The notes below the pieces were generated by a model, which had not been told where the DNA came from, made no database searches, and was given only the letters and a program-made list of their open reading frames with translations. Below are positions 1 to 64,000 of a DNA stretch of 64,000 nt, piece after piece. Both the position numbers and the translations under genes were made by a program. The DNA comes from a virus. The stretch's first letter is position 1; each line of letters opens with the position of its first letter. The stretch spans positions 32,001 to 96,000 of IMG/VR virus record IMGVR_UViG_3300046002_008717; one strand, written 5' to 3'.

Positions 1-2
1 AC

Positions 3-290
3 GGTTTAGCATTAGATGGGATTGGTTGGAATTATAATCTAAATATAAGTGGTAATAATCTAATAATAACACATAACAGTGGATTACTTCCTATTGGATT
101 AGCAACACATGCTACCAATGGCAGTAATATTTTTATAAAAAGCCCGGTTGGTATATCATCAACACAATTTTCACTTGCATCAAGTACAGATCATAACCAA
201 TTTACTATATATGGTATAAATAGTATTAATACTGGTGCATCATTAAATTCAACTGTAAAAATAATATGGACATTTGGTAGCTCTATATAA
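3..290 (+). CDS. 3' end of a probable virion structural protein (5'-truncated by the window)
   Basis: Frame 3 is open from the window edge (GLALDGIGWNYNLNISG...IIWTFGSSI) to TAA at 288-290; G/S/T/N-rich; lies directly upstream of the fibre gene. Confidence 0.7.
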   Translation, partial: GLALDGIGWNYNLNISGNNLIITHNSGLLPIGLATHATNGSNIFIKSPVGISSTQFSLASSTDHNQFTIYGINSINTGASLNSTVKIIWTFGSSI

Positions 291-313
291 TATTAAAAAA
301 ATTATCCATAATT

Positions 314-3300
314 ATGAATTTTAATAATTCACTTATATTTCCTCCAAAACTTTTTCTTGGTATAATATTACCAAATCAAACTACAGTGGTTGGAACTTAT
401 TCAGATCCAACTAATCCGTATAACGGCTTTCCGTATAGATGGAGCATAGTTTTAAATATAGATATACAACAACATTCTAATCCAAATACACCAACCCCTT
501 ATTTATATGATGTAAATGATATAATAGTTGGTATGTGGATAGGACAAACTAATGGTAATTCATTTAAAATAGTTGGAATAACATCAACTCTTGGATCAGA
601 AGAAATAACATTAATAATAGAGGATACTGATTTTATGAATCTGATATCATCACCAGATCAAATAGGAACCAATGGGCCATTAGAATCGTCACCTACAGTA
701 ATTTTTAATTTAAATGATTTAGGTGAACCTATATTTGATCCATTACAGAATCAAAGCAGTCAATTACCAATTTATAGTTATTGGGTAAATGATTTAGAAT
801 CAAGATTTAGATTTAGAAATTATTATCAAAGTTTTTTCTATATAGATCCAGGTAGCAATACTAGTGGAATCACTGGTGGAGATCCAGTATATCTTTCTCC
901 CGAATCTACCTTTATAAAAGTGGATTCAACATCACAAGATGATATAGATAAGCTTTTTGGTTATGCATCTAGCGGAAATCTTCCATATCCAGGACATCTT
1001 ACAGTTACCCCATCCGGTAGATATATGAGTGATCTTGTAGATCTAATAGGACCAACTGGTAGCGTATTATATTTAGATACTACTATAACAGGAACTAATA
1101 ATTTAAATTATATCAAACCTGCAACCGGACCAATTAAACCAGTTTATATAAAAATAGATAACAATAGTGCTATACTTATAAGTTCATCAAGTTCTGCATC
1201 AAGCGGGGGTGGAGTAGGAAGCGGTACATCAGGAACTAGTGGATCAAGTACAGGTATACCTGGAGATAATGGTACATCAGGGACAAGTGGAACTTCTGGT
1301 TTATCTGGAACTAGGGGAACCTCAGGTTCATCGGGTTCATCAGGAACTAGCGGAACTAAAGGAACCTCAGGTTCATCAGGAACCTCAGGTATAAATGGAA
1401 CTAATGGTTTATCCGGAACTAGTGGTATAAATGGAACAAGCGGAACTTCTGGAACTAGTGGTATAAACGGAACTAGCGGAACTGCAGGAACTAGCGGTAA
1501 TGATGGAACTAGTGGAACTTCTGGTTTATCAGGAACTAGCGGTATAAGCGGAACTTCAGGAACTAGTGGAGATTCGGGTTCATCTGGAACTTCTGGAACT
1601 AGTGGAGATTCGGGTTCATCTGGAACTTCTGGAACTAGTGGAACTTCTGGAACTAGTGGAACTTCTGGTGCTACCGGAACTAGTGGAACTTCTGGTGCTA
1701 CCGGAACTAGTGGAACTTCTGGTAATAACGGAACTAGTGGAACTTCGGGTTCATCAGGAACTAGCGGAACTTCTGGTAATAACGGAACTAGTGGAACCTC
1801 GGGTTCATCAGGAACTAGCGGAACTTCTGGTAATAACGGAACTAGTGGAACTTCTGGTAATAACGGAACTAGTGGAACTTCCGGTATAAACGGAACTTCA
1901 GGAACTAGTGGTGTTAATGGAACAAGTGGAACTTCTGGTTCATCCGGAACTAGCGGTAATAACGGAACTAATGGAACTTCTGGTTCATCAGGAACCTCCG
2001 GTGTTAACGGAACTAGTGGAACTTCAGGAACAAGTGGTAATAACGGAACAAGTGGAACTTCAGGAACTAGTGGTTCATCAGGAACTAGCGGAACTTCAGG
2101 AACTAGTGGTTCATCAGGAACTAGTGGAACTTCAGGAATTAGTGGTTCATCAGGAACTAGTGGAACTTCTGGAATTAGTGGTTCATCAGGAACTAGTGGT
2201 AATAATGGAACAAACGGTCTTTCTGGTGATAAATATGCAACTATATCAACTACAACATTAACCATAGCTACCGGAGTTCAATCATTAACAGTAGGATTAG
2301 GATTAGCATATACAACAGGACAATCATTAGTTATTGCAAATACTTCAATTAATAGAATGGAGGGTACTGTTGGAACATACAATCCTATTGATGGGGCATT
2401 AGTGGGGAACATTACTGTTATTTTTGGATCAGGAACATTTTCAGCATGGGAAGTCAATCTAGGAGGTGCACAGGGTGCAGACGGAAGTAGCGGTATTTCT
2501 GGTTCATCCGGAACTAGTGGAACTTCAGGCACTTCCGGTGCTAACGGAACTAGTGGAACTTCGGGTTCATCTGGAACTAGTGGAACTTCAGGCACTTCTG
2601 GTGCTAATGGAACTAGTGGAACTTCAGGCACTTCTGGTGCTAATGGAACTAGTGGAACTTCAGGCACTTCTGGTGCTAACGGAACTAGTGGAACTTCTGG
2701 CTCAGCAGGAACTTCTGGTTCAGCAGGTTCAGCAGGAACTTCTGGTTCAGCAGGTTCATCAGGAACTTCTGGTTCAGCAGGTTCATCTGGAACTTCTGGT
2801 TCATCTGGAACTTCTGGTTCATCTGGTTCTAGTGGTTCATCAGGTTCATCTGGAACTTCTGGTTCATCTGGAACTTCTGGTTCATCTGGTACTAGTGGTT
2901 CATCAGGTTCATCAGGTTCATCAGGTTCATCAGGTTCATCAGGAACTTCAGGAACTTCTGGTACTAGTGGAACATCAGGTTCGTCTGGTACTAGTGGAAC
3001 ATCACCTATTTTTCAACGTATTACAGTTGCCGATGCTGATTATACAATAAGTGGTAGTAATAATCAAATAATAGTATACACTTCAATTACAGCAAGAAGA
3101 GTAGTTACTTTGCCTGCTATCTCTACTATTGGCCAAGTTATACAAATTTTAGATGAGAGTGGTTCATTTAATACAACTAAAAGAGTTAGAGTAGAAAGAG
3201 CAGGTGCAGATACAATAGAAGGTGATAGCTATAATATACAGATATCACCATATTCTTCTGCTAGCTATACAAGTGATGGAGTTAGTAGATGGAGTATTTC

Positions 3301-5131
3301 GGGTAGACATCCTAGATTATCATCTGGTAATATATTGCTATCAACATTCACTGATTTAGGAACAGGATCTGTTACTTTAGGAAATAATGGATTATATAAT
3401 TTATTCACGAATATAAGTGGATTAGGTAATATAAGAACCTATGAAATTAATGGCGGTACATTTTCTCTAGTAGATGCTGCAACGAATTATATAGTCAGTG
3501 ATTATAATGGGGGTTCACCTATAATAAGATTAACTACAGATGTTACCATAATAGATGAGACTACTATATGCCCAATATACACCATATATAGATCAGGTAT
3601 AGAATTACATATAATCGATTGGGACCAATTAGGGCTTGCTCTCGTTAATAAACTACATCAATCTATAGTAAAAACACAAAGATATAGATTAGAATCTGGT
3701 TTAGGTGTAGGTGAAGTTGCCACAAGAAGAATTACTGTTGGCGGTGGAATTGTATGGATCGGAGCAAATAAATTCGCATTAGGTCCTTTTAATTCAACCA
3801 CTGACACAACTCATTTGGCATATCATGTTGGAGGCGTATGGACATATTCAGCAATCACGCAATATAATAATACACAATATGATAACGGAACAGATTTAGT
3901 TTCAGTATCACCTAATAAATATGCAGTAAATTACATATACAGAGGAGTTGAAATTGATAGTGAATGCTATGTAGTTTTAGGAGGTGGAAACTATACATTA
4001 ATAGAAGCACATGGTAGTACACCACCTATAAATTTACCAGAACTAATAACAAGCCATGCTGTGTTAGTTGGTAGAATAGTAGTAGAACAGGGTACAGATA
4101 CAGCACAACAAATAGATAGTGCATTTAGTGAAACTTTTGTAATTTCGTCAACTGCTATACATAATGATTTAAGTGGAATCCAAGGGGGTACTGGTGGAGA
4201 ATATTATCACCTACCATTAAACGTTTATAATAATGTTATTGCAAACGGTGGAATAGGAACACCAGGAACTTCAGGAACTAGTGGTTCATCAGGAACATCT
4301 GGTGCTAATGGAACTAGTGGAACATCAGGAACATCAGGAACTAGTGGTATAAATGGAACTAGTGGTTCATCAGGAACTTCAGGTATAAATGGAACTAGTG
4401 GTTCATCAGGAACTTCAGGTATAAATGGAACATCAGGAACTAGTGGTTCATCGGGTACATCTGGTGCTAATGGAACTTCGGGAACTAGTGGTTCATCAGG
4501 AACATCTGGTGCTAATGGAACTTCGGGAACTAGTGGTATAAATGGAACTAGTGGTTCATCGGGAACATCTGGTGCTAATGGAACTTCGGGAACTAGTGGT
4601 TCATCAGGAACATCTGGTGCTAATGGAACTTCGGGAACTAGTGGTTCATCGGGTACTTCGGGTGCTAATGGAACTTCTGGAACTAGCGGTTCATCAGGAA
4701 CATCTGGTGCTAATGGAACATCAGGAACTAGTGGTATAAACGGAACTAGTGGAACATCGGGAGCTAATGGAACTTCTGGAACAGCAGGAAGTAGTGGAAT
4801 ACAAGGAACTAGTGGTACAAGTGGAACTGCCCCATATAAATCATATATAATGACCACCGGAGCAACATATACATTTACCGATTTTAATACAGTGAATACA
4901 TTATCATTAAATAAAACTGTAAGTTCATCAACAACAGTTACTTTAAATCAAAGCCCTGTATTGAATGATTTCTATATAGTAAAAGATAGAAAGGGTGATT
5001 CAGTATTAAATCCAATTACAGTAGATGGAGGGATATATAATATAGATGGTAATGCAACTATTACAATATCTCAATCAAATAAGCCATCCCTAACATTTAT
5101 GTTCGAGGGTGAAGAATACATAATAATATAA
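314..5131 (+). CDS. Giant fibre-like virion protein with Gly-X-Y (GTS/GSS/GAN) repeats, 1605 aa
   Basis: Three long blocks with Gly at every third residue, separated by globular beta-rich domains; C-terminal 'YIVKDRKG...NPITVDG...NIDG' tail-fibre-like domain. Confidence 0.75.
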   Translation: MNFNNSLIFPPKLFLGIILPNQTTVVGTYSDPTNPYNGFPYRWSIVLNIDIQQHSNPNTPTPYLYDVNDIIVGMWIGQTNGNSFKIVGITSTLGSEEITLIIEDTDFMNLISSPDQIGTNGPLESSPTVIFNLNDLGEPIFDPLQNQSSQLPIYSYWVNDLESRFRFRNYYQSFFYIDPGSNTSGITGGDPVYLSPESTFIKVDSTSQDDIDKLFGYASSGNLPYPGHLTVTPSGRYMSDLVDLIGPTGSVLYLDTTITGTNNLNYIKPATGPIKPVYIKIDNNSAILISSSSSASSGGGVGSGTSGTSGSSTGIPGDNGTSGTSGTSGLSGTRGTSGSSGSSGTSGTKGTSGSSGTSGINGTNGLSGTSGINGTSGTSGTSGINGTSGTAGTSGNDGTSGTSGLSGTSGISGTSGTSGDSGSSGTSGTSGDSGSSGTSGTSGTSGTSGTSGATGTSGTSGATGTSGTSGNNGTSGTSGSSGTSGTSGNNGTSGTSGSSGTSGTSGNNGTSGTSGNNGTSGTSGINGTSGTSGVNGTSGTSGSSGTSGNNGTNGTSGSSGTSGVNGTSGTSGTSGNNGTSGTSGTSGSSGTSGTSGTSGSSGTSGTSGISGSSGTSGTSGISGSSGTSGNNGTNGLSGDKYATISTTTLTIATGVQSLTVGLGLAYTTGQSLVIANTSINRMEGTVGTYNPIDGALVGNITVIFGSGTFSAWEVNLGGAQGADGSSGISGSSGTSGTSGTSGANGTSGTSGSSGTSGTSGTSGANGTSGTSGTSGANGTSGTSGTSGANGTSGTSGSAGTSGSAGSAGTSGSAGSSGTSGSAGSSGTSGSSGTSGSSGSSGSSGSSGTSGSSGTSGSSGTSGSSGSSGSSGSSGSSGTSGTSGTSGTSGSSGTSGTSPIFQRITVADADYTISGSNNQIIVYTSITARRVVTLPAISTIGQVIQILDESGSFNTTKRVRVERAGADTIEGDSYNIQISPYSSASYTSDGVSRWSISGRHPRLSSGNILLSTFTDLGTGSVTLGNNGLYNLFTNISGLGNIRTYEINGGTFSLVDAATNYIVSDYNGGSPIIRLTTDVTIIDETTICPIYTIYRSGIELHIIDWDQLGLALVNKLHQSIVKTQRYRLESGLGVGEVATRRITVGGGIVWIGANKFALGPFNSTTDTTHLAYHVGGVWTYSAITQYNNTQYDNGTDLVSVSPNKYAVNYIYRGVEIDSECYVVLGGGNYTLIEAHGSTPPINLPELITSHAVLVGRIVVEQGTDTAQQIDSAFSETFVISSTAIHNDLSGIQGGTGGEYYHLPLNVYNNVIANGGIGTPGTSGTSGSSGTSGANGTSGTSGTSGTSGINGTSGSSGTSGINGTSGSSGTSGINGTSGTSGSSGTSGANGTSGTSGSSGTSGANGTSGTSGINGTSGSSGTSGANGTSGTSGSSGTSGANGTSGTSGSSGTSGANGTSGTSGSSGTSGANGTSGTSGINGTSGTSGANGTSGTAGSSGIQGTSGTSGTAPYKSYIMTTGATYTFTDFNTVNTLSLNKTVSSSTTVTLNQSPVLNDFYIVKDRKGDSVLNPITVDGGIYNIDGNATITISQSNKPSLTFMFEGEEYIII
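1217..3003 (+). repeat. Degenerate 9-bp GGAACTAGT/GGAACTTCT/GGTTCATCA tandem repeat (GTS/GSS triplets), interrupted by a ~280-bp unique module
   Basis: Directly visible 9-nt periodicity. Confidence 0.95.
4255..4827 (+). repeat. Third GTS/GAN triplet repeat block of fibre 1
   Basis: Directly visible. Confidence 0.95.
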
Positions 5132-5134
5132 ATC

Positions 5135-6376
5135 ATGAGTTACATTTTAAATAACGAGGTAAGATTTTCAGATTCTCCTAACATAGATGCATTCGGTAGA
5201 CTAAGAACTTCAGAACCATATAATCTATTTAATAGTACATCAGTTATAACCGATGGTAGCATTGGATACGAAACGGTATTGGGTGGTGGTGCTACTACTA
5301 CATATAATCAATCTAAATCAGAGGTTCAATTTAATGTTACTGGTGGTACAGGAAGTATATGTAGGGAACAACATGGCTACAATTATTATCAACCGGGTAA
5401 ATCACAGTTGGTATTATTGACAGGTATATTTGGAGCTACTGTTTCTGATGTTACTAAAAGAATGGGATATTATAACAATGATGATGGATTATTTTTTGAA
5501 CTTGGTGCAACAGGAGCATTTGGAGTAACTCTTAGAACTAGTACAAGTGGTACACCAGTTAATATTTTTTATGAACAATCCACATGGAATATAGATACTT
5601 TAATTATCGGCAATCCATTAAATCCAAGTGGTATACATTTAGATGTATCAAAAACAAATATTTTTATTATAAATTTCCAATGGCTCGGTGTGGGTAGGAT
5701 CGTTTTTGGATTAGATCTTAATGGTATTATAATTCCGATACATCAAATTCTAAATGCTAATAATAAGACTGAGGTTTATATGAAGACCGGTAACTTACCC
5801 GTAAGATACGAGGTTATTTCCAGTGGTGGGACAGATTCAACATTTAAACAAATATGTGCAGCGGTCATCTCTGAAGGGGGTCAAGATGATTTTGGGTTTC
5901 TACATACTGTGAGTAATGCATTATCAACAAGAACATTTTCAACCAGACAATCTGTAATATCTGTTAGATTATCAAATAGTTTTTTTAGCCAAGCTAATAG
6001 AGTAAAAGCTCGTCCTTATAATTTCGAATTAGTTACAACAACTGCAACAGTAAATGCTTATTGGGAATTAGTTTTACAGAGGGGATATAGTGGTGAAAAT
6101 AGTTTGGGTGGTGCTCCTACATGGTTGGGACTAACAGGTTCTCCTTTTGACTATACAGTAACAGGCACAACTGTTACAGGTGGGACTATTATAGATTCAG
6201 GATTTATAAAAACATCATCACAAACCGGGGAGAGCGTATCAAGTGTAATAGTAGATCCTAAAATTTTTATGAGTATGGATAAATCAGGTACGATATCAGA
6301 CTGGTTACATTTAGTTATAACTCCTAGTACAAGTTCATCTTGGGCAGGTAAATTAACATTAAGAGGTGAGTATTAA
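5135..6376 (+). CDS. Putative virion structural protein (beta-sandwich/lectin-like)
   Basis: DAFGRLR..P..LF, YQPGKS and FQWLGVG motifs of a widespread phage structural family; lies between the two fibre genes. Confidence 0.55.
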   Translation: MSYILNNEVRFSDSPNIDAFGRLRTSEPYNLFNSTSVITDGSIGYETVLGGGATTTYNQSKSEVQFNVTGGTGSICREQHGYNYYQPGKSQLVLLTGIFGATVSDVTKRMGYYNNDDGLFFELGATGAFGVTLRTSTSGTPVNIFYEQSTWNIDTLIIGNPLNPSGIHLDVSKTNIFIINFQWLGVGRIVFGLDLNGIIIPIHQILNANNKTEVYMKTGNLPVRYEVISSGGTDSTFKQICAAVISEGGQDDFGFLHTVSNALSTRTFSTRQSVISVRLSNSFFSQANRVKARPYNFELVTTTATVNAYWELVLQRGYSGENSLGGAPTWLGLTGSPFDYTVTGTTVTGGTIIDSGFIKTSSQTGESVSSVIVDPKIFMSMDKSGTISDWLHLVITPSTSSSWAGKLTLRGEY

Positions 6377-6377
6377 T

Positions 6378-6620
6378 ATGAATAAATTTTCATATAACTA
6401 TAATGCCGATATACAACCCGAGGATATACATAATGATATATATAGCAAATTGAAGATATATGCAATTAATATAACATATAATATAGCTAATAATGATCTT
6501 GAAATAATATTCGATTTTAAATTAAATAGTGGACAAAGTAATATATTAGATAATATAATAAGATCACACCCCAAAAAAAAATTAAAAGAGATAATAAATT
6601 TTTACAAAATTAATAATTAA
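6378..6620 (+). CDS. Small protein paralogous to the N-terminal domain of the downstream fibre (start probably 6378 rather than 6366)
   Basis: MNKFSYNYNADIQPEDIHN...DLEIIFDFKL...ILDNIIRSHPKK aligns with MANFSYFYNLAVQPENLYN...DIEIVFDFSL...ILEDTVNNSPPK. Confidence 0.75.
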   Translation: MNKFSYNYNADIQPEDIHNDIYSKLKIYAINITYNIANNDLEIIFDFKLNSGQSNILDNIIRSHPKKKLKEIINFYKINN

Positions 6621-6622
6621 AC

Positions 6623-9600
6623 ATGGCAAATTTTTCATATTTTTATAATTTAGCAGTACAACCTGAAAATTTGTATAATAATATTTTTACAAATCTTACT
6701 GTATATCCGACTAAGTTATATTATGATTTAATGACATTTGATATTGAAATAGTATTTGACTTTTCATTATCTGCTCCACAGCAGGTAATATTAGAGGATA
6801 CTGTTAATAATAGTCCTCCAAAAGATCCAAATGATGCGATATTTTCAGGTGTTATTGCAAATACTTATAATAAAGTAACAATAACACAACCTGCTAATAA
6901 TGCTAGTTTAACTATAAGCGACGGTAAAACACTTTCAGTACCATTAGATGCTTGGGTTTCCAATACAAATACAGGGGATCAAGATTCTACTACTTTATAC
7001 CTAGCAGGATTAACAGGATCTACATATTCAAGTCTTCAAGATTTACAAAATTTATTTCATTCAACCGGCTGGATAAACGGAGGTGATATCACTGATGCAG
7101 GTTCTGGTTTAATAACAGTAACAGGTGGACAGGGTGCGATACGAGGAATAGATAGTGAATTAGCTATTATATATTTTAGTGATTTTCCTGCATCAAGTCC
7201 TTCCGATGTTATATTAACGGATCTTAGTGATAATTATATTTATGTTGAGTATAATGCGGGTTCACCTAGAATCGTTGCTACTGATATTGCCAGAAATGAT
7301 AATAATACAAATTTTTTATTAGGTATTGTTTATAGAAATGCTTCCGTATTAAATGTTAATCAGGGAATTAGATTCGGGGTAAAAGATAAAAACCACGAAA
7401 GTTTGATTGGTTTACAAGGAGGTACTGCTGGAGAACATATTCATTTAACTGCAGCAGAATATGCATTAATAGGAATAGGAGGAACTAGTGGAACATCAGG
7501 TTCATCAGGAACCTCCGGAACTAGTGGTTCATCAGGAACTTCTGGTGCTAATGGAACTAGTGGTTCATCAGGAACTTCTGGAACATCAGGTTCATCAGGA
7601 ACTTCTGGTGCTAATGGAACTAGTGGAACATCAGGTTCATCAGGAACTAGTGGTGCTAATGGAACTAGTGGAACATCAGGTTCATCAGGAACTTCTGGTG
7701 CTAATGGAACTAGTGGAACATCAGGTTCATCAGGAACTTCTGGTGCTAATGGAACTAGTGGTTCATCAGGAACTTCTGGAACATCAGGTTCATCAGGAAC
7801 TAGTGGTGCTAATGGAACTAGTGGAACATCAGGTTCATCAGGAACTAGTGGTGCTAATGGAACTAGTGGTGCTAATGGAACTAGTGGAACTTCTGGAACA
7901 TCAGGAACTAGTGGTGCTAATGGAACTAGTGGAACTTCAGGTTCATCAGGAACTTCAGGTGCTAATGGAACTAGCGGTTCATCAGGAACTTCAGGTGCTA
8001 ATGGAACTAGTGGAACTTCAGGTTCATCAGGAACTTCAGGTGCTAATGGAACTAGCGGTTCATCAGGAACTTCAGGTGCTAATGGAACTAGCGGTTCATC
8101 AGGAACTTCAGGAACTTCAGGAACTAGTGGTGCTAATGGAACTAGTGGAACATCAGGTTCATCAGGAACTTCAGGAACATCGGGTGCTAATGGAACATCA
8201 GGAACATCGGGTGCTAATGGAACATCAGGTTCATCTGGAACTAGTGGAACATCGGGTGCTAATGGAACTAGTGGAACATCAGGTTTATCTGGAACTAGTG
8301 GAACTTCAGGTATAAATGGAACTAGTGGAACATCAGGTTTATCTGGAACTAGTGGAACTTCAGGTATAAATGGAACTAGTGGTTCATCAGGAACTAGTGG
8401 TCTTCCAGGTGATAAATATGCAACTACATCAACTACATCATTAACCATAGCTACAGGAGCTCAATCTTTAACAGTAGGATTAGGATTAGCATATACAACA
8501 GGGCAATCATTAGTTATTGCAAACACATCAGTTAATAGAATGGAGGGTACTGTTGGAACATATAATCCAACGAATGGGTCATTAACTGGAACCATCACTG
8601 TTATTTTTGGATCTGGTACATTTTCATCATGGGAAGTTAATTTAGGCGGTGCTCAGGGAGCAGATGGAAGTAGCGGTATTTCTGGTTCATCTGGAACTTC
8701 TGGTTCATCTGGAACTTCTGGTGCTAATGGAACATCAGGAACTAGTGGTACATCAGGAACTAGTGGTATTAATGGAACTAGTGGTTCGTCAGGTACTAGT
8801 GGTTTATCAGGTACTAGTGGTTCATCAGGTACTAGTGGTATTAATGGAACTAGTGGTTCATCAGGTACTAGTGGTTCATCAGGAACCAGTGGTATTAGTG
8901 GAACATCAGGAACTTCGGGTGCTAATGGAACATCAGGAACTAGTGGTATTAATGGAACTAGTGGTTCATCAGGAACTTCAGGTGCTAATGGAACATCAGG
9001 AACTAGTGGTATTAATGGAACATCAGGAACTAGTGGTATTAATGGAACTAGTGGAACATCAGGAACTAGTGGTATTAATGGAACTAGTGGTTCATCAGGA
9101 ACTTCAGGTGCTAATGGAACATCAGGAACTAGTGGAACATCAGGAACTAGTGGTATTAATGGAACCAGCGGAACATCAGGAACTTCAGGTGCTAATGGAA
9201 CATCAGGAACTAGTGGTATTAATGGAACTAGCGGAACATCTGGTTTAACGGGAACATCAGGAACATCTGGTTTAACCGGAACATCAGGAACCTCTGGTTT
9301 AACAGGAACATCAGGAACCTCTGGTTTAACAGGAACATCAGGAACCTCTGGTTTAACAGGAACCTCTGGTTCTAGTGGAACTTCTGGATTAACAGGAACA
9401 TCTGGTTCTAGTGGAACTTCTGGATTAACAGGAACTAGTGGAACATCAGGAACTAGTGGTCTTAATGGAACATCAGGAACTAGTGGTCTTAATGGAACAT
9501 CTGGAACTAGTGGTCTTAATGGAACATCTGGAACTAGTGGTTTAACAGGAACTTCCGGAACTAGTGGTTTAACAGGAACTTCTGGAACTAGTGGTTTAAC

Positions 9601-10873
9601 AGGAACTTCTGGAACTAGTGGTAGTGGTGCTGCTGGAAGTAGTGGTACATCGGGTACATCATCCGGAGGGGGTTATATATTTACTAACGATGGAGGTCTT
9701 ACTTCAACAGGAACAACACAAGGTACTGCATTAGCATTAACTGCTAAGGTAAATTCAATAACAACGGTCGCACTAGATTCTGGGGTTATATTACCAAGTG
9801 CAGTAACAGATGATTTTATAACAGTTATAAATCATGGCGTTAATATATTAGATGTATATCCAGCTACTGGTGAAACCGTTGAAGGAGGAGCTGCTAATAT
9901 ACCATTTTTACTATACCCCGGGCAAGCATTCAGGGCAGGAGTAAGCACTACTGGTGCTTGGGATGGTGTAGATGTTAATCCTTATGATGATGAGAATGGT
10001 ATATTATCGATGAGATCATTATCTACTAATCCATCTACACCACCAAGTGGGACTTTATATTTATACCCAAAATCAATAGGGGGAAGAATATTACCTACAT
10101 TTGCTGCTCCATCAGGATTGGAATCTTCATTACAACCCAATTTGGGTAGAAATAGATCTATTTGGTGGCAACCTCTGGGTAATGCAACTACTGTACCTAT
10201 TACAACAGGTATTGCTGCAGCTACTGCATTAGGTACTGCAACTACTAGAACTGTTGCAGTAACCAATATAGCTACTAGAATTAAACGTCTTGGGTATGTT
10301 TCTGCGACTACTCCTGCAGGATCTATGGCGGGTCATTATTGGAGTTCAGCAGGTTCACAATTTACTACTGGTAACGGATCAGGTTTAGGTGGTTTTACTT
10401 ACTTTGAAAGAATTGTTGTATCTGATGCAAGTGCAGTGTCCGGTGCCAGGATGTTCATAGGCATGACTTCATCAACAGCTGCAGCAACAAATGTGGAACC
10501 GAGTACTATAACTAACTGTATGGGATTTGGGCAATTGTCAACAGATGCAACACAGTGGTATTTCTTCTATGGTGGTTCTTCTGCTCAAACACCCATTGCT
10601 ATGGGTACTGGATTAGGTGCACCTACACTTACAAATACCGCTTGGGATATTGCGATATTTGCTTTTCCTGGCACTGCAGGTAAAATAGGATACGAGATTA
10701 AAAATCTTAGTACTGGAACTTCGGTAGAAGCTACATTAACATTAACAATAACTACTCAAATACCAGCATCGACCACATTATTATCGCCAAGAGCATGGAG
10801 AACTATTAACGCAACAACTGGCGTAGCAGTTGGATTAGATATTTGTTCAATGTATATAGAAACAGACCAATAA
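6623..10873 (+). CDS. Second giant GTS-repeat fibre-like protein, 1416 aa, with a C-terminal putative receptor-binding domain
   Basis: Two Gly-X-Y blocks, an internal module shared with fibre 1, and a ~400-aa beta-rich C-terminus; followed by a chaperone-like ORF. Confidence 0.75.
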   Translation: MANFSYFYNLAVQPENLYNNIFTNLTVYPTKLYYDLMTFDIEIVFDFSLSAPQQVILEDTVNNSPPKDPNDAIFSGVIANTYNKVTITQPANNASLTISDGKTLSVPLDAWVSNTNTGDQDSTTLYLAGLTGSTYSSLQDLQNLFHSTGWINGGDITDAGSGLITVTGGQGAIRGIDSELAIIYFSDFPASSPSDVILTDLSDNYIYVEYNAGSPRIVATDIARNDNNTNFLLGIVYRNASVLNVNQGIRFGVKDKNHESLIGLQGGTAGEHIHLTAAEYALIGIGGTSGTSGSSGTSGTSGSSGTSGANGTSGSSGTSGTSGSSGTSGANGTSGTSGSSGTSGANGTSGTSGSSGTSGANGTSGTSGSSGTSGANGTSGSSGTSGTSGSSGTSGANGTSGTSGSSGTSGANGTSGANGTSGTSGTSGTSGANGTSGTSGSSGTSGANGTSGSSGTSGANGTSGTSGSSGTSGANGTSGSSGTSGANGTSGSSGTSGTSGTSGANGTSGTSGSSGTSGTSGANGTSGTSGANGTSGSSGTSGTSGANGTSGTSGLSGTSGTSGINGTSGTSGLSGTSGTSGINGTSGSSGTSGLPGDKYATTSTTSLTIATGAQSLTVGLGLAYTTGQSLVIANTSVNRMEGTVGTYNPTNGSLTGTITVIFGSGTFSSWEVNLGGAQGADGSSGISGSSGTSGSSGTSGANGTSGTSGTSGTSGINGTSGSSGTSGLSGTSGSSGTSGINGTSGSSGTSGSSGTSGISGTSGTSGANGTSGTSGINGTSGSSGTSGANGTSGTSGINGTSGTSGINGTSGTSGTSGINGTSGSSGTSGANGTSGTSGTSGTSGINGTSGTSGTSGANGTSGTSGINGTSGTSGLTGTSGTSGLTGTSGTSGLTGTSGTSGLTGTSGTSGLTGTSGSSGTSGLTGTSGSSGTSGLTGTSGTSGTSGLNGTSGTSGLNGTSGTSGLNGTSGTSGLTGTSGTSGLTGTSGTSGLTGTSGTSGSGAAGSSGTSGTSSGGGYIFTNDGGLTSTGTTQGTALALTAKVNSITTVALDSGVILPSAVTDDFITVINHGVNILDVYPATGETVEGGAANIPFLLYPGQAFRAGVSTTGAWDGVDVNPYDDENGILSMRSLSTNPSTPPSGTLYLYPKSIGGRILPTFAAPSGLESSLQPNLGRNRSIWWQPLGNATTVPITTGIAAATALGTATTRTVAVTNIATRIKRLGYVSATTPAGSMAGHYWSSAGSQFTTGNGSGLGGFTYFERIVVSDASAVSGARMFIGMTSSTAAATNVEPSTITNCMGFGQLSTDATQWYFFYGGSSAQTPIAMGTGLGAPTLTNTAWDIAIFAFPGTAGKIGYEIKNLSTGTSVEATLTLTITTQIPASTTLLSPRAWRTINATTGVAVGLDICSMYIETDQ
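7480..9665 (+). repeat. GTS/GSS/GAN/GIN/GLT triplet repeat blocks of fibre 2
   Basis: Directly visible 9-nt periodicity, interrupted at ~8408-8690. Confidence 0.95.
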
Positions 10874-10887
10874 AAAAAAATAATAAT

Positions 10888-11211
10888 ATGAAATACTTTA
10901 TGACTCAGGGTGGCTATGTAGTAAACGAAAACGGTATAGTTATACCCATGGATGAAGATTCACCTTTATATCCAGATTACGCAACTTATGTATTAGGTGG
11001 TAATTCAGTGGATTTTACTGATTATATAACCTCAGAAGAAATAGAAGATTCTAAGATTAAAATTAGAAAAGAATATAGCTATAGAATATCTAATATAGAG
11101 GGATTTCAAGAAGCATTAGAAAGAAAAATATTAGATGGCACAGAAATACCACAAAATATACTGGATGAAAGAGAATCACTTAGAATAGAATATAGAGATA
11201 GAATTGGATAA
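10888..11211 (+). CDS. Putative tail-fibre assembly/chaperone protein (start probably 10888)
   Basis: IPMDEDSPLYPDYATYVLGGN resembles the IPxDxxNxDYxxY...GN motif of fibre-associated proteins; ends ERESLR; directly follows the fibre gene. Confidence 0.5.
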   Translation: MKYFMTQGGYVVNENGIVIPMDEDSPLYPDYATYVLGGNSVDFTDYITSEEIEDSKIKIRKEYSYRISNIEGFQEALERKILDGTEIPQNILDERESLRIEYRDRIG

Positions 11212-11215
11212 AATC

Positions 11216-11244
11216 GAAACAATTCATATTTACTTTAGTATAAT
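11216..11244 (+). promoter_or_regulatory. Putative ECF-type (middle) promoter GAAAC-N17-GTATAAT
   Basis: One of 7 intergenic copies of this bipartite motif. Confidence 0.6.
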
Positions 11245-11264
11245 ACTTAAATATAAATATAAAT

Positions 11265-11540
11265 ATGTCAGAAACAGTAAAATTACCGGAAGAACTCGTA
11301 TTACAAATACAAGCATTAAAAGATGAATTAACGGAGAATATTATAAGAATAGGAAGATTAAATGTACAAAAATCTTTTTATGAAAAAGATTTAATAGCAT
11401 TAAATGAAGAATTATCATTTCTATATGATCAAGCAGATTTACTAAATACTAAAGAGTCAGATTTACAAAAATTGGTTATAGGTGAATATGGAAATGGCTC
11501 GTTAGATACAGGAAGTGGTTTATATACAAAAACCGAATAG
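11265..11540 (+). CDS. Small coiled-coil hypothetical protein
   Basis: Heptad pattern; C-terminal YGNGSLDTGSGLY motif; own promoter and terminator. Confidence 0.7.
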   Translation: MSETVKLPEELVLQIQALKDELTENIIRIGRLNVQKSFYEKDLIALNEELSFLYDQADLLNTKESDLQKLVIGEYGNGSLDTGSGLYTKTE

Positions 11541-11552
11541 AAATATACACTC

Positions 11553-11590
11553 AAAAAAAAAGATAATATGTAAATATTATCTTTTTTTTT
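11553..11590. terminator. Bidirectional intrinsic terminator between convergent genes
   Basis: A9-GATAATAT-GTAA-ATATTATC-T9 perfect inverted repeat. Confidence 0.85.
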
Positions 11591-11591
11591 G

Positions 11592-13727
11592 TTATTTTAT
11601 TAAATGCTGAATTTGTTTTATAACACTTTCTCCCGTTATAGCTTTATGACATTCGAATTGTTTTTCCGTATTTTTATGCTCAGGACACCAATTCCAATCA
11701 CCTTTATCAAACTTAAAATCCGGATTATTCCAGCATCCGTGGCATACCGATTCATCTATAATTCTAGTACAATTACTAATAAACTCGTGATCTTTTTCAG
11801 TAAAATTTGAAATCATAACAACGTGTTTATTTAAAGCCCATGCTAACCAAGAAAGACCACTGGATAATCCTATAAAAAATTCGCTATGATGTATGCAATT
11901 CATAGTATTCGTAATTGATGTATCTTTTAATTGAGTTACGTTTTTTAAATTCCCCGGGGATTTCGAAATATTAATTATCTTATATCCTCTAGCTACTAGA
12001 TAATCAACTAATACTTGCCAACCGGTTTCATTATTCCATAATTTTAATCCTGCAGTTGATTCATTAGCAATCGTAATATATTTTTTGGCTGATGGATTTT
12101 TAAGCGGTATAAAATCAATTTTAGGTTTTATTTCTTTGAAATCTAATCCTAGTATATTTGTTGCTGTTTTCTGCAATGGTATAGTACTAGGTAAAACCGG
12201 TTCTTTTTTATCATCATAAAACCATCCGATTCTATACATAGCAAATAAATCATTTACTATTATGCTAGGATCAACGAATTCCAATTCAGGATATGATTTT
12301 TTAAATAATTTATTCCAGAAAGTTGATACTACAATATCACATTTATGCTTATTCTTAAATTCCAATACATATGGAATCCAGCATATAGTATCGCCCAAAG
12401 AACTAGATTCAAAAGATATAAATACTTTTTTATTTTCTAAATTCATAGAATATGAATATACCAATTCATTATTTTTATTTCTGATCTTAATTCTCCAATC
12501 TGTATAATATTCTCTTGAGAGTTTTGTCCACATATTTGGGGTCATTTCACAAGTATGATATAGCGTATTATCATCATAGAAATCTACAGTATATTTTTCA
12601 TCCACATTACCAATTATTTCAAAAAATGGATTATTAACGAAATGCATATTATATTTTAGAGGTGCAGATATAGAATTATAATTTAGATCTTTATTAAATA
12701 TATTTTTTTCTATTTGAGTATTTTCTATGTTAGCTATTAATAGATTTCTAGTATCTTCAGATGTATATTCTTTTTTTATTATATTAACAACAGAATACAT
12801 CTTTAACATTCTTTTACATATTATGCTCCAATCAAATTTAACTATATTTAGCTGCGTTTGATCCGCATAATATTTATAGTTATCAAGGATTTCTTTAATT
12901 GCTAATGTAACGGATTCAGTATTTCTTTCCACTATTATCATACCATTAATTTTCTGTGATCCCTCATATGTACCAACTACTGGTAATCCGCAAGCTACCG
13001 CTTCCAATAATGTTAAATTTGGATGTCCAGCTTCGAGTACAGATGGATGTAGAAAAATTGAGTGGCTTCGGTATAGTTCTAAAATATCATCCTCCACTAA
13101 ATTATTAGTAATCAATGTTAGTTTATCATATTCCAACAAATCTTTATGGTGTTCAAAAAATAATTTATTATTTTCAGGCCCAGCTATAGTTATTGGCAAA
13201 TCTAATTTTTTAGCTGCCTCTATTGCATATCTAAATCCTTTTCTATCAAATGATGAATCCCCGCCTATTCCATTATTTGCTATACATAATAACCTATGAT
13301 CATTTCTATATAATACAGAAGGATTAAAGTATCCGGTTTCTACCCCATGAGATAAATAGAAAAGTTTATCGGTTTCTTCAAAAAAATCTACAAGAAATTC
13401 TGCATGCGTGAAAGATATTACAGATCCCCGGATTGCTTCCAAATTTTGATCATATACAAATGTATTTTTACCGTAATATACAACATGATGATCATGCAGT
13501 GAAAATATATAAGGTATTCCTTTTTTTGCTGCTTCTATTGCTAAATTTGCAATATGTATATGTACTATATCAGTATTATTTATATCAACATCATTTAAAT
13601 ATTTAATGTCGCATTCGTTTCCTAATATTTTTAATTCCTTTGTATAATTCCATATAACTTTCTCTACTGCACCCCATCCATTCGGAGGAATTGATATCAT
13701 GCCTGGCGTTACCTGTGTTATTTTCAT
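11592..13727 (-). CDS. Two-domain glycosyltransferase: N-terminal GT4 plus C-terminal autotransporter O-heptosyltransferase-like (TibC/Aah, GT-B) domain
   Basis: GT4: IPPNGWGAVEK, KGF, EAGHPNLTLLEAVACGLPV. C-terminus: SLGDTICWIPY, FIGLSSGLSWLAW, and the CHGCWN...WCPEH...FEC four-Cys cluster typical of the TibC/Aah family. Confidence 0.85.
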   Translation of the reverse strand: MKITQVTPGMISIPPNGWGAVEKVIWNYTKELKILGNECDIKYLNDVDINNTDIVHIHIANLAIEAAKKGIPYIFSLHDHHVVYYGKNTFVYDQNLEAIRGSVISFTHAEFLVDFFEETDKLFYLSHGVETGYFNPSVLYRNDHRLLCIANNGIGGDSSFDRKGFRYAIEAAKKLDLPITIAGPENNKLFFEHHKDLLEYDKLTLITNNLVEDDILELYRSHSIFLHPSVLEAGHPNLTLLEAVACGLPVVGTYEGSQKINGMIIVERNTESVTLAIKEILDNYKYYADQTQLNIVKFDWSIICKRMLKMYSVVNIIKKEYTSEDTRNLLIANIENTQIEKNIFNKDLNYNSISAPLKYNMHFVNNPFFEIIGNVDEKYTVDFYDDNTLYHTCEMTPNMWTKLSREYYTDWRIKIRNKNNELVYSYSMNLENKKVFISFESSSLGDTICWIPYVLEFKNKHKCDIVVSTFWNKLFKKSYPELEFVDPSIIVNDLFAMYRIGWFYDDKKEPVLPSTIPLQKTATNILGLDFKEIKPKIDFIPLKNPSAKKYITIANESTAGLKLWNNETGWQVLVDYLVARGYKIINISKSPGNLKNVTQLKDTSITNTMNCIHHSEFFIGLSSGLSWLAWALNKHVVMISNFTEKDHEFISNCTRIIDESVCHGCWNNPDFKFDKGDWNWCPEHKNTEKQFECHKAITGESVIKQIQHLIK

Positions 13728-13737
13728 TGTTAATTAT

Positions 13738-14730
13738 TTATGTAAATTGTATAATCCCATTTATTATGGATCTAGCATTTATGTCTTTATCTAGAGTATA
13801 TGTTTTTGTAATTTCGATTTCATTATTAGAATCATAAACACTAATATCCAATACGTCATTATTTATAGTAAAATTTCTATATGCCCAATAGTTACATATT
13901 ATTATTTGATCCTCTACTATAATATCATTTATTTTAATTACTAAGTGTTTATTTTCATTTGAATTATTATGATAATATAATACAGGAATAGATGGATCTT
14001 TTATATTATATAGCAATTCGACAATAAAGTTCTCGATCCTTAATATATTAATTTCGCTTTTTGCAAAATACTCGCTCGAATGTTCATCTATAATTAAAAA
14101 ATCGGATTCATATTTTTCTAATTTATCCAAAAATGCCAATTCTAATGTAAATTCCATTTGAGTATTATACCATTCATCTATATTAGTTGGGAGTTCAAAT
14201 ACTCTATTAAAATAAGATGGTGTTATACCAAAAAATTGGGTTTCATAAACTAATGAATTTTTACTTCTATCCCTAGTTTCTGTTGTAAAATTTTTAGGTT
14301 TAAAGAAAATACACTTTTTGTTATTTAATATCATTTCATCAAGAAGGGAATTTAATAATAATACGTCACTAGATTCAAATACATTATCATTTTCACTAAA
14401 ATATACAAAATCGTATTTTTTAATCTCTGAAAATTTAAAAGCATTATACATATTCTGACATATTGGCAACCCGTGGCTTTGATTATATACTTTTATAAAG
14501 AAAGCATCTAAGCTGCTCCAATAATACGGTGAAATATCTCGGGGTGTCAATGTTTGATTTTTATCAAAAATATAATAATCTATCATATTTTGTATTTCCG
14601 ATGACACCGGATAATGGCTAACCACCATTATATCAAATCCTATATTTTTTAAAGATAATATTTCTCTCTTTAATATATTCTCTTTCTTAGCTGTATTAGG
14701 ATATGCACCTATTACTATTAATTTTTTCAT
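13738..14730 (-). CDS. Putative GT-A-like glycosyltransferase domain protein (unassigned family)
   Basis: IVIGAYP...VVSHYPVS..IQ...DYYIFDKN, ENDN acidic motif and LELAF; paralogous to domains in two neighbouring genes. Confidence 0.55.
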   Translation of the reverse strand: MKKLIVIGAYPNTAKKENILKREILSLKNIGFDIMVVSHYPVSSEIQNMIDYYIFDKNQTLTPRDISPYYWSSLDAFFIKVYNQSHGLPICQNMYNAFKFSEIKKYDFVYFSENDNVFESSDVLLLNSLLDEMILNNKKCIFFKPKNFTTETRDRSKNSLVYETQFFGITPSYFNRVFELPTNIDEWYNTQMEFTLELAFLDKLEKYESDFLIIDEHSSEYFAKSEINILRIENFIVELLYNIKDPSIPVLYYHNNSNENKHLVIKINDIIVEDQIIICNYWAYRNFTINNDVLDISVYDSNNEIEITKTYTLDKDINARSIINGIIQFT

Positions 14731-16448
14731 CCTTTATGAAAAGTTTTATATTCCTTATCTATCAATGAATATCCATCAGCCTGAGTGGTAATTCTATTTT
14801 TCAATATACCCATATTAGTTCCACCGAATATTATATTAAAAAATGTATCCATACAATCCCATTTAGCTAATCTAAGTTTTTCCAATAGAAATTCTCTAGA
14901 TTTTAAAGGAAACATTATACACTGTAATCCTATTATTTTATTAGTAATAAATAATAAATTCTGGCCTGGTATTTCTTTGATTATATCTGATTGCTCCCAC
15001 CTAAAATCAAGTGTTTTTGTATCACCAAATGAAAAATACGTAATACCTTCTCTGTTCACTATATCGCACACCTCGTTAACTTTAGCAATAAAATCCATCA
15101 TTTCCGTTTCTATTATACAATCTCCCTCACATACCATAAGAAAATCTAGATCCTTATCAAATTCTGACATTATGCCAATTTTAAATGATTCAAAACATCC
15201 ATAATGTGAAGGTGTTAATGCCTTTCCGTATTCTGGATCGCCTATGCTATATTTTTCCATCCTTACATTATGTGGTCTTAATGAAGTATGCAATGGCGGT
15301 AATGAAGTATATACTGGATTTTGGTGCAAAACGTATTCTATACCATAATCAATTACATTTTCTAATGACTTTCTTGAATGTATTTCCCTATCATCATTAT
15401 TCGTAGTCTGTAGATGTAATAATTTAATTTTATGCTTTCTTTTATTGGTATTTACTAAATAGCAAGCTTTTTTTAGCTTATCTATGTTAGAATTATCAAC
15501 TTTTAAAGTAAATTTATTTTTTTCAGTTTTTATGCTTAAATCGAAAAAACTTTTACCCAAATTATATGAATACCAATTATTACCTTTCACTTTTATATTA
15601 TCTTCCTTGCCGTTTATAGTAACTATGATATCATCACTAAATGATGCTGCTATATAAAGTTCAAATGTATTATTTTCCGGATTCCAGACAACAAAATAAT
15701 TTGTTAGATCTAATGTTGATATTAGATCTATAGTTTCCCTACTATTTTTAAATAGCGTTATTTTGCCATCATTATTTGCTATATTATCAACAACTACGAT
15801 TTTATCCGAATCTTTAGAAAAATATTCATAATAAAATGTTTCTAAACAAAGACCCTTTAAATGTGAAGTTCTATCGATCCAATCTCGCTTGGAAATAAAT
15901 TTAGGTATGGTTGATAGATAAAAATCTAAATTCATATAGAAATATAATGTTTGATAACCGTTGAATGAATTTAGACGTAAATCTTCGAAATAAGCTTTTT
16001 TATTTAATTCGACCATTGATTTATCAAACTCTATTAAAACCTCTATGTCACCATCATTTAAAATAGAATCACCTACAAAAAAATGTATATTATCGTATCC
16101 TAATTGTTTCAAATATATAAAATTCTTATCAAATTGTCTTATTATTGAATATGTTACATCAAATGTATTAATGCCCTTACCTACTAGTTTAAAATTTTTT
16201 GTTGTATATGTTTGGTTTGAAAAGATATTCATTTTTTTGCTATCCAATATTTCTTGGAATGTGATTATATCGTTTTCATTATTATACAGCGAAAATGTAC
16301 ATATTTCTTGTATGCGTTCATCTATAGGTACTAATGATGTATAAATAACATCTTTACCAGTCTTTTTTAATTGCGATATACAATCTAGTACTATATTAAC
16401 TTTTTCTTCAGTATCTGCCCAAAAATTAACTACTATACAATTTTTCAT
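14727..16448 (-). CDS. Two-domain putative glycosyltransferase (N-terminal GT-A-like paralogue plus C-terminal GT25-like domain)
   Basis: C-terminal HYGCFESFK...MVCEGDC...GLQCIMFP...CMD resembles GT25 GCxxSH/EDD motifs. Confidence 0.6.
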   Translation of the reverse strand: MKNCIVVNFWADTEEKVNIVLDCISQLKKTGKDVIYTSLVPIDERIQEICTFSLYNNENDIITFQEILDSKKMNIFSNQTYTTKNFKLVGKGINTFDVTYSIIRQFDKNFIYLKQLGYDNIHFFVGDSILNDGDIEVLIEFDKSMVELNKKAYFEDLRLNSFNGYQTLYFYMNLDFYLSTIPKFISKRDWIDRTSHLKGLCLETFYYEYFSKDSDKIVVVDNIANNDGKITLFKNSRETIDLISTLDLTNYFVVWNPENNTFELYIAASFSDDIIVTINGKEDNIKVKGNNWYSYNLGKSFFDLSIKTEKNKFTLKVDNSNIDKLKKACYLVNTNKRKHKIKLLHLQTTNNDDREIHSRKSLENVIDYGIEYVLHQNPVYTSLPPLHTSLRPHNVRMEKYSIGDPEYGKALTPSHYGCFESFKIGIMSEFDKDLDFLMVCEGDCIIETEMMDFIAKVNEVCDIVNREGITYFSFGDTKTLDFRWEQSDIIKEIPGQNLLFITNKIIGLQCIMFPLKSREFLLEKLRLAKWDCMDTFFNIIFGGTNMGILKNRITTQADGYSLIDKEYKTFHKG

Positions 16449-16454
16449 TTTTTA

Positions 16455-16871
16455 TTAATGCTCTAAGTTATTTCTCATCGTTATACACTCATTTATAAAT
16501 CCATTTCTTTCATAAAAATTAACTCTATCAGGAAAACATGAAAGTATAACCTTATAGCAACCAAGATCTTTTGCTTTTTTTATTAATGCATCTAGTAATT
16601 TGCTACCTATATCGTTTCCTCTATATTTTTCTCTAATAGCGACATCCTCTATTAAACCTGCTATTCCCCCGTTACGTATTAATTTATTTTCTATGTGTAA
16701 AATGCCTGTTCCTATTATATCATTTTCATGTTCAACCACTAACATATGGTTATTATTGGATAGAAAGCTATTAAGTGTAAAATCGCTTATTTCTGAAATA
16801 GACCAAACCTCTTTATATGTTTCTAATAGCCCATTATCTATATCCTCTTTTTTAAAATCTCTAATTATCAT
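16455..16871 (-). CDS. GNAT N-acetyltransferase (GNA1/glucosamine-phosphate acetyltransferase-like)
   Basis: IEDVAI...YRGNDIG, GCYKVILSC, FYERNGF. Confidence 0.85.
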   Translation of the reverse strand: MIIRDFKKEDIDNGLLETYKEVWSISEISDFTLNSFLSNNNHMLVVEHENDIIGTGILHIENKLIRNGGIAGLIEDVAIREKYRGNDIGSKLLDALIKKAKDLGCYKVILSCFPDRVNFYERNGFINECITMRNNLEH

Positions 16872-18022
16872 ATGTATAATTTATATCCTTCTATTACTTT
16901 ATTAGCTACGTATTTTACCTCATCATCAGATAATTTCATATGCAAAGGTAATGATATTATTTCCTCGCTTATCCCATGTGAATATGGACAAGTTCCATAC
17001 CCATCGCTATACATTTTATAATGGGTATTATCTCTATAATGAACTCCTGGATATATGTTTTGTGTATTTAGATATTCCATGATTTTATTTCTATTTGGAA
17101 CTACAATCTGATATAAATGTCTAGATGAAACTATAGTTTCTTTACTAGTCTTTATAGATTTTATTGCAGTATTTTTAAAGAAATCATCATATAGTGAACA
17201 TATTTTTCGTCTTCTTATATTATCATCTTCCAGATATTTCAATCCAACTATTCCCATGGAAGCCATTATAGAATTTCCGTGATATTTATAACCAACATCA
17301 ACTAATTCATATTCCCATTTATAGCTTCCCTTATCATTGGTTCTTTGATACGTATCCTTGTCTATACCAAGCCAAGATAGTTTTCTTGCTACTGAATCAT
17401 AGTCATCATTTTTAAAACATATCATACCAGAATCAGCAGTTGGCAAATTCTTAACTGCTTGAAAGCTAAATATAGTAACGTCAGCATTATCACCTATATG
17501 AACAACATCCCCTTTATAATCTAATATTCTTGTCCCCGCCATATGTGCAGCATCCAGAATCAATTTGATCTTGTATTTTTTACATATATCTACAATTTTA
17601 GAATATTGCCCTGCATTTCCACCCATGCCTACAAATAAAACGGCTTTTGTTTTCTTTGTAATTCTTTTTTCTACTGATTCAGGATCCAAACATAAAAATT
17701 CATCCACATCAGCAAATATAGGTTTTAAATTCTCGTATAATATTGCATGATTGGTTGATATAAATGTTAATGGGGTTGTAATAATTTCATCACCATCTGA
17801 CCATTTATTAGCATCTTTCAATATCTTAACAGCCAGATGTAATCCGGAAGTATTAGAATTTAAAAAATGCGCATTTGGTAGATTTGTGTATTTTTTCCAA
17901 GCTTCCTCAAACTCTATAGTTTTATAACCTAATCCAGTCCATCCTTTATCTAAACATTCATTAATCTGTTCAGTAATTTCCTCGTTTCTAAAATAAGGAA
18001 CAAATAAATTTATATTATTCAT
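16868..18022 (-). CDS. DegT/DnrJ/EryC1/StrS PLP-dependent nucleotide-sugar aminotransferase
   Basis: NSNTSGLHLA, GDEIITTPLTF, DAAH, FSFQAVKNL (PLP lysine), ISLPLH. Confidence 0.92.
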   Translation of the reverse strand: MNNINLFVPYFRNEEITEQINECLDKGWTGLGYKTIEFEEAWKKYTNLPNAHFLNSNTSGLHLAVKILKDANKWSDGDEIITTPLTFISTNHAILYENLKPIFADVDEFLCLDPESVEKRITKKTKAVLFVGMGGNAGQYSKIVDICKKYKIKLILDAAHMAGTRILDYKGDVVHIGDNADVTIFSFQAVKNLPTADSGMICFKNDDYDSVARKLSWLGIDKDTYQRTNDKGSYKWEYELVDVGYKYHGNSIMASMGIVGLKYLEDDNIRRRKICSLYDDFFKNTAIKSIKTSKETIVSSRHLYQIVVPNRNKIMEYLNTQNIYPGVHYRDNTHYKMYSDGYGTCPYSHGISEEIISLPLHMKLSDDEVKYVANKVIEGYKLYI

Positions 18023-20004
18023 ATATTCTCTTTTAACATCCCATTATTATAATGATGAGATACTGTTTCATTATTTAGTTTATAATTTTCTTTTTTGTAT
18101 ACATTTTCTCCATCATAGAATAATACATTGATATCAATTGGTATATTTCTATATTCAATTTTTTTAACATATTCCCTAGTTTCTGATATTTTTATTCTTT
18201 CGTTAAATATTTTAATCTCATTCTCTAATATGGTAATTTCTAATTCCTTTTCATCTAAATTGTAAGTAAAAAAATAAAAAGCCCATATATTAGTCGAATC
18301 ATTTACCGGTATAAGCGAAAAATATTCAGAATTGGACGAAACTCCTAATCCAGAATTTGGAAGAATAGTTCTTTCGTCGTTATTGACGATCCAAAGTAAT
18401 TCTTCATCCTTTAAAATCCTCATGAAATAATCTTCTAAAAAATTCTGACATCCCAATTCAATACATAGGTTATTAAATATATCGCCATCTCTAATATCAC
18501 TAAATATTTCTAGAAAATAGTTGGTCCTAAATACCATCGATGTCGTTTCTATGCCTTCACCTAAATCCGTATTCATTTTGGATAAACAACATTTCCAATT
18601 ATTATCTAATTTATCAAAATACCCATTAATTAATTCAATATCAAGATCATTTAAAATCACATCATAGGTTACTGTCATAACTTTAGATATTCCTAATTGT
18701 TTAGCTAGCAGCATACCATTATAAAGATTTATAAAAGCAGCTAATGATTGATTCGGTTTCTTTGAGTTGTTTATATTAATTTCTGCTCTATACTTTTCAG
18801 TATTGCTATAGAATTTATTATAATATGAATTTGGAATCATCATATTATTTTTATCGTATATGTAATAATCTACCTCTTTTTGTATTTCCAACGAAACCGG
18901 GTAATGAGAAACCAATATAATTTTTCTATTTAGTTTTTTAAAACTATTGATGCAATCGAGAGTTAAATTTTTTCTTTTTATCGTATCAGGATACGTAGTT
19001 ATTATAATCCCCTCTGATTCTTCTATATTTTCGTATGAATCATTTATTTTTTCTGGTTTTATGATTCTTAATAAAATTTCAATATCTTTTTCAATATCAC
19101 CAGTTATGAAACTAATATTTTCATAATTATCATATTTACTACAATACACATCCAAATTATACATTAACATAGGTATTTTATACTCAAGAGCTTCCTTTAA
19201 TGCAATTGGATTCAATTCCTTATTATTTCGATCCCCTTTAGATGCAAAGAAAAATAAATCGCTTGCCTCTATGAACGAAGGTACATCCTTTCTTTCACCC
19301 CATAATATACAATTATCTGGTTTATCATCTAATAATGGCTTCCAGTAACTTTTGAAATTATCTGCTTGGTTTCCTAAAAAATGAAATTTTATTTTATATT
19401 CTTCCAATCTTCTTGCAATTTCAAACACATAGGATTGATTTTTTCTTTCCGTAAATAAACCTACATTCAATACGTGTTTATATGTGGGATCAAATTCTAA
19501 AATTCTTTGATTTTTTTGTTTATCCGGATTTTTATAATCTACTGGATATTCTACTATTTCATAAGGGATATCATATATCGAATATCTGAATCCATTAAAT
19601 GCACTTACGAATATAAATTTATCGGGAAAAAATCTTTTTGATGTTACAGGAAAACTCGAATCGTGAGTAGTTTCTAATATAGTATAGGATCTATCACTTT
19701 TATAAATTAATTTTGTTATATTATCATCCATGAAAAATTCTGGAAATTCCTCCATACTAATCACATCAGGCTTAAATTCATCAATTATATCTAGTAAGCG
19801 ATTCTTATTATCACCAAGTGAATGAAAATTGGATCCCAGTAATTTTTCTACTTGATTACGTTGTATAACAAAAGCAAAACCAAAAAAATCATATTCTACA
19901 CATTTTATAATATAGTTATCATTTAATAACTTTATTTTATTTAGAGTTACTTGAGGGGCACCTCCTGTACTAAGATGAGGAGTTATTACTAATATTTTTT
20001 TCAT
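18019..20004 (-). CDS. Two-domain glycosyltransferase (N-terminal GT4 plus C-terminal GT-A-like paralogue)
   Basis: PHLSTGGAP, VGLFTERKNQ, ELNPIALKEA; C-terminal ILVSHYPVS..IQ..VDYYIYDKNN. Confidence 0.8.
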   Translation of the reverse strand: MKKILVITPHLSTGGAPQVTLNKIKLLNDNYIIKCVEYDFFGFAFVIQRNQVEKLLGSNFHSLGDNKNRLLDIIDEFKPDVISMEEFPEFFMDDNITKLIYKSDRSYTILETTHDSSFPVTSKRFFPDKFIFVSAFNGFRYSIYDIPYEIVEYPVDYKNPDKQKNQRILEFDPTYKHVLNVGLFTERKNQSYVFEIARRLEEYKIKFHFLGNQADNFKSYWKPLLDDKPDNCILWGERKDVPSFIEASDLFFFASKGDRNNKELNPIALKEALEYKIPMLMYNLDVYCSKYDNYENISFITGDIEKDIEILLRIIKPEKINDSYENIEESEGIIITTYPDTIKRKNLTLDCINSFKKLNRKIILVSHYPVSLEIQKEVDYYIYDKNNMMIPNSYYNKFYSNTEKYRAEININNSKKPNQSLAAFINLYNGMLLAKQLGISKVMTVTYDVILNDLDIELINGYFDKLDNNWKCCLSKMNTDLGEGIETTSMVFRTNYFLEIFSDIRDGDIFNNLCIELGCQNFLEDYFMRILKDEELLWIVNNDERTILPNSGLGVSSNSEYFSLIPVNDSTNIWAFYFFTYNLDEKELEITILENEIKIFNERIKISETREYVKKIEYRNIPIDINVLFYDGENVYKKENYKLNNETVSHHYNNGMLKENI

Positions 20005-20024
20005 GTATCTATTATAATAAAGTT

Positions 20025-20052
20025 ATTATACATTTTAATGGCATATTGTTTC
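20025..20052 (-). promoter_or_regulatory. Putative ECF-type promoter of the glycosylation operon, GAAAC-N16-GTATAAT
   Basis: Reverse complement of ATTATAC(20025-31)...GTTTC(20048-52), 21 nt from the ATG at 20004. Confidence 0.65.
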
Positions 20053-20087
20053 TTATATTGGCAGGTAAAACTAGTTATATTATATTT

Positions 20088-20095
20088 GATATATA
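20088..20095 (+). promoter_or_regulatory. Putative late promoter GATATATA (overlaps a TATATTTG element)
   Basis: Recurs upstream of 10 mostly structural genes. Confidence 0.65.
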
Positions 20096-20113
20096 AAAGA
20101 AAGTAGTAATTAA

Positions 20114-22627
20114 ATGGCTTTCTATCCTGAAAATAAAATACCAAAAACTGGAGCTCCTGTTTATAACGGTAACGGCGAACAATATATTATTTCTGATCCT
20201 AGATATTCCTATCATGACGGATTACAAAATACTGACAAAATAAAGAAATCATCTAGCGATAATATATATGATACCACTGGTGGAGCTAATGCTAGAGCTA
20301 AACAAATAGGATGTTCAGGTTACCACGAAACCCTGATAGACGGTATTAAGTACTATATGCCTTGCGAAAATGTAGATTCTTATGATTTACGTATAGAGCA
20401 ACTAGATAGTGCCTTAAACTTCACTTATATAGGTAACTATAGGGTATTATCATGGGATAAACCTTTTGAAAACGTATCATTGTATAAGGGATGGATTATT
20501 GATGCATCACATAGCAATAGTGCTGAACCTGTATTGGACGCAGATGATATTTCAATAGAATTTAGATATAGCATAGATGGAAAAACCTGGTCGTTATGGG
20601 TTAATGTAGGAACTGCGCTAATGGGTCTTACTAATGAATTTTCATTAATAGATGAAATAGTACTAGATCCAAGTAATAAATTTTATCCTGAATTTAGATT
20701 CACATCAGTTATAAAGGATGCTAATGGATCAAATATTTATGATCAAGGTGATGTAATAGATCCTTCCATAGTTATAGTTGCTTTTAATTTAGATTTAACC
20801 TATGCTGCTGCTCAAGAAATTCCTATCAATAGACCATCTATCATATGCTCAAATGAGGTTTCAAACAGACCTGTAATTTTCTCCGATTGTAATTTTACAT
20901 TTAATCCATATGCTGTAAACAAAGCACTAAACCTATATCAGGATTTAAGTTCTATGGTTAATAAAATATTTGGACTAGATGCAAATTATTATTCTATTCA
21001 GCCACAAGGTAGAGGGAAAGATGTAATATTAAAGGAATATACACTTTTTGATGTTGTCGAGGAAAAATGCGTCAAGGTAATGCTAAACCAAAACCAATTC
21101 CCTGATAATAAAATAAACTTTGATCCATTCGGAACAAATTATCAGGAGCCATTTGAAATACAGATGGATAAATTATATTTTGAATCTATTTTTGGAAAGG
21201 GATCACAACCAAGAAAGAGAGATATCATATATTTCCCAATGACTAATAGAATATATGAAATAAATGCTACGTATTTATTCAGAGATTTTATGAATGCACC
21301 AGTATATTTTAAAATGGAAATCAAAAAATATACGCCAAAAAGTAATACATATTTTAAAGATCCTACACTTAAGGAGGAGCTCGATGGAATAATGATCACC
21401 ACCAGAGACCTTTTTGGAGCTGATGTTACGGATGAAGAATTGAAGATAACAAACCCTCAGCAATATGCTACTACTATAAATCAAATGTCTCAAGATCCAA
21501 TTAGATCCTATGTATATAAAAATCTTGCTAATATAGGATATGATTTAAATAATAATTGGACTATAGTTTTTAATAATTATTATGACATGTCAACATCATT
21601 TAATGATGATATCGATTTTATAGCAGAACCACATAAATATAGAACTGCAATAGGATATAAGGTATTGCCGAAATTAGCAGCATCTGAGGAATTAGCATAT
21701 ACTGCTTGGTTTAGTATTAAGGATCTCTATGACAATAACCAGATGTTGAAGCGTCCATTCCCAATTATAAATATGGTACTAGAATCATATGACAGTGATT
21801 TTCTATATTTCGATACAACACCCAAAAAACACAGACTGGAAAAATGGCTGAATTACGATAGTAATCCTGAGGGATATGTATCAATAAGTGGGGATCTAAC
21901 ACATACGGGAGGATATCACGTAATCGATATTATAGATGATTATAAATTTAAAGTCGAAAATCTTAATATCGATTTTGATAATGACCTACCAATACCATGG
22001 AAAATGCAAAAAGCACAGTCCAGAAACTTAATAAGCGGTATCATGGGAGGTACAGGCGGTACAGGAGGAACAGAAGCTAATATTGGTACCGGATTTAGAA
22101 TTGACATAGTACACTCCGGTATAATAGATGAAAACAATAATCCATTTTTGGGTGAGGGTAGTCTTATTATAAAATTGAATGATAAAATAATAAATTCACC
22201 ATTACAATTTAAGCCTGTATTGGGTGATTGGTATGGTTTGGTTGTAAATTTTTCCAATGTATATAAACAAATAGCCATGAATATATGGGGTATGTCATAT
22301 GATCCAACATCAACTGGCGAACAATCAAGTAAATTAATAAAAATACATGATGATGCCAGATTAATAAAAGATCCAATTATATTTAATCACACTTCTAGTA
22401 TAAATAGAGATAATGATAGTCCATTCTATGGTGACGATACAAATGGATATAAAATATATACTAGTCCAATTTATTTAACTAATATAAGATTATTTAAGAA
22501 TATGATAGATATAGATAACCAATCAGCTGTATTAAATCAGAATATAGTTAGAGATTCGCATCTTTCTCATATAATAGATAATGCTAAACCTCTTCTCTCT
22601 ATTCCTAAATTTGCAAGAAATAAATAA
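20114..22627 (+). CDS. Neck/head-closure protein (T4 gp14-like core) with extra N- and C-terminal domains
   Basis: FG....FEI.....F......PRKRDIIYFPMTNRIYEI matches the gp14 pattern; N-terminal ARAKQIGCSGYH...YMPC small Cys/His motif. Confidence 0.6.
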   Translation: MAFYPENKIPKTGAPVYNGNGEQYIISDPRYSYHDGLQNTDKIKKSSSDNIYDTTGGANARAKQIGCSGYHETLIDGIKYYMPCENVDSYDLRIEQLDSALNFTYIGNYRVLSWDKPFENVSLYKGWIIDASHSNSAEPVLDADDISIEFRYSIDGKTWSLWVNVGTALMGLTNEFSLIDEIVLDPSNKFYPEFRFTSVIKDANGSNIYDQGDVIDPSIVIVAFNLDLTYAAAQEIPINRPSIICSNEVSNRPVIFSDCNFTFNPYAVNKALNLYQDLSSMVNKIFGLDANYYSIQPQGRGKDVILKEYTLFDVVEEKCVKVMLNQNQFPDNKINFDPFGTNYQEPFEIQMDKLYFESIFGKGSQPRKRDIIYFPMTNRIYEINATYLFRDFMNAPVYFKMEIKKYTPKSNTYFKDPTLKEELDGIMITTRDLFGADVTDEELKITNPQQYATTINQMSQDPIRSYVYKNLANIGYDLNNNWTIVFNNYYDMSTSFNDDIDFIAEPHKYRTAIGYKVLPKLAASEELAYTAWFSIKDLYDNNQMLKRPFPIINMVLESYDSDFLYFDTTPKKHRLEKWLNYDSNPEGYVSISGDLTHTGGYHVIDIIDDYKFKVENLNIDFDNDLPIPWKMQKAQSRNLISGIMGGTGGTGGTEANIGTGFRIDIVHSGIIDENNNPFLGEGSLIIKLNDKIINSPLQFKPVLGDWYGLVVNFSNVYKQIAMNIWGMSYDPTSTGEQSSKLIKIHDDARLIKDPIIFNHTSSINRDNDSPFYGDDTNGYKIYTSPIYLTNIRLFKNMIDIDNQSAVLNQNIVRDSHLSHIIDNAKPLLSIPKFARNK

Positions 22628-22629
22628 AT

Positions 22630-23406
22630 ATGCCAAGAAGAAAGCCAAAACCAGAAAAAGTAATACAAGAAAGGATAAAAGAGAATCTGGATTCTATTCT
22701 AATAGACGAATCGAGGGATAGTATGATAGATATGAATTTCCAAGATTTGCCTAGGGTAAAAATATCAGACATGATGAATATTACCGATGAGCAAGCTACT
22801 GCTGCATCAGTTGCTAAGCAATTATTGGATTCTATTGCTAATTTTTATACCGATCTTGCTGATGATGAAAGCTCACATGTAGCATGGAAGAAAAAAGTCG
22901 ATGCAGTAAATATATCTGCCATGATGTTTCAATTGAAATCTGCACAACATGCGATTACAAAAATATTAGAAGAAATAGACTATGGTAATACAGATGTAAA
23001 ATTATTTGCAGTTCTTGCACAATTACAAGCTCAGATAATGCAGATGCCAAAAGATTATCAATCATATATGGAAAAAATGGAGATTAATTATAAGAAATCC
23101 AGAACAGAAATTGACGATAAGAAAGCAGCAAATGCAAGCATAATTACAGATGGAACACAGGAATACACATCTTCGCATATTACAAGCGATGGTGGAATTA
23201 GATCTAGAGGAACCAGAGGTATAATGGAAGGTCTTAGAGAAATAATGGGAACAGAGGTTATCGATATCAGAGCTGAAGTAGTTGATGCTAATGCATTAGT
23301 AAATGCTAAACAAAAAAAAGTGATGGATTTATCTAATCCATCTAATAAGAACGCGGATTTTGATGAGAATTCCAGTGATTATATAGTAGATTCTGATCTA
23401 TTTTAA
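22630..23406 (+). CDS. Helical protein, candidate terminase small subunit
   Basis: Position immediately upstream of the large subunit and coiled-coil character; no diagnostic motif. Confidence 0.35.
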   Translation: MPRRKPKPEKVIQERIKENLDSILIDESRDSMIDMNFQDLPRVKISDMMNITDEQATAASVAKQLLDSIANFYTDLADDESSHVAWKKKVDAVNISAMMFQLKSAQHAITKILEEIDYGNTDVKLFAVLAQLQAQIMQMPKDYQSYMEKMEINYKKSRTEIDDKKAANASIITDGTQEYTSSHITSDGGIRSRGTRGIMEGLREIMGTEVIDIRAEVVDANALVNAKQKKVMDLSNPSNKNADFDENSSDYIVDSDLF

Positions 23407-23415
23407 GATATAAAT

Positions 23416-25236
23416 ATGGCTAACGTTGCACTAAATAATACAATAGAAACAACATCCTGGACAACAGCAAAAATAAACGAACTGCTAAGGAAGGTTGATG
23501 AAGACGGTATAGATTTTAAGGATATTGATAATCCATTTCATGATAACGATCCTGAATTAAAAAGAGCCAAGGTTCTATGGGAATATACAAATGAGGAAAT
23601 AATCGAAATAGAGAAATGTGCTAAGGATGTTACATACTTTGCAAAATATTGTAAGGTAATGATGGATGAGGGTTTAGATTATATACACCTTAGAGATTAT
23701 CAAGAATCAGTACTTAGAGAATATCAATCCAATAGATTTAATATATTTTTAGCACCCAGACAGGTTGGTAAATCAATAACATCATCAATAATTTTAGTTT
23801 GGTATCTTTTATTTAATCACGATAAAAATGCAATGATTCTAGCGAATGTTGGGGATACTGCAGAAGAATTAATGGATAAGATAAAATCCATCATAAAAGG
23901 ACTTCCTTTCTTTTTAAAACCTGGAATGTTGGTTAATAATGTAATGTCCATGAGATTTGATAATGGATGTAGGGTAATTGCCAAAACTACAACAAAAACA
24001 TCAGGTATTGGATTTACTATACACTTTCTTTATATGGATGAGTTTGCTCACATTAACGAGAATTTTATAGAAGCTTTCTTTAGATCCACATATCCAACTG
24101 TATCATCATCCAAGGTATCCCGTATCATCATAACATCAACTCCCAATGGGATGAATAAATTTTATGATATTTATAAAGCTGCTTTAGATGGGGAAAACTC
24201 ATTTAATCCTATTAGAGTAGATTGGTGGCAGGTTCCTGGCAGGGACGAAGCATGGAAACAGGTAGAAATTGGGAATCTTGGTAGTGAAGAATTATTCAAT
24301 CAGGAATATGGTAATCAATTTCTTAGTTCCTCGAATCTTTTATTAGGTTCGGAAGAACTTAAAAAAATAAAAGCGAATGAAACCGAATATACATGGCGAG
24401 AGATAAGCGATTTACATTATGCTGATGTTAATTATGAAAAATTAATATGGCATCCCAAATTTGATATTGACACGTGCAATTCTCCTGGAAATAAGTTTGT
24501 ATTAACCATAGATCTAAGTGAGGGTGCTAAAGGTGATTATACTGTTATAAATATATTCAAAGTTACTCCACTACCAAAATACATAATAGATAAAATAATA
24601 GAATTTGAAGATGAATCGGATTTTTTCGGTTTACTACAGGTTGGTATATTTAGGGATAATACAATTAAACTCGAAGACATAGCAAAAATCATTTATATAT
24701 TAGCAGAAAGTGTAATTAGCGTGGATAGAGTAAAGATAGCTATAGAAATGAATTATAAGGGTGAATTATTATACGATAGACTTAATAATAGGGAAGAATT
24801 TTTTGATGAAATGTTTTTGTATACAAAACATACAGAAGCAGCAAGAATAATGAAGATCGGAATAAAATACAACGAAAAAAACAAATTGAAGTATTGCGAG
24901 TTACTAAGAAGTCTAATAAAAGAAAATCGGTTATTCATAAACGAAAAAAAATGGACAATACCCGAGTTATTTACATTTGGGATGAATAAGTCAGGTACAT
25001 ATTCAAGTCAAAGTGGACACGATGATGTTGCCATGACGCTAGTAAATCTACCGGCATTAATGGACGGAAGCGATTTCAACCAAATGGTCAGTGACATTTT
25101 TGACGAAATGGAGGATAGTGTATATAAGGATATGATTATTGCAAAATTGGAAGGGGAATTACCATCAGATGAAGACATGAGAGATTTTTCTACCAAACAA
25201 GGACAGAGCTATAAGGATTTCAGTAAACTATTATAA
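23416..25236 (+). CDS. gp17: Terminase large subunit (T4 gp17-like)
   Basis: LRDYQ, APRQVGKS (Walker A), LYMDEFAH (Walker B), ITSTPNG, FNQEY, IDLSEG, GHDD. Confidence 0.95.
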   Translation: MANVALNNTIETTSWTTAKINELLRKVDEDGIDFKDIDNPFHDNDPELKRAKVLWEYTNEEIIEIEKCAKDVTYFAKYCKVMMDEGLDYIHLRDYQESVLREYQSNRFNIFLAPRQVGKSITSSIILVWYLLFNHDKNAMILANVGDTAEELMDKIKSIIKGLPFFLKPGMLVNNVMSMRFDNGCRVIAKTTTKTSGIGFTIHFLYMDEFAHINENFIEAFFRSTYPTVSSSKVSRIIITSTPNGMNKFYDIYKAALDGENSFNPIRVDWWQVPGRDEAWKQVEIGNLGSEELFNQEYGNQFLSSSNLLLGSEELKKIKANETEYTWREISDLHYADVNYEKLIWHPKFDIDTCNSPGNKFVLTIDLSEGAKGDYTVINIFKVTPLPKYIIDKIIEFEDESDFFGLLQVGIFRDNTIKLEDIAKIIYILAESVISVDRVKIAIEMNYKGELLYDRLNNREEFFDEMFLYTKHTEAARIMKIGIKYNEKNKLKYCELLRSLIKENRLFINEKKWTIPELFTFGMNKSGTYSSQSGHDDVAMTLVNLPALMDGSDFNQMVSDIFDEMEDSVYKDMIIAKLEGELPSDEDMRDFSTKQGQSYKDFSKLL

Positions 25237-25277
25237 CCATATAAATACGATAGCTACGATATTTCTATTACTTTTTT

Positions 25278-25285
25278 GATATATA
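25278..25285 (+). promoter_or_regulatory. Putative late promoter GATATATA (sheath/tube operon)
   Basis: Recurrent motif, 29 nt before the ATG. Confidence 0.65.
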
Positions 25286-25314
25286 GTACAGAAGTAAAAA
25301 TATATTGAAAAATA

Positions 25315-28300
25315 ATGGCAAATAAGGTAAAAATAGACTATTCACAATTTAGAGCATCTGGTGTATATACGCTTGAATTCGACGCGTCTCAAAACGTCAT
25401 ACTTACATCCCAAACTATTAGATTAGTAGTGGGATTCTCTAATAAGGGTCCTTTTAATACTCCAGTTTATATCCCGGACGTAACAACACTAATATCTATT
25501 TTTGGAGATGTGGATAGATCTCTTGAAAATAATGGATCATTCTTCCAAAGATCGATACTAACCTGTTTAAACGCGGGACCGGTTTTTGCTTTGAATCTTT
25601 TAAAAGTAAACGATGATATAACATCAGCAGATCCTGATACGGTAACGTATAAATCATACTCGCTTGATACTGAAGAAATTAATGGTGTACCAACAAGCAA
25701 ATTATATTCATCGTATTATAATAAAGAAAGATTTTGGTTCCCAGATACTAATTACTTTTTAGCAACACTAGGAACAGTAGATCAAGGTAAGTTATTAAAT
25801 TTAACAAATCTTGGTAAATCTCCTATGAGTATAATAATTAGAAAATCTTCTGATTCATCTAAACCAATTAAAGGGTATGATATTTTTGCAGTAGATTGGT
25901 ACGGATCTGATAAAGTTCCTACTTTTATGAATCCTTATGATTATATGTCTGATTACTTTATAGATGTAATAGGAGTTTATGGAGACTGGACAAACTATCA
26001 GGCATTAGCATTAGATCCTAAATGGAGCAACTATTTTACCAATAACGGATTTAAAAAATCCATGATGGATTCATTTCTTGCTAGCCCTGACGTTTCTATA
26101 GTAACATCAGTTACCGGATGTATAATCCCTGATTTTGTAGACCTTAATGGAATAAATCAATATATACAAACCTTAATAAATAACAATACGCCTTCTAGTG
26201 GATTATTTTGTGCAATTGACGAAAGAGCATTTGATGATATATGTGAGAGCACATCGAGAATAGATTTAGTTGGTCACCATTTAATAGACGGAAGAGATGT
26301 TAATAACGAATTTGCTATAACAAGAGTAAATTTCTTAAGTTACGATCAGGCTTTATCTGCAGATTATTTATATGCACAAAATTCTATTGGTATTACAGGG
26401 GCTACTGGATTTACCGGACCTGTTGGAGGTACTGCTTATACTGCAGGAATAAATACAGGAACACTATTTACATTAACAGGAGCAACAAGTGGTGTTATAT
26501 CCGGATCATTTTTACCATACAGCAGTTCTGCATATGATATGGGATTACATTATCTAGAAACATCTGGTGTAACTGGATCAGCAGGAGGATTTGAAACAGC
26601 AGCACAAAAAACACAATTGAAAACATTCCTATCCGTATCTTCATCTAGCGATCAGAAATTTATATTGGGTGTTGTTACTGGAGTATCAGGAACAACTGCT
26701 ACGGGTTTTGCTGAAGCAGATTTAATTAAATTGAAAGTTACAGGAACAAAAGAAATTGGTGGAGAACTTAGAATATATTTTACACATCCACTAGATACAA
26801 GTTTTTACAGAGGACAAGGAATAGTAGTAAAGCCTACTGATAATTTAGCTTCACTAAGCTCTAGTTTATATGCAGCTTCATACCAATTTGGTAATTCTGA
26901 TTACATAGACATAGCAAGTATTGCTACTCCTAGTGGTATAACTGGACCAGGTGCACCATTTGGTGTTGCTAATACGTTAATTGGATACAATGCTTCGAAA
27001 TTATATCAAGATAATAAATACGCAGAAGTTGTAAATAGTGATGTAATATGGTTGGATACCGTCGGTACACAACAGCAACATCTAGGTTTCGAATCTACTG
27101 TAGATAGAGATTTATTTAGCTTAGTATATGCTAGATCATTCAGTAACGAATCGCTTGATAATACAACAATAACAGATATAGCTGCTTTCGGAACAGATTA
27201 TACTACATATGGTACACAAGCGGGAGCGGGTACAACCAATATAGTTTCACAGGTTGGATCTATAAATTCATTAGTACCTTGTACATCAGTTGATGAATAT
27301 ACAATATTAATAACTAATGACTCTAATGGAAATGCTCCTCTATCGGTTGGAGATCTATTAGTTTCTAAGGAAGTTGATATATGTACATCCACTACAGGTG
27401 CAACACAAAAAAGATTAACAAAAGTAAAATCGGTAGCTAAAACTACAACATCAGGAACATATAAGGTTATTGCAGCAAGACCTATAGAAATAACTAGTAA
27501 TAGTGAAGTTAGAAAATTTCAATCTATAGCTCAATTTACTAAATCCTTTAATTTTACATATCTTAACGGATTTAAAACTAAAGCAGCGCATAGACCGAAT
27601 GGAACAGATGCAAGAGTAACTGAACTTCTTGAAGTTTTATATACTACCAATATAGCTAAAACCTTGGCATCTAAGGATATTATATCATTCAGATACATCG
27701 TTGATACATTCAGTGGTCAAATTTTACCTAGTTCTAAAAATGAATTAAGTAGACTTGCTAAACTGAGACAACAATCATTGGCTATAATAAATGCACCATC
27801 TATAGCACAATTTAGAAATAGCACAGATCCTAGATTTACAGATGAGCCTACGAGCACAAACCCGTATCCAAAATTAAATACCTCTTATATCGTATCGGGT
27901 GGTAATTTGGCATTGAATCCAACATATACATTCAGTTTACCTACTGATGATGAAGGTGCTAGATTTAGTGCATTTTATTCTCCTTATATAGTAGTAAGAG
28001 ACGGAAATAGAAACGTAAACATTCCGCCTGCAGCACACGTTTCTAATAATTTTATTAGAAAATTTGCTAACGGTGAACCGTATGCTATTATAGCTGGTCA
28101 AAAAAGAGGAATATTAAGTGGTGGCAATGTAGTTGGAGTTGAATACGAATATGATGATGATGATAGAGGAAACTTGGAAGTATTTGGTATAAATCCTATA
28201 GTAAAAAGAAAAGGTGTTGGTGTTATCATATTTGGTAACCAAACAGCATATCAAGAGGTAAATTCAGCATTTAATCTAGTTCACGTTAGAGATCTATTAA

Positions 28301-28608
28301 TAAGTATAGAAAGTGACGTTCAAGAAATATTGGCTAATTATCTATTTGATTTCAATGAAGATTCTATAAGATTAGAAATAAAAACTTTAGTTGATAATTA
28401 TTTAGATGGTGTTAGATCAGGTGGAGGTATATACTCATACCAAACAATAATGGATGCATCTAATAATACACCAGCTATTATAGATAAGAATATGGGTATA
28501 ATAGACGTTATAGTAGAACCAACTAGAGGTATACAAAAATTCATTAATAGAATAACAGTTACTAGAACAGGTGGTATTGCTGCTGGTGGATTTATACAAT
28601 TTGTATAA
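25315..28608 (+). CDS. gp18: Tail sheath protein with a large central insertion
   Basis: SGVYTLEFD, GFSNKGPFNTP, IPPAAHV, AGQKRG, GINPI, FGNQT, VHVRDLL, FDFNE. Confidence 0.92.
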   Translation: MANKVKIDYSQFRASGVYTLEFDASQNVILTSQTIRLVVGFSNKGPFNTPVYIPDVTTLISIFGDVDRSLENNGSFFQRSILTCLNAGPVFALNLLKVNDDITSADPDTVTYKSYSLDTEEINGVPTSKLYSSYYNKERFWFPDTNYFLATLGTVDQGKLLNLTNLGKSPMSIIIRKSSDSSKPIKGYDIFAVDWYGSDKVPTFMNPYDYMSDYFIDVIGVYGDWTNYQALALDPKWSNYFTNNGFKKSMMDSFLASPDVSIVTSVTGCIIPDFVDLNGINQYIQTLINNNTPSSGLFCAIDERAFDDICESTSRIDLVGHHLIDGRDVNNEFAITRVNFLSYDQALSADYLYAQNSIGITGATGFTGPVGGTAYTAGINTGTLFTLTGATSGVISGSFLPYSSSAYDMGLHYLETSGVTGSAGGFETAAQKTQLKTFLSVSSSSDQKFILGVVTGVSGTTATGFAEADLIKLKVTGTKEIGGELRIYFTHPLDTSFYRGQGIVVKPTDNLASLSSSLYAASYQFGNSDYIDIASIATPSGITGPGAPFGVANTLIGYNASKLYQDNKYAEVVNSDVIWLDTVGTQQQHLGFESTVDRDLFSLVYARSFSNESLDNTTITDIAAFGTDYTTYGTQAGAGTTNIVSQVGSINSLVPCTSVDEYTILITNDSNGNAPLSVGDLLVSKEVDICTSTTGATQKRLTKVKSVAKTTTSGTYKVIAARPIEITSNSEVRKFQSIAQFTKSFNFTYLNGFKTKAAHRPNGTDARVTELLEVLYTTNIAKTLASKDIISFRYIVDTFSGQILPSSKNELSRLAKLRQQSLAIINAPSIAQFRNSTDPRFTDEPTSTNPYPKLNTSYIVSGGNLALNPTYTFSLPTDDEGARFSAFYSPYIVVRDGNRNVNIPPAAHVSNNFIRKFANGEPYAIIAGQKRGILSGGNVVGVEYEYDDDDRGNLEVFGINPIVKRKGVGVIIFGNQTAYQEVNSAFNLVHVRDLLISIESDVQEILANYLFDFNEDSIRLEIKTLVDNYLDGVRSGGGIYSYQTIMDASNNTPAIIDKNMGIIDVIVEPTRGIQKFINRITVTRTGGIAAGGFIQFV

Positions 28609-28633
28609 TAAAATATAAAGATAATAATTAATT

Positions 28634-29188
28634 ATGGCAGGATTATCACACTATAACAATGGAATATCGGCAATCAATAAACAGGAGCCTGTTTATTTGA
28701 ATCAATTCGAAGTAAGTATAATACCTCCTGGAGTTATAGCGGGAGGTAAAATATTACTGGAGCATGTCACAAAAGTTAGTGGACTTTCTCTAGATAAAAA
28801 TCCAGGAATAATACAACAGAAATTTAAATTCGCTAAAAGGAATTATGCTGGTGGTAAACCTGAGAATACCTTTATGGATTTGAGTTTAAGTTTTAATGTC
28901 AATTTGGACGAATCTAATTCAATGTATGTTTTCAAAACATTAAGACAATGGTCGGATTTAATATACAATCCGCTAACTGGAGCAATGGGATTAAAAAATG
29001 ATTACGTCGGAACTATAGTCATATCGATATTTAATAAGCAGGGTGATGTATATAGAAGAATTACATGTAAAGATGCATTTCCAATTAAACCTATAACTCC
29101 GATGAATCTAAATTATACATCTACAGATCTATATAAAATAGATGATATGGTTTGGGCAGTTGATGTTTGGGAGGATCTATTCATATAA
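28634..29188 (+). CDS. gp19: Tail tube protein, copy 1
   Basis: NQFEV, RQWSDLI, DAFP, LNY, WAVDVWE; follows the sheath gene. Confidence 0.8.
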   Translation: MAGLSHYNNGISAINKQEPVYLNQFEVSIIPPGVIAGGKILLEHVTKVSGLSLDKNPGIIQQKFKFAKRNYAGGKPENTFMDLSLSFNVNLDESNSMYVFKTLRQWSDLIYNPLTGAMGLKNDYVGTIVISIFNKQGDVYRRITCKDAFPIKPITPMNLNYTSTDLYKIDDMVWAVDVWEDLFI

Positions 29189-29203
29189 AATAATAATAAA
29201 TAA

Positions 29204-29779
29204 ATGTCAGGATTATCACATTTTAACAATTCAAAAGCGGGAATACTTAATAGAGAACCAGTTTTTCTTAACCAATTCTCTCTTATTATAAATCCTCCAG
29301 CAGGAATACTGGATGCAGGAAAACAATTTAATGGAGAAAGTATACTTGCACAGCAAGTAAAATCCATAACAGGATTGGCTGTAGATATCACACCAGCACA
29401 AACAGTGGAGCAACATTATAAATTTGCTACCAGAAGATATGCAGGCGGTGAGCCATCTACTAGTGATATGGCGTTATCTATGGAATTTGAAGTCAATTTG
29501 AATGATAAGAATTCTATGGAAGTATATAAAATATTAAGACAGTGGTCAGATTTAATCTACAACCCTCTAACTGGAGCTATGGGATTGAAAACAGATTACG
29601 TTGGATCTATGCTTATTACTGTATTTAACAAAAGAGGTGATATATTTAGAAAAATTAGAATACCATCATGTTTCTTAAGTGAAGCTATAAACCCAATGGA
29701 TCTTGATTATGAAACTCCAGCTATTTATACAATAACTGCTTCATGGATATGCGATACGTGGGAAGATTTATTCATATAA
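29204..29779 (+). CDS. gp19: Tail tube protein, copy 2 (paralogue)
   Basis: Shares LRQWSDLIYNPLTGAMGLK.DYVG and WEDLFI with copy 1. Confidence 0.8.
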   Translation: MSGLSHFNNSKAGILNREPVFLNQFSLIINPPAGILDAGKQFNGESILAQQVKSITGLAVDITPAQTVEQHYKFATRRYAGGEPSTSDMALSMEFEVNLNDKNSMEVYKILRQWSDLIYNPLTGAMGLKTDYVGSMLITVFNKRGDIFRKIRIPSCFLSEAINPMDLDYETPAIYTITASWICDTWEDLFI

Positions 29780-29800
29780 ACGTTAAAGTTTTCAAAATCC

Positions 29801-29829
29801 GAAACCTTATGTCAATTACAAGCTAAGAT
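29801..29829 (+). promoter_or_regulatory. Putative ECF-type promoter GAAAC-N17-CTAAGAT
   Basis: Same -10-like heptamer as the copy at 41114. Confidence 0.5.
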
Positions 29830-29834
29830 AATTA

Positions 29835-29945
29835 TCTAATGGGACCCGGCGATAAATACTATTACTATATAGTAATCTAAGAGGGTTTAATTTATATTCA
29901 CTAGTTGAACCCTAAACTTATTATCTAACCCCAGTTTTTGAATAA
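29835..29945 (+). ncRNA. Candidate structured small RNA (or 13-codon micro-ORF transcript)
   Basis: Bounded by a promoter motif and a terminator; several complementary segments. Confidence 0.35.
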
Positions 29946-29959
29946 AAGTAATAATTAAT

Positions 29960-29984
29960 AAAGACCTAATTTGGTCTTTTTTTT
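29960..29984 (+). terminator. Intrinsic terminator
   Basis: AAAGACC-TAATTT-GGTCTTT followed by a T run. Confidence 0.8.
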
Positions 29985-30030
29985 ATGTATGGTTATATAT
30001 GTAATATAATAATAAAAATTAATATAAATT

Positions 30031-31059
30031 ATGCAATTAGACATATCACCAGAAGAAATATTGAAAAATAAAGAAATGCAAGGTGGTCTTATTTATGATG
30101 AAGAAATTATAAGTGAAACACCAAAGTCTGATCTAATAGAAACTACACAAGATATAAAGGAAAGTATAGTTTTGGATCCAGAAATAATTTCTGTACCAAA
30201 AGTTGAATCTTCTCTTCCTCCTTCATTTGAATTGGGATGGAAAAATATACCGTTACATATATTACCATCTCGCGGTATTTTTTATCCAGAAGGAACTAGA
30301 ATGGCAATATATCCAGCAGAAGTTAATGAGATACGACATTATTCTACAATAGATGAAGAAGATAGACTAGGTGTCGAAGAAAAACTTGGCTATATATTAG
30401 AGAGGTGTCTTAAAATAGATTTTCCTAATGCTGGTATAGTTTCATATAAACATCTAAAACAAGAGGATAGATTTTTTGTAATAATGGCAATACGTGATTT
30501 ATCGTTCGTTGTAGGTGAAAATGTAATATTACTTACACCCAATAAAAAATGTAAAGATACAGACGAGTGTCCATTTTCTAATGGTATAGAACTTAGAACC
30601 GGTGCTCTAGATTTTTATGAGCTTGATAAGAAAGTATTAAAATATTATAATCCAAAAACTAGAAGTTTTGTATTTAATGTTAAAAAAATTAATAAAAGTA
30701 TAGAAATGTTTATACCTAGTGTAGGAATAAATCAAGCGATTACTAATTTTATGGTATATGCAAATAATAATTCTATAGAAGTGGATGAGGGTTTTATAAA
30801 AATTGCTCCTTTCCTATTTGACGATTGGCAGAAAGTAACCAATACTAGTATACTTTTAGCATTCAGAGAATCTGATAATTGGACTAAAGAAGAATATAGT
30901 TTATATTTCGAATTATCAGAAATTATAAAAATCGGTACAAAACTAGGCATTAAACAAAGATGCCCAGTTTGTGATGAGGAGGTCACTGCCGATATTGCCT
31001 TTCCCTTTGGGCTCAGATCTCTTTTCGTTATTTCAGATATCTTTGGACAATTACTTTGA
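30031..31059 (+). CDS. Baseplate hub / tail assembly protein (T4 gp26-like)
   Basis: LPSRGIFYP, L...DR...MAIR..S, CK...C and CPVC motifs, C-terminal GLRSLF. Confidence 0.65.
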   Translation: MQLDISPEEILKNKEMQGGLIYDEEIISETPKSDLIETTQDIKESIVLDPEIISVPKVESSLPPSFELGWKNIPLHILPSRGIFYPEGTRMAIYPAEVNEIRHYSTIDEEDRLGVEEKLGYILERCLKIDFPNAGIVSYKHLKQEDRFFVIMAIRDLSFVVGENVILLTPNKKCKDTDECPFSNGIELRTGALDFYELDKKVLKYYNPKTRSFVFNVKKINKSIEMFIPSVGINQAITNFMVYANNNSIEVDEGFIKIAPFLFDDWQKVTNTSILLAFRESDNWTKEEYSLYFELSEIIKIGTKLGIKQRCPVCDEEVTADIAFPFGLRSLFVISDIFGQLL

Positions 31060-31231
31060 TATTAAATTCAGATTACGGGCGGAACATAAAGTTGATATGA
31101 TATGGATAGAAAATATACCATATTACGAATATCAAATATTTCTTGACGGCTTAAATAAAAAAATAGAAAAAGATAATATGGAAGCCCAATCCAGTGATGG
31201 TGTAAAAGAGCTGTTTAACTTTAAAAAATAA
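30974..31231 (+). CDS. Baseplate assembly protein (T4-like gp51 type); start uncertain, overlaps the upstream gene in the +1 frame
   Basis: SLDNYFDIKFRL..EHK.....IENIPYYEYQIFL matches the gp51-like pattern. Confidence 0.6.
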   Translation: MRRSLPILPFPLGSDLFSLFQISLDNYFDIKFRLRAEHKVDMIWIENIPYYEYQIFLDGLNKKIEKDNMEAQSSDGVKELFNFKK

Positions 31232-31239
31232 GATATATA
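31232..31239 (+). promoter_or_regulatory. Putative late promoter GATATATA
   Basis: Recurrent motif, only 7 nt before the ATG. Confidence 0.45.
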
Positions 31240-31246
31240 TTGTTAT

Positions 31247-32764
31247 ATGGCAGCAAGTGATCCCAAATTAATAGCACAATTACTAGATCTTAGTAGAAGT
31301 GTTAGCAGTCTTACATTGGAAGTTAAAAAAAATACCAATGTAAATTCCTCATTGACAGAAATAAATGAGGACATAAAAGAATCCAATGATATAGGAAAGG
31401 TTGCGGACGCTTTAAAAAATATAAATATAAAAGACCTAAAATCTGAATTTGGTTCTTTATCCAAAAGTTTAAAGGATCTTGATTTTAATAATATAGCCAA
31501 AGAATTAAAAAATATAAATACTAAATCTGATGTTCTTAAAGATCTTGATATAAAAAAAATATCAGAGGGATTAAATGGATTAAAAAAATTAGATTTTAAA
31601 AACATAGCTAAAGATATAGGTAAAGACTTCGGTAAGGACCTTATTAAAAATGTTGATCTATCTAAAGGAATAGGCGGAATTAAGGATGTAGTTTCTGGAT
31701 CTATCGGAGGTATAGGTAAAAAATTATTAGGTGCATTTGAGAACGGTGGGGATGTAAAGAAAAGTGGCAATTATTTGGTCGGAGAAAAAGGTCCGGAAAT
31801 AGTTGATCTAAAAAAAGGTGCTAATGTTATATCAAATAGTAATTTATCAGGGCTTAGCAAAAAAATTAAAGATACCCCAACAGCATCAGAAATAGAGGAA
31901 AAAAAGAAAAACCTAATTAAAGAGGATCCTGAATATTTAAGAGATCCTAAATATTTAGCTGATGAAATTGAATATTACATAGATAGCTACGATAGGAAGA
32001 AAAACCAGAAGGCATTTAGTAAAAATGACTTTGCGAATTTATTAGCTCCTATTGCTAAGAAAAAAGAGGATGAAAAAATAGCAGGCCCTACGAATAAAAA
32101 TGTTTTAAAGCCTAAACTAGAAGAGACAAAAATAGAAAACAATATAGTTACTAAAAAACCAAATCTTCTTTCTAAAATACAGGGAACATTAAATAGCGAT
32201 GATATATTCAATAATATAACTCCTAATAAAATAATTGGGGGAGCAGCTAAACTTATAAACAAGAATAATAACCCATTAGTTAAAAACGGTCTTAATATTG
32301 CAACTAATCTATTATCTAATAAATCATCATTAAAATTTAATGATATTGCTAAGGGTGTAATGAATAATCCAGAAATCAATGCTATTACTAGCAAGATATC
32401 TAAGATCGGTGATTTTGGAATAGGTGGGGGTATTAAAAAAAATCTTACTAAATTATCAATTCCATTAGCATCTAAAAATAATCAGGAAGCCATTCAACCC
32501 GATTCTGGTACATCCTCTAATAACAATGAACAAAAAATACAGGTACCAAATCAAATAAAAAACGAACCTAATTATCAGGAAGTTGCTAAAACTGAAAACG
32601 CAGTTAGTACGAAGACAGCAGAGAATGTACAATCTGAGGGCTTATCTAAAATTGATGCTGATAATATGATAAGATTATTATCTGAGATGGTTAATTTATT
32701 AAAAGGTCCTCTTAGTGTATCTCCGATGGACTCCCCATTTAGACCAAATTCAAGAAAAGTATAA
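31247..32764 (+). CDS. Tape-measure/baseplate hub-like protein
   Basis: FENGG.V...GNYLVGEKGPEIV motif typical of tape-measure-associated regions; LK.LD(F/I)..I helical repeats. Confidence 0.5.
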   Translation: MAASDPKLIAQLLDLSRSVSSLTLEVKKNTNVNSSLTEINEDIKESNDIGKVADALKNINIKDLKSEFGSLSKSLKDLDFNNIAKELKNINTKSDVLKDLDIKKISEGLNGLKKLDFKNIAKDIGKDFGKDLIKNVDLSKGIGGIKDVVSGSIGGIGKKLLGAFENGGDVKKSGNYLVGEKGPEIVDLKKGANVISNSNLSGLSKKIKDTPTASEIEEKKKNLIKEDPEYLRDPKYLADEIEYYIDSYDRKKNQKAFSKNDFANLLAPIAKKKEDEKIAGPTNKNVLKPKLEETKIENNIVTKKPNLLSKIQGTLNSDDIFNNITPNKIIGGAAKLINKNNNPLVKNGLNIATNLLSNKSSLKFNDIAKGVMNNPEINAITSKISKIGDFGIGGGIKKNLTKLSIPLASKNNQEAIQPDSGTSSNNNEQKIQVPNQIKNEPNYQEVAKTENAVSTKTAENVQSEGLSKIDADNMIRLLSEMVNLLKGPLSVSPMDSPFRPNSRKV

Positions 32765-32791
32765 TAAATAATCTGCATTTTATTTTTTTTA

Positions 32792-32813
32792 CCGTATTTA
32801 TAAAATATATTTG
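32792..32813 (+). promoter_or_regulatory. Putative host (Bacteroidota-type) early promoter CCGTATT-N7-TATATTTG
   Basis: TAnnTTTG -7 element; identical architecture at 45364-45385. Confidence 0.65.
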
Positions 32814-32828
32814 CGATAAAAATAAAAC

Positions 32829-33425
32829 ATGGATAAAAAAATCGGGAAAGATAGTATAACTAGTAATGGCCTGCATTTTCATAAAGGATTAAATTTTATG
32901 GATGATATATTCATGTCTCATAAGATGTGGGTAGTTAAAAAATCAAAATACGAGGGGGAATATATCGAAGCTTATTCTGATGATGTAGATTCTCCATTTT
33001 TATATCCAGATTATGGATCAAAAGATGAATTATATTTAGAGATGGCATCAGTGTGGTCAAAAAATTCTCATTGTTCCAGAATGAAAGTTGGATGTCTTAT
33101 AATCAATAACAAATCTATAATTTCCGATGGTTATAATGGATCACCAGAGGGATTTCCTAACGTGTGCGAGAGCGATGATAATATAACCCTCCCGTACGTA
33201 TTACACGCGGAAGCAAATGCAATTACCAAATTAGCAAAAGGTACGCAAAGCTCGATTGGATCAACTTTATATGTAACATTATCGCCATGTTATGAATGTT
33301 CCAAATTAATTATACAGTCGGGGATTAAAAAAATTGTATTTTCTGAGGTATATAGAAACCCTGAATCAATTTTTTTCTTAATAGAAGCAGGAATAGAGGT
33401 TTTAAAAATAGATAGAAATAAATAA
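32829..33425 (+). CDS. dCMP deaminase (with N-terminal extension)
   Basis: S.C.R.KVGC, GYNG, HAEANAI, PCYEC. Confidence 0.92.
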   Translation: MDKKIGKDSITSNGLHFHKGLNFMDDIFMSHKMWVVKKSKYEGEYIEAYSDDVDSPFLYPDYGSKDELYLEMASVWSKNSHCSRMKVGCLIINNKSIISDGYNGSPEGFPNVCESDDNITLPYVLHAEANAITKLAKGTQSSIGSTLYVTLSPCYECSKLIIQSGIKKIVFSEVYRNPESIFFLIEAGIEVLKIDRNK

Positions 33426-33426
33426 T

Positions 33427-34038
33427 ATGAAAAAAGAAACAAGCATTCAGAAGTTGGCTGAGAATTTTATAAATAACAAATCAGAGAAAACATTTAAATA
33501 TCTATTTGAAAGATTGAGACCCGGCTTATTAAATCATTGTTATCTAATACTGAAAGAAAATGATCTAGCCGAAGATGCTTTTTTAAGCGCCATGGCTAAA
33601 GTATATTTTAAAATAGATCAATACCAACAGGACAAGGGTAATTTTTCAACATGGTGTTATAATATAGGCAAAAATGAGTCATTGCTTATCATAAAGGAGA
33701 GAAAAAAATACTATTCGCATAATGATACGGAAATGGAATTTATTTCTGCAAAAAATGAAATAGGCGATATAGGTGGTTATTATGTGATGGAGGATGATAG
33801 TACAAATTCATTCTTTAATGATGAAAATAAATTCGAAATGATATATGAAGCAGTATTGGAGGAAATAAGGGATCTACCCGATCTATATAGAGATATCATG
33901 ATAGACAGGGAATTGCATAAAATGAAATATAAGGACATAGCAGAAAAGTATGATATGAAAAAAAGATCAGTAGCAACCAGAATTAGAAGAGCTAGAAATA
34001 AAATAACTAAGAAAATAGAAGAAAACCCAAAAATGTAG
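33427..34038 (+). CDS. ECF-type RNA polymerase sigma factor
   Basis: Region 2: AEDAF...FSTWCYNIGKN. Region 4: LP..YR......KYKDIAE......VATRIRRAR. Confidence 0.88.
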   Translation: MKKETSIQKLAENFINNKSEKTFKYLFERLRPGLLNHCYLILKENDLAEDAFLSAMAKVYFKIDQYQQDKGNFSTWCYNIGKNESLLIIKERKKYYSHNDTEMEFISAKNEIGDIGGYYVMEDDSTNSFFNDENKFEMIYEAVLEEIRDLPDLYRDIMIDRELHKMKYKDIAEKYDMKKRSVATRIRRARNKITKKIEENPKM

Positions 34039-34066
34039 GAAACCTTACATTTTTATTATCTATAAA
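34039..34066 (+). promoter_or_regulatory. Putative ECF-type promoter GAAAC-N16-CTATAAA
   Basis: Recurrent bipartite motif. Confidence 0.55.
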
Positions 34067-34084
34067 TAATAAAATATCAAAACC

Positions 34085-34528
34085 ATGTTTAGAATATTTA
34101 AAGTAATAAAAGAAATAATATTATATAGGGAATATATAAAAACTATAAAATACGAGGCTATGAATTCTCCTCTATGGAGTAGGAGAAATTTAAGAATCGA
34201 TTATCTTAATCGTATATACACTGTTGTTAATTTGCCAGCTGCTATATTGATGTCTACCGATTTACCAAAGGATGCTAGACCTTCATTTGTTATAAACGAA
34301 ATAAAACCAACTAACGAATATTTAAAATCCATAAATTTGGAGGAAATCCTTACTATGTGGATAGAACCTATAAAAAATACAAATGAGGAATCTTATCTTG
34401 TTGTATATCAATTTTTGTTTAGACAAATAAGTTGGTTATGGATTCTTAGATTTATCACACAATTGGTATTAATATTTTTAATAATTTATAATTTTAGTAC
34501 TATATCTACATTTTTTAATAGTCTGTGA
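34085..34528 (+). CDS. Hypothetical protein with a C-terminal transmembrane segment
   Basis: Hydrophobic WLWILRFITQLVLIFLIIY. Confidence 0.7.
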   Translation: MFRIFKVIKEIILYREYIKTIKYEAMNSPLWSRRNLRIDYLNRIYTVVNLPAAILMSTDLPKDARPSFVINEIKPTNEYLKSINLEEILTMWIEPIKNTNEESYLVVYQFLFRQISWLWILRFITQLVLIFLIIYNFSTISTFFNSL

Positions 34529-35343
34529 ATGAAATATTAGAAACAAAAAGAATTGAAATAAATAAAAAATTTGAATTCTTTAATGATCCCAAATTTATTT
34601 TTGAAGAAGATAAACATGTCTATACATATGATGGTGTAAAATTTGATTCAGTTACAACATTTATTAAGATATTCAAAAAACCATTCGATTTAGATTTTTG
34701 GTCTAAGAAAAAAGCATATGAAAGAAATGTTGACGTTTCTGTTGTACTTGATGAATGGGAAGAAAAAGGTAACGTAGCAAATATATTAGGTACAGCAGTA
34801 CATGCTTTTATAGAAGATTTTCTAAGTGGTAGAAACCCTGATATTCCTATTGAGGATGGAAAATCACAGTATGCTTTTAGAGTTAATAATTTTTTAAAAT
34901 TCTACGAAAGAAAATTAAAGCAATTAGTACCTCTTAAATCTGAGCTTAAAGTATTTTCCAGAAAATGGAGATTGGCAGGGACAATAGATCAGCCATTTCT
35001 ATTTTGGGATAACGAAAGACAAAAAATCCTATTTTTAATAGGGGATTGGAAAACTAATGGTGTATTTAAGAGCGATCTTCATAAGAAGGGAAAATATACA
35101 AAGTTGCTTAGACCTTTCTCTAATTTATGGGAGAATCATCTAAATGAATATTCTATACAAATAAGTTTATATAGACTTATATTGGAAGAAGAATTGGGTA
35201 TAGCAACCGATGGTGGTTTTTTATGCCACATTGGACCTGATACTGAGGTAAAGATGTATCCAGTATTGGATTTAAGAGAACCACTAAAAGCATATCTGGA
35301 TCAAAATAGATGTGATAATTTCGATATTTATGATTTAAATTAA
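34525..35343 (+). CDS. PD-(D/E)XK exonuclease
   Basis: SVTT, GTAVH, E....LAGTID, DWKT, Y..Q.SLY. Confidence 0.85.
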   Translation: MNEILETKRIEINKKFEFFNDPKFIFEEDKHVYTYDGVKFDSVTTFIKIFKKPFDLDFWSKKKAYERNVDVSVVLDEWEEKGNVANILGTAVHAFIEDFLSGRNPDIPIEDGKSQYAFRVNNFLKFYERKLKQLVPLKSELKVFSRKWRLAGTIDQPFLFWDNERQKILFLIGDWKTNGVFKSDLHKKGKYTKLLRPFSNLWENHLNEYSIQISLYRLILEEELGIATDGGFLCHIGPDTEVKMYPVLDLREPLKAYLDQNRCDNFDIYDLN

Positions 35344-35371
35344 GAAACCTTTTTAAAAATTACACTTAAAT
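35344..35371 (+). promoter_or_regulatory. Putative ECF-type promoter GAAAC-N16-CTTAAAT
   Basis: Recurrent bipartite motif (variant -10). Confidence 0.5.
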
Positions 35372-35391
35372 ATATAAAATAATAAAATATT

Positions 35392-35928
35392 ATGTCACAA
35401 AAAGATAAAAAAGAAAAAACACAAAAAGTAATAGCTATGGATGTTAATGGACCAGAACCAGCAAACTTCGATATAAATGATACAGATAATCCTGGATTTA
35501 GCGTTGATAATAATCTGATTAACGAATTAAGGGAAAAAATAATAGTTAAGAAAAAAGAACTTGCCGATAATGTATATGCTGTAACGTGTTCTAATGAATT
35601 ATTTTCTGCATATAAAGATTTTGTAAAGTTTGAGGCTGAATGGTCTTCTACTGAGGCTATTGGTATTATTGAATTGGATAAGCAAATAAATAAGATATTA
35701 GGTGAAGGTATTAAGGATGGCGTAGTTTATCTTAGTGGACTTCATTTGGAAGCTAGTCATTATTTTATATCTAAAATGAAAGGTAAGGGATTAGACGAAG
35801 CTAAGAAATTTATTGCATTATATAAGCCTTTTGATCAGGCATTATCAGATGTTAAAAAAGAAGCAGGTATAGTAAAAGACTTAGAATCACAGTATAATGC
35901 AGCAATGCAAGGTGTTACTTTGGGATAA
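35392..35928 (+). CDS. Hypothetical protein
   Basis: Clean ORF flanked by a promoter motif and a terminator. Confidence 0.75.
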   Translation: MSQKDKKEKTQKVIAMDVNGPEPANFDINDTDNPGFSVDNNLINELREKIIVKKKELADNVYAVTCSNELFSAYKDFVKFEAEWSSTEAIGIIELDKQINKILGEGIKDGVVYLSGLHLEASHYFISKMKGKGLDEAKKFIALYKPFDQALSDVKKEAGIVKDLESQYNAAMQGVTLG

Positions 35929-35950
35929 TTATAAAAACTATAAAAATTAT

Positions 35951-35982
35951 AAAAAAGCTAGTATATCACTAGCTTTTTTTTT
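35951..35982 (+). terminator. Intrinsic terminator
   Basis: AAAAAAGCTAGT-ATATC-ACTAGCTTTTTT plus T run. Confidence 0.85.
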
Positions 35983-35997
35983 ATACATATATTTTTA

Positions 35998-36005
35998 GAT
36001 ATATA
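35998..36005 (+). promoter_or_regulatory. Putative late promoter GATATATA
   Basis: Recurrent motif. Confidence 0.6.
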
Positions 36006-36022
36006 ATATAAAAATATATGAT

Positions 36023-36319
36023 ATGGAAAAATTTGAAGAGTTTATAGCAAAAAATGGGAGATATATCGTAATTCTTTTATTACTGTTAATTTATGTTAAA
36101 TCGTGCAATTCTGATAATAATAGTGAATTCAATAGAAAATCTCTAAAAGAGATAAATAATAGAATAGATAGGTTACCTACATACAAAGATCTCCAAATAG
36201 AAGGATTAAAAAATGAAAAGAGAATGATACAATCTACTAATAGAAGAATTTTGGATGTTAATAGACAGACCGAGATTGATTTGGAGATAACTAAATTAAG
36301 ATCTGATTCATCTAAATAA
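36023..36319 (+). CDS. Small membrane-anchored or lipoprotein-like coiled-coil protein
   Basis: YIVILLLLLIYVKSC followed by a coiled coil. Confidence 0.6.
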   Translation: MEKFEEFIAKNGRYIVILLLLLIYVKSCNSDNNSEFNRKSLKEINNRIDRLPTYKDLQIEGLKNEKRMIQSTNRRILDVNRQTEIDLEITKLRSDSSK

Positions 36320-36322
36320 TAT

Positions 36323-36919
36323 ATGGGAAAAAATAAATTAGTAAAAGGATCGATAATAGGGATATTTATATTTCTTTATTTAATGGTGTCGACCATTTCT
36401 ATGATAAATTCATTTGATTTTTTCCATTTATCTCAGGGAGATACAATGGCTTGGGTATTAGCAGTATCTTTTGAATTGGGGTCAGCGTGTTCTTTGGCTT
36501 CTTTGATAATATTGAATAGAATAAACAAAACCATAGTATGGATGTTATTTATTACATTGACATCGTTTCAAATAATGAATAACGTATATCACACATATAT
36601 CAATCTTAATGATTTTAAGGGATGGATAGAACTATTTGGACTTGAGGATGAAGAGATAATATATCAGAAAAGAATATTATCAATAATAAGCGGTGCAATA
36701 TTACCTTTAATTTCTCTTGGGTTTATAAAATCATTGGTTGATTATATAAACCCTGATGATGTAAAGATGGATGATTCTATATTATTAGAAACTGTATTGT
36801 CTGATGATAATGTAGAAAATATTAAAGTAGAGGAGATTAAAAGTGATGATATAAATACAGAAAGCAGTATTAATAATAACCAATATATTTCACACGTAGA
36901 CCCAACTAAATTAAAATAA
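36323..36919 (+). CDS. Integral membrane protein (about 4 TM)
   Basis: Four hydrophobic segments and an acidic tail. Confidence 0.7.
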   Translation: MGKNKLVKGSIIGIFIFLYLMVSTISMINSFDFFHLSQGDTMAWVLAVSFELGSACSLASLIILNRINKTIVWMLFITLTSFQIMNNVYHTYINLNDFKGWIELFGLEDEEIIYQKRILSIISGAILPLISLGFIKSLVDYINPDDVKMDDSILLETVLSDDNVENIKVEEIKSDDINTESSINNNQYISHVDPTKLK

Positions 36920-36928
36920 ATAATAAAA

Positions 36929-37603
36929 GTGTCAAACTCAGAAGATCAAAATATTAATAATTTCGGTGGTGGTGATTCTTCTAGTGCTGGAGGATCCATA
37001 TTATCAGGTGGTGGAGCAGATTTCACAACTGAACCAGGAGCAAGCGGTGGATTTAAGACCGAATATAAAAACATAGCGCCCAACGAAACATTGGGCATGG
37101 ATGTAGTAAATGCAACATTTAAAAGGTTTAATGATCCTAGTAAACTTAGATTTATTAAAAGCTCATTTGAGGTAATCAAGGGACACGAAACATTGGATCT
37201 CATAGATCTTAGTACATTTTTTCATCCCCTTCAGAGTTTCTCTGATATCGAAAAACAGACTATGGTAATAGGATCTATGACTTCTGTTAATATGAGTCCA
37301 TCATCATTCGGAAATACTAAGGGAGAAGTTTCTCTAATAATAGCTAGAGCCTATTATCTTCCCGAATCTGAACTTGATGAGCGTGTTCTATTTTGGGATT
37401 ATTTGGGGTCTCAACGAAATATAATGGGAAAATTCATGGTATTAACTGGAGCAGTTAAGGATGGATACGTATGGAAAGGATGGGACGTTGATCCATTTTT
37501 AACATATAACCATGCAGAACCAGCAAATAATGGGCTAGGAGGACTTATATTTAGCAATCCAACCCCGCATAATGTAAAATTAGTAGTAATAATAGCAAAT
37601 TAA
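36929..37603 (+). CDS. Hypothetical (probably virion) protein, paralogue A; GTG start
   Basis: Shares G.VS.II..A, L.W.Y.G...MG..M.L.G, GWD and GG.IF.N with the next ORF. Confidence 0.7.
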   Translation: MSNSEDQNINNFGGGDSSSAGGSILSGGGADFTTEPGASGGFKTEYKNIAPNETLGMDVVNATFKRFNDPSKLRFIKSSFEVIKGHETLDLIDLSTFFHPLQSFSDIEKQTMVIGSMTSVNMSPSSFGNTKGEVSLIIARAYYLPESELDERVLFWDYLGSQRNIMGKFMVLTGAVKDGYVWKGWDVDPFLTYNHAEPANNGLGGLIFSNPTPHNVKLVVIIAN

Positions 37604-37604
37604 T

Positions 37605-38099
37605 ATGGCAACAAGACCTATAGAATGCCCATACACCACACCGGAGGGACTTAAGTTTAATAATGGTAATTTAGTGCTAGATAACGGTAGCATGAATCTA
37701 GAGAGTTTTCTATATATGAAGGATCTGGATTTAGATATTAGTACTTTTGCTAGAAATAAGGTAACATTAAAGCCACAAACATGTTTTATGTTAACAGAAA
37801 ATAATATAGGAGATGATATGGGATACGTATCATTTATTATAGTAAAGGCTATATTTCCAGCAGGTATAGTAGAATCTAAAAAATATCTGGAATGGACATA
37901 TAATGGTAATACCAATACGATGGGAGAACTAATGATTTTATCCGGGGATCGAATATCAGCAAGTGATTCGACATACGAGGGATGGGATCTTTCCAAACCT
38001 GGTGGATATACCGACGGGTCTGTAGGAGCTGGTGGTATAATCTTTTGTAATACTAGCGTAGATCTTTCTATTAAATTAGAAATGTTAATAGCTAGATAA
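37605..38099 (+). CDS. Hypothetical (probably virion) protein, paralogue B
   Basis: Same shared motifs as the previous ORF. Confidence 0.7.
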   Translation: MATRPIECPYTTPEGLKFNNGNLVLDNGSMNLESFLYMKDLDLDISTFARNKVTLKPQTCFMLTENNIGDDMGYVSFIIVKAIFPAGIVESKKYLEWTYNGNTNTMGELMILSGDRISASDSTYEGWDLSKPGGYTDGSVGAGGIIFCNTSVDLSIKLEMLIAR

Positions 38100-38129
38100 T
38101 AATATAGTAAAATTTCATATCTCTATGTA

Positions 38130-38137
38130 GATATATA
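38130..38137 (+). promoter_or_regulatory. Putative late promoter GATATATA
   Basis: Recurrent motif. Confidence 0.65.
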
Positions 38138-38159
38138 ATCAGTAAAAAAAATGTAAACC

Positions 38160-40904
38160 ATGGATTTCATAAATCAAGTTAAAAAAGTAAAAGCAATGAC
38201 AAAATCACCTGAAGTTAAAGCTTTGTGCGAAAGTTTCCTTAATGGGGAATCAATTTCTAAGGATGAAATAGCATCTACCATAAATGAGGCTATATTATCT
38301 GAAGGTATGGAAAATACCGATACCAACGTACAAGGTATAGATTTAATCAGGAAAGAAGAAAATGAAATTTCTAAAAAATCAGCAGCAGCTCTAATGGAAT
38401 CTTGGTCTGGAATTGGTAGAGTTTCTTCAAATAATGCAGGTTCTTATATAGGAAAAAAAGAGCCAGTTAATGAAGATAATGCATTACTTGAAAGTATTTC
38501 TAATTTAGCATCTGATGATTCTGTTGCTAATTCATTTATACAATCACAGGGAGTAAAAAATCTAGGGATTAGAGATGCTATATCTCAAATAAAAGAATCG
38601 TCAATATACACATATCCAAAAGCTAAAATAGTTTGTGAGCAATATGAAAATTTATTAGATGTTAGAAATATAGGAGAATTTGCATTGATCCACAATTTTA
38701 TAAATGAGCTTGATGGGTTTATATGGGATTCTACTGTATCTGCTATATCTGAAAAATTAAAAGCTACCTCAGATAAACTTAGCAGAGAGATACAAGTTGC
38801 ATATGTTTTGGAAAGTATTAAAACCAGTGGTAATTCTTCATTCTATTCAGATTTATCATTAACTTTGAATGAATGGATGGTTTCTGAAAATAAATCTAAT
38901 GGTCTTTTAGTTAAATCTATTTCTAAATTTTCATTTAATCCTGTAGTTAGAAATCTAATAAACTTTTTAAATATCAATGAAAGCACTGATAATAGAAAAC
39001 TGAATTTACCTGTTAATACTCAAGGTGAATCTGGAGTATCTAGCGTGTATTCTCCTGTATTGTTCGAAAATGGGAAAACTTTTTTCTCTATAGGACAAAG
39101 TATATTTGAAGCAGATAAAAATGAATTGAGAAAAATACCTAATGGAGAAATTTCTGAGGTTCCTAGTGATTATATAAAAGTTCTAAAATCTGTTAATAAA
39201 TCAAATGTTAAAATTAACGAAAATGGAATAAGTATACAATTCGGTAAAAAAACTGTTAGATTAACAGAGGAAAATGAAAATGTATCAGTATATCTAGGTA
39301 ATACTAAATTGAAATTTGGTGATAGCGCTACATTAGCAAAAATAATAGGACTCGAAGCATCAACATATTTAGGTGTCGATGAATCTATTATAGTTAACGA
39401 TACTGTTGTATTATATGAAAATTATTCTAATATAGTTGAATTGGATTTTGCCAAAACTATAACATCAAATATCTATGAAGGTGTTTCTATTAATCTTTTA
39501 AAATGGGATAATAAAATATATCTTAATAGAATAAACGGAACTATGAATGAAAATTCATTCTATAAAGTAAATGGAACACAAGCAGTTTCTATGGTTAAAA
39601 AATATATGGGATATGATATCTCTGAAGGTTTAACAGAATTCTTGGAAGGCGAAAATAAAATAAAATCTATCATGATAAATGATAGAAATAAAATTTTAGA
39701 AAATATAACTAAAATAGAAGGCGAAATTTCAAAAATCCAAAAATTAGTAGAATCTAATGTAATATACAGAAATTCCAAAGAAATATCTGCTGCTAGTATA
39801 ATGCTAGAAAAAGAATTAGGGATATTGAAATCTAAATGGAATGATGTAAATAAAGAAATAGTAAAAGTTGAAAAAGATATAGTTGGTATTGATATATCAA
39901 ATCTTTTCGAAGACGAAAAATTTTCTTTAGGTTCTTCTATAAAAATTAAAGAATCAGGTGAAACTGGTAAAATAATGTCTATTGATGCTACATCTGGTAG
40001 ATATACAGTTTTATTAGATAATGGTAAAACTTCTAATTTTTTTGTTAATGAAATTAGTGATATAAAAGAAGCTGCTAAAGAGGAGGAGGAAGAAGAAACT
40101 AAACCTGCTGAAGATTCAGAAAAAGCTGCAGATAGTGCCGAAGGTGAAGCTGAAGGCGATGAAGTTAAAGAATCTAATAATCTAAATAAATCGGAATTAC
40201 CAATATCTGATCAAAAGAAACTATTAAAAAGTTTTGCTGATTTACATGGATTTGCTAAAGCACCAGGATCGGAAAAATCAGAGATTAAGATAGAATTAGA
40301 TTCTTTGCATGGTTACAATATAAGTATGAATGAATCTAAAGAAGTAGTTGTACCAACTTTAGCAAAAGCTCCTGGAAATAGTAATTTAAATAAAGGAAAA
40401 GACGAAAGTCCAAAAACTTTGGCAAAAGCTCCTGGAGATGATAAGAAAGTAAAAGGAAAAACAGTAGGTACTGCATCTTTATCGGAAGCACCTGATGATA
40501 GTAACAAAGATGTTAAATTTGATGCCAACGATGAGAAAGATACTAAATATCCAATAGGCTATAATATAAAAGAAGGAGCAGTTGCTGATGATACAGTGGA
40601 ACAAATAATCGATGACGTAACTCCTGAAGACATAATAGAAATAGCGGAAGATCTAGCTAAAGATCTTGGTGAAACTGAAGAAACAGAAGAAACCGAGGAA
40701 ACTGAAGAAACTGAAGAAACTGAAGAAACTGAAAAGGTAGAGGAAACTGAAGAAACTGAAAAGGTAGAAGAAACCGAAGAAACTGAAAAGGTAGAGGAAA
40801 CTGAAGAAACAGAAGAAACTGAAGAAACTGAAAAGGTAGAGGAAACTGAAGAAACTGAAAAAGTTGAGGAATCAGAAGAAACAGAAGAAGTAAAAAAAAA
40901 ATAA
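38160..40904 (+). CDS. Large acidic head-associated (prohead core-like) protein with a Glu/Thr repeat tail; possible -1 frameshift extension to 41053
   Basis: Many (L/I)xE sites (LCES, INEA, LMES, LLES, INES, LFED), AKAPG repeats, ETE repeat. Confidence 0.55.
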   Translation: MDFINQVKKVKAMTKSPEVKALCESFLNGESISKDEIASTINEAILSEGMENTDTNVQGIDLIRKEENEISKKSAAALMESWSGIGRVSSNNAGSYIGKKEPVNEDNALLESISNLASDDSVANSFIQSQGVKNLGIRDAISQIKESSIYTYPKAKIVCEQYENLLDVRNIGEFALIHNFINELDGFIWDSTVSAISEKLKATSDKLSREIQVAYVLESIKTSGNSSFYSDLSLTLNEWMVSENKSNGLLVKSISKFSFNPVVRNLINFLNINESTDNRKLNLPVNTQGESGVSSVYSPVLFENGKTFFSIGQSIFEADKNELRKIPNGEISEVPSDYIKVLKSVNKSNVKINENGISIQFGKKTVRLTEENENVSVYLGNTKLKFGDSATLAKIIGLEASTYLGVDESIIVNDTVVLYENYSNIVELDFAKTITSNIYEGVSINLLKWDNKIYLNRINGTMNENSFYKVNGTQAVSMVKKYMGYDISEGLTEFLEGENKIKSIMINDRNKILENITKIEGEISKIQKLVESNVIYRNSKEISAASIMLEKELGILKSKWNDVNKEIVKVEKDIVGIDISNLFEDEKFSLGSSIKIKESGETGKIMSIDATSGRYTVLLDNGKTSNFFVNEISDIKEAAKEEEEEETKPAEDSEKAADSAEGEAEGDEVKESNNLNKSELPISDQKKLLKSFADLHGFAKAPGSEKSEIKIELDSLHGYNISMNESKEVVVPTLAKAPGNSNLNKGKDESPKTLAKAPGDDKKVKGKTVGTASLSEAPDDSNKDVKFDANDEKDTKYPIGYNIKEGAVADDTVEQIIDDVTPEDIIEIAEDLAKDLGETEETEETEETEETEETEETEKVEETEETEKVEETEETEKVEETEETEETEETEKVEETEETEKVEESEETEEVKKK
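40671..40890 (+). repeat. 9-bp GAAGAAACT / 27-bp tandem repeat encoding (ETE)n and ETEETEKVE
   Basis: Directly visible. Confidence 0.95.
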
Positions 40905-41052
40905 GCACTAACTTTTATTTTACTGATAGAAGTGCAAAACATTCTGATATAGGTAAAGATTTTTCTAATCCAGGTAATGGAAATTTCCAAAAAGCACCGT
41001 CTGGTAAGAAAGAAAATGACATCGAGGATGGTATAGATAAACCTAAAAATTA

Positions 41053-41088
41053 AAAAAATGTAGTACTTTTTAGTACTACATTTTTTTT
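41053..41088 (+). terminator. Intrinsic terminator
   Basis: AAAAAAATGTAGTACT-TTTT-AGTACTACATTTTTTT. Confidence 0.85.
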
Positions 41089-41092
41089 ATAT

Positions 41093-41120
41093 GAAATCTT
41101 TTAGTATTTTTAACTAAGAT
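41093..41120 (+). promoter_or_regulatory. Putative ECF-type promoter GAAAT-N16-CTAAGAT driving the late sigma gene
   Basis: Variant of the recurrent motif, directly after a terminator. Confidence 0.5.
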
Positions 41121-41137
41121 TGATAAAGATAAATACT

Positions 41138-41497
41138 ATGGCAAAAGAATATGTAAAAAATAGCGAATTATTAATTGCTATAATAGAATCAAAAGAAAAA
41201 GGAGTATTAACTTCCGATACTATAGAAATGTTTGATCTTATAATAAATGGGATTTCTAAAAAAATGTCATATAAGGATCCTAACGACAAAGAAGATTGTA
41301 TGGCATTTGCTATGGAGGATCTTTGTAAATATTGGAATAGATTCAATCCTGAAAAATCTAATAATCCATTTTCATATTATACTCAAATAGCTAAAAATGG
41401 TTTTGCTAAGGGGTGGAAAAAAATTCATCCTCCAAAAAATCCTAAAACTATCCCATTCAGTTATATAACGGGTGATGATAATTCATATAATATCTAA
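41138..41497 (+). CDS. gp55: Late-transcription sigma factor (T4 gp55-like); start probably 41138
   Basis: YVKNSELL, FNPEKSNNPFSYYTQIAKN matches gp55-family YV.N..F/L and F.P.KS.NPFAY.TQI. Confidence 0.85.
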   Translation: MAKEYVKNSELLIAIIESKEKGVLTSDTIEMFDLIINGISKKMSYKDPNDKEDCMAFAMEDLCKYWNRFNPEKSNNPFSYYTQIAKNGFAKGWKKIHPPKNPKTIPFSYITGDDNSYNI

Positions 41498-41505
41498 ATT
41501 TTAGT

Positions 41506-41991
41506 ATGAGCAATATAAAAAAAATAAAGCCTAACGGATTATACAAAAACGGATTATTCGAACCAAGAAATCCCGATAAGTATGTAGGTGATATACATAA
41601 TATAATATATAGATCCTCCTGGGAATATAGATTTTGTAAATATTGCGATAATACCGAATCTATAATTAAGTGGAGTTCTGAACCTATAGGAATAGACTAT
41701 TATAATCCGCTTGATAAAAAAGAGCATGTGTATCATGTTGATTTCTATATGAAGGTAGTTAAGGAAGATAATACTGAGCAAGATTGGATAATAGAAATTA
41801 AACCAGAAAACCAAACAAAAAAACCCGTATATGTCGGATCTATAACAGAACCAAAGTTAAAATCATATAATAGAAATATGGGAATTTGGATAACGAATCA
41901 ATCTAAATTTAAGGCAGCAAAAATATGGGCCGAAAAAAGGGATTTTCGTTTTGGAGTAATAGATGAAAACTTTCTATTTAATAGCATATAA
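41506..41991 (+). CDS. Head completion nuclease (T4 gp4-like, TnsA-N fold)
   Basis: P.NP.KY.GD, YRSSWE, WSSE, Y..DF, IEIKP, NQ.K..AA. Confidence 0.88.
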   Translation: MSNIKKIKPNGLYKNGLFEPRNPDKYVGDIHNIIYRSSWEYRFCKYCDNTESIIKWSSEPIGIDYYNPLDKKEHVYHVDFYMKVVKEDNTEQDWIIEIKPENQTKKPVYVGSITEPKLKSYNRNMGIWITNQSKFKAAKIWAEKRDFRFGVIDENFLFNSI

Positions 41992-42013
41992 AGAGATCTA
42001 CTTGCACTAGACC

Positions 42014-42025
42014 GATATATAAATA
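42014..42025 (+). promoter_or_regulatory. Putative late promoter GATATATA (also contains T4-like TATAAATA)
   Basis: Upstream of the portal pair. Confidence 0.65.
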
Positions 42026-42042
42026 AATAAATAAATAAATAA

Positions 42043-43686
42043 ATGGCAGGTTTCATAGATAATAATACTCCGCAGGCATCACCGGTCGTACAAAAGATAA
42101 GGGATTCTGTTAAAAAACTTAGCAAATTTGGAATGAAATACGATGACATGGTTATTCGTAATTCCCAAGCTGTTGGTGTAACCGAAGCAGCGTTCCTAAA
42201 TAAATCCAAAACAGATGCTGAAGACGAGAGTATGATTTATACTCTTGCGAAACAGGATATAACATCTAGACAATTTATATCTTATTTTGATAAAGATTAT
42301 AAAGCAAAGAGAGATTATCTTCGGACATTTTCATTGAATCCTGAAATCGAATGGGTATTGGATACTATTTGTGATGAGTCCATATCTTATGATCCTTCTA
42401 ATTTTTTTGCATATCCTTCATTTATTGACTTAAGTAATCTTAATGAGAAAATCAAAGATGATCTATATGAAGTATATAAACAAGTATATGACGTATGGGG
42501 ATTTAGTGATGATATAACAGCATGGCAATATTTTAGACAATTCGTTGTTGAAGGATTTCTTGCGTTTGAGATTGTATACGATAATGATGGAATCAATATC
42601 ATAGGATTTAAAGAACTTGATGCAATAACATTAATTCCTAGTGTAGAAAAACAATTAGACGGATCATATTTAAGTGTATGGATACAATATCCTCAAGATA
42701 TCAAAAGAAAAAGGATATTATACGAACCCCAAATTATTTATATGTCCTATGCTAAGGGCAATTCTATATCTAGAGTAAGTTACATGGAAAGATTAATCAG
42801 ACCATATAATATACTTAGAATAATAGAATATACCAGAGTTATTTGGGCAGTTATGAATGCATCTTTTAAATTGAAGATGACTATTCCAATCGGTACAAAA
42901 TCACAGCAAAAAGGGATGCAAACTCTGGGTGAGTTAATGAGCATATACAAGGAAGACATACAGCTAAATGACGAAAGCGGAGAGCTTACAGTAGACGGAA
43001 GACCAAAAATGCAATTTTATAAAAATTATCTTATGCCTTCTGGTGTAAATGGAACACCTACAGTGGAGCCAATAAATACTGAAGGACCTAATTTAAATGA
43101 TATGCAACCTTTATCATATTTCTTTGATAAGTATATACTAGAATCTAAAGTACCCCCGTCCAGGTTTCATAATCCAGATGGTGGTAGTACATCTTCATAT
43201 TCTAATGGTGCAGAAGGATTAGATAAGGAAGAAATAAGATTTGCTAAATTCATTTCGAGATTAAGATCTTCATTTCAGGATATTCTTTTAAAACCACTTT
43301 GGATACAAATGGTTAAAAAACACGAAGCCCTTGCTAACGATTTTGCATTCAAAAGTCAGCTAGGATTGGATTATTGGTCTGATAATCCGTTCAAACTAAA
43401 TCAGGAAATAGCTAAAATGACCTCTAATAAGGATGGTATAATTGCTATGGGCGGATTAATGGGTGATGATGAAACCCCATTTTTTTCTAATGGTTTCCTA
43501 ATAGAATCATATTTGGGATTATCTAAAAATGATATCGATGCTAATAAGGAAGCAATAGCTAGAAAGAAAAAAAATAAAAAAACAGCGGGAGCACCTGCAT
43601 CTGAAGAAGCATCACCAGAAGGTGAAGCTCCAGAAACAACTCCAGAAACGGAAGGTGCACCTCCAGCTGAACCAGTAACACTTTAA
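42043..43686 (+). CDS. gp20: Portal protein, paralogue 1
   Basis: PEIE..LD.I.DE, SY.ER.I.PYN.LRI.E, KVP.SR, EEIRFAKFI.RLR..F. Confidence 0.88.
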   Translation: MAGFIDNNTPQASPVVQKIRDSVKKLSKFGMKYDDMVIRNSQAVGVTEAAFLNKSKTDAEDESMIYTLAKQDITSRQFISYFDKDYKAKRDYLRTFSLNPEIEWVLDTICDESISYDPSNFFAYPSFIDLSNLNEKIKDDLYEVYKQVYDVWGFSDDITAWQYFRQFVVEGFLAFEIVYDNDGINIIGFKELDAITLIPSVEKQLDGSYLSVWIQYPQDIKRKRILYEPQIIYMSYAKGNSISRVSYMERLIRPYNILRIIEYTRVIWAVMNASFKLKMTIPIGTKSQQKGMQTLGELMSIYKEDIQLNDESGELTVDGRPKMQFYKNYLMPSGVNGTPTVEPINTEGPNLNDMQPLSYFFDKYILESKVPPSRFHNPDGGSTSSYSNGAEGLDKEEIRFAKFISRLRSSFQDILLKPLWIQMVKKHEALANDFAFKSQLGLDYWSDNPFKLNQEIAKMTSNKDGIIAMGGLMGDDETPFFSNGFLIESYLGLSKNDIDANKEAIARKKKNKKTAGAPASEEASPEGEAPETTPETEGAPPAEPVTL

Positions 43687-43690
43687 TAAT

Positions 43691-45313
43691 ATGGCAGGAT
43701 TTTTAGATTTCTTAAAACCAAATCAATCAGCACTAGGTAATATAATAAAAAACTTAGGAGCTGTTGCTAAATTTGGTATGCACTATGATGATATGGTTGT
43801 GAAAAATTCACAAGCAATCGGTAAAACAGAAGCTATGTTTGCTAATCAGGATTCTAGCGGACTTACTTCAAATGATGCTTTTTATTGGACTGCATCATAT
43901 CAAGATACTAAAGTTAAAAAATATATTGCTTATTTCGATAGAGAGTACATAGAGAAAAGAAACTATCTTAGAAAATTTTCAATAAACGGAGAAATCGAAT
44001 TTATCTTGGACGTATTAACAGACGAGGCTATAGTTTATGACGATAGAAATTATTTTGCATATCCATCTTTTGCAAATTTAGATGTAAAAGACAATATAAA
44101 AGAAAAATTGACTTCGCATTATAATAGATTATATTCGGTTTTCCAATTTCAAAATACTATACTTGCTTGGCAATATTTTAAACAATTTTTGGTTGATGGA
44201 TTTCTTGCTTTTGAAATAATATATGATAATAAGGGTAAGGAAATAATAGGATTTAAAGAATTGGATCCTTCCTCATTGCAACCAGTCGTAGAAAAGATAA
44301 AGGAAAATGAATATAAACAGTTTTGGATCCAATATCCAGGTAATCCTCAAATGACCAGGAAAATAACAAATGAACAGATTATTTACATATCATATGCTAA
44401 AGGAAATACTATATCAAGAGTTAGTTATGTTGAGAGATTAGTTAGGTCGTATAATATATTAAGGATAATGGAGAATTCACGAATTATTTGGAATGTTATG
44501 AATTCCTGTTATCGTATGAAATTTATAATCCCAATTGGTACGCAATCACAGCAAAAAGCAATGCAAAATCTGGGGCAATTAATGGCTAATTATAAGGAGG
44601 ATATAACTATAAATGATGCATCTGGTGAATTAACTGTTAATGGTAGACCTAAGGTTCAGTTTTATAAAAATTATTTATTTCCTGAAAATAATGGGGTTTC
44701 CCCTGAGATATCGTCATTAACCCCATCAGGCCCAGATTTTAATGTCATGGAAAATGTACTATATTTCTTTAATAAATTAAAGATGGATTCTAAAATACCA
44801 TATGCTAGATTTGCTTCCAAAAATGGTACACCCGCAAATTATCAGATAGCAATAGATCAATTAGAAAGAGACGAAATAAGGTTTGGTAAATTTCTTAGAA
44901 GAATTAGATCAATATTCCAAGAATTATTAATTAAGCCTCTTTATATACAGATGTGTTTAGATCACCCAGAATTAGCAAAGGATAGAGCATTTAAAGCAAA
45001 TTTGGGCCTTAAGTTTTGTAGCGATAGCGAATTCGAGGAAATGGTCGAGATGACAAATTTTACAAAACGTAGTGAATTCATTAAAGGACTCGGAGAACTT
45101 AAAAATACCGGAACGGTCGCTGAGGGCGAAGAACCTGATTCATACTTTGATAATGAATTTTTAATACAAAGATTTTTGGGTATGAACTTGGATCAGTTGA
45201 AAAGTAACGAAAGATATAAAAAGGAAGAAGCTGCTGCAGGAAAGAAAAAAGAAGAACCAGAGGAGGAACCAGAAAAGGGAACAGGAAAGGAAACTCCAAA
45301 GGTAACATTATAA
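43691..45313 (+). CDS. gp20: Portal protein, paralogue 2
   Basis: EIE..LD.L.DEAI, F.VDG, YNILRIMENS, KIPYAR, RDEIRFGKF..RIR..F. Confidence 0.88.
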   Translation: MAGFLDFLKPNQSALGNIIKNLGAVAKFGMHYDDMVVKNSQAIGKTEAMFANQDSSGLTSNDAFYWTASYQDTKVKKYIAYFDREYIEKRNYLRKFSINGEIEFILDVLTDEAIVYDDRNYFAYPSFANLDVKDNIKEKLTSHYNRLYSVFQFQNTILAWQYFKQFLVDGFLAFEIIYDNKGKEIIGFKELDPSSLQPVVEKIKENEYKQFWIQYPGNPQMTRKITNEQIIYISYAKGNTISRVSYVERLVRSYNILRIMENSRIIWNVMNSCYRMKFIIPIGTQSQQKAMQNLGQLMANYKEDITINDASGELTVNGRPKVQFYKNYLFPENNGVSPEISSLTPSGPDFNVMENVLYFFNKLKMDSKIPYARFASKNGTPANYQIAIDQLERDEIRFGKFLRRIRSIFQELLIKPLYIQMCLDHPELAKDRAFKANLGLKFCSDSEFEEMVEMTNFTKRSEFIKGLGELKNTGTVAEGEEPDSYFDNEFLIQRFLGMNLDQLKSNERYKKEEAAAGKKKEEPEEEPEKGTGKETPKVTL

Positions 45314-45353
45314 AAATAAAAGGGAAATATTTAACATATTTCCCTTTTATTTT
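45313..45353 (+). terminator. Intrinsic terminator after the portal pair
   Basis: AAAATAAAAGGGAAATAT-TTAAC-ATATTTCCCTTTTATTTT. Confidence 0.85.
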
Positions 45354-45363
45354 ATTTTTAATC

Positions 45364-45385
45364 CCGTATTATAGATTTATATTTG
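45364..45385 (+). promoter_or_regulatory. Putative host (Bacteroidota-type) early promoter CCGTATT-N7-TATATTTG
   Basis: Same as 32792-32813; heads the ligase/clamp-loader operon. Confidence 0.65.
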
Positions 45386-45404
45386 TAATAAATTTATATA
45401 ATAT

Positions 45405-46742
45405 ATGATAAAAGAATTAAGACTGCTAAGAGAGATGGAATCTCTTGTTGGAAATGGATCGCAAAAGGCAAAGCAAAAAATAATAAGCGATAATATAACG
45501 GAATCTCTTTCCTATCTATTGAATATTTGCTTTAATCCATTCATTACAACAAAACTCAATAAGATTAAGTTTAACGATGAAATATCAGAAGTTAATCATA
45601 ACCAGTGGGCAATTTTTGTAGATCTCTTAGAAGAACTAAAATGTGCACCAGCAGCTAACGATACGCTACGTATCAGAGCTAATAATCTAATATCAACAAG
45701 AATATCTGATGATCCATTGGAGGATATAGAACTTCGTACGATATTGATGAAGGTTATAACAAAAAGCATGAATATTGGTATAGGTGCTAAATTGATAAAC
45801 AAAGCTCTTGGCAATGAATTGATACCGGATCCTTCTGTTATGCTAGCCACCGATAATAGGGAAACCATAGAAAAATGGTCAAGAATATACTGTGAAGAAA
45901 AATATGATGGCGTCAGGGTAATAGCATTATTAAAAAATGGAGAATTTACGTATTTTACTAGAGCTTTTAACGAGTTAGATGCATCTAGACTTTCCCGTAT
46001 TACTTTTGCATTAAAAACAGCAATAATAAATAGCGGAAAAAGTATAATTGGCGATTGGTTTTTTGATGGCGAACTTACCGATTTGAATAGAAAATCAGTA
46101 AGTGGGAAAGTTACGCAGATATTAAGAGGTACTGCAGATAAGGATATAGATGAAAATATGCTTTTTAATGTTTTTGATTTCGAGGAAGCTGTTACATTGT
46201 CAATAGGAACAGGTGTAATCGAATATGTTGATAGAAGAGCAACATTAGAGAAAATACTTTCTTTCCTTCCGGAAGAAAGCCACGTAGTACTCGGGAAAAT
46301 GTGGGAATTGGAATCAGCTGATGGTATAGCAGAAATATATCAAAGAATAGTAAACGAAGGTGGCGAGGGAGTTATATGTAAAGATAATAGTGTTTATGAA
46401 TGTAAGCGTTCTAAATCTTGGGTAAAGATAAAAGAAATAAGCGAATGTGATCTTGAAGTTATAGGTTGGTATCCAGGAGAGGGAAAAAGAACTGGGTTTA
46501 TTGGTGGATTTATATGTACTGATGCATCAAAAACTGTTAATGTTAAAGTTGGCTCCGGATTTACAGACGAAGATCTTAAATCCCTTAGCATATCTCCCGA
46601 TGATAATATAGGAAAGATTATAGCTGTATTATATAATGTCGTGATAGAGGATAAACATAAAAATAGATCTTTATTTTTACCCAGATATGTAGTTACTAGA
46701 TTCGATAAGGATAGTCCGGATGATCTATCAAATAAATATTAA
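45405..46742 (+). CDS. lig: ATP-dependent DNA ligase
   Basis: EEKYDGVR (motif I), DGEL, VFD, EGVICK, KIKE, KVGSGF, SLFLPRY. Confidence 0.95.
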   Translation: MIKELRLLREMESLVGNGSQKAKQKIISDNITESLSYLLNICFNPFITTKLNKIKFNDEISEVNHNQWAIFVDLLEELKCAPAANDTLRIRANNLISTRISDDPLEDIELRTILMKVITKSMNIGIGAKLINKALGNELIPDPSVMLATDNRETIEKWSRIYCEEKYDGVRVIALLKNGEFTYFTRAFNELDASRLSRITFALKTAIINSGKSIIGDWFFDGELTDLNRKSVSGKVTQILRGTADKDIDENMLFNVFDFEEAVTLSIGTGVIEYVDRRATLEKILSFLPEESHVVLGKMWELESADGIAEIYQRIVNEGGEGVICKDNSVYECKRSKSWVKIKEISECDLEVIGWYPGEGKRTGFIGGFICTDASKTVNVKVGSGFTDEDLKSLSISPDDNIGKIIAVLYNVVIEDKHKNRSLFLPRYVVTRFDKDSPDDLSNKY

Positions 46743-46760
46743 TAATAAAATAAATAAAAT

Positions 46761-47060
46761 ATGGGAATGTCTACGCGAATATCATGTTATATTTCTGATA
46801 AGGATGCAACTTATCAGAAATATAAGGAAGTATTGCTGGTATGTAATGCAGCAAAAGTCGATTTACCGAAGGAAGTAGCTGATTATTTTGGGTATAAGTA
46901 TCCCGAACTTTGTGCTCTTGAGGAAAAATTGGAATTAGATTTGGAGGAGGGTGTTCATTATTATGAAGCGGAGGGTCATGAGATGGAAGAAGGTTTTGAT
47001 GTTATACTGGCTAATCTTCCTGTAGGTGCATATAAATTACGATTTACTAATTCCTATTAA
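46761..47060 (+). CDS. Hypothetical protein
   Basis: Clean ORF within the operon. Confidence 0.7.
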   Translation: MGMSTRISCYISDKDATYQKYKEVLLVCNAAKVDLPKEVADYFGYKYPELCALEEKLELDLEEGVHYYEAEGHEMEEGFDVILANLPVGAYKLRFTNSY

Positions 47061-47074
47061 TTTTTAAATAATAT

Positions 47075-48019
47075 ATGATACAAGAATTATTGACTGAAAA
47101 GCTTAGGCCTAAAATGCTTAAACATATGATCCTTCCTGATAGGATCTCTAAAATATTTGAAAATGGATTAGGACAAAATGTTCTTTTAAGCGGATCTCCT
47201 GGTTGTGGAAAAACCACGTTAGCTAAAATACTAGCTTCTCCTTTTCCTCATTTATTTATAAACGTATCTGATGAGAGCTCTGTTGAAGTAATTAGAACTA
47301 AAATAACTGATTTCTGTTCAACCATATCTGTTATGGATGGATTATCATCCAAAAAAATAGTAATTCTCGATGAGTTTGATGGTGCATCTGATCAATTTTA
47401 TAAAGCTTTAAGAGGGACTATAGAAAAATTTGCAGCTAATAGCAGATTTATAGCAACGTGTAATTATATAAATAAAGTTCCTGAAGCTATACAAAGCAGA
47501 TTTGAGGTAATTGATTTCAATCCAGTTAGTACAGAAGAAGACAATTTATTGAAAGCAGAGTGGGATAAAAGAGTAAAATTAATATTAGGTAAGATTAATA
47601 TAGGCATAGATGATTCTGCTCTTGCTGAGTTTCAAAAAAATTATTATCCCGATTTTAGAGCTGCATTGAATAAGATTCAGTCTTGGATGATAGAGGGAGT
47701 TACTAATATCGATTCGGATAAAGTTAAAGAATTCGGATGGTCATATGAGGATATTTATAATCTCATTATCACCGAAAAGGATCCTATTAAAAATTATCAG
47801 AATATAGTAGGAATGTACCAGGGTAAAGTTGATGACGTTATGTCAGCACTAGGTGAGGAGTTTATAAATTGGCTAATCAACAATAAACCGGAATTAAAAA
47901 ATATAATACCGGGAGTAATTGTATTAGTAGCTGATCACCAAGCTCAAAGAACACAAGTAATTGATCCAATGGTTTCATTATTATCATTGGTATTCCAAAT
48001 CCAAAAATTAATAAACTGA
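47075..48019 (+). CDS. gp44: Clamp loader AAA+ subunit (T4 gp44/RFC-like)
   Basis: EKLRP, GSPGCGKTT, ILDEFD, CNY, IQSRF, PDFR. Confidence 0.92.
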   Translation: MIQELLTEKLRPKMLKHMILPDRISKIFENGLGQNVLLSGSPGCGKTTLAKILASPFPHLFINVSDESSVEVIRTKITDFCSTISVMDGLSSKKIVILDEFDGASDQFYKALRGTIEKFAANSRFIATCNYINKVPEAIQSRFEVIDFNPVSTEEDNLLKAEWDKRVKLILGKINIGIDDSALAEFQKNYYPDFRAALNKIQSWMIEGVTNIDSDKVKEFGWSYEDIYNLIITEKDPIKNYQNIVGMYQGKVDDVMSALGEEFINWLINNKPELKNIIPGVIVLVADHQAQRTQVIDPMVSLLSLVFQIQKLIN

Positions 48020-48573
48020 TGAAACACCCTCAAAAATACAAAAGAATAATATTAGTAGGAAAAGCAGCATCTGGAAAAGATTATGCTAGAGTTGAATTGC
48101 AGGAAAGGGGATTTACCTACTGCAAATCACATACTACTAGACCGCGTAGACATGATGAAATTAACGGGGAGGATTATCATTTTATAAGCTTAGATGCAGC
48201 TATACATCATTATATAATGAAAGATTTATTTTATGAATATGTTATCTTTAATGGTTGGGTATATGGTACATCTCTGGAAGAATTTGATAAATCTAATCTT
48301 TTTATAATGACACCTTCAGGAATATCCAAAATGAAAGAAGAAGACAGAAATGAATCTTTTATAGTTTATTTTAATATTGATTGGGAAGTAAGAAAAAATA
48401 GATTACTTTTAAGAAATGATGTTGACGGTGTTACCAGACGTTTGGATGCGGACGAACTAGATTTTAAAGATTTTGATGATTACGATTATATGGTTACCGA
48501 CGCAATGTATGATCCTACATGGCTTTTTCACGAAATTAAAAATTATTTAATAGAAAAACATTATGTTAATTAG
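48019..48573 (+). CDS. gmk: Guanylate kinase-like protein
   Basis: GKAASGKD, SHTTRPRR..E.NG.DYHF, YGT. Confidence 0.88.
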   Translation: MKHPQKYKRIILVGKAASGKDYARVELQERGFTYCKSHTTRPRRHDEINGEDYHFISLDAAIHHYIMKDLFYEYVIFNGWVYGTSLEEFDKSNLFIMTPSGISKMKEEDRNESFIVYFNIDWEVRKNRLLLRNDVDGVTRRLDADELDFKDFDDYDYMVTDAMYDPTWLFHEIKNYLIEKHYVN

Positions 48574-48706
48574 ATTAATTAGATTGATAGCAGGAATTTT
48601 ATTTATAGCAACTGCACTATTTACATTGCCCATACTCTTGGTAATTTGGGTTATTACCGATATAAATTACACCGAAGAAATAATGGAATGGATCATATCA
48701 GGATAG
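48563..48706 (+). CDS. 47-aa membrane protein (not in the ORF track)
   Basis: ATG at 48563: MLIRLIRLIAGILFIATALFTLPILLVIWVITDINYTEEIMEWIISG*; overlaps both neighbours by a few codons. Confidence 0.6.
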   Translation: MLIRLIRLIAGILFIATALFTLPILLVIWVITDINYTEEIMEWIISG

Positions 48707-48879
48707 ACGAGATAAGCTATTTAGAATTAGGTGATCTGTTATACAGAAAAATCCCATGTCCTGGATGTCAGGGAGGTGGATGTCCAACCTGTATGGGTCA
48801 GGGGTATTGGGGGGAAGAAAAAAATACATTAATTTGGGAAGAATTAAGTATTACTATATATAAAAAAGATAAAATATAA
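48688..48879 (+). CDS. Small zinc-finger protein (CxxCxGxGCxxCxGxG); start probably 48688
   Basis: CPGCQGGGCPTCMGQG, a DnaJ-type Zn motif. Confidence 0.65.
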   Translation: MDHIRIDEISYLELGDLLYRKIPCPGCQGGGCPTCMGQGYWGEEKNTLIWEELSITIYKKDKI

Positions 48880-48887
48880 TAACTCGT

Positions 48888-49265
48888 ATGGATACATTAA
48901 CTAGAGAAGATAGAATTAATATAATAAATATAATTATAAATAAAATAGCTACTACTGGTAGAAATTTTTTTAGTTATAAGGGTGCGATTTCGAAAATTAC
49001 ATATAGGAACGGAAGACTTTATATGTTTAATGAATATACAAAAAAGGACATGTCATTGTCCACTAAATATGGCTATCCCCCTCGTGGATTTTCAGGAGGG
49101 GGTACGCTTTGGGCATTAACTAAGGATTTTAAGGATTTTATTCTAAGCGGAGAAAAATCAAATCATAACCATGGATACGGAGGATTATATTGTACGTATT
49201 GGGGTTATGAAGAAAAAGATATGCTAGAAATACAAAAATTGGCAAAAGAACTTGGGTATTTATAA
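48888..49265 (+). CDS. Hypothetical protein
   Basis: GFSGGGTL..L and WGY motifs; clean ORF. Confidence 0.7.
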   Translation: MDTLTREDRINIINIIINKIATTGRNFFSYKGAISKITYRNGRLYMFNEYTKKDMSLSTKYGYPPRGFSGGGTLWALTKDFKDFILSGEKSNHNHGYGGLYCTYWGYEEKDMLEIQKLAKELGYL

Positions 49266-49280
49266 TATAAAATAAACATT

Positions 49281-50441
49281 ATGATAAATGTAATAGTTGA
49301 TGGGAATTATATTTTCCATAAGACATTTGGCGTTTTTGCTGGATATGATAAAAATATAGATCCAGGTAAAATACTAAAAAATAAATCGGATCAATCTTCT
49401 TTTATTAGAAAAGTATCTACCGATTTATGTGCTGCTCTAAAATTAATACCATATGATGGAAAATTAGTATTTGTAACTGATAGTAGAAGCTGGAGAAAGG
49501 ATATAGAAATAGAAAACGGTGGTTACAAATCGGGAAGAATCAAAGACGAAACCGTAGATTGGACTATTTTCTTTGAGCTATTAACTGCATTTGGTGATCA
49601 ATTGGAAAAAATGGGATTTATATTCTCTAAAGTAGAAGGAGCTGAAGGTGATGATTTATTACTCTATTGGTCAGATTATTTTAAGGCAAGAGGGGAGAAT
49701 TCTTTAATATTAACTGGTGATCATGATATGTACCAGCTAGCAAGGATGAGCGACGATTCGTGGATTGTTGTATGGAATAATAATTCAAAAAAGAATATTA
49801 TTGCTGTTCCCATGGGATGGAAAGATGAGTGGTTAGAAAAATCAGAAATAGTTGAAACTATTGATATATTTAATATGGGATCATCTATTTTATCTGATAG
49901 GTCTCAATTTAGAGAATTTCTAAAAAATATCAAAATCGACGAGATTGATGACAGAGCTTTTATATTTAATAAAATACTAATAGGTGACGATGGCGATACC
50001 GTTCCTAGCGTATGGGAATATAAAACGAATATTGGGCTAGAAAATGAAAAACTTATTAGATTTACCCCAAAAAAAGCGGAAACCGTTTATAATGCATTTT
50101 TATTATCTGAATGGAAAAATTTAGAATTTGCAGAACTTATGGATGATAAAGAATTTCTAAATTGGGCTGCTGGATTAATATTAAGAATTAGTAAGGATGT
50201 TGCCAATAGTAATAATATAGTAAAAGTAAAAGTAAATATAGTCAGAAATTTCATTTTAATGTGGCTTGACCAGTATGTAATCCCTAATTTTGTTGCTGAT
50301 TCCATAGTGAATGAAATAAATAGAGCTGATGCGCTAGAGGTAAAACCCGTAATAATCGATAGAATGAAGTTATTAAAAGGAACTGATTGGGTAACTGAAG
50401 ATTACCAGCCTCGACAATTTAACCCATTTACATTTTTATAA
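49281..50441 (+). CDS. 5'-3' exonuclease / T4 RNase H-like flap nuclease
   Basis: IVDGN, D..SWRK, YK..R, EGDD, TGDHDMYQL, GDDGD.VP. Confidence 0.88.
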   Translation: MINVIVDGNYIFHKTFGVFAGYDKNIDPGKILKNKSDQSSFIRKVSTDLCAALKLIPYDGKLVFVTDSRSWRKDIEIENGGYKSGRIKDETVDWTIFFELLTAFGDQLEKMGFIFSKVEGAEGDDLLLYWSDYFKARGENSLILTGDHDMYQLARMSDDSWIVVWNNNSKKNIIAVPMGWKDEWLEKSEIVETIDIFNMGSSILSDRSQFREFLKNIKIDEIDDRAFIFNKILIGDDGDTVPSVWEYKTNIGLENEKLIRFTPKKAETVYNAFLLSEWKNLEFAELMDDKEFLNWAAGLILRISKDVANSNNIVKVKVNIVRNFILMWLDQYVIPNFVADSIVNEINRADALEVKPVIIDRMKLLKGTDWVTEDYQPRQFNPFTFL

Positions 50442-50443
50442 AT

Positions 50444-50869
50444 ATGGAATTATTTGATATAGTTAAAAATATATTTTCTAAGAATAATTCCAAATGGGAT
50501 TCTATAGGAAAAATTGATAAATCTAGAAATTTCTTCATGATTAATAGGATAATGAGTATTCAATATCCATTGCAGGCAAATCAATTTAATAAACTTAAAA
50601 TAACACCGGTGTATGTTGTAGATTGGTGGAGAAATACCCTGGCTAGCAGATATTCAAAAACGCCTAATTGGATATACACACTAACTAAGAAAAAAGAAGC
50701 TGCAGCCAATAAGAAAACAAAGGTGGTAGATCTTTCCGCTACCGAAAAATTTATTAGAGAAAAATTTAAAATATCATCCAGGGATCTAATGCAGATTAAA
50801 AAATTCTATCCTGAAAAATATAATGCATGGGTATTAGATATATCTGATCAAATAGGATTAAAAGAATAG
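50444..50869 (+). CDS. Clamp loader small subunit (T4 gp62-like)
   Basis: LFDIV..I, FMINRIMS.....ANQFN. Confidence 0.55.
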   Translation: MELFDIVKNIFSKNNSKWDSIGKIDKSRNFFMINRIMSIQYPLQANQFNKLKITPVYVVDWWRNTLASRYSKTPNWIYTLTKKKEAAANKKTKVVDLSATEKFIREKFKISSRDLMQIKKFYPEKYNAWVLDISDQIGLKE

Positions 50870-50876
50870 TACTAAT

Positions 50877-50884
50877 GATATATA
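50877..50884 (+). promoter_or_regulatory. Putative late promoter GATATATA
   Basis: Recurrent motif. Confidence 0.55.
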
Positions 50885-50899
50885 TGGAAAATAGAAAAA

Positions 50900-51409
50900 A
50901 TGACAGATCTAATAATAAAAAAAGTAATAGATACTTTATCATGGGATACTATTTATGAGGTCAATAAATGCTTCAAACACGGAATAGGCGAGGGTACAAG
51001 CGCTATCCCTGGATTAAAAAAGAAAGTATTCTCTGATAAGCTAACAAAGAATGATATTAGGAATGAATTAAGATCTATCCTTAAGTACGTAATTTCTAAT
51101 AATGTTCCTGAATTTGTATATGGCAACTGGATGATATTTTGGAATGATGATATCAGGGATATTTATAATGAGGAAGATATGGAGAGTCTGGATATACCAA
51201 TTTCTGGATTATCAGGTGGTCCTTCAATAGAAGTTATATATACTCCGCAGAGAATATATATGGGAAATATAAAAATAATTGGTGGTAAATTACCAGAAAG
51301 CGATGATAACATAGAACTTAATAGAATGCTAAAAAATGCGGAAGATAACGAACAGTACGAATTGGCATCTAAGATAAGAGACGTTATTAAATTGCAGGAT
51401 ACAAAATAA
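50900..51409 (+). CDS. Hypothetical protein with a C-terminal UVR (UvrB/C) coiled-coil motif
   Basis: L..AEDNEQYELASKIRDVI. Confidence 0.7.
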   Translation: MTDLIIKKVIDTLSWDTIYEVNKCFKHGIGEGTSAIPGLKKKVFSDKLTKNDIRNELRSILKYVISNNVPEFVYGNWMIFWNDDIRDIYNEEDMESLDIPISGLSGGPSIEVIYTPQRIYMGNIKIIGGKLPESDDNIELNRMLKNAEDNEQYELASKIRDVIKLQDTK

Positions 51410-51418
51410 TAATATAAA

Positions 51419-51898
51419 ATGAAGCATATAAAAAACATAAATGAATATTTTGATATTGGAGTATTTGGTGATACCTATGGATATGGTGGAGCTAATGGTG
51501 TGCTAAGAGTGAAATATAAACCATATGATGATTTATCTGTTACAGTTGGTCCTGATCCTTCTATAGAAAAAACTACAAAAGGCGCTGAATATAAATTGGG
51601 TGATGTCGTTAAAGGACAACCTATAGATTCTAAGAAAAAAGTTACCGGTGTTATAGTTAGAGCTTTTAAAAATCCTGACAATCAACAATTTCGATATTTT
51701 ATACAAATTTATACAAAAGGTGAAAGAACAAAGGCTGTGATAGAAATAAAATCTAATGATATAGAATTTGCTGATGGAGGTAATCACGGTAATGTTGATA
51801 TGTCATCCAAAGAAAAAGGCGCAGATATACCTGCAGGCGTATTTAATTCTAAAACCGTATATACATCATCACAATTGGGATTAGAAGCTACCGCATAA
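51419..51898 (+). CDS. Hypothetical protein, possible head-internal protein with an SH3-like domain
   Basis: N-terminal MKHIKNINEY; YKLGDVV.G......VTGVI. Confidence 0.6.
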   Translation: MKHIKNINEYFDIGVFGDTYGYGGANGVLRVKYKPYDDLSVTVGPDPSIEKTTKGAEYKLGDVVKGQPIDSKKKVTGVIVRAFKNPDNQQFRYFIQIYTKGERTKAVIEIKSNDIEFADGGNHGNVDMSSKEKGADIPAGVFNSKTVYTSSQLGLEATA

Positions 51899-51904
51899 TA
51901 AAAA

Positions 51905-51932
51905 GAAACAATTGCAATAAATTCTGTATAAT
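51905..51932 (+). promoter_or_regulatory. Putative ECF-type promoter GAAAC-N16-GTATAAT
   Basis: Recurrent bipartite motif. Confidence 0.65.
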
Positions 51933-51944
51933 AATAAAATTATA

Positions 51945-52847
51945 ATGTTATTAGGACAAAATAGATCAAATATTTCTTATTTAGGATTACCAAAAAAGAT
52001 GTCATCATGTGGGAATAAAATATCCTCATATAATGACCTTTTTTCTGCTCTTTTGTCTGCATGTATAATAAATTCCGAAATATTATCTAAAATAGTATGT
52101 CTAGATGTTTCCGAGTTCGTATTCCTTCCCAGTTTTTTTGATAGCGTAATGGAGGAGGAAGATATAGAATTGTCCGATAAAATAGATAAGATAAATACGA
52201 TTATAAATAAGCATTCCATGAGAATATTTATTTATGTAGGGAAAGATTATTTTTTAGGAACCCAAATCGAGGATGTAAAAATAAAAACTATAGCATTATT
52301 AGATTCTCTTTCTATCTTACTTGATTCACTCGGAATTGATTATCCATCATTAATAGTTAGAATTGGTTCAGCTTATGGTAATAGGAAAAAAACGATGAAA
52401 ACTTTTTGTTCTCGACTTCCGCTGCTAAATAAAAATACGGTTAAAAAGCTTACCGTTACTAATGATGATAAACCAAGTCTTTTTTCTATAACAGATTTAT
52501 TATCAGGAATATATTATGAATGCAGCATACCTTTATGTTTCCGATTATTGCCACATCATTTTAATAACGGAGGACTTACTATAAGGGAAGCATTATTTTT
52601 AGCATGCTCGACCTGGGATATTAAGGATAAGCCAATTTTCTTTCATTCAGAATCTTTTGAAATAGATGAATATGGAATATCATTAAGCCCTGTTAATGCT
52701 GATTTATTAACTAGAAGAATACCTACGTTTGGGCTAGATTGCGATGTTATAATAGATTCACAGTTAAAAGAAATAGCATATATGCATTATATAAAAAACC
52801 ATAGAGGATTTTTACCGATGGTTATAAATAAAAAAATAAAAAAATAA
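51945..52847 (+). CDS. UV-damage endonuclease (UvsE/UvdE)-like protein with a degenerate active site
   Basis: L.V.NDDK, IPL.F..HH..N.GGL, AL.LA..TW, P...HSES, DV.I....KE.A. Confidence 0.7.
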   Translation: MLLGQNRSNISYLGLPKKMSSCGNKISSYNDLFSALLSACIINSEILSKIVCLDVSEFVFLPSFFDSVMEEEDIELSDKIDKINTIINKHSMRIFIYVGKDYFLGTQIEDVKIKTIALLDSLSILLDSLGIDYPSLIVRIGSAYGNRKKTMKTFCSRLPLLNKNTVKKLTVTNDDKPSLFSITDLLSGIYYECSIPLCFRLLPHHFNNGGLTIREALFLACSTWDIKDKPIFFHSESFEIDEYGISLSPVNADLLTRRIPTFGLDCDVIIDSQLKEIAYMHYIKNHRGFLPMVINKKIKK

Positions 52848-52863
52848 TTTAATAACTATACTT

Positions 52864-53565
52864 ATGTTTAAATTGGATGCAATCAAAAAAGTTTTATATC
52901 TTGATATAGAAACTGCATGTATAGAGAGGGATTTGGATAAATTATGGATATCTAATCCAAGATTGGCGCAATTATGGGAAAAAAGAGCTGATCACTATAG
53001 AGCGATAGATCCCAAATTAGATATATGTACCAGCAGTGAAATATTTCTAAAAAAAGCAGCATTGGAGGCAGAATTTTCTAGGATAGTATGCATATCATTT
53101 GGATCGTTTGATGATGACGGAAAAAAAGTATTTAAATCATTCTTTGGAGATAATGAAACTGATATACTCAATGTAGCAAACAAGGTTATAAATAACGCTA
53201 TGGCAAAAAATTGGAAGTTATGCGGACATAATATAAAGGGATTTGATATACCATGTTTAGGCAAGAGAATGCTATATAATGGTATAAATCCATCAAATAA
53301 TATCCAAATGATAGATAAAAAGCCATGGGAGGTTCCATTTATAGATACGTGCGAATTATTATCATTTGGCAGTTGGTCTCAAAATAGAAACATAACATTA
53401 GATCTATTAACATGTTCATTAGGTATACAATCGCCAAAAGAAAATATGGAGGGTTCTCAGGTTAATCTAGTATATTGGGATGATCACGCTTATCGTGAAA
53501 TAGCAGATTATTGTGAAAATGATGTAAATGCAGTTATGTGTATAATGGAAAAACTCTGTTTCTAG
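52864..53565 (+). CDS. PolB-like DEDDy 3'-5' exonuclease
   Basis: LDIET, GHNIKGFDIP, DT, YCENDV. Confidence 0.9.
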   Translation: MFKLDAIKKVLYLDIETACIERDLDKLWISNPRLAQLWEKRADHYRAIDPKLDICTSSEIFLKKAALEAEFSRIVCISFGSFDDDGKKVFKSFFGDNETDILNVANKVINNAMAKNWKLCGHNIKGFDIPCLGKRMLYNGINPSNNIQMIDKKPWEVPFIDTCELLSFGSWSQNRNITLDLLTCSLGIQSPKENMEGSQVNLVYWDDHAYREIADYCENDVNAVMCIMEKLCF

Positions 53566-53585
53566 AAAAAAAAACAAAAATACAT

Positions 53586-53622
53586 AAAAGCTTTCTTCGA
53601 TATATAGAAGAAAGCTTTTTTT
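53586..53622 (+). terminator. Terminator-like hairpin whose 8-nt loop is the GATATATA late-promoter motif
   Basis: AAAAGCTTTCTTC-GATATATA-GAAGAAAGCTTTT-TTT, immediately followed by ATG. Confidence 0.8.
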
Positions 53623-54429
53623 ATGCGCAATATATTAGGATTTGCTATATTTTCCGATGAATATCTAAACGAAAAACAAATCAATAGTTTTTATCACGAT
53701 GAACTTTGTCCTATTTTTTGGAAAGCCAAAAAAAATTCGGATGGGAATACTACATGGGTATTTGATCAAAGAATAAGAAAAAAATTAATAAGAGTAGCCA
53801 ATGATTTCTTTTCCAATTTTAGTGAGATCATAGGAAATAGAAAAATAAAGGATATTCAACTTACTGGCTCGCTTTCCAATTTTAACTATACTGATTTTTC
53901 TGATCTTGATATACACGTTATGATTGATCTTAGTGGAATAGATGATGATAATAAGAAAGTTCTGGTATCTGCAATAAACGGAATAAGATTTATATGGAAC
54001 AAGAGACATGATATATCGATAAGAGGATATGATGCAGAATTATATCTGCAGGATATAAAAGAAGAACATGTTGCATCTGGTTTATTTTCTTTGATGAATA
54101 ACGAATGGATAAAAAAACCTATATTCAATCCGCCGGAGATAGATGATAGAGATATAGATCTTAAATATAACTTATTATCAAAGGATATAGAAATATTACA
54201 TGATCGATTAAATATATCGGGATTAACTGCAGCTAATGCTAAAATGCTTTATGCCCGATGTATTAAACTAAAATCTAAAATTCATAAGATGAGAAAGGAA
54301 GGTCTATCCGAGGGCGGTGAAATGTCTATAGGAAACCTCGTATTTAAAAAGCTTAGAAATGAGGGATATATAGAGAAACTAATAGATATTATATCTAAAT
54401 CCTACGATAAAATTTATACAGAAAAATGA
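53623..54429 (+). CDS. Pol-beta superfamily nucleotidyltransferase
   Basis: LTGSL.NFNY...SDLDIH, ELY.QD. Confidence 0.82.
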   Translation: MRNILGFAIFSDEYLNEKQINSFYHDELCPIFWKAKKNSDGNTTWVFDQRIRKKLIRVANDFFSNFSEIIGNRKIKDIQLTGSLSNFNYTDFSDLDIHVMIDLSGIDDDNKKVLVSAINGIRFIWNKRHDISIRGYDAELYLQDIKEEHVASGLFSLMNNEWIKKPIFNPPEIDDRDIDLKYNLLSKDIEILHDRLNISGLTAANAKMLYARCIKLKSKIHKMRKEGLSEGGEMSIGNLVFKKLRNEGYIEKLIDIISKSYDKIYTEK

Positions 54430-56915
54430 TTATATTATTACCGATTAAAGGGAAATACAATAGGAATGATAAATTCCCATTTATTACTATCCCGATGGAT
54501 ATGCCAAATGCGGAAGAAAAAACATTTGATGATTTTCAATGGTGGGCATATTCTAAAGATTTTGCTAAATGGAGAGCACAGAATCCAAGATCTTGGGTAG
54601 CAGATTCTGAGAATAATGATATTAAATATGCTGATTATTCATTTATACCGGAAAATTCCGTATATAATATTTCATCTAATTACGCAGCAATAGATAAAGA
54701 TGCTTTAATGTCATATAATAATTTTGGAAAGGATCTATCCGTTTATGAATATGACGATTCAGAGAAAAGTGAGGATGATAAGAAATTCTTAAAATTCCAT
54801 TTTGCGTATAATAAATTAATAAGCGATGGGAAATTAGATAAAAGTATAGCTGTATCATCTATATCAACTAAATCGGACAAAGCTTTATTTTTATTAATGA
54901 AGGATGATAAAGGAGAAAATTCTTTGCCCACTTTAAAAGCATATAGAATAAAACAATTTGGTGCATCCTCTGATAAGATAAAATTAGTAAATGTTACAGA
55001 AATGCTACCTGGTGGATCCATGAATAAATACGATACTACCGCTAAATTACTGAAAAAGATTTCTGACGATGCTATTAAAATAGCTACCGGAATAGGGGTT
55101 GTTGGTATAGGATGGGGATTACTTAAGTTTAGTGCTAGAACGATCAGAGGTTTATTTTTATTGCGTTCGATTAGAGGTTTACCTACTACGACTGTTACAA
55201 ATACGCCCGGACTTATGTCCAGATTGGCAACCAAATCTATGCCAACAGTAAAAACTATATTTGGACAAATCCCTGACATGGTTAAATTTAAAAATACCAG
55301 AAATGCAATAAAGTATGGTTATGGGTTTGGTAAAATGGCTGCAGACGCAGGTGGTGGAGCAGCATCTATTGCAAAATGGACAGCAAAAGGATTTTTGAGT
55401 GGGGCAAAAGCTACAGGTCTTAGAGGAGGTGCAAGGCTTATACCGTTTGTGGGTGAAATATTAATGGGCGCTGAAGTTATAGGTTCAATATTTAATTGGC
55501 AGTCTGATAATCAAGCTCCGACATTTAGAGAAGTTGATAATATAGGACATGAAGAATTTAATCCAAAAGCTCTAAAAGTCGGAGATAGTATAACTATCTG
55601 TTGGGCTCAACCAGCAGGAACTGGCGTAGGAATAGCTACATCTTTTGTATATAGTAATGACACTAGAACAACTGCAGAATTAGTTAAAATCGGGGATAAT
55701 GGAAGCGAAACTATATTCATATTAACACAAGTAAATTCCAAAGAATATCAGGAAGCTTTATCTAAACATGCACTTACACTAATATCAATAAATAATACGG
55801 AAGTTATCAATAAGCAATCCGGTGGATTTATGAATATAAGTAATGCCGTACGACGAGTGGTTGATAACGAAGATATTGATTTTAAGATATCCTATGTTGA
55901 TAGTATTTCAAAATTAGCAATGCCATATGTATATATGGGATCTTGTGATTGGTCCTTGCTATTAGACTATTATAATGATGCATCTGATCAATATATAACA
56001 ACTGATGAAAATGCACCTGATAATTATGATTTTTATTATAAGAATGAGAATGACAATTATATAAACGTATCCGGTAGATTGGTTACTAATGATGAATTAA
56101 AGAATAAAAGCGATAGCGATATTAATGATTTATTCTTTCCAAAAGAGAAAGATAAAAATGAATCTATAATAACTGATTTTTCTTCTTTTAGCGTTATTAA
56201 TGAGGGTGGGGATGAAGGTTCTTCTCCAGTTACGCTAACCCATAAAGAATTATCAGGACCAGCTAAAATTGCTATTTATAGATTAACTAAAAGTGAATAT
56301 GCAGATCCTTCCAAGAATGAATATCAACCTACCAAATTTAAAAATTTTATGATAGATCCAGCTGATTATAATGCTAGTGATAACGAATCTATAATGGTTG
56401 AAATTAATTATACAGGAGAAGTAATAAATGATCCTAAAAGGGGGATTTATAAATTTTCTAAAGATAACAAGGATAAAGAAGATGAAACCGATAAACACAC
56501 TTCTCCCGATGACGATAGCGAAGATAATAATGGTGAAAATGATAAGGAGGATACCCTTGATAACGGTACAATAACCGATGATTACTATGTTAGTGCTAAA
56601 CCTGAAGATATAAAAATAATAAAGCGTAAAGGAGCCACAGTGATAATAGATAAAAATAAGGATGATGGCTTTGATCTAGCTGGTAAATTTTTATCAGAAA
56701 AAGAAAAAGAAATATTAGGTATAGATTCTTGGGATTCTATAACATTAGCTAAAGGATATCTTGATAATAAAGGTAATATGATAGAAATCAAGCTTAAAAA
56801 TAAATACGGAACTTCAGGTAACAGGGTTAAAAAATATAAAATAACTGATGGTGAAGCATTTGATATTGCCAAAAAATTTGTGGATACGGTTGAATCTAGA
56901 ATAAAATATGAATAA
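54426..56915 (+). CDS. Large hypothetical protein with Gly/Ala-rich hydrophobic segments (possible ejected or membrane-inserting virion protein)
   Basis: IATGIGVVGIGWGLL, RLIPFVGEILMGAEV; internal INEG site. Confidence 0.55.
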   Translation: MIILLPIKGKYNRNDKFPFITIPMDMPNAEEKTFDDFQWWAYSKDFAKWRAQNPRSWVADSENNDIKYADYSFIPENSVYNISSNYAAIDKDALMSYNNFGKDLSVYEYDDSEKSEDDKKFLKFHFAYNKLISDGKLDKSIAVSSISTKSDKALFLLMKDDKGENSLPTLKAYRIKQFGASSDKIKLVNVTEMLPGGSMNKYDTTAKLLKKISDDAIKIATGIGVVGIGWGLLKFSARTIRGLFLLRSIRGLPTTTVTNTPGLMSRLATKSMPTVKTIFGQIPDMVKFKNTRNAIKYGYGFGKMAADAGGGAASIAKWTAKGFLSGAKATGLRGGARLIPFVGEILMGAEVIGSIFNWQSDNQAPTFREVDNIGHEEFNPKALKVGDSITICWAQPAGTGVGIATSFVYSNDTRTTAELVKIGDNGSETIFILTQVNSKEYQEALSKHALTLISINNTEVINKQSGGFMNISNAVRRVVDNEDIDFKISYVDSISKLAMPYVYMGSCDWSLLLDYYNDASDQYITTDENAPDNYDFYYKNENDNYINVSGRLVTNDELKNKSDSDINDLFFPKEKDKNESIITDFSSFSVINEGGDEGSSPVTLTHKELSGPAKIAIYRLTKSEYADPSKNEYQPTKFKNFMIDPADYNASDNESIMVEINYTGEVINDPKRGIYKFSKDNKDKEDETDKHTSPDDDSEDNNGENDKEDTLDNGTITDDYYVSAKPEDIKIIKRKGATVIIDKNKDDGFDLAGKFLSEKEKEILGIDSWDSITLAKGYLDNKGNMIEIKLKNKYGTSGNRVKKYKITDGEAFDIAKKFVDTVESRIKYE

Positions 56916-56952
56916 ATATAATAAAAGTCAAAAAAATTCATATATCGTTAGT

Positions 56953-56960
56953 GATATATA
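56953..56960 (+). promoter_or_regulatory. Putative late promoter GATATATA (protease-MCP operon)
   Basis: Recurrent motif, within the inverted repeat ATATATC-N6-GATATAT. Confidence 0.65.
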
Positions 56961-56974
56961 GATAATATAAAAAT

Positions 56975-58945
56975 ATGTATAAAATGTCAATAAATAAAAT
57001 GTTAAACGAGAATTTGGTTTTTATTCTAGATAGACAAACTTCTATCCTGGAATCAACTAAGATTGATTCTGAGCATTATGTACTGGAAGGTACGGCTGCT
57101 GTTTTCGGAAAGGAAAACAACAATGCAAGAATTTACGAAGAAGCAGAATATCTACCTCATCTAAATTATCTTAATGAGAAAATAGCTCAAAGAAGATTAG
57201 TTGGTGAATTAGATCACCCTGAGAAATTTGACGTTTCGCTTAAAAACATTTCACATATAATAGAAGGTCTTAATTACGATAAGGATACAAGAGAATTAAA
57301 AATAAAAGTTAGACTTTTAGATACCCCGATGGGTTTAATAGCTAAAAATCTTGTTGATGCTGGTGTACCTTTATCTATATCATCTAGAGCTGCTGGATCA
57401 GTAGGTAATGATAAAAAGGTAATGATCAAAAAAATATTTACATATGATCTAGTTGCTGATCCTGGTTTTCAAGATGCCCAACTAGGTAGAGTATATGAAA
57501 GCGTTGGATATTCATCGGAAGATTTCTCTAATATTAAGGATAAAGATGTAACTAATAACTTATTTTGTTTAAATGAGCAATTGGGTCTAAAAAATGAATC
57601 TGGTATGAAGATATATAAAGTTGAAAATAACGAGGAATTTAATAAACTCGTATCGACATTGGACAAAAATAAACAAACACTCATGGAGAATAATGAATTC
57701 GTTACTACTGAAGATCTTAATGGATATTCAATCTTTCTAAAAAAAGAAATGGATGCTATGAATACCAAGATTTCTGAACTTAAAGAGTCAAAGGAATCAT
57801 TAACTGAATCAGCTATAGAAGATAGAAATACAGAATTAGAAGAAAGAGTTATTAAATTAGAAAAATATTCTGAATATTTAGCTGAAAATCTGGACAATGC
57901 TATTAAATACGGAGAATATCTTGCAAAAAATTTAGATGAAAGTATTAACTATAGTAAATATCTTGCTGAAAATTTAGATACTAATATTACATATACTAAA
58001 TCTGTTGATGAAAATGTAACTAAAGGAATTTCTTATTCTGAATATGTTGCAGAAAGTGTTGATAGAAGTATAGAATATTCCAAATATCTTGCTGAGAAAG
58101 TTGATCAGAATATACAATATTCTGAATACATAGGTGAAAATTTAGAAAAAGGAATAGCTTATAGCGAATATCTAGGTGAGAATTTAGAAAAAGGAATAGC
58201 TTATACCGAGTATCTTGCAGAAAATTTAAATAATGGAATTAAAAAGACTGAAGCATTAGATGAGACAGTTAATAAAAATATACAATATGCTAATTATTTA
58301 GCAGAAAATGTTAACAAAGGTTTGGATTATTCCGAATATATTTCAGAGAGATTAACAAAATCTATTTCATATACTGAATATATAAGTGAAAGTATAAATA
58401 CTAACACTATGAAACCAAGTGAAACATTAAGAGAAGGCGTAGAACTTTCATCTGAAGCAGGATTAAACGAATCTGGTTTTGGTGGAGATTATACAGATCT
58501 TACAAGTAAAATAGATAATTTGATAGAATCAGTTAAAACACAAAAAACTGAATCAGATATAAATGAAGCTTCTAATAAAATGAAGCAAGTAGCCAATACA
58601 CAAGAGGCTAAAGAAGAAGAAGTTCTTAACGAAAAGGAAAACACTAATAAAACTGGACTTAAGTTTATAGACGAAATTCCTGAAGATTATGCTAAAGTAT
58701 GGGAATCACTTACAGATGGTCACAAGCAATCAATTATTGCTCAAAGCCACACCTGGAATTTAGATACACCATACCAGATCAGAAACTTCTGGTCAACACG
58801 TCAACTTGGAACAGCTCCAATAGGGGTTCAAAAATTAGACGAGAATGAAAACACGGAAATATCCAATACACCAACATTAGGTTATAGCAACGATTATATG
58901 GCTGCTATCGCTTCAGCATTGGATAAAAAATTCCAAATAAGATAA
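56975..58945 (+). CDS. gp21: Prohead protease (gp21-like) fused to a scaffold-like domain
   Basis: N.N.RIY, GELDHP, ISH, LLDTP.G, ISSRAAG, YDLVADPG; then an acidic coiled coil with 14-aa repeats. Confidence 0.9.
   Translation: MYKMSINKMLNENLVFILDRQTSILESTKIDSEHYVLEGTAAVFGKENNNARIYEEAEYLPHLNYLNEKIAQRRLVGELDHPEKFDVSLKNISHIIEGLNYDKDTRELKIKVRLLDTPMGLIAKNLVDAGVPLSISSRAAGSVGNDKKVMIKKIFTYDLVADPGFQDAQLGRVYESVGYSSEDFSNIKDKDVTNNLFCLNEQLGLKNESGMKIYKVENNEEFNKLVSTLDKNKQTLMENNEFVTTEDLNGYSIFLKKEMDAMNTKISELKESKESLTESAIEDRNTELEERVIKLEKYSEYLAENLDNAIKYGEYLAKNLDESINYSKYLAENLDTNITYTKSVDENVTKGISYSEYVAESVDRSIEYSKYLAEKVDQNIQYSEYIGENLEKGIAYSEYLGENLEKGIAYTEYLAENLNNGIKKTEALDETVNKNIQYANYLAENVNKGLDYSEYISERLTKSISYTEYISESINTNTMKPSETLREGVELSSEAGLNESGFGGDYTDLTSKIDNLIESVKTQKTESDINEASNKMKQVANTQEAKEEEVLNEKENTNKTGLKFIDEIPEDYAKVWESLTDGHKQSIIAQSHTWNLDTPYQIRNFWSTRQLGTAPIGVQKLDENENTEISNTPTLGYSNDYMAAIASALDKKFQIR
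57866..58393 (+). repeat. About 13 copies of a 42-bp/14-aa repeat, YxEYLAENLxKxIx
   Basis: Visible in the translation: YSEYLAENLDNAIK, YSEYIGENLEKGIA, YSEYLGENLEKGIA and others. Confidence 0.9.
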
Positions 58946-58961
58946 AAAAATTAATTAAATC

Positions 58962-60635
58962 ATGAAATTGATTAACGAACAAGAAATCTACGATACCTGG
59001 TCACCGCTTATTGAAAGCAAAGCTGGTATTACAGACGAAAATAAAAAAGTATGGTTGACTAAATATTGTCATTACCATTCATTAAACGAATCTGCCGGAG
59101 CTTATAATTCATTAGGAGTTGTAAACGGTATGGGTAACGTTGCTGCACCGGTATATCCTACTGGTAATGCTAATACTGCATTTTACAATACAGGAAATCA
59201 AGGTTCAGGAGATAAATTCCCTTCATTATTGCCTTTAGCTATACAAGTAGCTGCTAAGACAATCGGGTTTGATATCGTACCTGTTATACCTATGTCAGGA
59301 CCAACAGGTATCTTATCTTACTTAGATTATGTATACGCTGGTGGTAAAATTGGAGCTGCTTCTGCATCTACTGCTGCTGATCAGTTAGCTTCTGCACCTT
59401 CTATGATTAAATTCCCAGTTGAGGTAGCAGGAATTACAGGTGGTACTGGCGCTAGCGCTACTACTTTTACTGTTGGTACTACTTACACTGTTAATACTAC
59501 TTTAGAATTAACATTCATCGGATTATCAAGAATAGATGGATTCCCTATATTTAAAGTAACTGCAATAGCACAAGGTAGCAATATCTCTACTTATTTCAAC
59601 GGTACTTCTTATCAGGTTGGAACTAGCGGATTCTATACAGTGGGAACAGCAGGTTCTGCACAATTAGTTAAAGCTTTGCAAGATCATATTCAAGGATATG
59701 TTGGAGCTGGTTCTACTAATAGTGATGCTTGGCAAGGTCCTTATGTAGATGGTACTAAAACGTACAACCCTATGTTAAGAGGAACTGGTGAGTCTACTTA
59801 CTATAACTCAATGGGTCTTTCAACTTTCACTAAATTCGTTGAAGCTGAAACTTTCCAAGTAGCTGCTGCAGTTACAACTGAGCAAATTCAGGATCTTAAC
59901 AAACAATTCGGTATCGACGTTATCTCAATGATCGAAAACGCATTGGTTAATGAAGTTTCTCAGGCTATTAACAAACACATACTTTCAAGAGCATTTGCTC
60001 TAGGATGGTCAAATCACTTACAATTTAGCTTAGTTGAAAGTCAAAACCTTAACCTTAACTTAGTGTTAAGTGGTGCTGCTGGTACAACTTTAGCGTATGT
60101 GAAAAAAGACGACACTGCATCAACTATGGTAATCCCTGCTGGTCCAGTATCAGGAGGATATGAAAACTTATCAACTCTACAAAGAAGATTGTTTTCAAGA
60201 ATACTTGCAGGTGCTAATGTAGTTGCAAATAGAGGTAGAAGAGGACCTGCTAACTTCATCGTTACTAACGCTGCTTTAGCTAGTGCACTTCAAGATATTT
60301 CTCAGTTCACTTTTGCTCCATTCTCTAATACTTTAACTCAAAATAATGGTACTTTATACCCTGTAGGTTCACTTGCTGGTATGACCGTTTATGTAGATCA
60401 GAACATGAACTACAACGATACCAGAATCTTGATCGGTAGAAAAGGTGGTGACGATGAGCCAGGTATTAAATTCATGCCTTACATGATGGCAGAAAGCATT
60501 CAGACAATCTCTGAAGGTACTATGTCACCTAAAATCGCGGTAAAATCTAGATATGCTTTAGTTGAAGCTGGATTCTTACCAGAAACTATGTACTTAACAT
60601 TATTTGTACAAGTACCAGTTGGTGGTTTGGCATAA
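58962..60635 (+). CDS. gp23: Major capsid protein (T4 gp23-like)
   Basis: W.PL.E, V.PMSGPTG, T.EQ.QDL...GID, E....IN..I, RRG.ANFIV, G.L.G..VYVD, G.KG, FMPY, P...VKSRYAL. Confidence 0.95.
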   Translation: MKLINEQEIYDTWSPLIESKAGITDENKKVWLTKYCHYHSLNESAGAYNSLGVVNGMGNVAAPVYPTGNANTAFYNTGNQGSGDKFPSLLPLAIQVAAKTIGFDIVPVIPMSGPTGILSYLDYVYAGGKIGAASASTAADQLASAPSMIKFPVEVAGITGGTGASATTFTVGTTYTVNTTLELTFIGLSRIDGFPIFKVTAIAQGSNISTYFNGTSYQVGTSGFYTVGTAGSAQLVKALQDHIQGYVGAGSTNSDAWQGPYVDGTKTYNPMLRGTGESTYYNSMGLSTFTKFVEAETFQVAAAVTTEQIQDLNKQFGIDVISMIENALVNEVSQAINKHILSRAFALGWSNHLQFSLVESQNLNLNLVLSGAAGTTLAYVKKDDTASTMVIPAGPVSGGYENLSTLQRRLFSRILAGANVVANRGRRGPANFIVTNAALASALQDISQFTFAPFSNTLTQNNGTLYPVGSLAGMTVYVDQNMNYNDTRILIGRKGGDDEPGIKFMPYMMAESIQTISEGTMSPKIAVKSRYALVEAGFLPETMYLTLFVQVPVGGLA

Positions 60636-60653
60636 TACTTTAAATAGTTATTT

Positions 60654-60685
60654 AAAAGTCCTAAGTTTACTTAGGACTTTTTTTT
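60654..60685 (+). terminator. Intrinsic terminator after MCP
   Basis: AAAAGTCCTAAG-TTTA-CTTAGGACTTTT plus T run. Confidence 0.88.
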
Positions 60686-60713
60686 GTTAGATATAAATAA
60701 GTTATAACATGTT

Positions 60714-60721
60714 GATATATA
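60714..60721 (+). promoter_or_regulatory. Putative late promoter GATATATA
   Basis: Recurrent motif. Confidence 0.6.
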
Positions 60722-60743
60722 CATAGAAAAATATAACAATCAT

Positions 60744-61883
60744 ATGATAAATATGCCTTCCTTCTCTGAGTTTCTTGAATACGATTCACTTATAGAGAGT
60801 ATCGATATTAAATTGGTAGAAGAATTAAAAGAAATTGATATTACTAACCTTGAATATAATATAAACGAAGGTCGAATTGGTAATATATTAAAAAATAAAT
60901 TATCTAAATTCCTATTAGGATCTTTTTCTGGTATAGGTATGTTAGATCAGGCGGTAAGCATAATATTATCTTTAGAAATAGATCTGGTAAAGAAAGAATA
61001 TGCACTTGAAGATACTATAGCCAATATAGAAAAAGAGATAAAAGAAACTAGTGATAATGATAGAAAACTTGCATTGCAAAATGAAAAAGTTGCAAAGATA
61101 AGAGAATTTGAAGCATTCAACAAAGCACAGGAACTTAAAATTAAGAAATCCAAAAATGTTGCTAAAAAATTAGTGGATGATAATCATAGAAGAAGAGAAT
61201 ATTTGGAGGGATGCTACGCTGAAAACGCGCTTGCACTTGCTGAGGTTGAATATGATTTAGCAAAAGCCCACTCTGAAGATCAGAGTAAACTTAGTAAATA
61301 TGCAGATAAGGTAAAAACCGCTAGTGCTGAAGTTGATGCATTAGCAAAGGAAATGGAGGAAGAAGTTGATAGTGCAAATAAACGAAAATCCAATCTGGAT
61401 GATTTTTCAATCAACCCAGAACCTGAGAAGAAATTATTAACCAAAAAAAGAGGTGGTGATATAATTAAAAGGAAAAATGAATTAGAAAAAGAAATATCCG
61501 ATACTAAAGCTGATATGGAAAGAAAGCTTAATGCATTAGAAGCTAAACTTAAAAGATCAGATAAACCACTTAGTCCTAGATATTTAGAAAATAATAAATT
61601 GGATATAATAGAAATGGCTGCAACTCTTGATTATAAAAGAAATCTTTTAGCAACTCTTTCAAGTTTGGGTAAATCCGTTGTTGGGATAGATAAGAATCTA
61701 GATAACAAAGATGCTGTATCTAATGCTTTATCTAAAGTAAATGCAAATGCAAACACTGCAAAATCTGCATCTGGACCTCTTTCTAAAGAACTTAAAAATA
61801 AGCTTTCATTAGTTGGTATTAATAAATCTGGTAAATTAACTCTTGATACGATTGAACAAATCAGAAAAAAATTAAATTTATAA
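60744..61883 (+). CDS. Coiled-coil protein, candidate internal head protein
   Basis: N-terminal SFSEF...LIES...INEG; weakly paralogous to the next ORF. Confidence 0.6.
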   Translation: MINMPSFSEFLEYDSLIESIDIKLVEELKEIDITNLEYNINEGRIGNILKNKLSKFLLGSFSGIGMLDQAVSIILSLEIDLVKKEYALEDTIANIEKEIKETSDNDRKLALQNEKVAKIREFEAFNKAQELKIKKSKNVAKKLVDDNHRRREYLEGCYAENALALAEVEYDLAKAHSEDQSKLSKYADKVKTASAEVDALAKEMEEEVDSANKRKSNLDDFSINPEPEKKLLTKKRGGDIIKRKNELEKEISDTKADMERKLNALEAKLKRSDKPLSPRYLENNKLDIIEMAATLDYKRNLLATLSSLGKSVVGIDKNLDNKDAVSNALSKVNANANTAKSASGPLSKELKNKLSLVGINKSGKLTLDTIEQIRKKLNL

Positions 61884-62779
61884 TGACTTTAAAATTTAAG
61901 GAATGGTCAGTATTGAACGAATCTGGCATGGAAGATAAAATTAAAGATTGGTTTAGTAGCAATTTTGGTGGGGCTAATAGTAAATTAAATAATCTATTAG
62001 GTGAATATAAATCTGCTGAACTTGAATATCTGGATGAATGGGAGAAAATACATGATGCCATAGATAAACTTTCATTAGAAAGATCACAGATCAAAAGCGA
62101 TCCTGCGGAATTGAAAAAAACCGATAAATTTATACAGAGAAATAATGAATCTCTTGCTGCTGGTGAAAAAGCACATTCTAGAAAGATTGATTATATAATG
62201 AATAAGGTTAAGAAAGTTATAGACGAGGACGAAAGACTTAAAAAGTATTGGGAATTAAATAAATCTAAACTTGATTCAGAAATAGCAGAGGATATGTATA
62301 ATAGATCTAAGGATCTAGCAAGTAGCACATTATCTGGTGAATTATATAATAAATATAAAGCAGCTGTATTAAAAGCAAAAGATAGGGATACCGAATTCAA
62401 AAAAGAATATGGTGATCTTTTAAGCGGTTCTGATTTTAGATCGGAAAGCTCAGGTACTAATAGAAGTAAAGTAATTGGATCTGCTGGTGAAGTCAGTGGT
62501 TATGCTAAAATGAATCTTGGTGATTTTTCTAGAAGCGTTAAAAACATGGATCCTAAACAAATAAAAGATCTAGTTGCTAAATTAGTACAGAATAGAAATG
62601 AATTATATACGCAAATGGAAGTAGAGAGAGAAGCTCTTAATGATCTTATTTCTAAAAAAGAAGGTGATGGCGCAACTAAGGAAAGCGCTGCTAATAAGGT
62701 TACTGAAATCCGTGCTAAATATATGGATAAAATTAAGGAATTACGTTCAAAAATAACAATAGCAAGAAGAAATGATTAG
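61883..62779 (+). CDS. Coiled-coil protein, candidate internal head protein
   Basis: N-terminal MTLKFKEWSVLNES. Confidence 0.6.
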   Translation: MTLKFKEWSVLNESGMEDKIKDWFSSNFGGANSKLNNLLGEYKSAELEYLDEWEKIHDAIDKLSLERSQIKSDPAELKKTDKFIQRNNESLAAGEKAHSRKIDYIMNKVKKVIDEDERLKKYWELNKSKLDSEIAEDMYNRSKDLASSTLSGELYNKYKAAVLKAKDRDTEFKKEYGDLLSGSDFRSESSGTNRSKVIGSAGEVSGYAKMNLGDFSRSVKNMDPKQIKDLVAKLVQNRNELYTQMEVEREALNDLISKKEGDGATKESAANKVTEIRAKYMDKIKELRSKITIARRND

Positions 62780-63032
62780 TTATAAAGATTATAGTAAATT
62801 AACGGAGGCATCAGATAATACTAAGTTACAAGAGATTAAACTTAATATTGCTAAAAAATTTGATGATATAACAGAAGCTAAAAAATTAAAAAAACCAGGG
62901 GATAGAAATTCCGAAATTCTAAGTGTAGATAAGCAAGCTGCTATATATTTGGAAATTTCTGGATTGATGAAAATGCTTTCCGGAGAGATGAGAAAGCCAA
63001 CAGTGACTAAGCCGTCTACAGATACATACTAA
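62772..63032 (+). CDS. Small protein, candidate internal head protein
   Basis: N-terminal MISYKDYSKLTEA. Confidence 0.6.
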   Translation: MISYKDYSKLTEASDNTKLQEIKLNIAKKFDDITEAKKLKKPGDRNSEILSVDKQAAIYLEISGLMKMLSGEMRKPTVTKPSTDTY

Positions 63033-63045
63033 AAAATAAAAAGAC

Positions 63046-64000
63046 ATGAATAAGAATCCACAAATAAACAATCCAGTAGCTAAAAATTTATTAGATAGCT
63101 ACAATTACGGTAAACTTTTTGAAAACGAATTAGTCGATGCACTATTAAATAAAATAACTGCTAATGCTTTGGAGGTTTTCAAAATACTTATATTTGATAT
63201 AGCACCAAAAAGGGATAGGAATCCAGAAGCTACCAGAGCCAAATTATCACTTATGGCTAATGCTAAAAATGTAAAAGAATTATCTTCTATATTAACTAAT
63301 GATACTATGGATGTTGATGTGGTAAATTCTAAATATTCGGAAGCAAAAAGATTATATCAGCTTTCACTTGAGAAGTTTGCAGAAGCTTTAGAAAGAGGAG
63401 TAGAGATAAGTAAAGAAAAAGAAGAAGGCATACTCGCATACGCTAAGAATGCGGCACAAAAATTACAAAACTCATTTGACAATAGGGCTAAAGAATATCA
63501 AGCTGAATTGGATAGTAAAACACAGAACAGCTCAGAAGAATCTTTCTATTTCAGTGACGATATCCTTAATGAAAATGGATTATTTACCGGATATAAAGGT
63601 AGAGTCGATTCATTGAGAAAAATGCTAGTAAATTTAATAAGCTCAGCTGAAGGTAAGGATGGTAAAAATGGGTATGGTAGAGATTGGAAGAGAACTTTTC
63701 TTGATCTTGATGAGAAAAGAAAAGCATTAGATAACGGAAGAGGCGGATTTGGTGAAAAGGACAAAAGATCACTAGATGAACTTGAAAAACAAGTAGATAA
63801 ATTTAGACTTGATTTTTTAACTGCATCCAATAAATCTATAGATAATGATTTATTGAAAATTCAAAATGATGAGGAGATCAAAGGATCATATTCGGATGTT
63901 ACTGATTTAACAACAGAGGCACTCGAACTTAAAACTAGGGCTGATGCACAAAGAAATATTGCAATAGGCGAGATAGGTGATGACCATAAGACGAAGGAAG
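63046..64000 (+). CDS. Helical hypothetical protein, 3'-truncated by the window (not in the ORF track)
   Basis: ATG at 63046 (MNKNPQINNPVAKNLLDSYNYGKLFENEL...) stays open to the end; LFE and LNE sites. Confidence 0.75.
   Translation, partial: MNKNPQINNPVAKNLLDSYNYGKLFENELVDALLNKITANALEVFKILIFDIAPKRDRNPEATRAKLSLMANAKNVKELSSILTNDTMDVDVVNSKYSEAKRLYQLSLEKFAEALERGVEISKEKEEGILAYAKNAAQKLQNSFDNRAKEYQAELDSKTQNSSEESFYFSDDILNENGLFTGYKGRVDSLRKMLVNLISSAEGKDGKNGYGRDWKRTFLDLDEKRKALDNGRGGFGEKDKRSLDELEKQVDKFRLDFLTASNKSIDNDLLKIQNDEEIKGSYSDVTDLTTEALELKTRADAQRNIAIGEIGDDHKTKE

Follow-up and report, generated by a model that had tools for sequence, protein, structure and literature searches.

The window, a stretch of 64,000 nucleotides from a large uncultured phage that is T4-like by its neck, terminase and sheath genes, is likely to encode a protein O-glycosylation system that targets the phage's own collagen-like fibres, as read from its sequence. 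The phage probably sugar-coats these fibres, because many other phages and a number of bacteria also pair a TibC/Aah-type (BAHT) enzyme with a collagen-like protein. Glycosylation of the fibres by the BAHT enzyme is well supported by comparative genomics, gene neighbourhood being the evidence for the substrate. The BAHT domain would move the first sugar from an NDP-sugar to hydroxyl groups of Ser, and possibly of Thr, in the fibres P0001 and P0002, whose approximately 450 triplets would act as acceptor before or during trimerisation in the cytoplasm of the infected cell. The GT4 domain fused to it, the other GT4, the GT25-like and the GT-A-like domains would lengthen the glycan after this priming step, and an optional N-acetylated amino sugar may be provided by DegT and GNAT. 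The glycans would stabilise the triple helix and give the fibres a carbohydrate surface. A preliminary description of this DNA had proposed much of this scheme; fibre Ser/Thr as the target of the TibC-like domain was strongly supported by co-occurrence, but extension of the glycan by the other GT domains, the acetamido cap and the 'middle' timing of expression were not.

Collagen-like fibres and the converging operon

Fibre 1 (P0001; 1605 aa; 314..5131, plus strand) and fibre 2 (P0002; 1416 aa; 6623..10873, plus strand) match the Pfam Collagen model PF01391 (E 3e-93 and 5e-87, respectively) and are putative glycan acceptors. P0001 contains three collagen-like tracts (residues 314-640, 718-897, and 1312-1506), by which it matches PHROG tail-fibre families, with globular domains between them. 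P0002 contains two such tracts (residues 284-598 and 676-1002) and a C-terminal domain of about 400 aa; its C-terminus matches phrog_13925. Counting yielded 234 Gly-X-Y triplets in P0001 (129 GTS, 41 GSS) and 214 in P0002 (129 GTS, 29 GSS), with runs of 60-109 triplets, so that the Ser/Thr-saturated triplets noticed earlier are real and far above chance. Ser and Thr make up 78% of the X/Y positions of both fibres, Y being mostly Ser and X mostly Thr, and among all 896 X/Y positions there are 3 Pro and 12 charged residues. Judged by composition, the tracts lack the two stabilisers that a collagen sequence is known to encode, proline and Lys-Asp/Glu salt bridges, and for this reason the stability of the triple helix probably depends on the glycans. 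A (Gly-Pro-Thr)10 triple helix forms only if galactosylated (PMC11923368). The 'cloak' suggested in the preliminary description is no more likely as a purpose than stabilisation of the Pro-free triple helix.

P0003 (5135..6376, plus strand), encoded between both fibre genes, matches phrog_1645 'virion structural protein' (E 1e-66). The small helical protein orf91 (11265..11540, plus strand) had no family match in Pfam or PHROG searches and was found by tblastn at equal position in 34 relatives with 32-58% identity; it is possibly a fibre assembly factor. A perfect hairpin of 18 bp with A9 and T9 at its two sides (11552..11591) separates the converging fibre and glycosyltransferase units. With a minimum free energy of -17.2 kcal/mol (z -7.4 vs shuffles) it may be a bidirectional terminator-like element.

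According to the ORF map of the window, the two fibre genes converge tail-to-tail on a six-gene operon on the minus strand (11592-20004), in exact agreement with the layout described before. The six genes are tightly packed, three junctions being 4-bp overlaps, and encode two GT4 domains, one BAHT domain, one GT25-like domain, three virus-only GT-A-like domains, a DegT and a GNAT protein. The first seven of these account for the 'about 7 GT-like domains' previously estimated. A promoter-like motif of putative function, GAAAC-N17-TATAAT (20025..20052, minus strand), ends 20 nt upstream of the first operon ATG. The motif taken for a middle promoter is thus present, but 'middle' timing does not follow from it, as this motif class is not enriched across the window (7 found vs 4.5 expected) and relatives of the window phage carry the GT genes co-directionally within the structural block.

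The island has a G+C content of 26-28%, below that of its surroundings, and lies on the opposite strand. Upstream in the same phage there is a second glycan cluster comprising GT11, GT2, GT6, Gmd, and Fcl. Low G+C and inversion also fit a laterally acquired, host-modifying 'moron'. Such an island might remodel the host surface (LPS, capsule or a surface protein) so as to exclude superinfecting phages or mask receptors, its adjacency to the fibres being incidental. GT4, GT25-like, DegT and GNAT proteins are typical of O-antigen/LPS pathways, and the second glycan cluster would agree with this role as well. We nevertheless regard it as unlikely, since the six enzymes of the operon are soluble, with membrane segments predicted in none, since the operon lacks an initiating transferase, a flippase and a polymerase as well as membrane proteins of any kind, and since BAHTs are protein transferases (PMC4358343).

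The BAHT domain and the other operon enzymes

The last operon gene encodes P0004 (711 aa; 11592..13727, minus strand; PF00534/PF13692, PF01075), which consists of an N-terminal GT4 domain (residues 1-310, approximately) and a C-terminal BAHT domain (residues 381-708, DNA 11595-12590). The latter scored 280 bits (E 2e-83) against the NCBI curated model TIGR04414, for which the cut-off is 200 bits, and was matched by PDB entry 4RAP (TibC) at E 1e-54, which confirms the family assigned to it from the sequence. All motifs quoted in that context, SSLGDTICWIPY, GLSSGLSWLAW and Cys662/665/681/693, were located in P0004. HMM and structure searches of the further GT domains gave GT4, GT-A and GT25-like matches, in line with the number of GT-like domains estimated earlier.

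Asp446, Thr558, Lys562, Trp627, and Cys662/665/681/693 are conserved in P0004. The roles of the respective TibC residues (D110, T226, K230, W305, and four Cys) have been defined (PMC4358343), and by this comparison the catalytic set is intact, with Asp446 as the predicted base, Thr558/Lys562 contacting the beta-phosphate, Trp627 the sugar, and a four-Cys iron finger. These positions are invariant in 78 of 78 distinct viral BAHT sequences. Arg-286, which contacts adenine in TibC, corresponds to Thr608. As the adenine-reading Arg is thus replaced, the donor in the window's BAHT clade is probably other than ADP-heptose; the earlier remark that the donor need not be heptose was therefore reasonable. 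The ring-forming thumb is about 10 residues shorter than that of TibC. This shortening and the loss of the adenine-binding Arg would also suit a domain that is inactive as a transferase and serves as a chaperone or scaffold in fibre folding, and the conserved small orf91 between fibre and enzyme genes resembles an assembly factor. Such a role is very unlikely, as invariance of the Asp, Thr, Lys and Trp positions of the active site in all 78 sequences would be unexpected without catalysis, and as the BAHT domain is fused to or adjoins further transferases.

P0005 (330 aa; 13738..14730, minus strand) has no family in Pfam, NCBIfam or PHROG. It consists of a virus-only domain with a GT-A fold, according to AlphaFold and Foldseek, and a C-terminal beta-sandwich, the model (pLDDT 92.4) matching GT-A transferases with probability 1.0. 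The virus-only domain carries an invariant E-x-D motif, and D115, D122, and E197 are invariant. Paralogues of it form the N-terminus of P0006 (573 aa; 14727..16448, minus strand; E 2e-6) and the C-terminus of P0007 (661 aa; 18019..20004, minus strand; E 8e-17 over residues 333-497), the product of the first operon gene, where a GT4 domain (PF00534, E 5e-11) precedes it. The C-terminal GT25-like GT-A domain of P0006 (residues 336-573, model pLDDT 93.5) had an atlas lead to PF01755, and its top PDB match was the human collagen galactosyltransferase COLGALT1 (E 2e-9, TMq 0.62).

The GNAT N-acetyltransferase (138 aa; 16455..16871, minus strand; PF00583, E 4e-19) has glucosamine-6-phosphate N-acetyltransferases as nearest solved relatives (PDB 1I12/1I21, E 4e-19). 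The DegT/DnrJ/EryC1-family sugar aminotransferase (384 aa; 16868..18022, minus strand; PF01041, E 1e-77) matches PDB sugar aminotransferases at E 1e-43 to 1e-21 and scored 210 bits against the PseC model, which is under the PseC cut-off. Both proteins had been named correctly, but they occur alongside the BAHT gene in only 1 of 80 related loci, which does not support an acetamido-sugar cap.

Pairing of enzyme and collagen genes in phages and bacteria

Among 80 IMG/VR loci anchored on the BAHT domain, 54 contain a GTS/GSS collagen ORF. In 53 of these it is convergent and just downstream of the enzyme gene, and in L080 it is upstream. Three out of 5 IMG/VR contigs lacking a collagen ORF in the flank carry one elsewhere. 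The enzyme is present for at least 9 of 120 viral DNA stretches with a (GT[S/T])6 run, in 5 cases within the piece read and in 4 on a contig already known to have it, and on 3 of another 13 contigs, which were searched whole. The BAHT domain was found in only 4 of 50,697 GenBank phage records, and 48 control loci of phages anchored on Gmd (801 kb) included neither collagen nor enzyme. This co-occurrence strongly supports the earlier proposal that the TibC-like domain acts on fibre Ser/Thr. GTS-type fibres without the enzyme were present on contigs estimated to be 98% and 84% complete, some relatives have enzyme-adjacent fibres that are GAQ-rich and not Ser/Thr-rich, at least in the part seen, and one viral subgroup has the BAHT domain amid many other tailoring enzymes with collagen absent within 10 kb. 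Our literature search found no publication on this gene pairing.

Relatives of the window phage are those with a neck protein 54-67% identical to its own, and 44 loci were found via this protein. A TibC-type gene adjoins the neck gene in 38 of them. In full, the gene order runs on one strand from the fibre through orf91, a GT4 gene and a separate BAHT gene (about 393 aa) to the neck; three more distant relatives have neither enzyme nor collagen within the flanks. BAHT and G-[S/T]-S collagen genes adjoin in two phage clades with differing gene orders. In the cultured Microcystis phage Mel-JY01, a collagen ORF without annotation (over 1000 aa, 202 triplets) is followed by a structural protein and then by a 1226-aa protein ending in a BAHT domain. 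The window BAHT shares 70% identity with its counterparts in unrelated phages and only 39-57% with those in relatives of the window phage, a sign of lateral exchange that would suit a modifier of the host surface. Against the latter, the pairing survives different gene orders and occurs in bacterial two-gene modules, and the relatives' GT genes belong to the structural block.

Of the 29 bacterial loci in the window's superclade, 18 combine a stand-alone BAHT with adjacent small collagen genes of GSS/GTS type. On bacterial chromosomes the BAHT-collagen pair stands alone; on a Methylococcales chromosome BAHT converges, among housekeeping genes, on the gene of a protein that has a signal peptide and some 45 GTS triplets. 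A tree of 158 BAHT domains places the window BAHT in a superclade with phage and bacterial G-[S/T]-S collagen-like neighbours, apart from the classical clade, which forms one side of a branch (FastTree support 100, IQ-TREE SH-aLRT 91) and whose members adjoin AIDA/autotransporter proteins. After 90% clustering, a collagen-like neighbour was present in 57 of 83 superclade clusters vs 1 of 39 classical ones (Fisher 3e-13), an association that may trace back to few independent events because the tree has essentially one deep split. From these neighbourhoods, the conserved genomic partner of the window BAHT subfamily is a Gly-Ser/Thr-Ser triplet protein and not an autotransporter.

The BAHT domain might act on another phage protein (P0003, neck, sheath) or on globular fibre parts. 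The substrate of TibC consists of folded beta-helical repeats, the related loci L019 and L034 place the enzyme beside fibres with Gly/Ser/Asn-rich non-collagen repeats, and mycobacteriophages carry glycans on capsid or tail-tube subunits (as cited in PMC12619734). This seems improbable, however, as the G-[S/T]-S tract is the sole feature common to the neighbours in phage clades A and B, Mel-JY01 and the bacterial modules, whose globular domains differ, and as the AIDA repeat is absent from the contig. DNA is a frequent target of phage GTs (PMC12619734), and T4-like neck, terminase and sheath genes would fit T4-type glycosylation of phage DNA that evades restriction. For the island described here this is extremely unlikely: what is conserved beside the enzyme is a class of protein-coding genes, found in bacterial two-gene modules too, and a hydroxymethylase was not seen beside the island. 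We know of no BAHT with DNA as substrate.

Comparison with known systems

The predicted fibre glycosylation shares its enzyme family, above the curated score, with TibC-TibA and Aah-AIDA-I of E. coli (TIGR04414; 4RAP/4RB4; PMC4358343). In common are the GT-B core, the catalytic Asp, the beta-phosphate Thr/Lys, the sugar-binding Trp and the four-Cys iron finger. Both would be cytoplasmic enzymes hyperglycosylating Ser of a long repetitive protein encoded alongside, the phage case being predicted. In contrast, the phage BAHT falls into a separate tree clade, is phage-encoded and fused to a GT4 domain, and has a collagen-like Gly-Ser/Thr-Ser partner instead of an AIDA-type beta-helix autotransporter. 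It has shortened, by about 10 residues, the thumb that builds the dodecameric ring of TibC, and with Thr in place of Arg-286, which reads adenine, its donor may not be ADP-heptose. Since TibC recognises a folded beta-helix and not a triple helix, the phage enzyme would need another mode of acceptor recognition.

BclA of the Bacillus anthracis exosporium has Gly-Pro-Thr repeats with O-linked oligosaccharides (Daubenspeck 2004, as cited in PMC11923368). As described there, it resembles the phage fibres as a prokaryotic collagen-like filament with O-glycosylated triplet Thr and a surface nap of fibres, the phage glycan being a prediction. Its triplets are proline-rich, whereas those of the phage are almost Pro-free, and it belongs to a spore and not to a virion. 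To our knowledge, no BAHT-type enzyme is involved in its glycosylation.

Mycobacteriophages use GTs of their own to glycosylate their structural proteins within the host cytoplasm; capsid and tail-tube subunits carry the glycans at their C-termini (Freeman et al. 2023, as cited in PMC12619734). In the window phage, the predicted sites are fibre triplets. The mycobacteriophage enzymes are reportedly not of BAHT type and have no collagen-like acceptor. By its C-terminal domain, P0006 shares the GT25-type GT-A fold with COLGALT1 and giant-virus enzymes, the structure matches of this domain including, lower down the list, the virion-glycan enzymes R655/R699 of Mimivirus and A64R of PBCV-1. The likeness is one of fold only, with 16-19% identity, and hydroxylysine, the acceptor of COLGALT1, is impossible in fibres with almost no Lys. 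In Riftia cuticle collagen and in (Gly-Pro-Thr)10, glycosylated Thr stands in for hydroxyproline as triple-helix stabiliser (Mann 1996 and work on the peptide, as cited in PMC11923368). Riftia is an animal system with galactose on Y-position Thr, whereas in the phage Ser dominates Y and Thr dominates X, but stabilisation by Thr glycans would explain, in physical terms, why a collagen with only Ser/Thr should depend on a transferase of its own.

Layout of the phage locus and its fibres

Our sequence comparisons support the view that a TibC/Aah-type enzyme (BAHT, TIGR04414), encoded at the end of a minus-strand operon, would glycosylate the phage's own collagen-like fibres. The source contig comprises 111.7 kb at 31% G+C, and the window covers its bases 32001-96000. 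Since its completeness was estimated by CheckV at 39%, it probably derives from a jumbo phage. Nearly all genes of the contig are located on the plus strand. T4-like genes for a neck protein, the large terminase and the sheath all follow the region of interest, which is preceded by genes for a gp15-like protein and a fibre with an Mtd_N domain. The terminase shares only 31-39% identity with its counterparts from metagenomic huge phages, Tenacibaculum phage PTm1 and Sphingomonas phage PAU. Megablast of the operon against GenBank phages gave no match.

All locus elements listed in the preliminary description were present when ORFs, fibres, junction and enzymes were checked, including the operon's glycosyltransferase-like domains, described as about seven and now counted as seven transferase domains. 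Fibre 1 (P0001, 314-5131) and fibre 2 (P0002, 6623-10873), both on the plus strand, match the Pfam Collagen family with E-values of 3e-93 and 5e-87, respectively. The six-gene operon (11592-20004, minus strand) has gene junctions of 4-bp overlaps or 6-10 bp gaps, and 0.7 kb separates its 3'-end from the fibre end. The two units are separated by an 18-bp hairpin with perfect pairing and tails of A and T (-17.2 kcal/mol, z -7.4). The G+C content of the operon is 26-28%, compared to about 31% in the surroundings and 33-42% over the fibre genes. The operon products are soluble enzymes, none of which contains a membrane segment. A 91-aa helical protein is encoded by orf91 (11265-11540), which is kept between fibre and glycosyltransferase genes in relatives at 32-58% identity and may act as a fibre assembly factor.

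The fibres contain 234 (P0001) and 214 (P0002) Gly-X-Y triplets, distributed over five runs in total with 60-109 triplets per run; the commonest triplets in both are GTS (129 per fibre) and GSS. Ser and Thr occupy 78% of the X/Y positions in these tracts, and only 3 Pro and 12 charged residues were found among the 896 X/Y positions. With these long unbroken runs both fibres belong to PF01391, and formation of a triple helix is predicted. A common globular insert of approximately 77 residues lies between two tracts (residues 641-717 of P0001, window 2234-2464; residues 599-675 of P0002, window 8417-8647), and both proteins share an H-x-x-L-x-G-[IL]-Q-G-G-x-x-G-E-x-x-H-L motif directly preceding a tract. 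Insert and motif together point to a modular, duplicated fibre design. Searched by sequence against the PDB, the globular fibre parts gave only collagen for the piece taken from fibre 1, the C-terminal domain of fibre 2 had no meaningful hit, and a literature search on the 'axial/spindle fibril' of the collagen-like PDB entry 8ZXL gave no lead.

A middle-type promoter had been proposed for the operon. A GAAAC-N17-TATAAT element is indeed located just upstream of the first ATG, but this motif class is not enriched (7 found versus 4.5 expected, equalled in 17 of 100 shuffles). A sigma-70 scan also performed no better than shuffles. The motif GATATATA occurs at 14 sites in the window (one at 20088-20095), on the plus strand only, and at most of these sites a structural gene starts 20-50 nt further on. 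Ten relatives share it at a distance of 25-52 nt ahead of the neck gene but lack it in front of their glycosyltransferase genes. The motif is likely a late promoter, which we take to be comparable to TATAAATA of T4.

The TibC-type domain and its companion enzymes

P0004, the last gene product of the operon, combines an N-terminal GT4 domain with a C-terminal TIGR04414 domain (280.4 bits, cut-off 200, E 2e-83; 280.2 bits in a rerun over the whole contig). It aligns with the TibC structure 4RAP over TibC residues 50-381 (E 1e-54). The TibC likeness first read from motifs was thus borne out by both the curated family model and the solved structure. In TibC, Asp-110 is the catalytic base, Thr-226 and Lys-230 are ligands of the beta-phosphate, and Trp-305 binds the sugar O4 (PMC4358343). 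The equivalents in P0004 are Asp446 (base), Thr558 and Lys562 (beta-phosphate) and Trp627 (sugar O4), which are invariant across 78 distinct viral homologues. The iron-finger cysteines of TibC (Cys-339, Cys-342, Cys-358 and Cys-370) correspond to Cys662, Cys665, Cys681 and Cys693, likewise invariant in the viral set, and iron binding is predicted.

Two differences from TibC may bear on the donor and the oligomer. Arg-286 of TibC hydrogen-bonds adenine N1, which explains the use of ADP-sugars (PMC4358343), whereas P0004 carries Thr608 at this position. In the window's viral clade, 53 of 56 sequences have Thr there; Arg prevails among the classical bacterial sequences (46 of 51) and in a second viral clade (20 of 22). 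The loss of this Arg suggests a donor nucleotide other than ADP. A GDP-heptose pathway was considered because it would fit the lost adenine contact. However, the HAD and sugar-1-phosphate nucleotidyltransferase fusion encoded upstream, the candidate GmhB-HddC-like enzyme, matched beta-phosphoglucomutase and RmlA-type models, and this pathway was rejected for that reason. Among the proteins scanned from this contig, 39% complete, no heptose-pathway genes were recognised.

The second difference is the beta-hairpin thumb (Phe-265/Val-266), which joins TibC dimers into a dodecameric ring (PMC4358343). When aligned with TibC, P0004 lacks the hairpin residues, and the thumb region comprises 22-23 residues in both viral clades compared to 31-32 in the classical clade, i.e. 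about 10 fewer. The lost thumb would fit a thin rod or unfolded chain as substrate rather than a beta-helix held in a ring.

For P0005, no family match was obtained. Its model (pLDDT 92, alignment of 25 homologues) consists of a GT-A domain with an invariant E-x-D motif and a beta-sandwich. P0006 begins and P0007 ends with a paralogue of this domain, and in a protein-atlas search the domain was confined to viruses, frequently in fusion with GT4, GT2, GT25 or Aah/TibC domains. The C-terminal domain of P0006 (pLDDT 93.5), which also has an invariant E-x-D motif, has the GT25 enzyme COLGALT1 as its top PDB match (E 2e-9, TMq 0.62), with Mimivirus R655/R699 and PBCV-1 A64R further down. In Pfam it gave no PF01755 match at E 0.01, and an Atlas lead assigned it at 0.97 to a cluster with PF01755 in 75% of members. 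The N-terminus of P0007 is a second GT4 domain. DegT is a sugar aminotransferase according to its PDB matches, and among solved structures the GNAT is closest to glucosamine-6-phosphate N-acetyltransferases. Formation of GDP-perosamine via Gmd and DegT was discarded, as perosamine synthases were only distant PDB matches (E 1e-23) in comparison with other sugar aminotransferases. Upstream of the window, another glycan cluster of the same phage lies on the plus strand (G000:C1:10075-20244; loci L081 and L082), with genes for GT11, GT2, an FkbM methyltransferase, the HAD-nucleotidyltransferase fusion, GT6, a GT7C-GDP-fucose synthase fusion and GDP-mannose 4,6-dehydratase.

Pairing of enzyme and collagen repeats in phages and bacteria

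The BAHT domain is encoded in 166 IMG/VR stretches at 53-70% identity. A GTS/GSS-dominated collagen ORF was present in 54 of the 80 best loci. In 53 of these it lies downstream of the enzyme gene and points towards it, which is also the arrangement of the window; in L080 it lies upstream. As a control, loci anchored on Gmd (GDP-mannose dehydratase), another glycan gene of the source phage, were inspected, and none of 48 phage loci (801 kb) contained the collagen ORF or the enzyme. Co-occurrence across phage genomes, named in the preliminary description as a check of the idea, thereby spoke strongly in its favour. Three of five contigs lacking a collagen ORF in the 10-kb flank carried collagen repeats elsewhere, and a pattern scan independently gave two more such contigs.

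In the reverse direction, viral DNA was scanned for GT[S/T]-type triplets occurring six times in a row, which gave 120 stretches. The enzyme was found in the fetched piece of 5 of these, 4 more were on contigs known to hold it, and whole-length searches of 13 further contigs detected it on 3. On contigs estimated to be 98% and 84% complete, such triplet runs occurred in the absence of the enzyme. Hence, the link from triplets to enzyme is not obligatory.

The enzyme was detected in only 4 of 50,697 GenBank phage records. The Microcystis phage Mel-JY01 (PP395634.1, 190 kb), which is in culture together with its host, has at the beginning of its record a collagen ORF that exceeds 1000 aa and contains 202 triplets (GTS 77, GSS 57; L385:2-3049, plus strand). 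Its record misses this ORF, calling two 'hypothetical proteins' on the opposite strand, and the gene may run on at the other record end, since the frame is open from base one of a linear record. The ORF is followed by a 'structural protein' and a 1226-aa 'FkbM methyltransferase', the C-terminus of which is a TibC-like domain. A 'cytidylyltransferase-like' protein of this phage gave no NCBIfam match.

Relatives of the source phage were collected via the neck protein (54-67% identical; terminase 64-76%), yielding 44 loci. Their order, which differs from that of the window, is fibre, orf91 homologue, GT4 gene, separate BAHT gene (approximately 393 aa) and neck on one strand. The BAHT gene lies beside the neck gene in 38 of the 44 loci. 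Both the GT4 gene and the orf91 homologue are also present in 34, whereas contig ends cut off the others. In the flanks of three more distant relatives neither enzyme nor collagen was found. The window's BAHT domain shares 70% identity with the domain of unrelated phages but mostly 38-44% with those of its own relatives (up to 57% over short, contig-truncated matches). On these identities the operon looks like a lateral replacement that was inverted and enlarged. The P0004, P0005, P0006 C-terminal and P0007 modules by themselves travel together in 17-19 loci, accompanied once by DegT and GNAT.

Other arrangements were observed in two viral groups. In one set of related phages (L019, L024, L034 and L067; around 14700-20987, minus strand) the fibre gene lies downstream of the TibC-like gene and opens with repeats rich in Gly/Ser/Asn, which differ from Gly-X-Y and are possibly beta-helical; sulfotransferase-like and kinase-like genes follow the enzyme gene. 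In the sibling locus L038 the corresponding fibre gene also has a collagen tract. In a further subgroup (L023, L025-L030, L040, L047 and L060) the TibC-like domain ends multi-enzyme proteins of 1000-1480 aa that start with a methyltransferase. These loci are rich in ATP-grasp-like, carbamoyltransferase-like, radical-SAM-like and sulfotransferase-like genes, and collagen genes were distant on the contig or not seen.

The pairing extends to bacteria. A scan that took a single genome for each prokaryotic species gave at least 550 BAHT loci, of which the best 80 were analyzed. Nineteen of them contained a collagen-like ORF, and 18 of these fall among the 29 bacterial loci of the window's superclade. 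A Methylococcales MAG (2.67-Mb contig; L327:7899-9966) has a module of two genes surrounded by housekeeping genes (lgt, thyA, ppa, lpxC), in which a stand-alone 371-aa TibC-like enzyme converges on a secreted protein. The latter has a signal peptide, about 45 GTS triplets and, at its C-terminus, a domain of approximately 130 aa. Small GSS/GTS proteins likewise flank the enzyme in Arenicellales, Burkholderiales and others, some of them with a CarboxypepD_reg-like domain. The enzyme stands alone in 21 of 26 such bacterial loci, which argues for the BAHT domain rather than GT4 as partner of the repeat. Bacterial enzymes at a greater distance, for example those of Burkholderia and Bradyrhizobium, have neighbours of 1200-2600 aa with AIDA repeats and autotransporter beta-domains.

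A FastTree tree of 158 BAHT domains splits most deeply, at a branch of length 0.53 with support 100, between the classical, autotransporter-associated clade and its sister superclade, which includes the window domain. A large repeat neighbour was present in 25 members of the classical clade and GAT-type collagen in one, compared to a collagen neighbour in 68 and a large repeat neighbour in none of the 107 superclade members. In an IQ-TREE run with a mixture model and 74 representatives, a single branch (SH-aLRT 91) likewise set the classical sequences apart. After clustering at 90%, 57 of 83 superclade but 1 of 39 classical clusters had a collagen neighbour (Fisher 3e-13, a value that ignores phylogeny, the split being essentially one event). 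That the neighbourhood was kept through many rearrangements in viruses and cells speaks for a functional relation.

Proposed function and comparison with known systems

In the proposed mechanism, the cytoplasmic BAHT domain would add the first sugar to Ser/Thr of the triplets and the remaining transferase domains of the operon would lengthen the glycan. DegT and GNAT, perhaps also the upstream GDP-fucose and GT11/GT6 cluster, would broaden the sugar repertoire. Viral collagen-like proteins usually gain stability from Lys-Gly-Asp/Glu salt bridges, (Gly-Pro-Thr)10 without galactosylation of Thr is a random coil, and O-glycans are present on BclA (PMC11923368). Because the tracts have neither proline nor charge pairs, helix stabilisation would by analogy most likely be the primary role of the glycan, with shielding and adsorption as further effects. 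We propose tentatively, as an idea that could well prove wrong, that this widespread TibC-like subfamily of phages and bacteria is a dedicated O-glycosyltransferase of Gly-Ser/Thr-Ser collagen, its glycans replacing hydroxyproline and salt bridges, such that the proline-free fibres form a triple helix only when glycosylated.

If so, phages would use a glycosylation-dependent collagen fold for very long virion fibres, which would account for stable collagen-like helices without proline or charge pairs. A large and environmentally common class of big phages would build glycoprotein fibres with a new branch of the TibC family, and free-living bacteria would hold the same enzyme-substrate pair. 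This would bear on phage adsorption to hosts and on the recognition of phage glycans. Furthermore, routine names such as 'FkbM methyltransferase' in Mel-JY01 and 'autotransporter O-heptosyltransferase' would have to be corrected. Metagenome pipelines label thousands of such proteins 'autotransporter strand-loop-strand O-heptosyltransferase', which is probably wrong as to substrate.

To our knowledge, only few cases of phage virion glycosylation have been described, and we know TibC-type enzymes solely as modifiers of autotransporter adhesins. A literature search largely confined to openly accessible journals gave no published link of BAHT enzymes to phages or collagen-like proteins. The AIDA repeat (PF16168) had no match on the 111.7-kb contig and matched in an E. 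coli control genome. The enzyme family and the idea of phage virion glycosylation were known already; new are the substrate class and the clade. In contrast to the AIDA and autotransporter-domain proteins beside BAHT enzymes of the classical clade, the nearby partners are collagen-like fibres.
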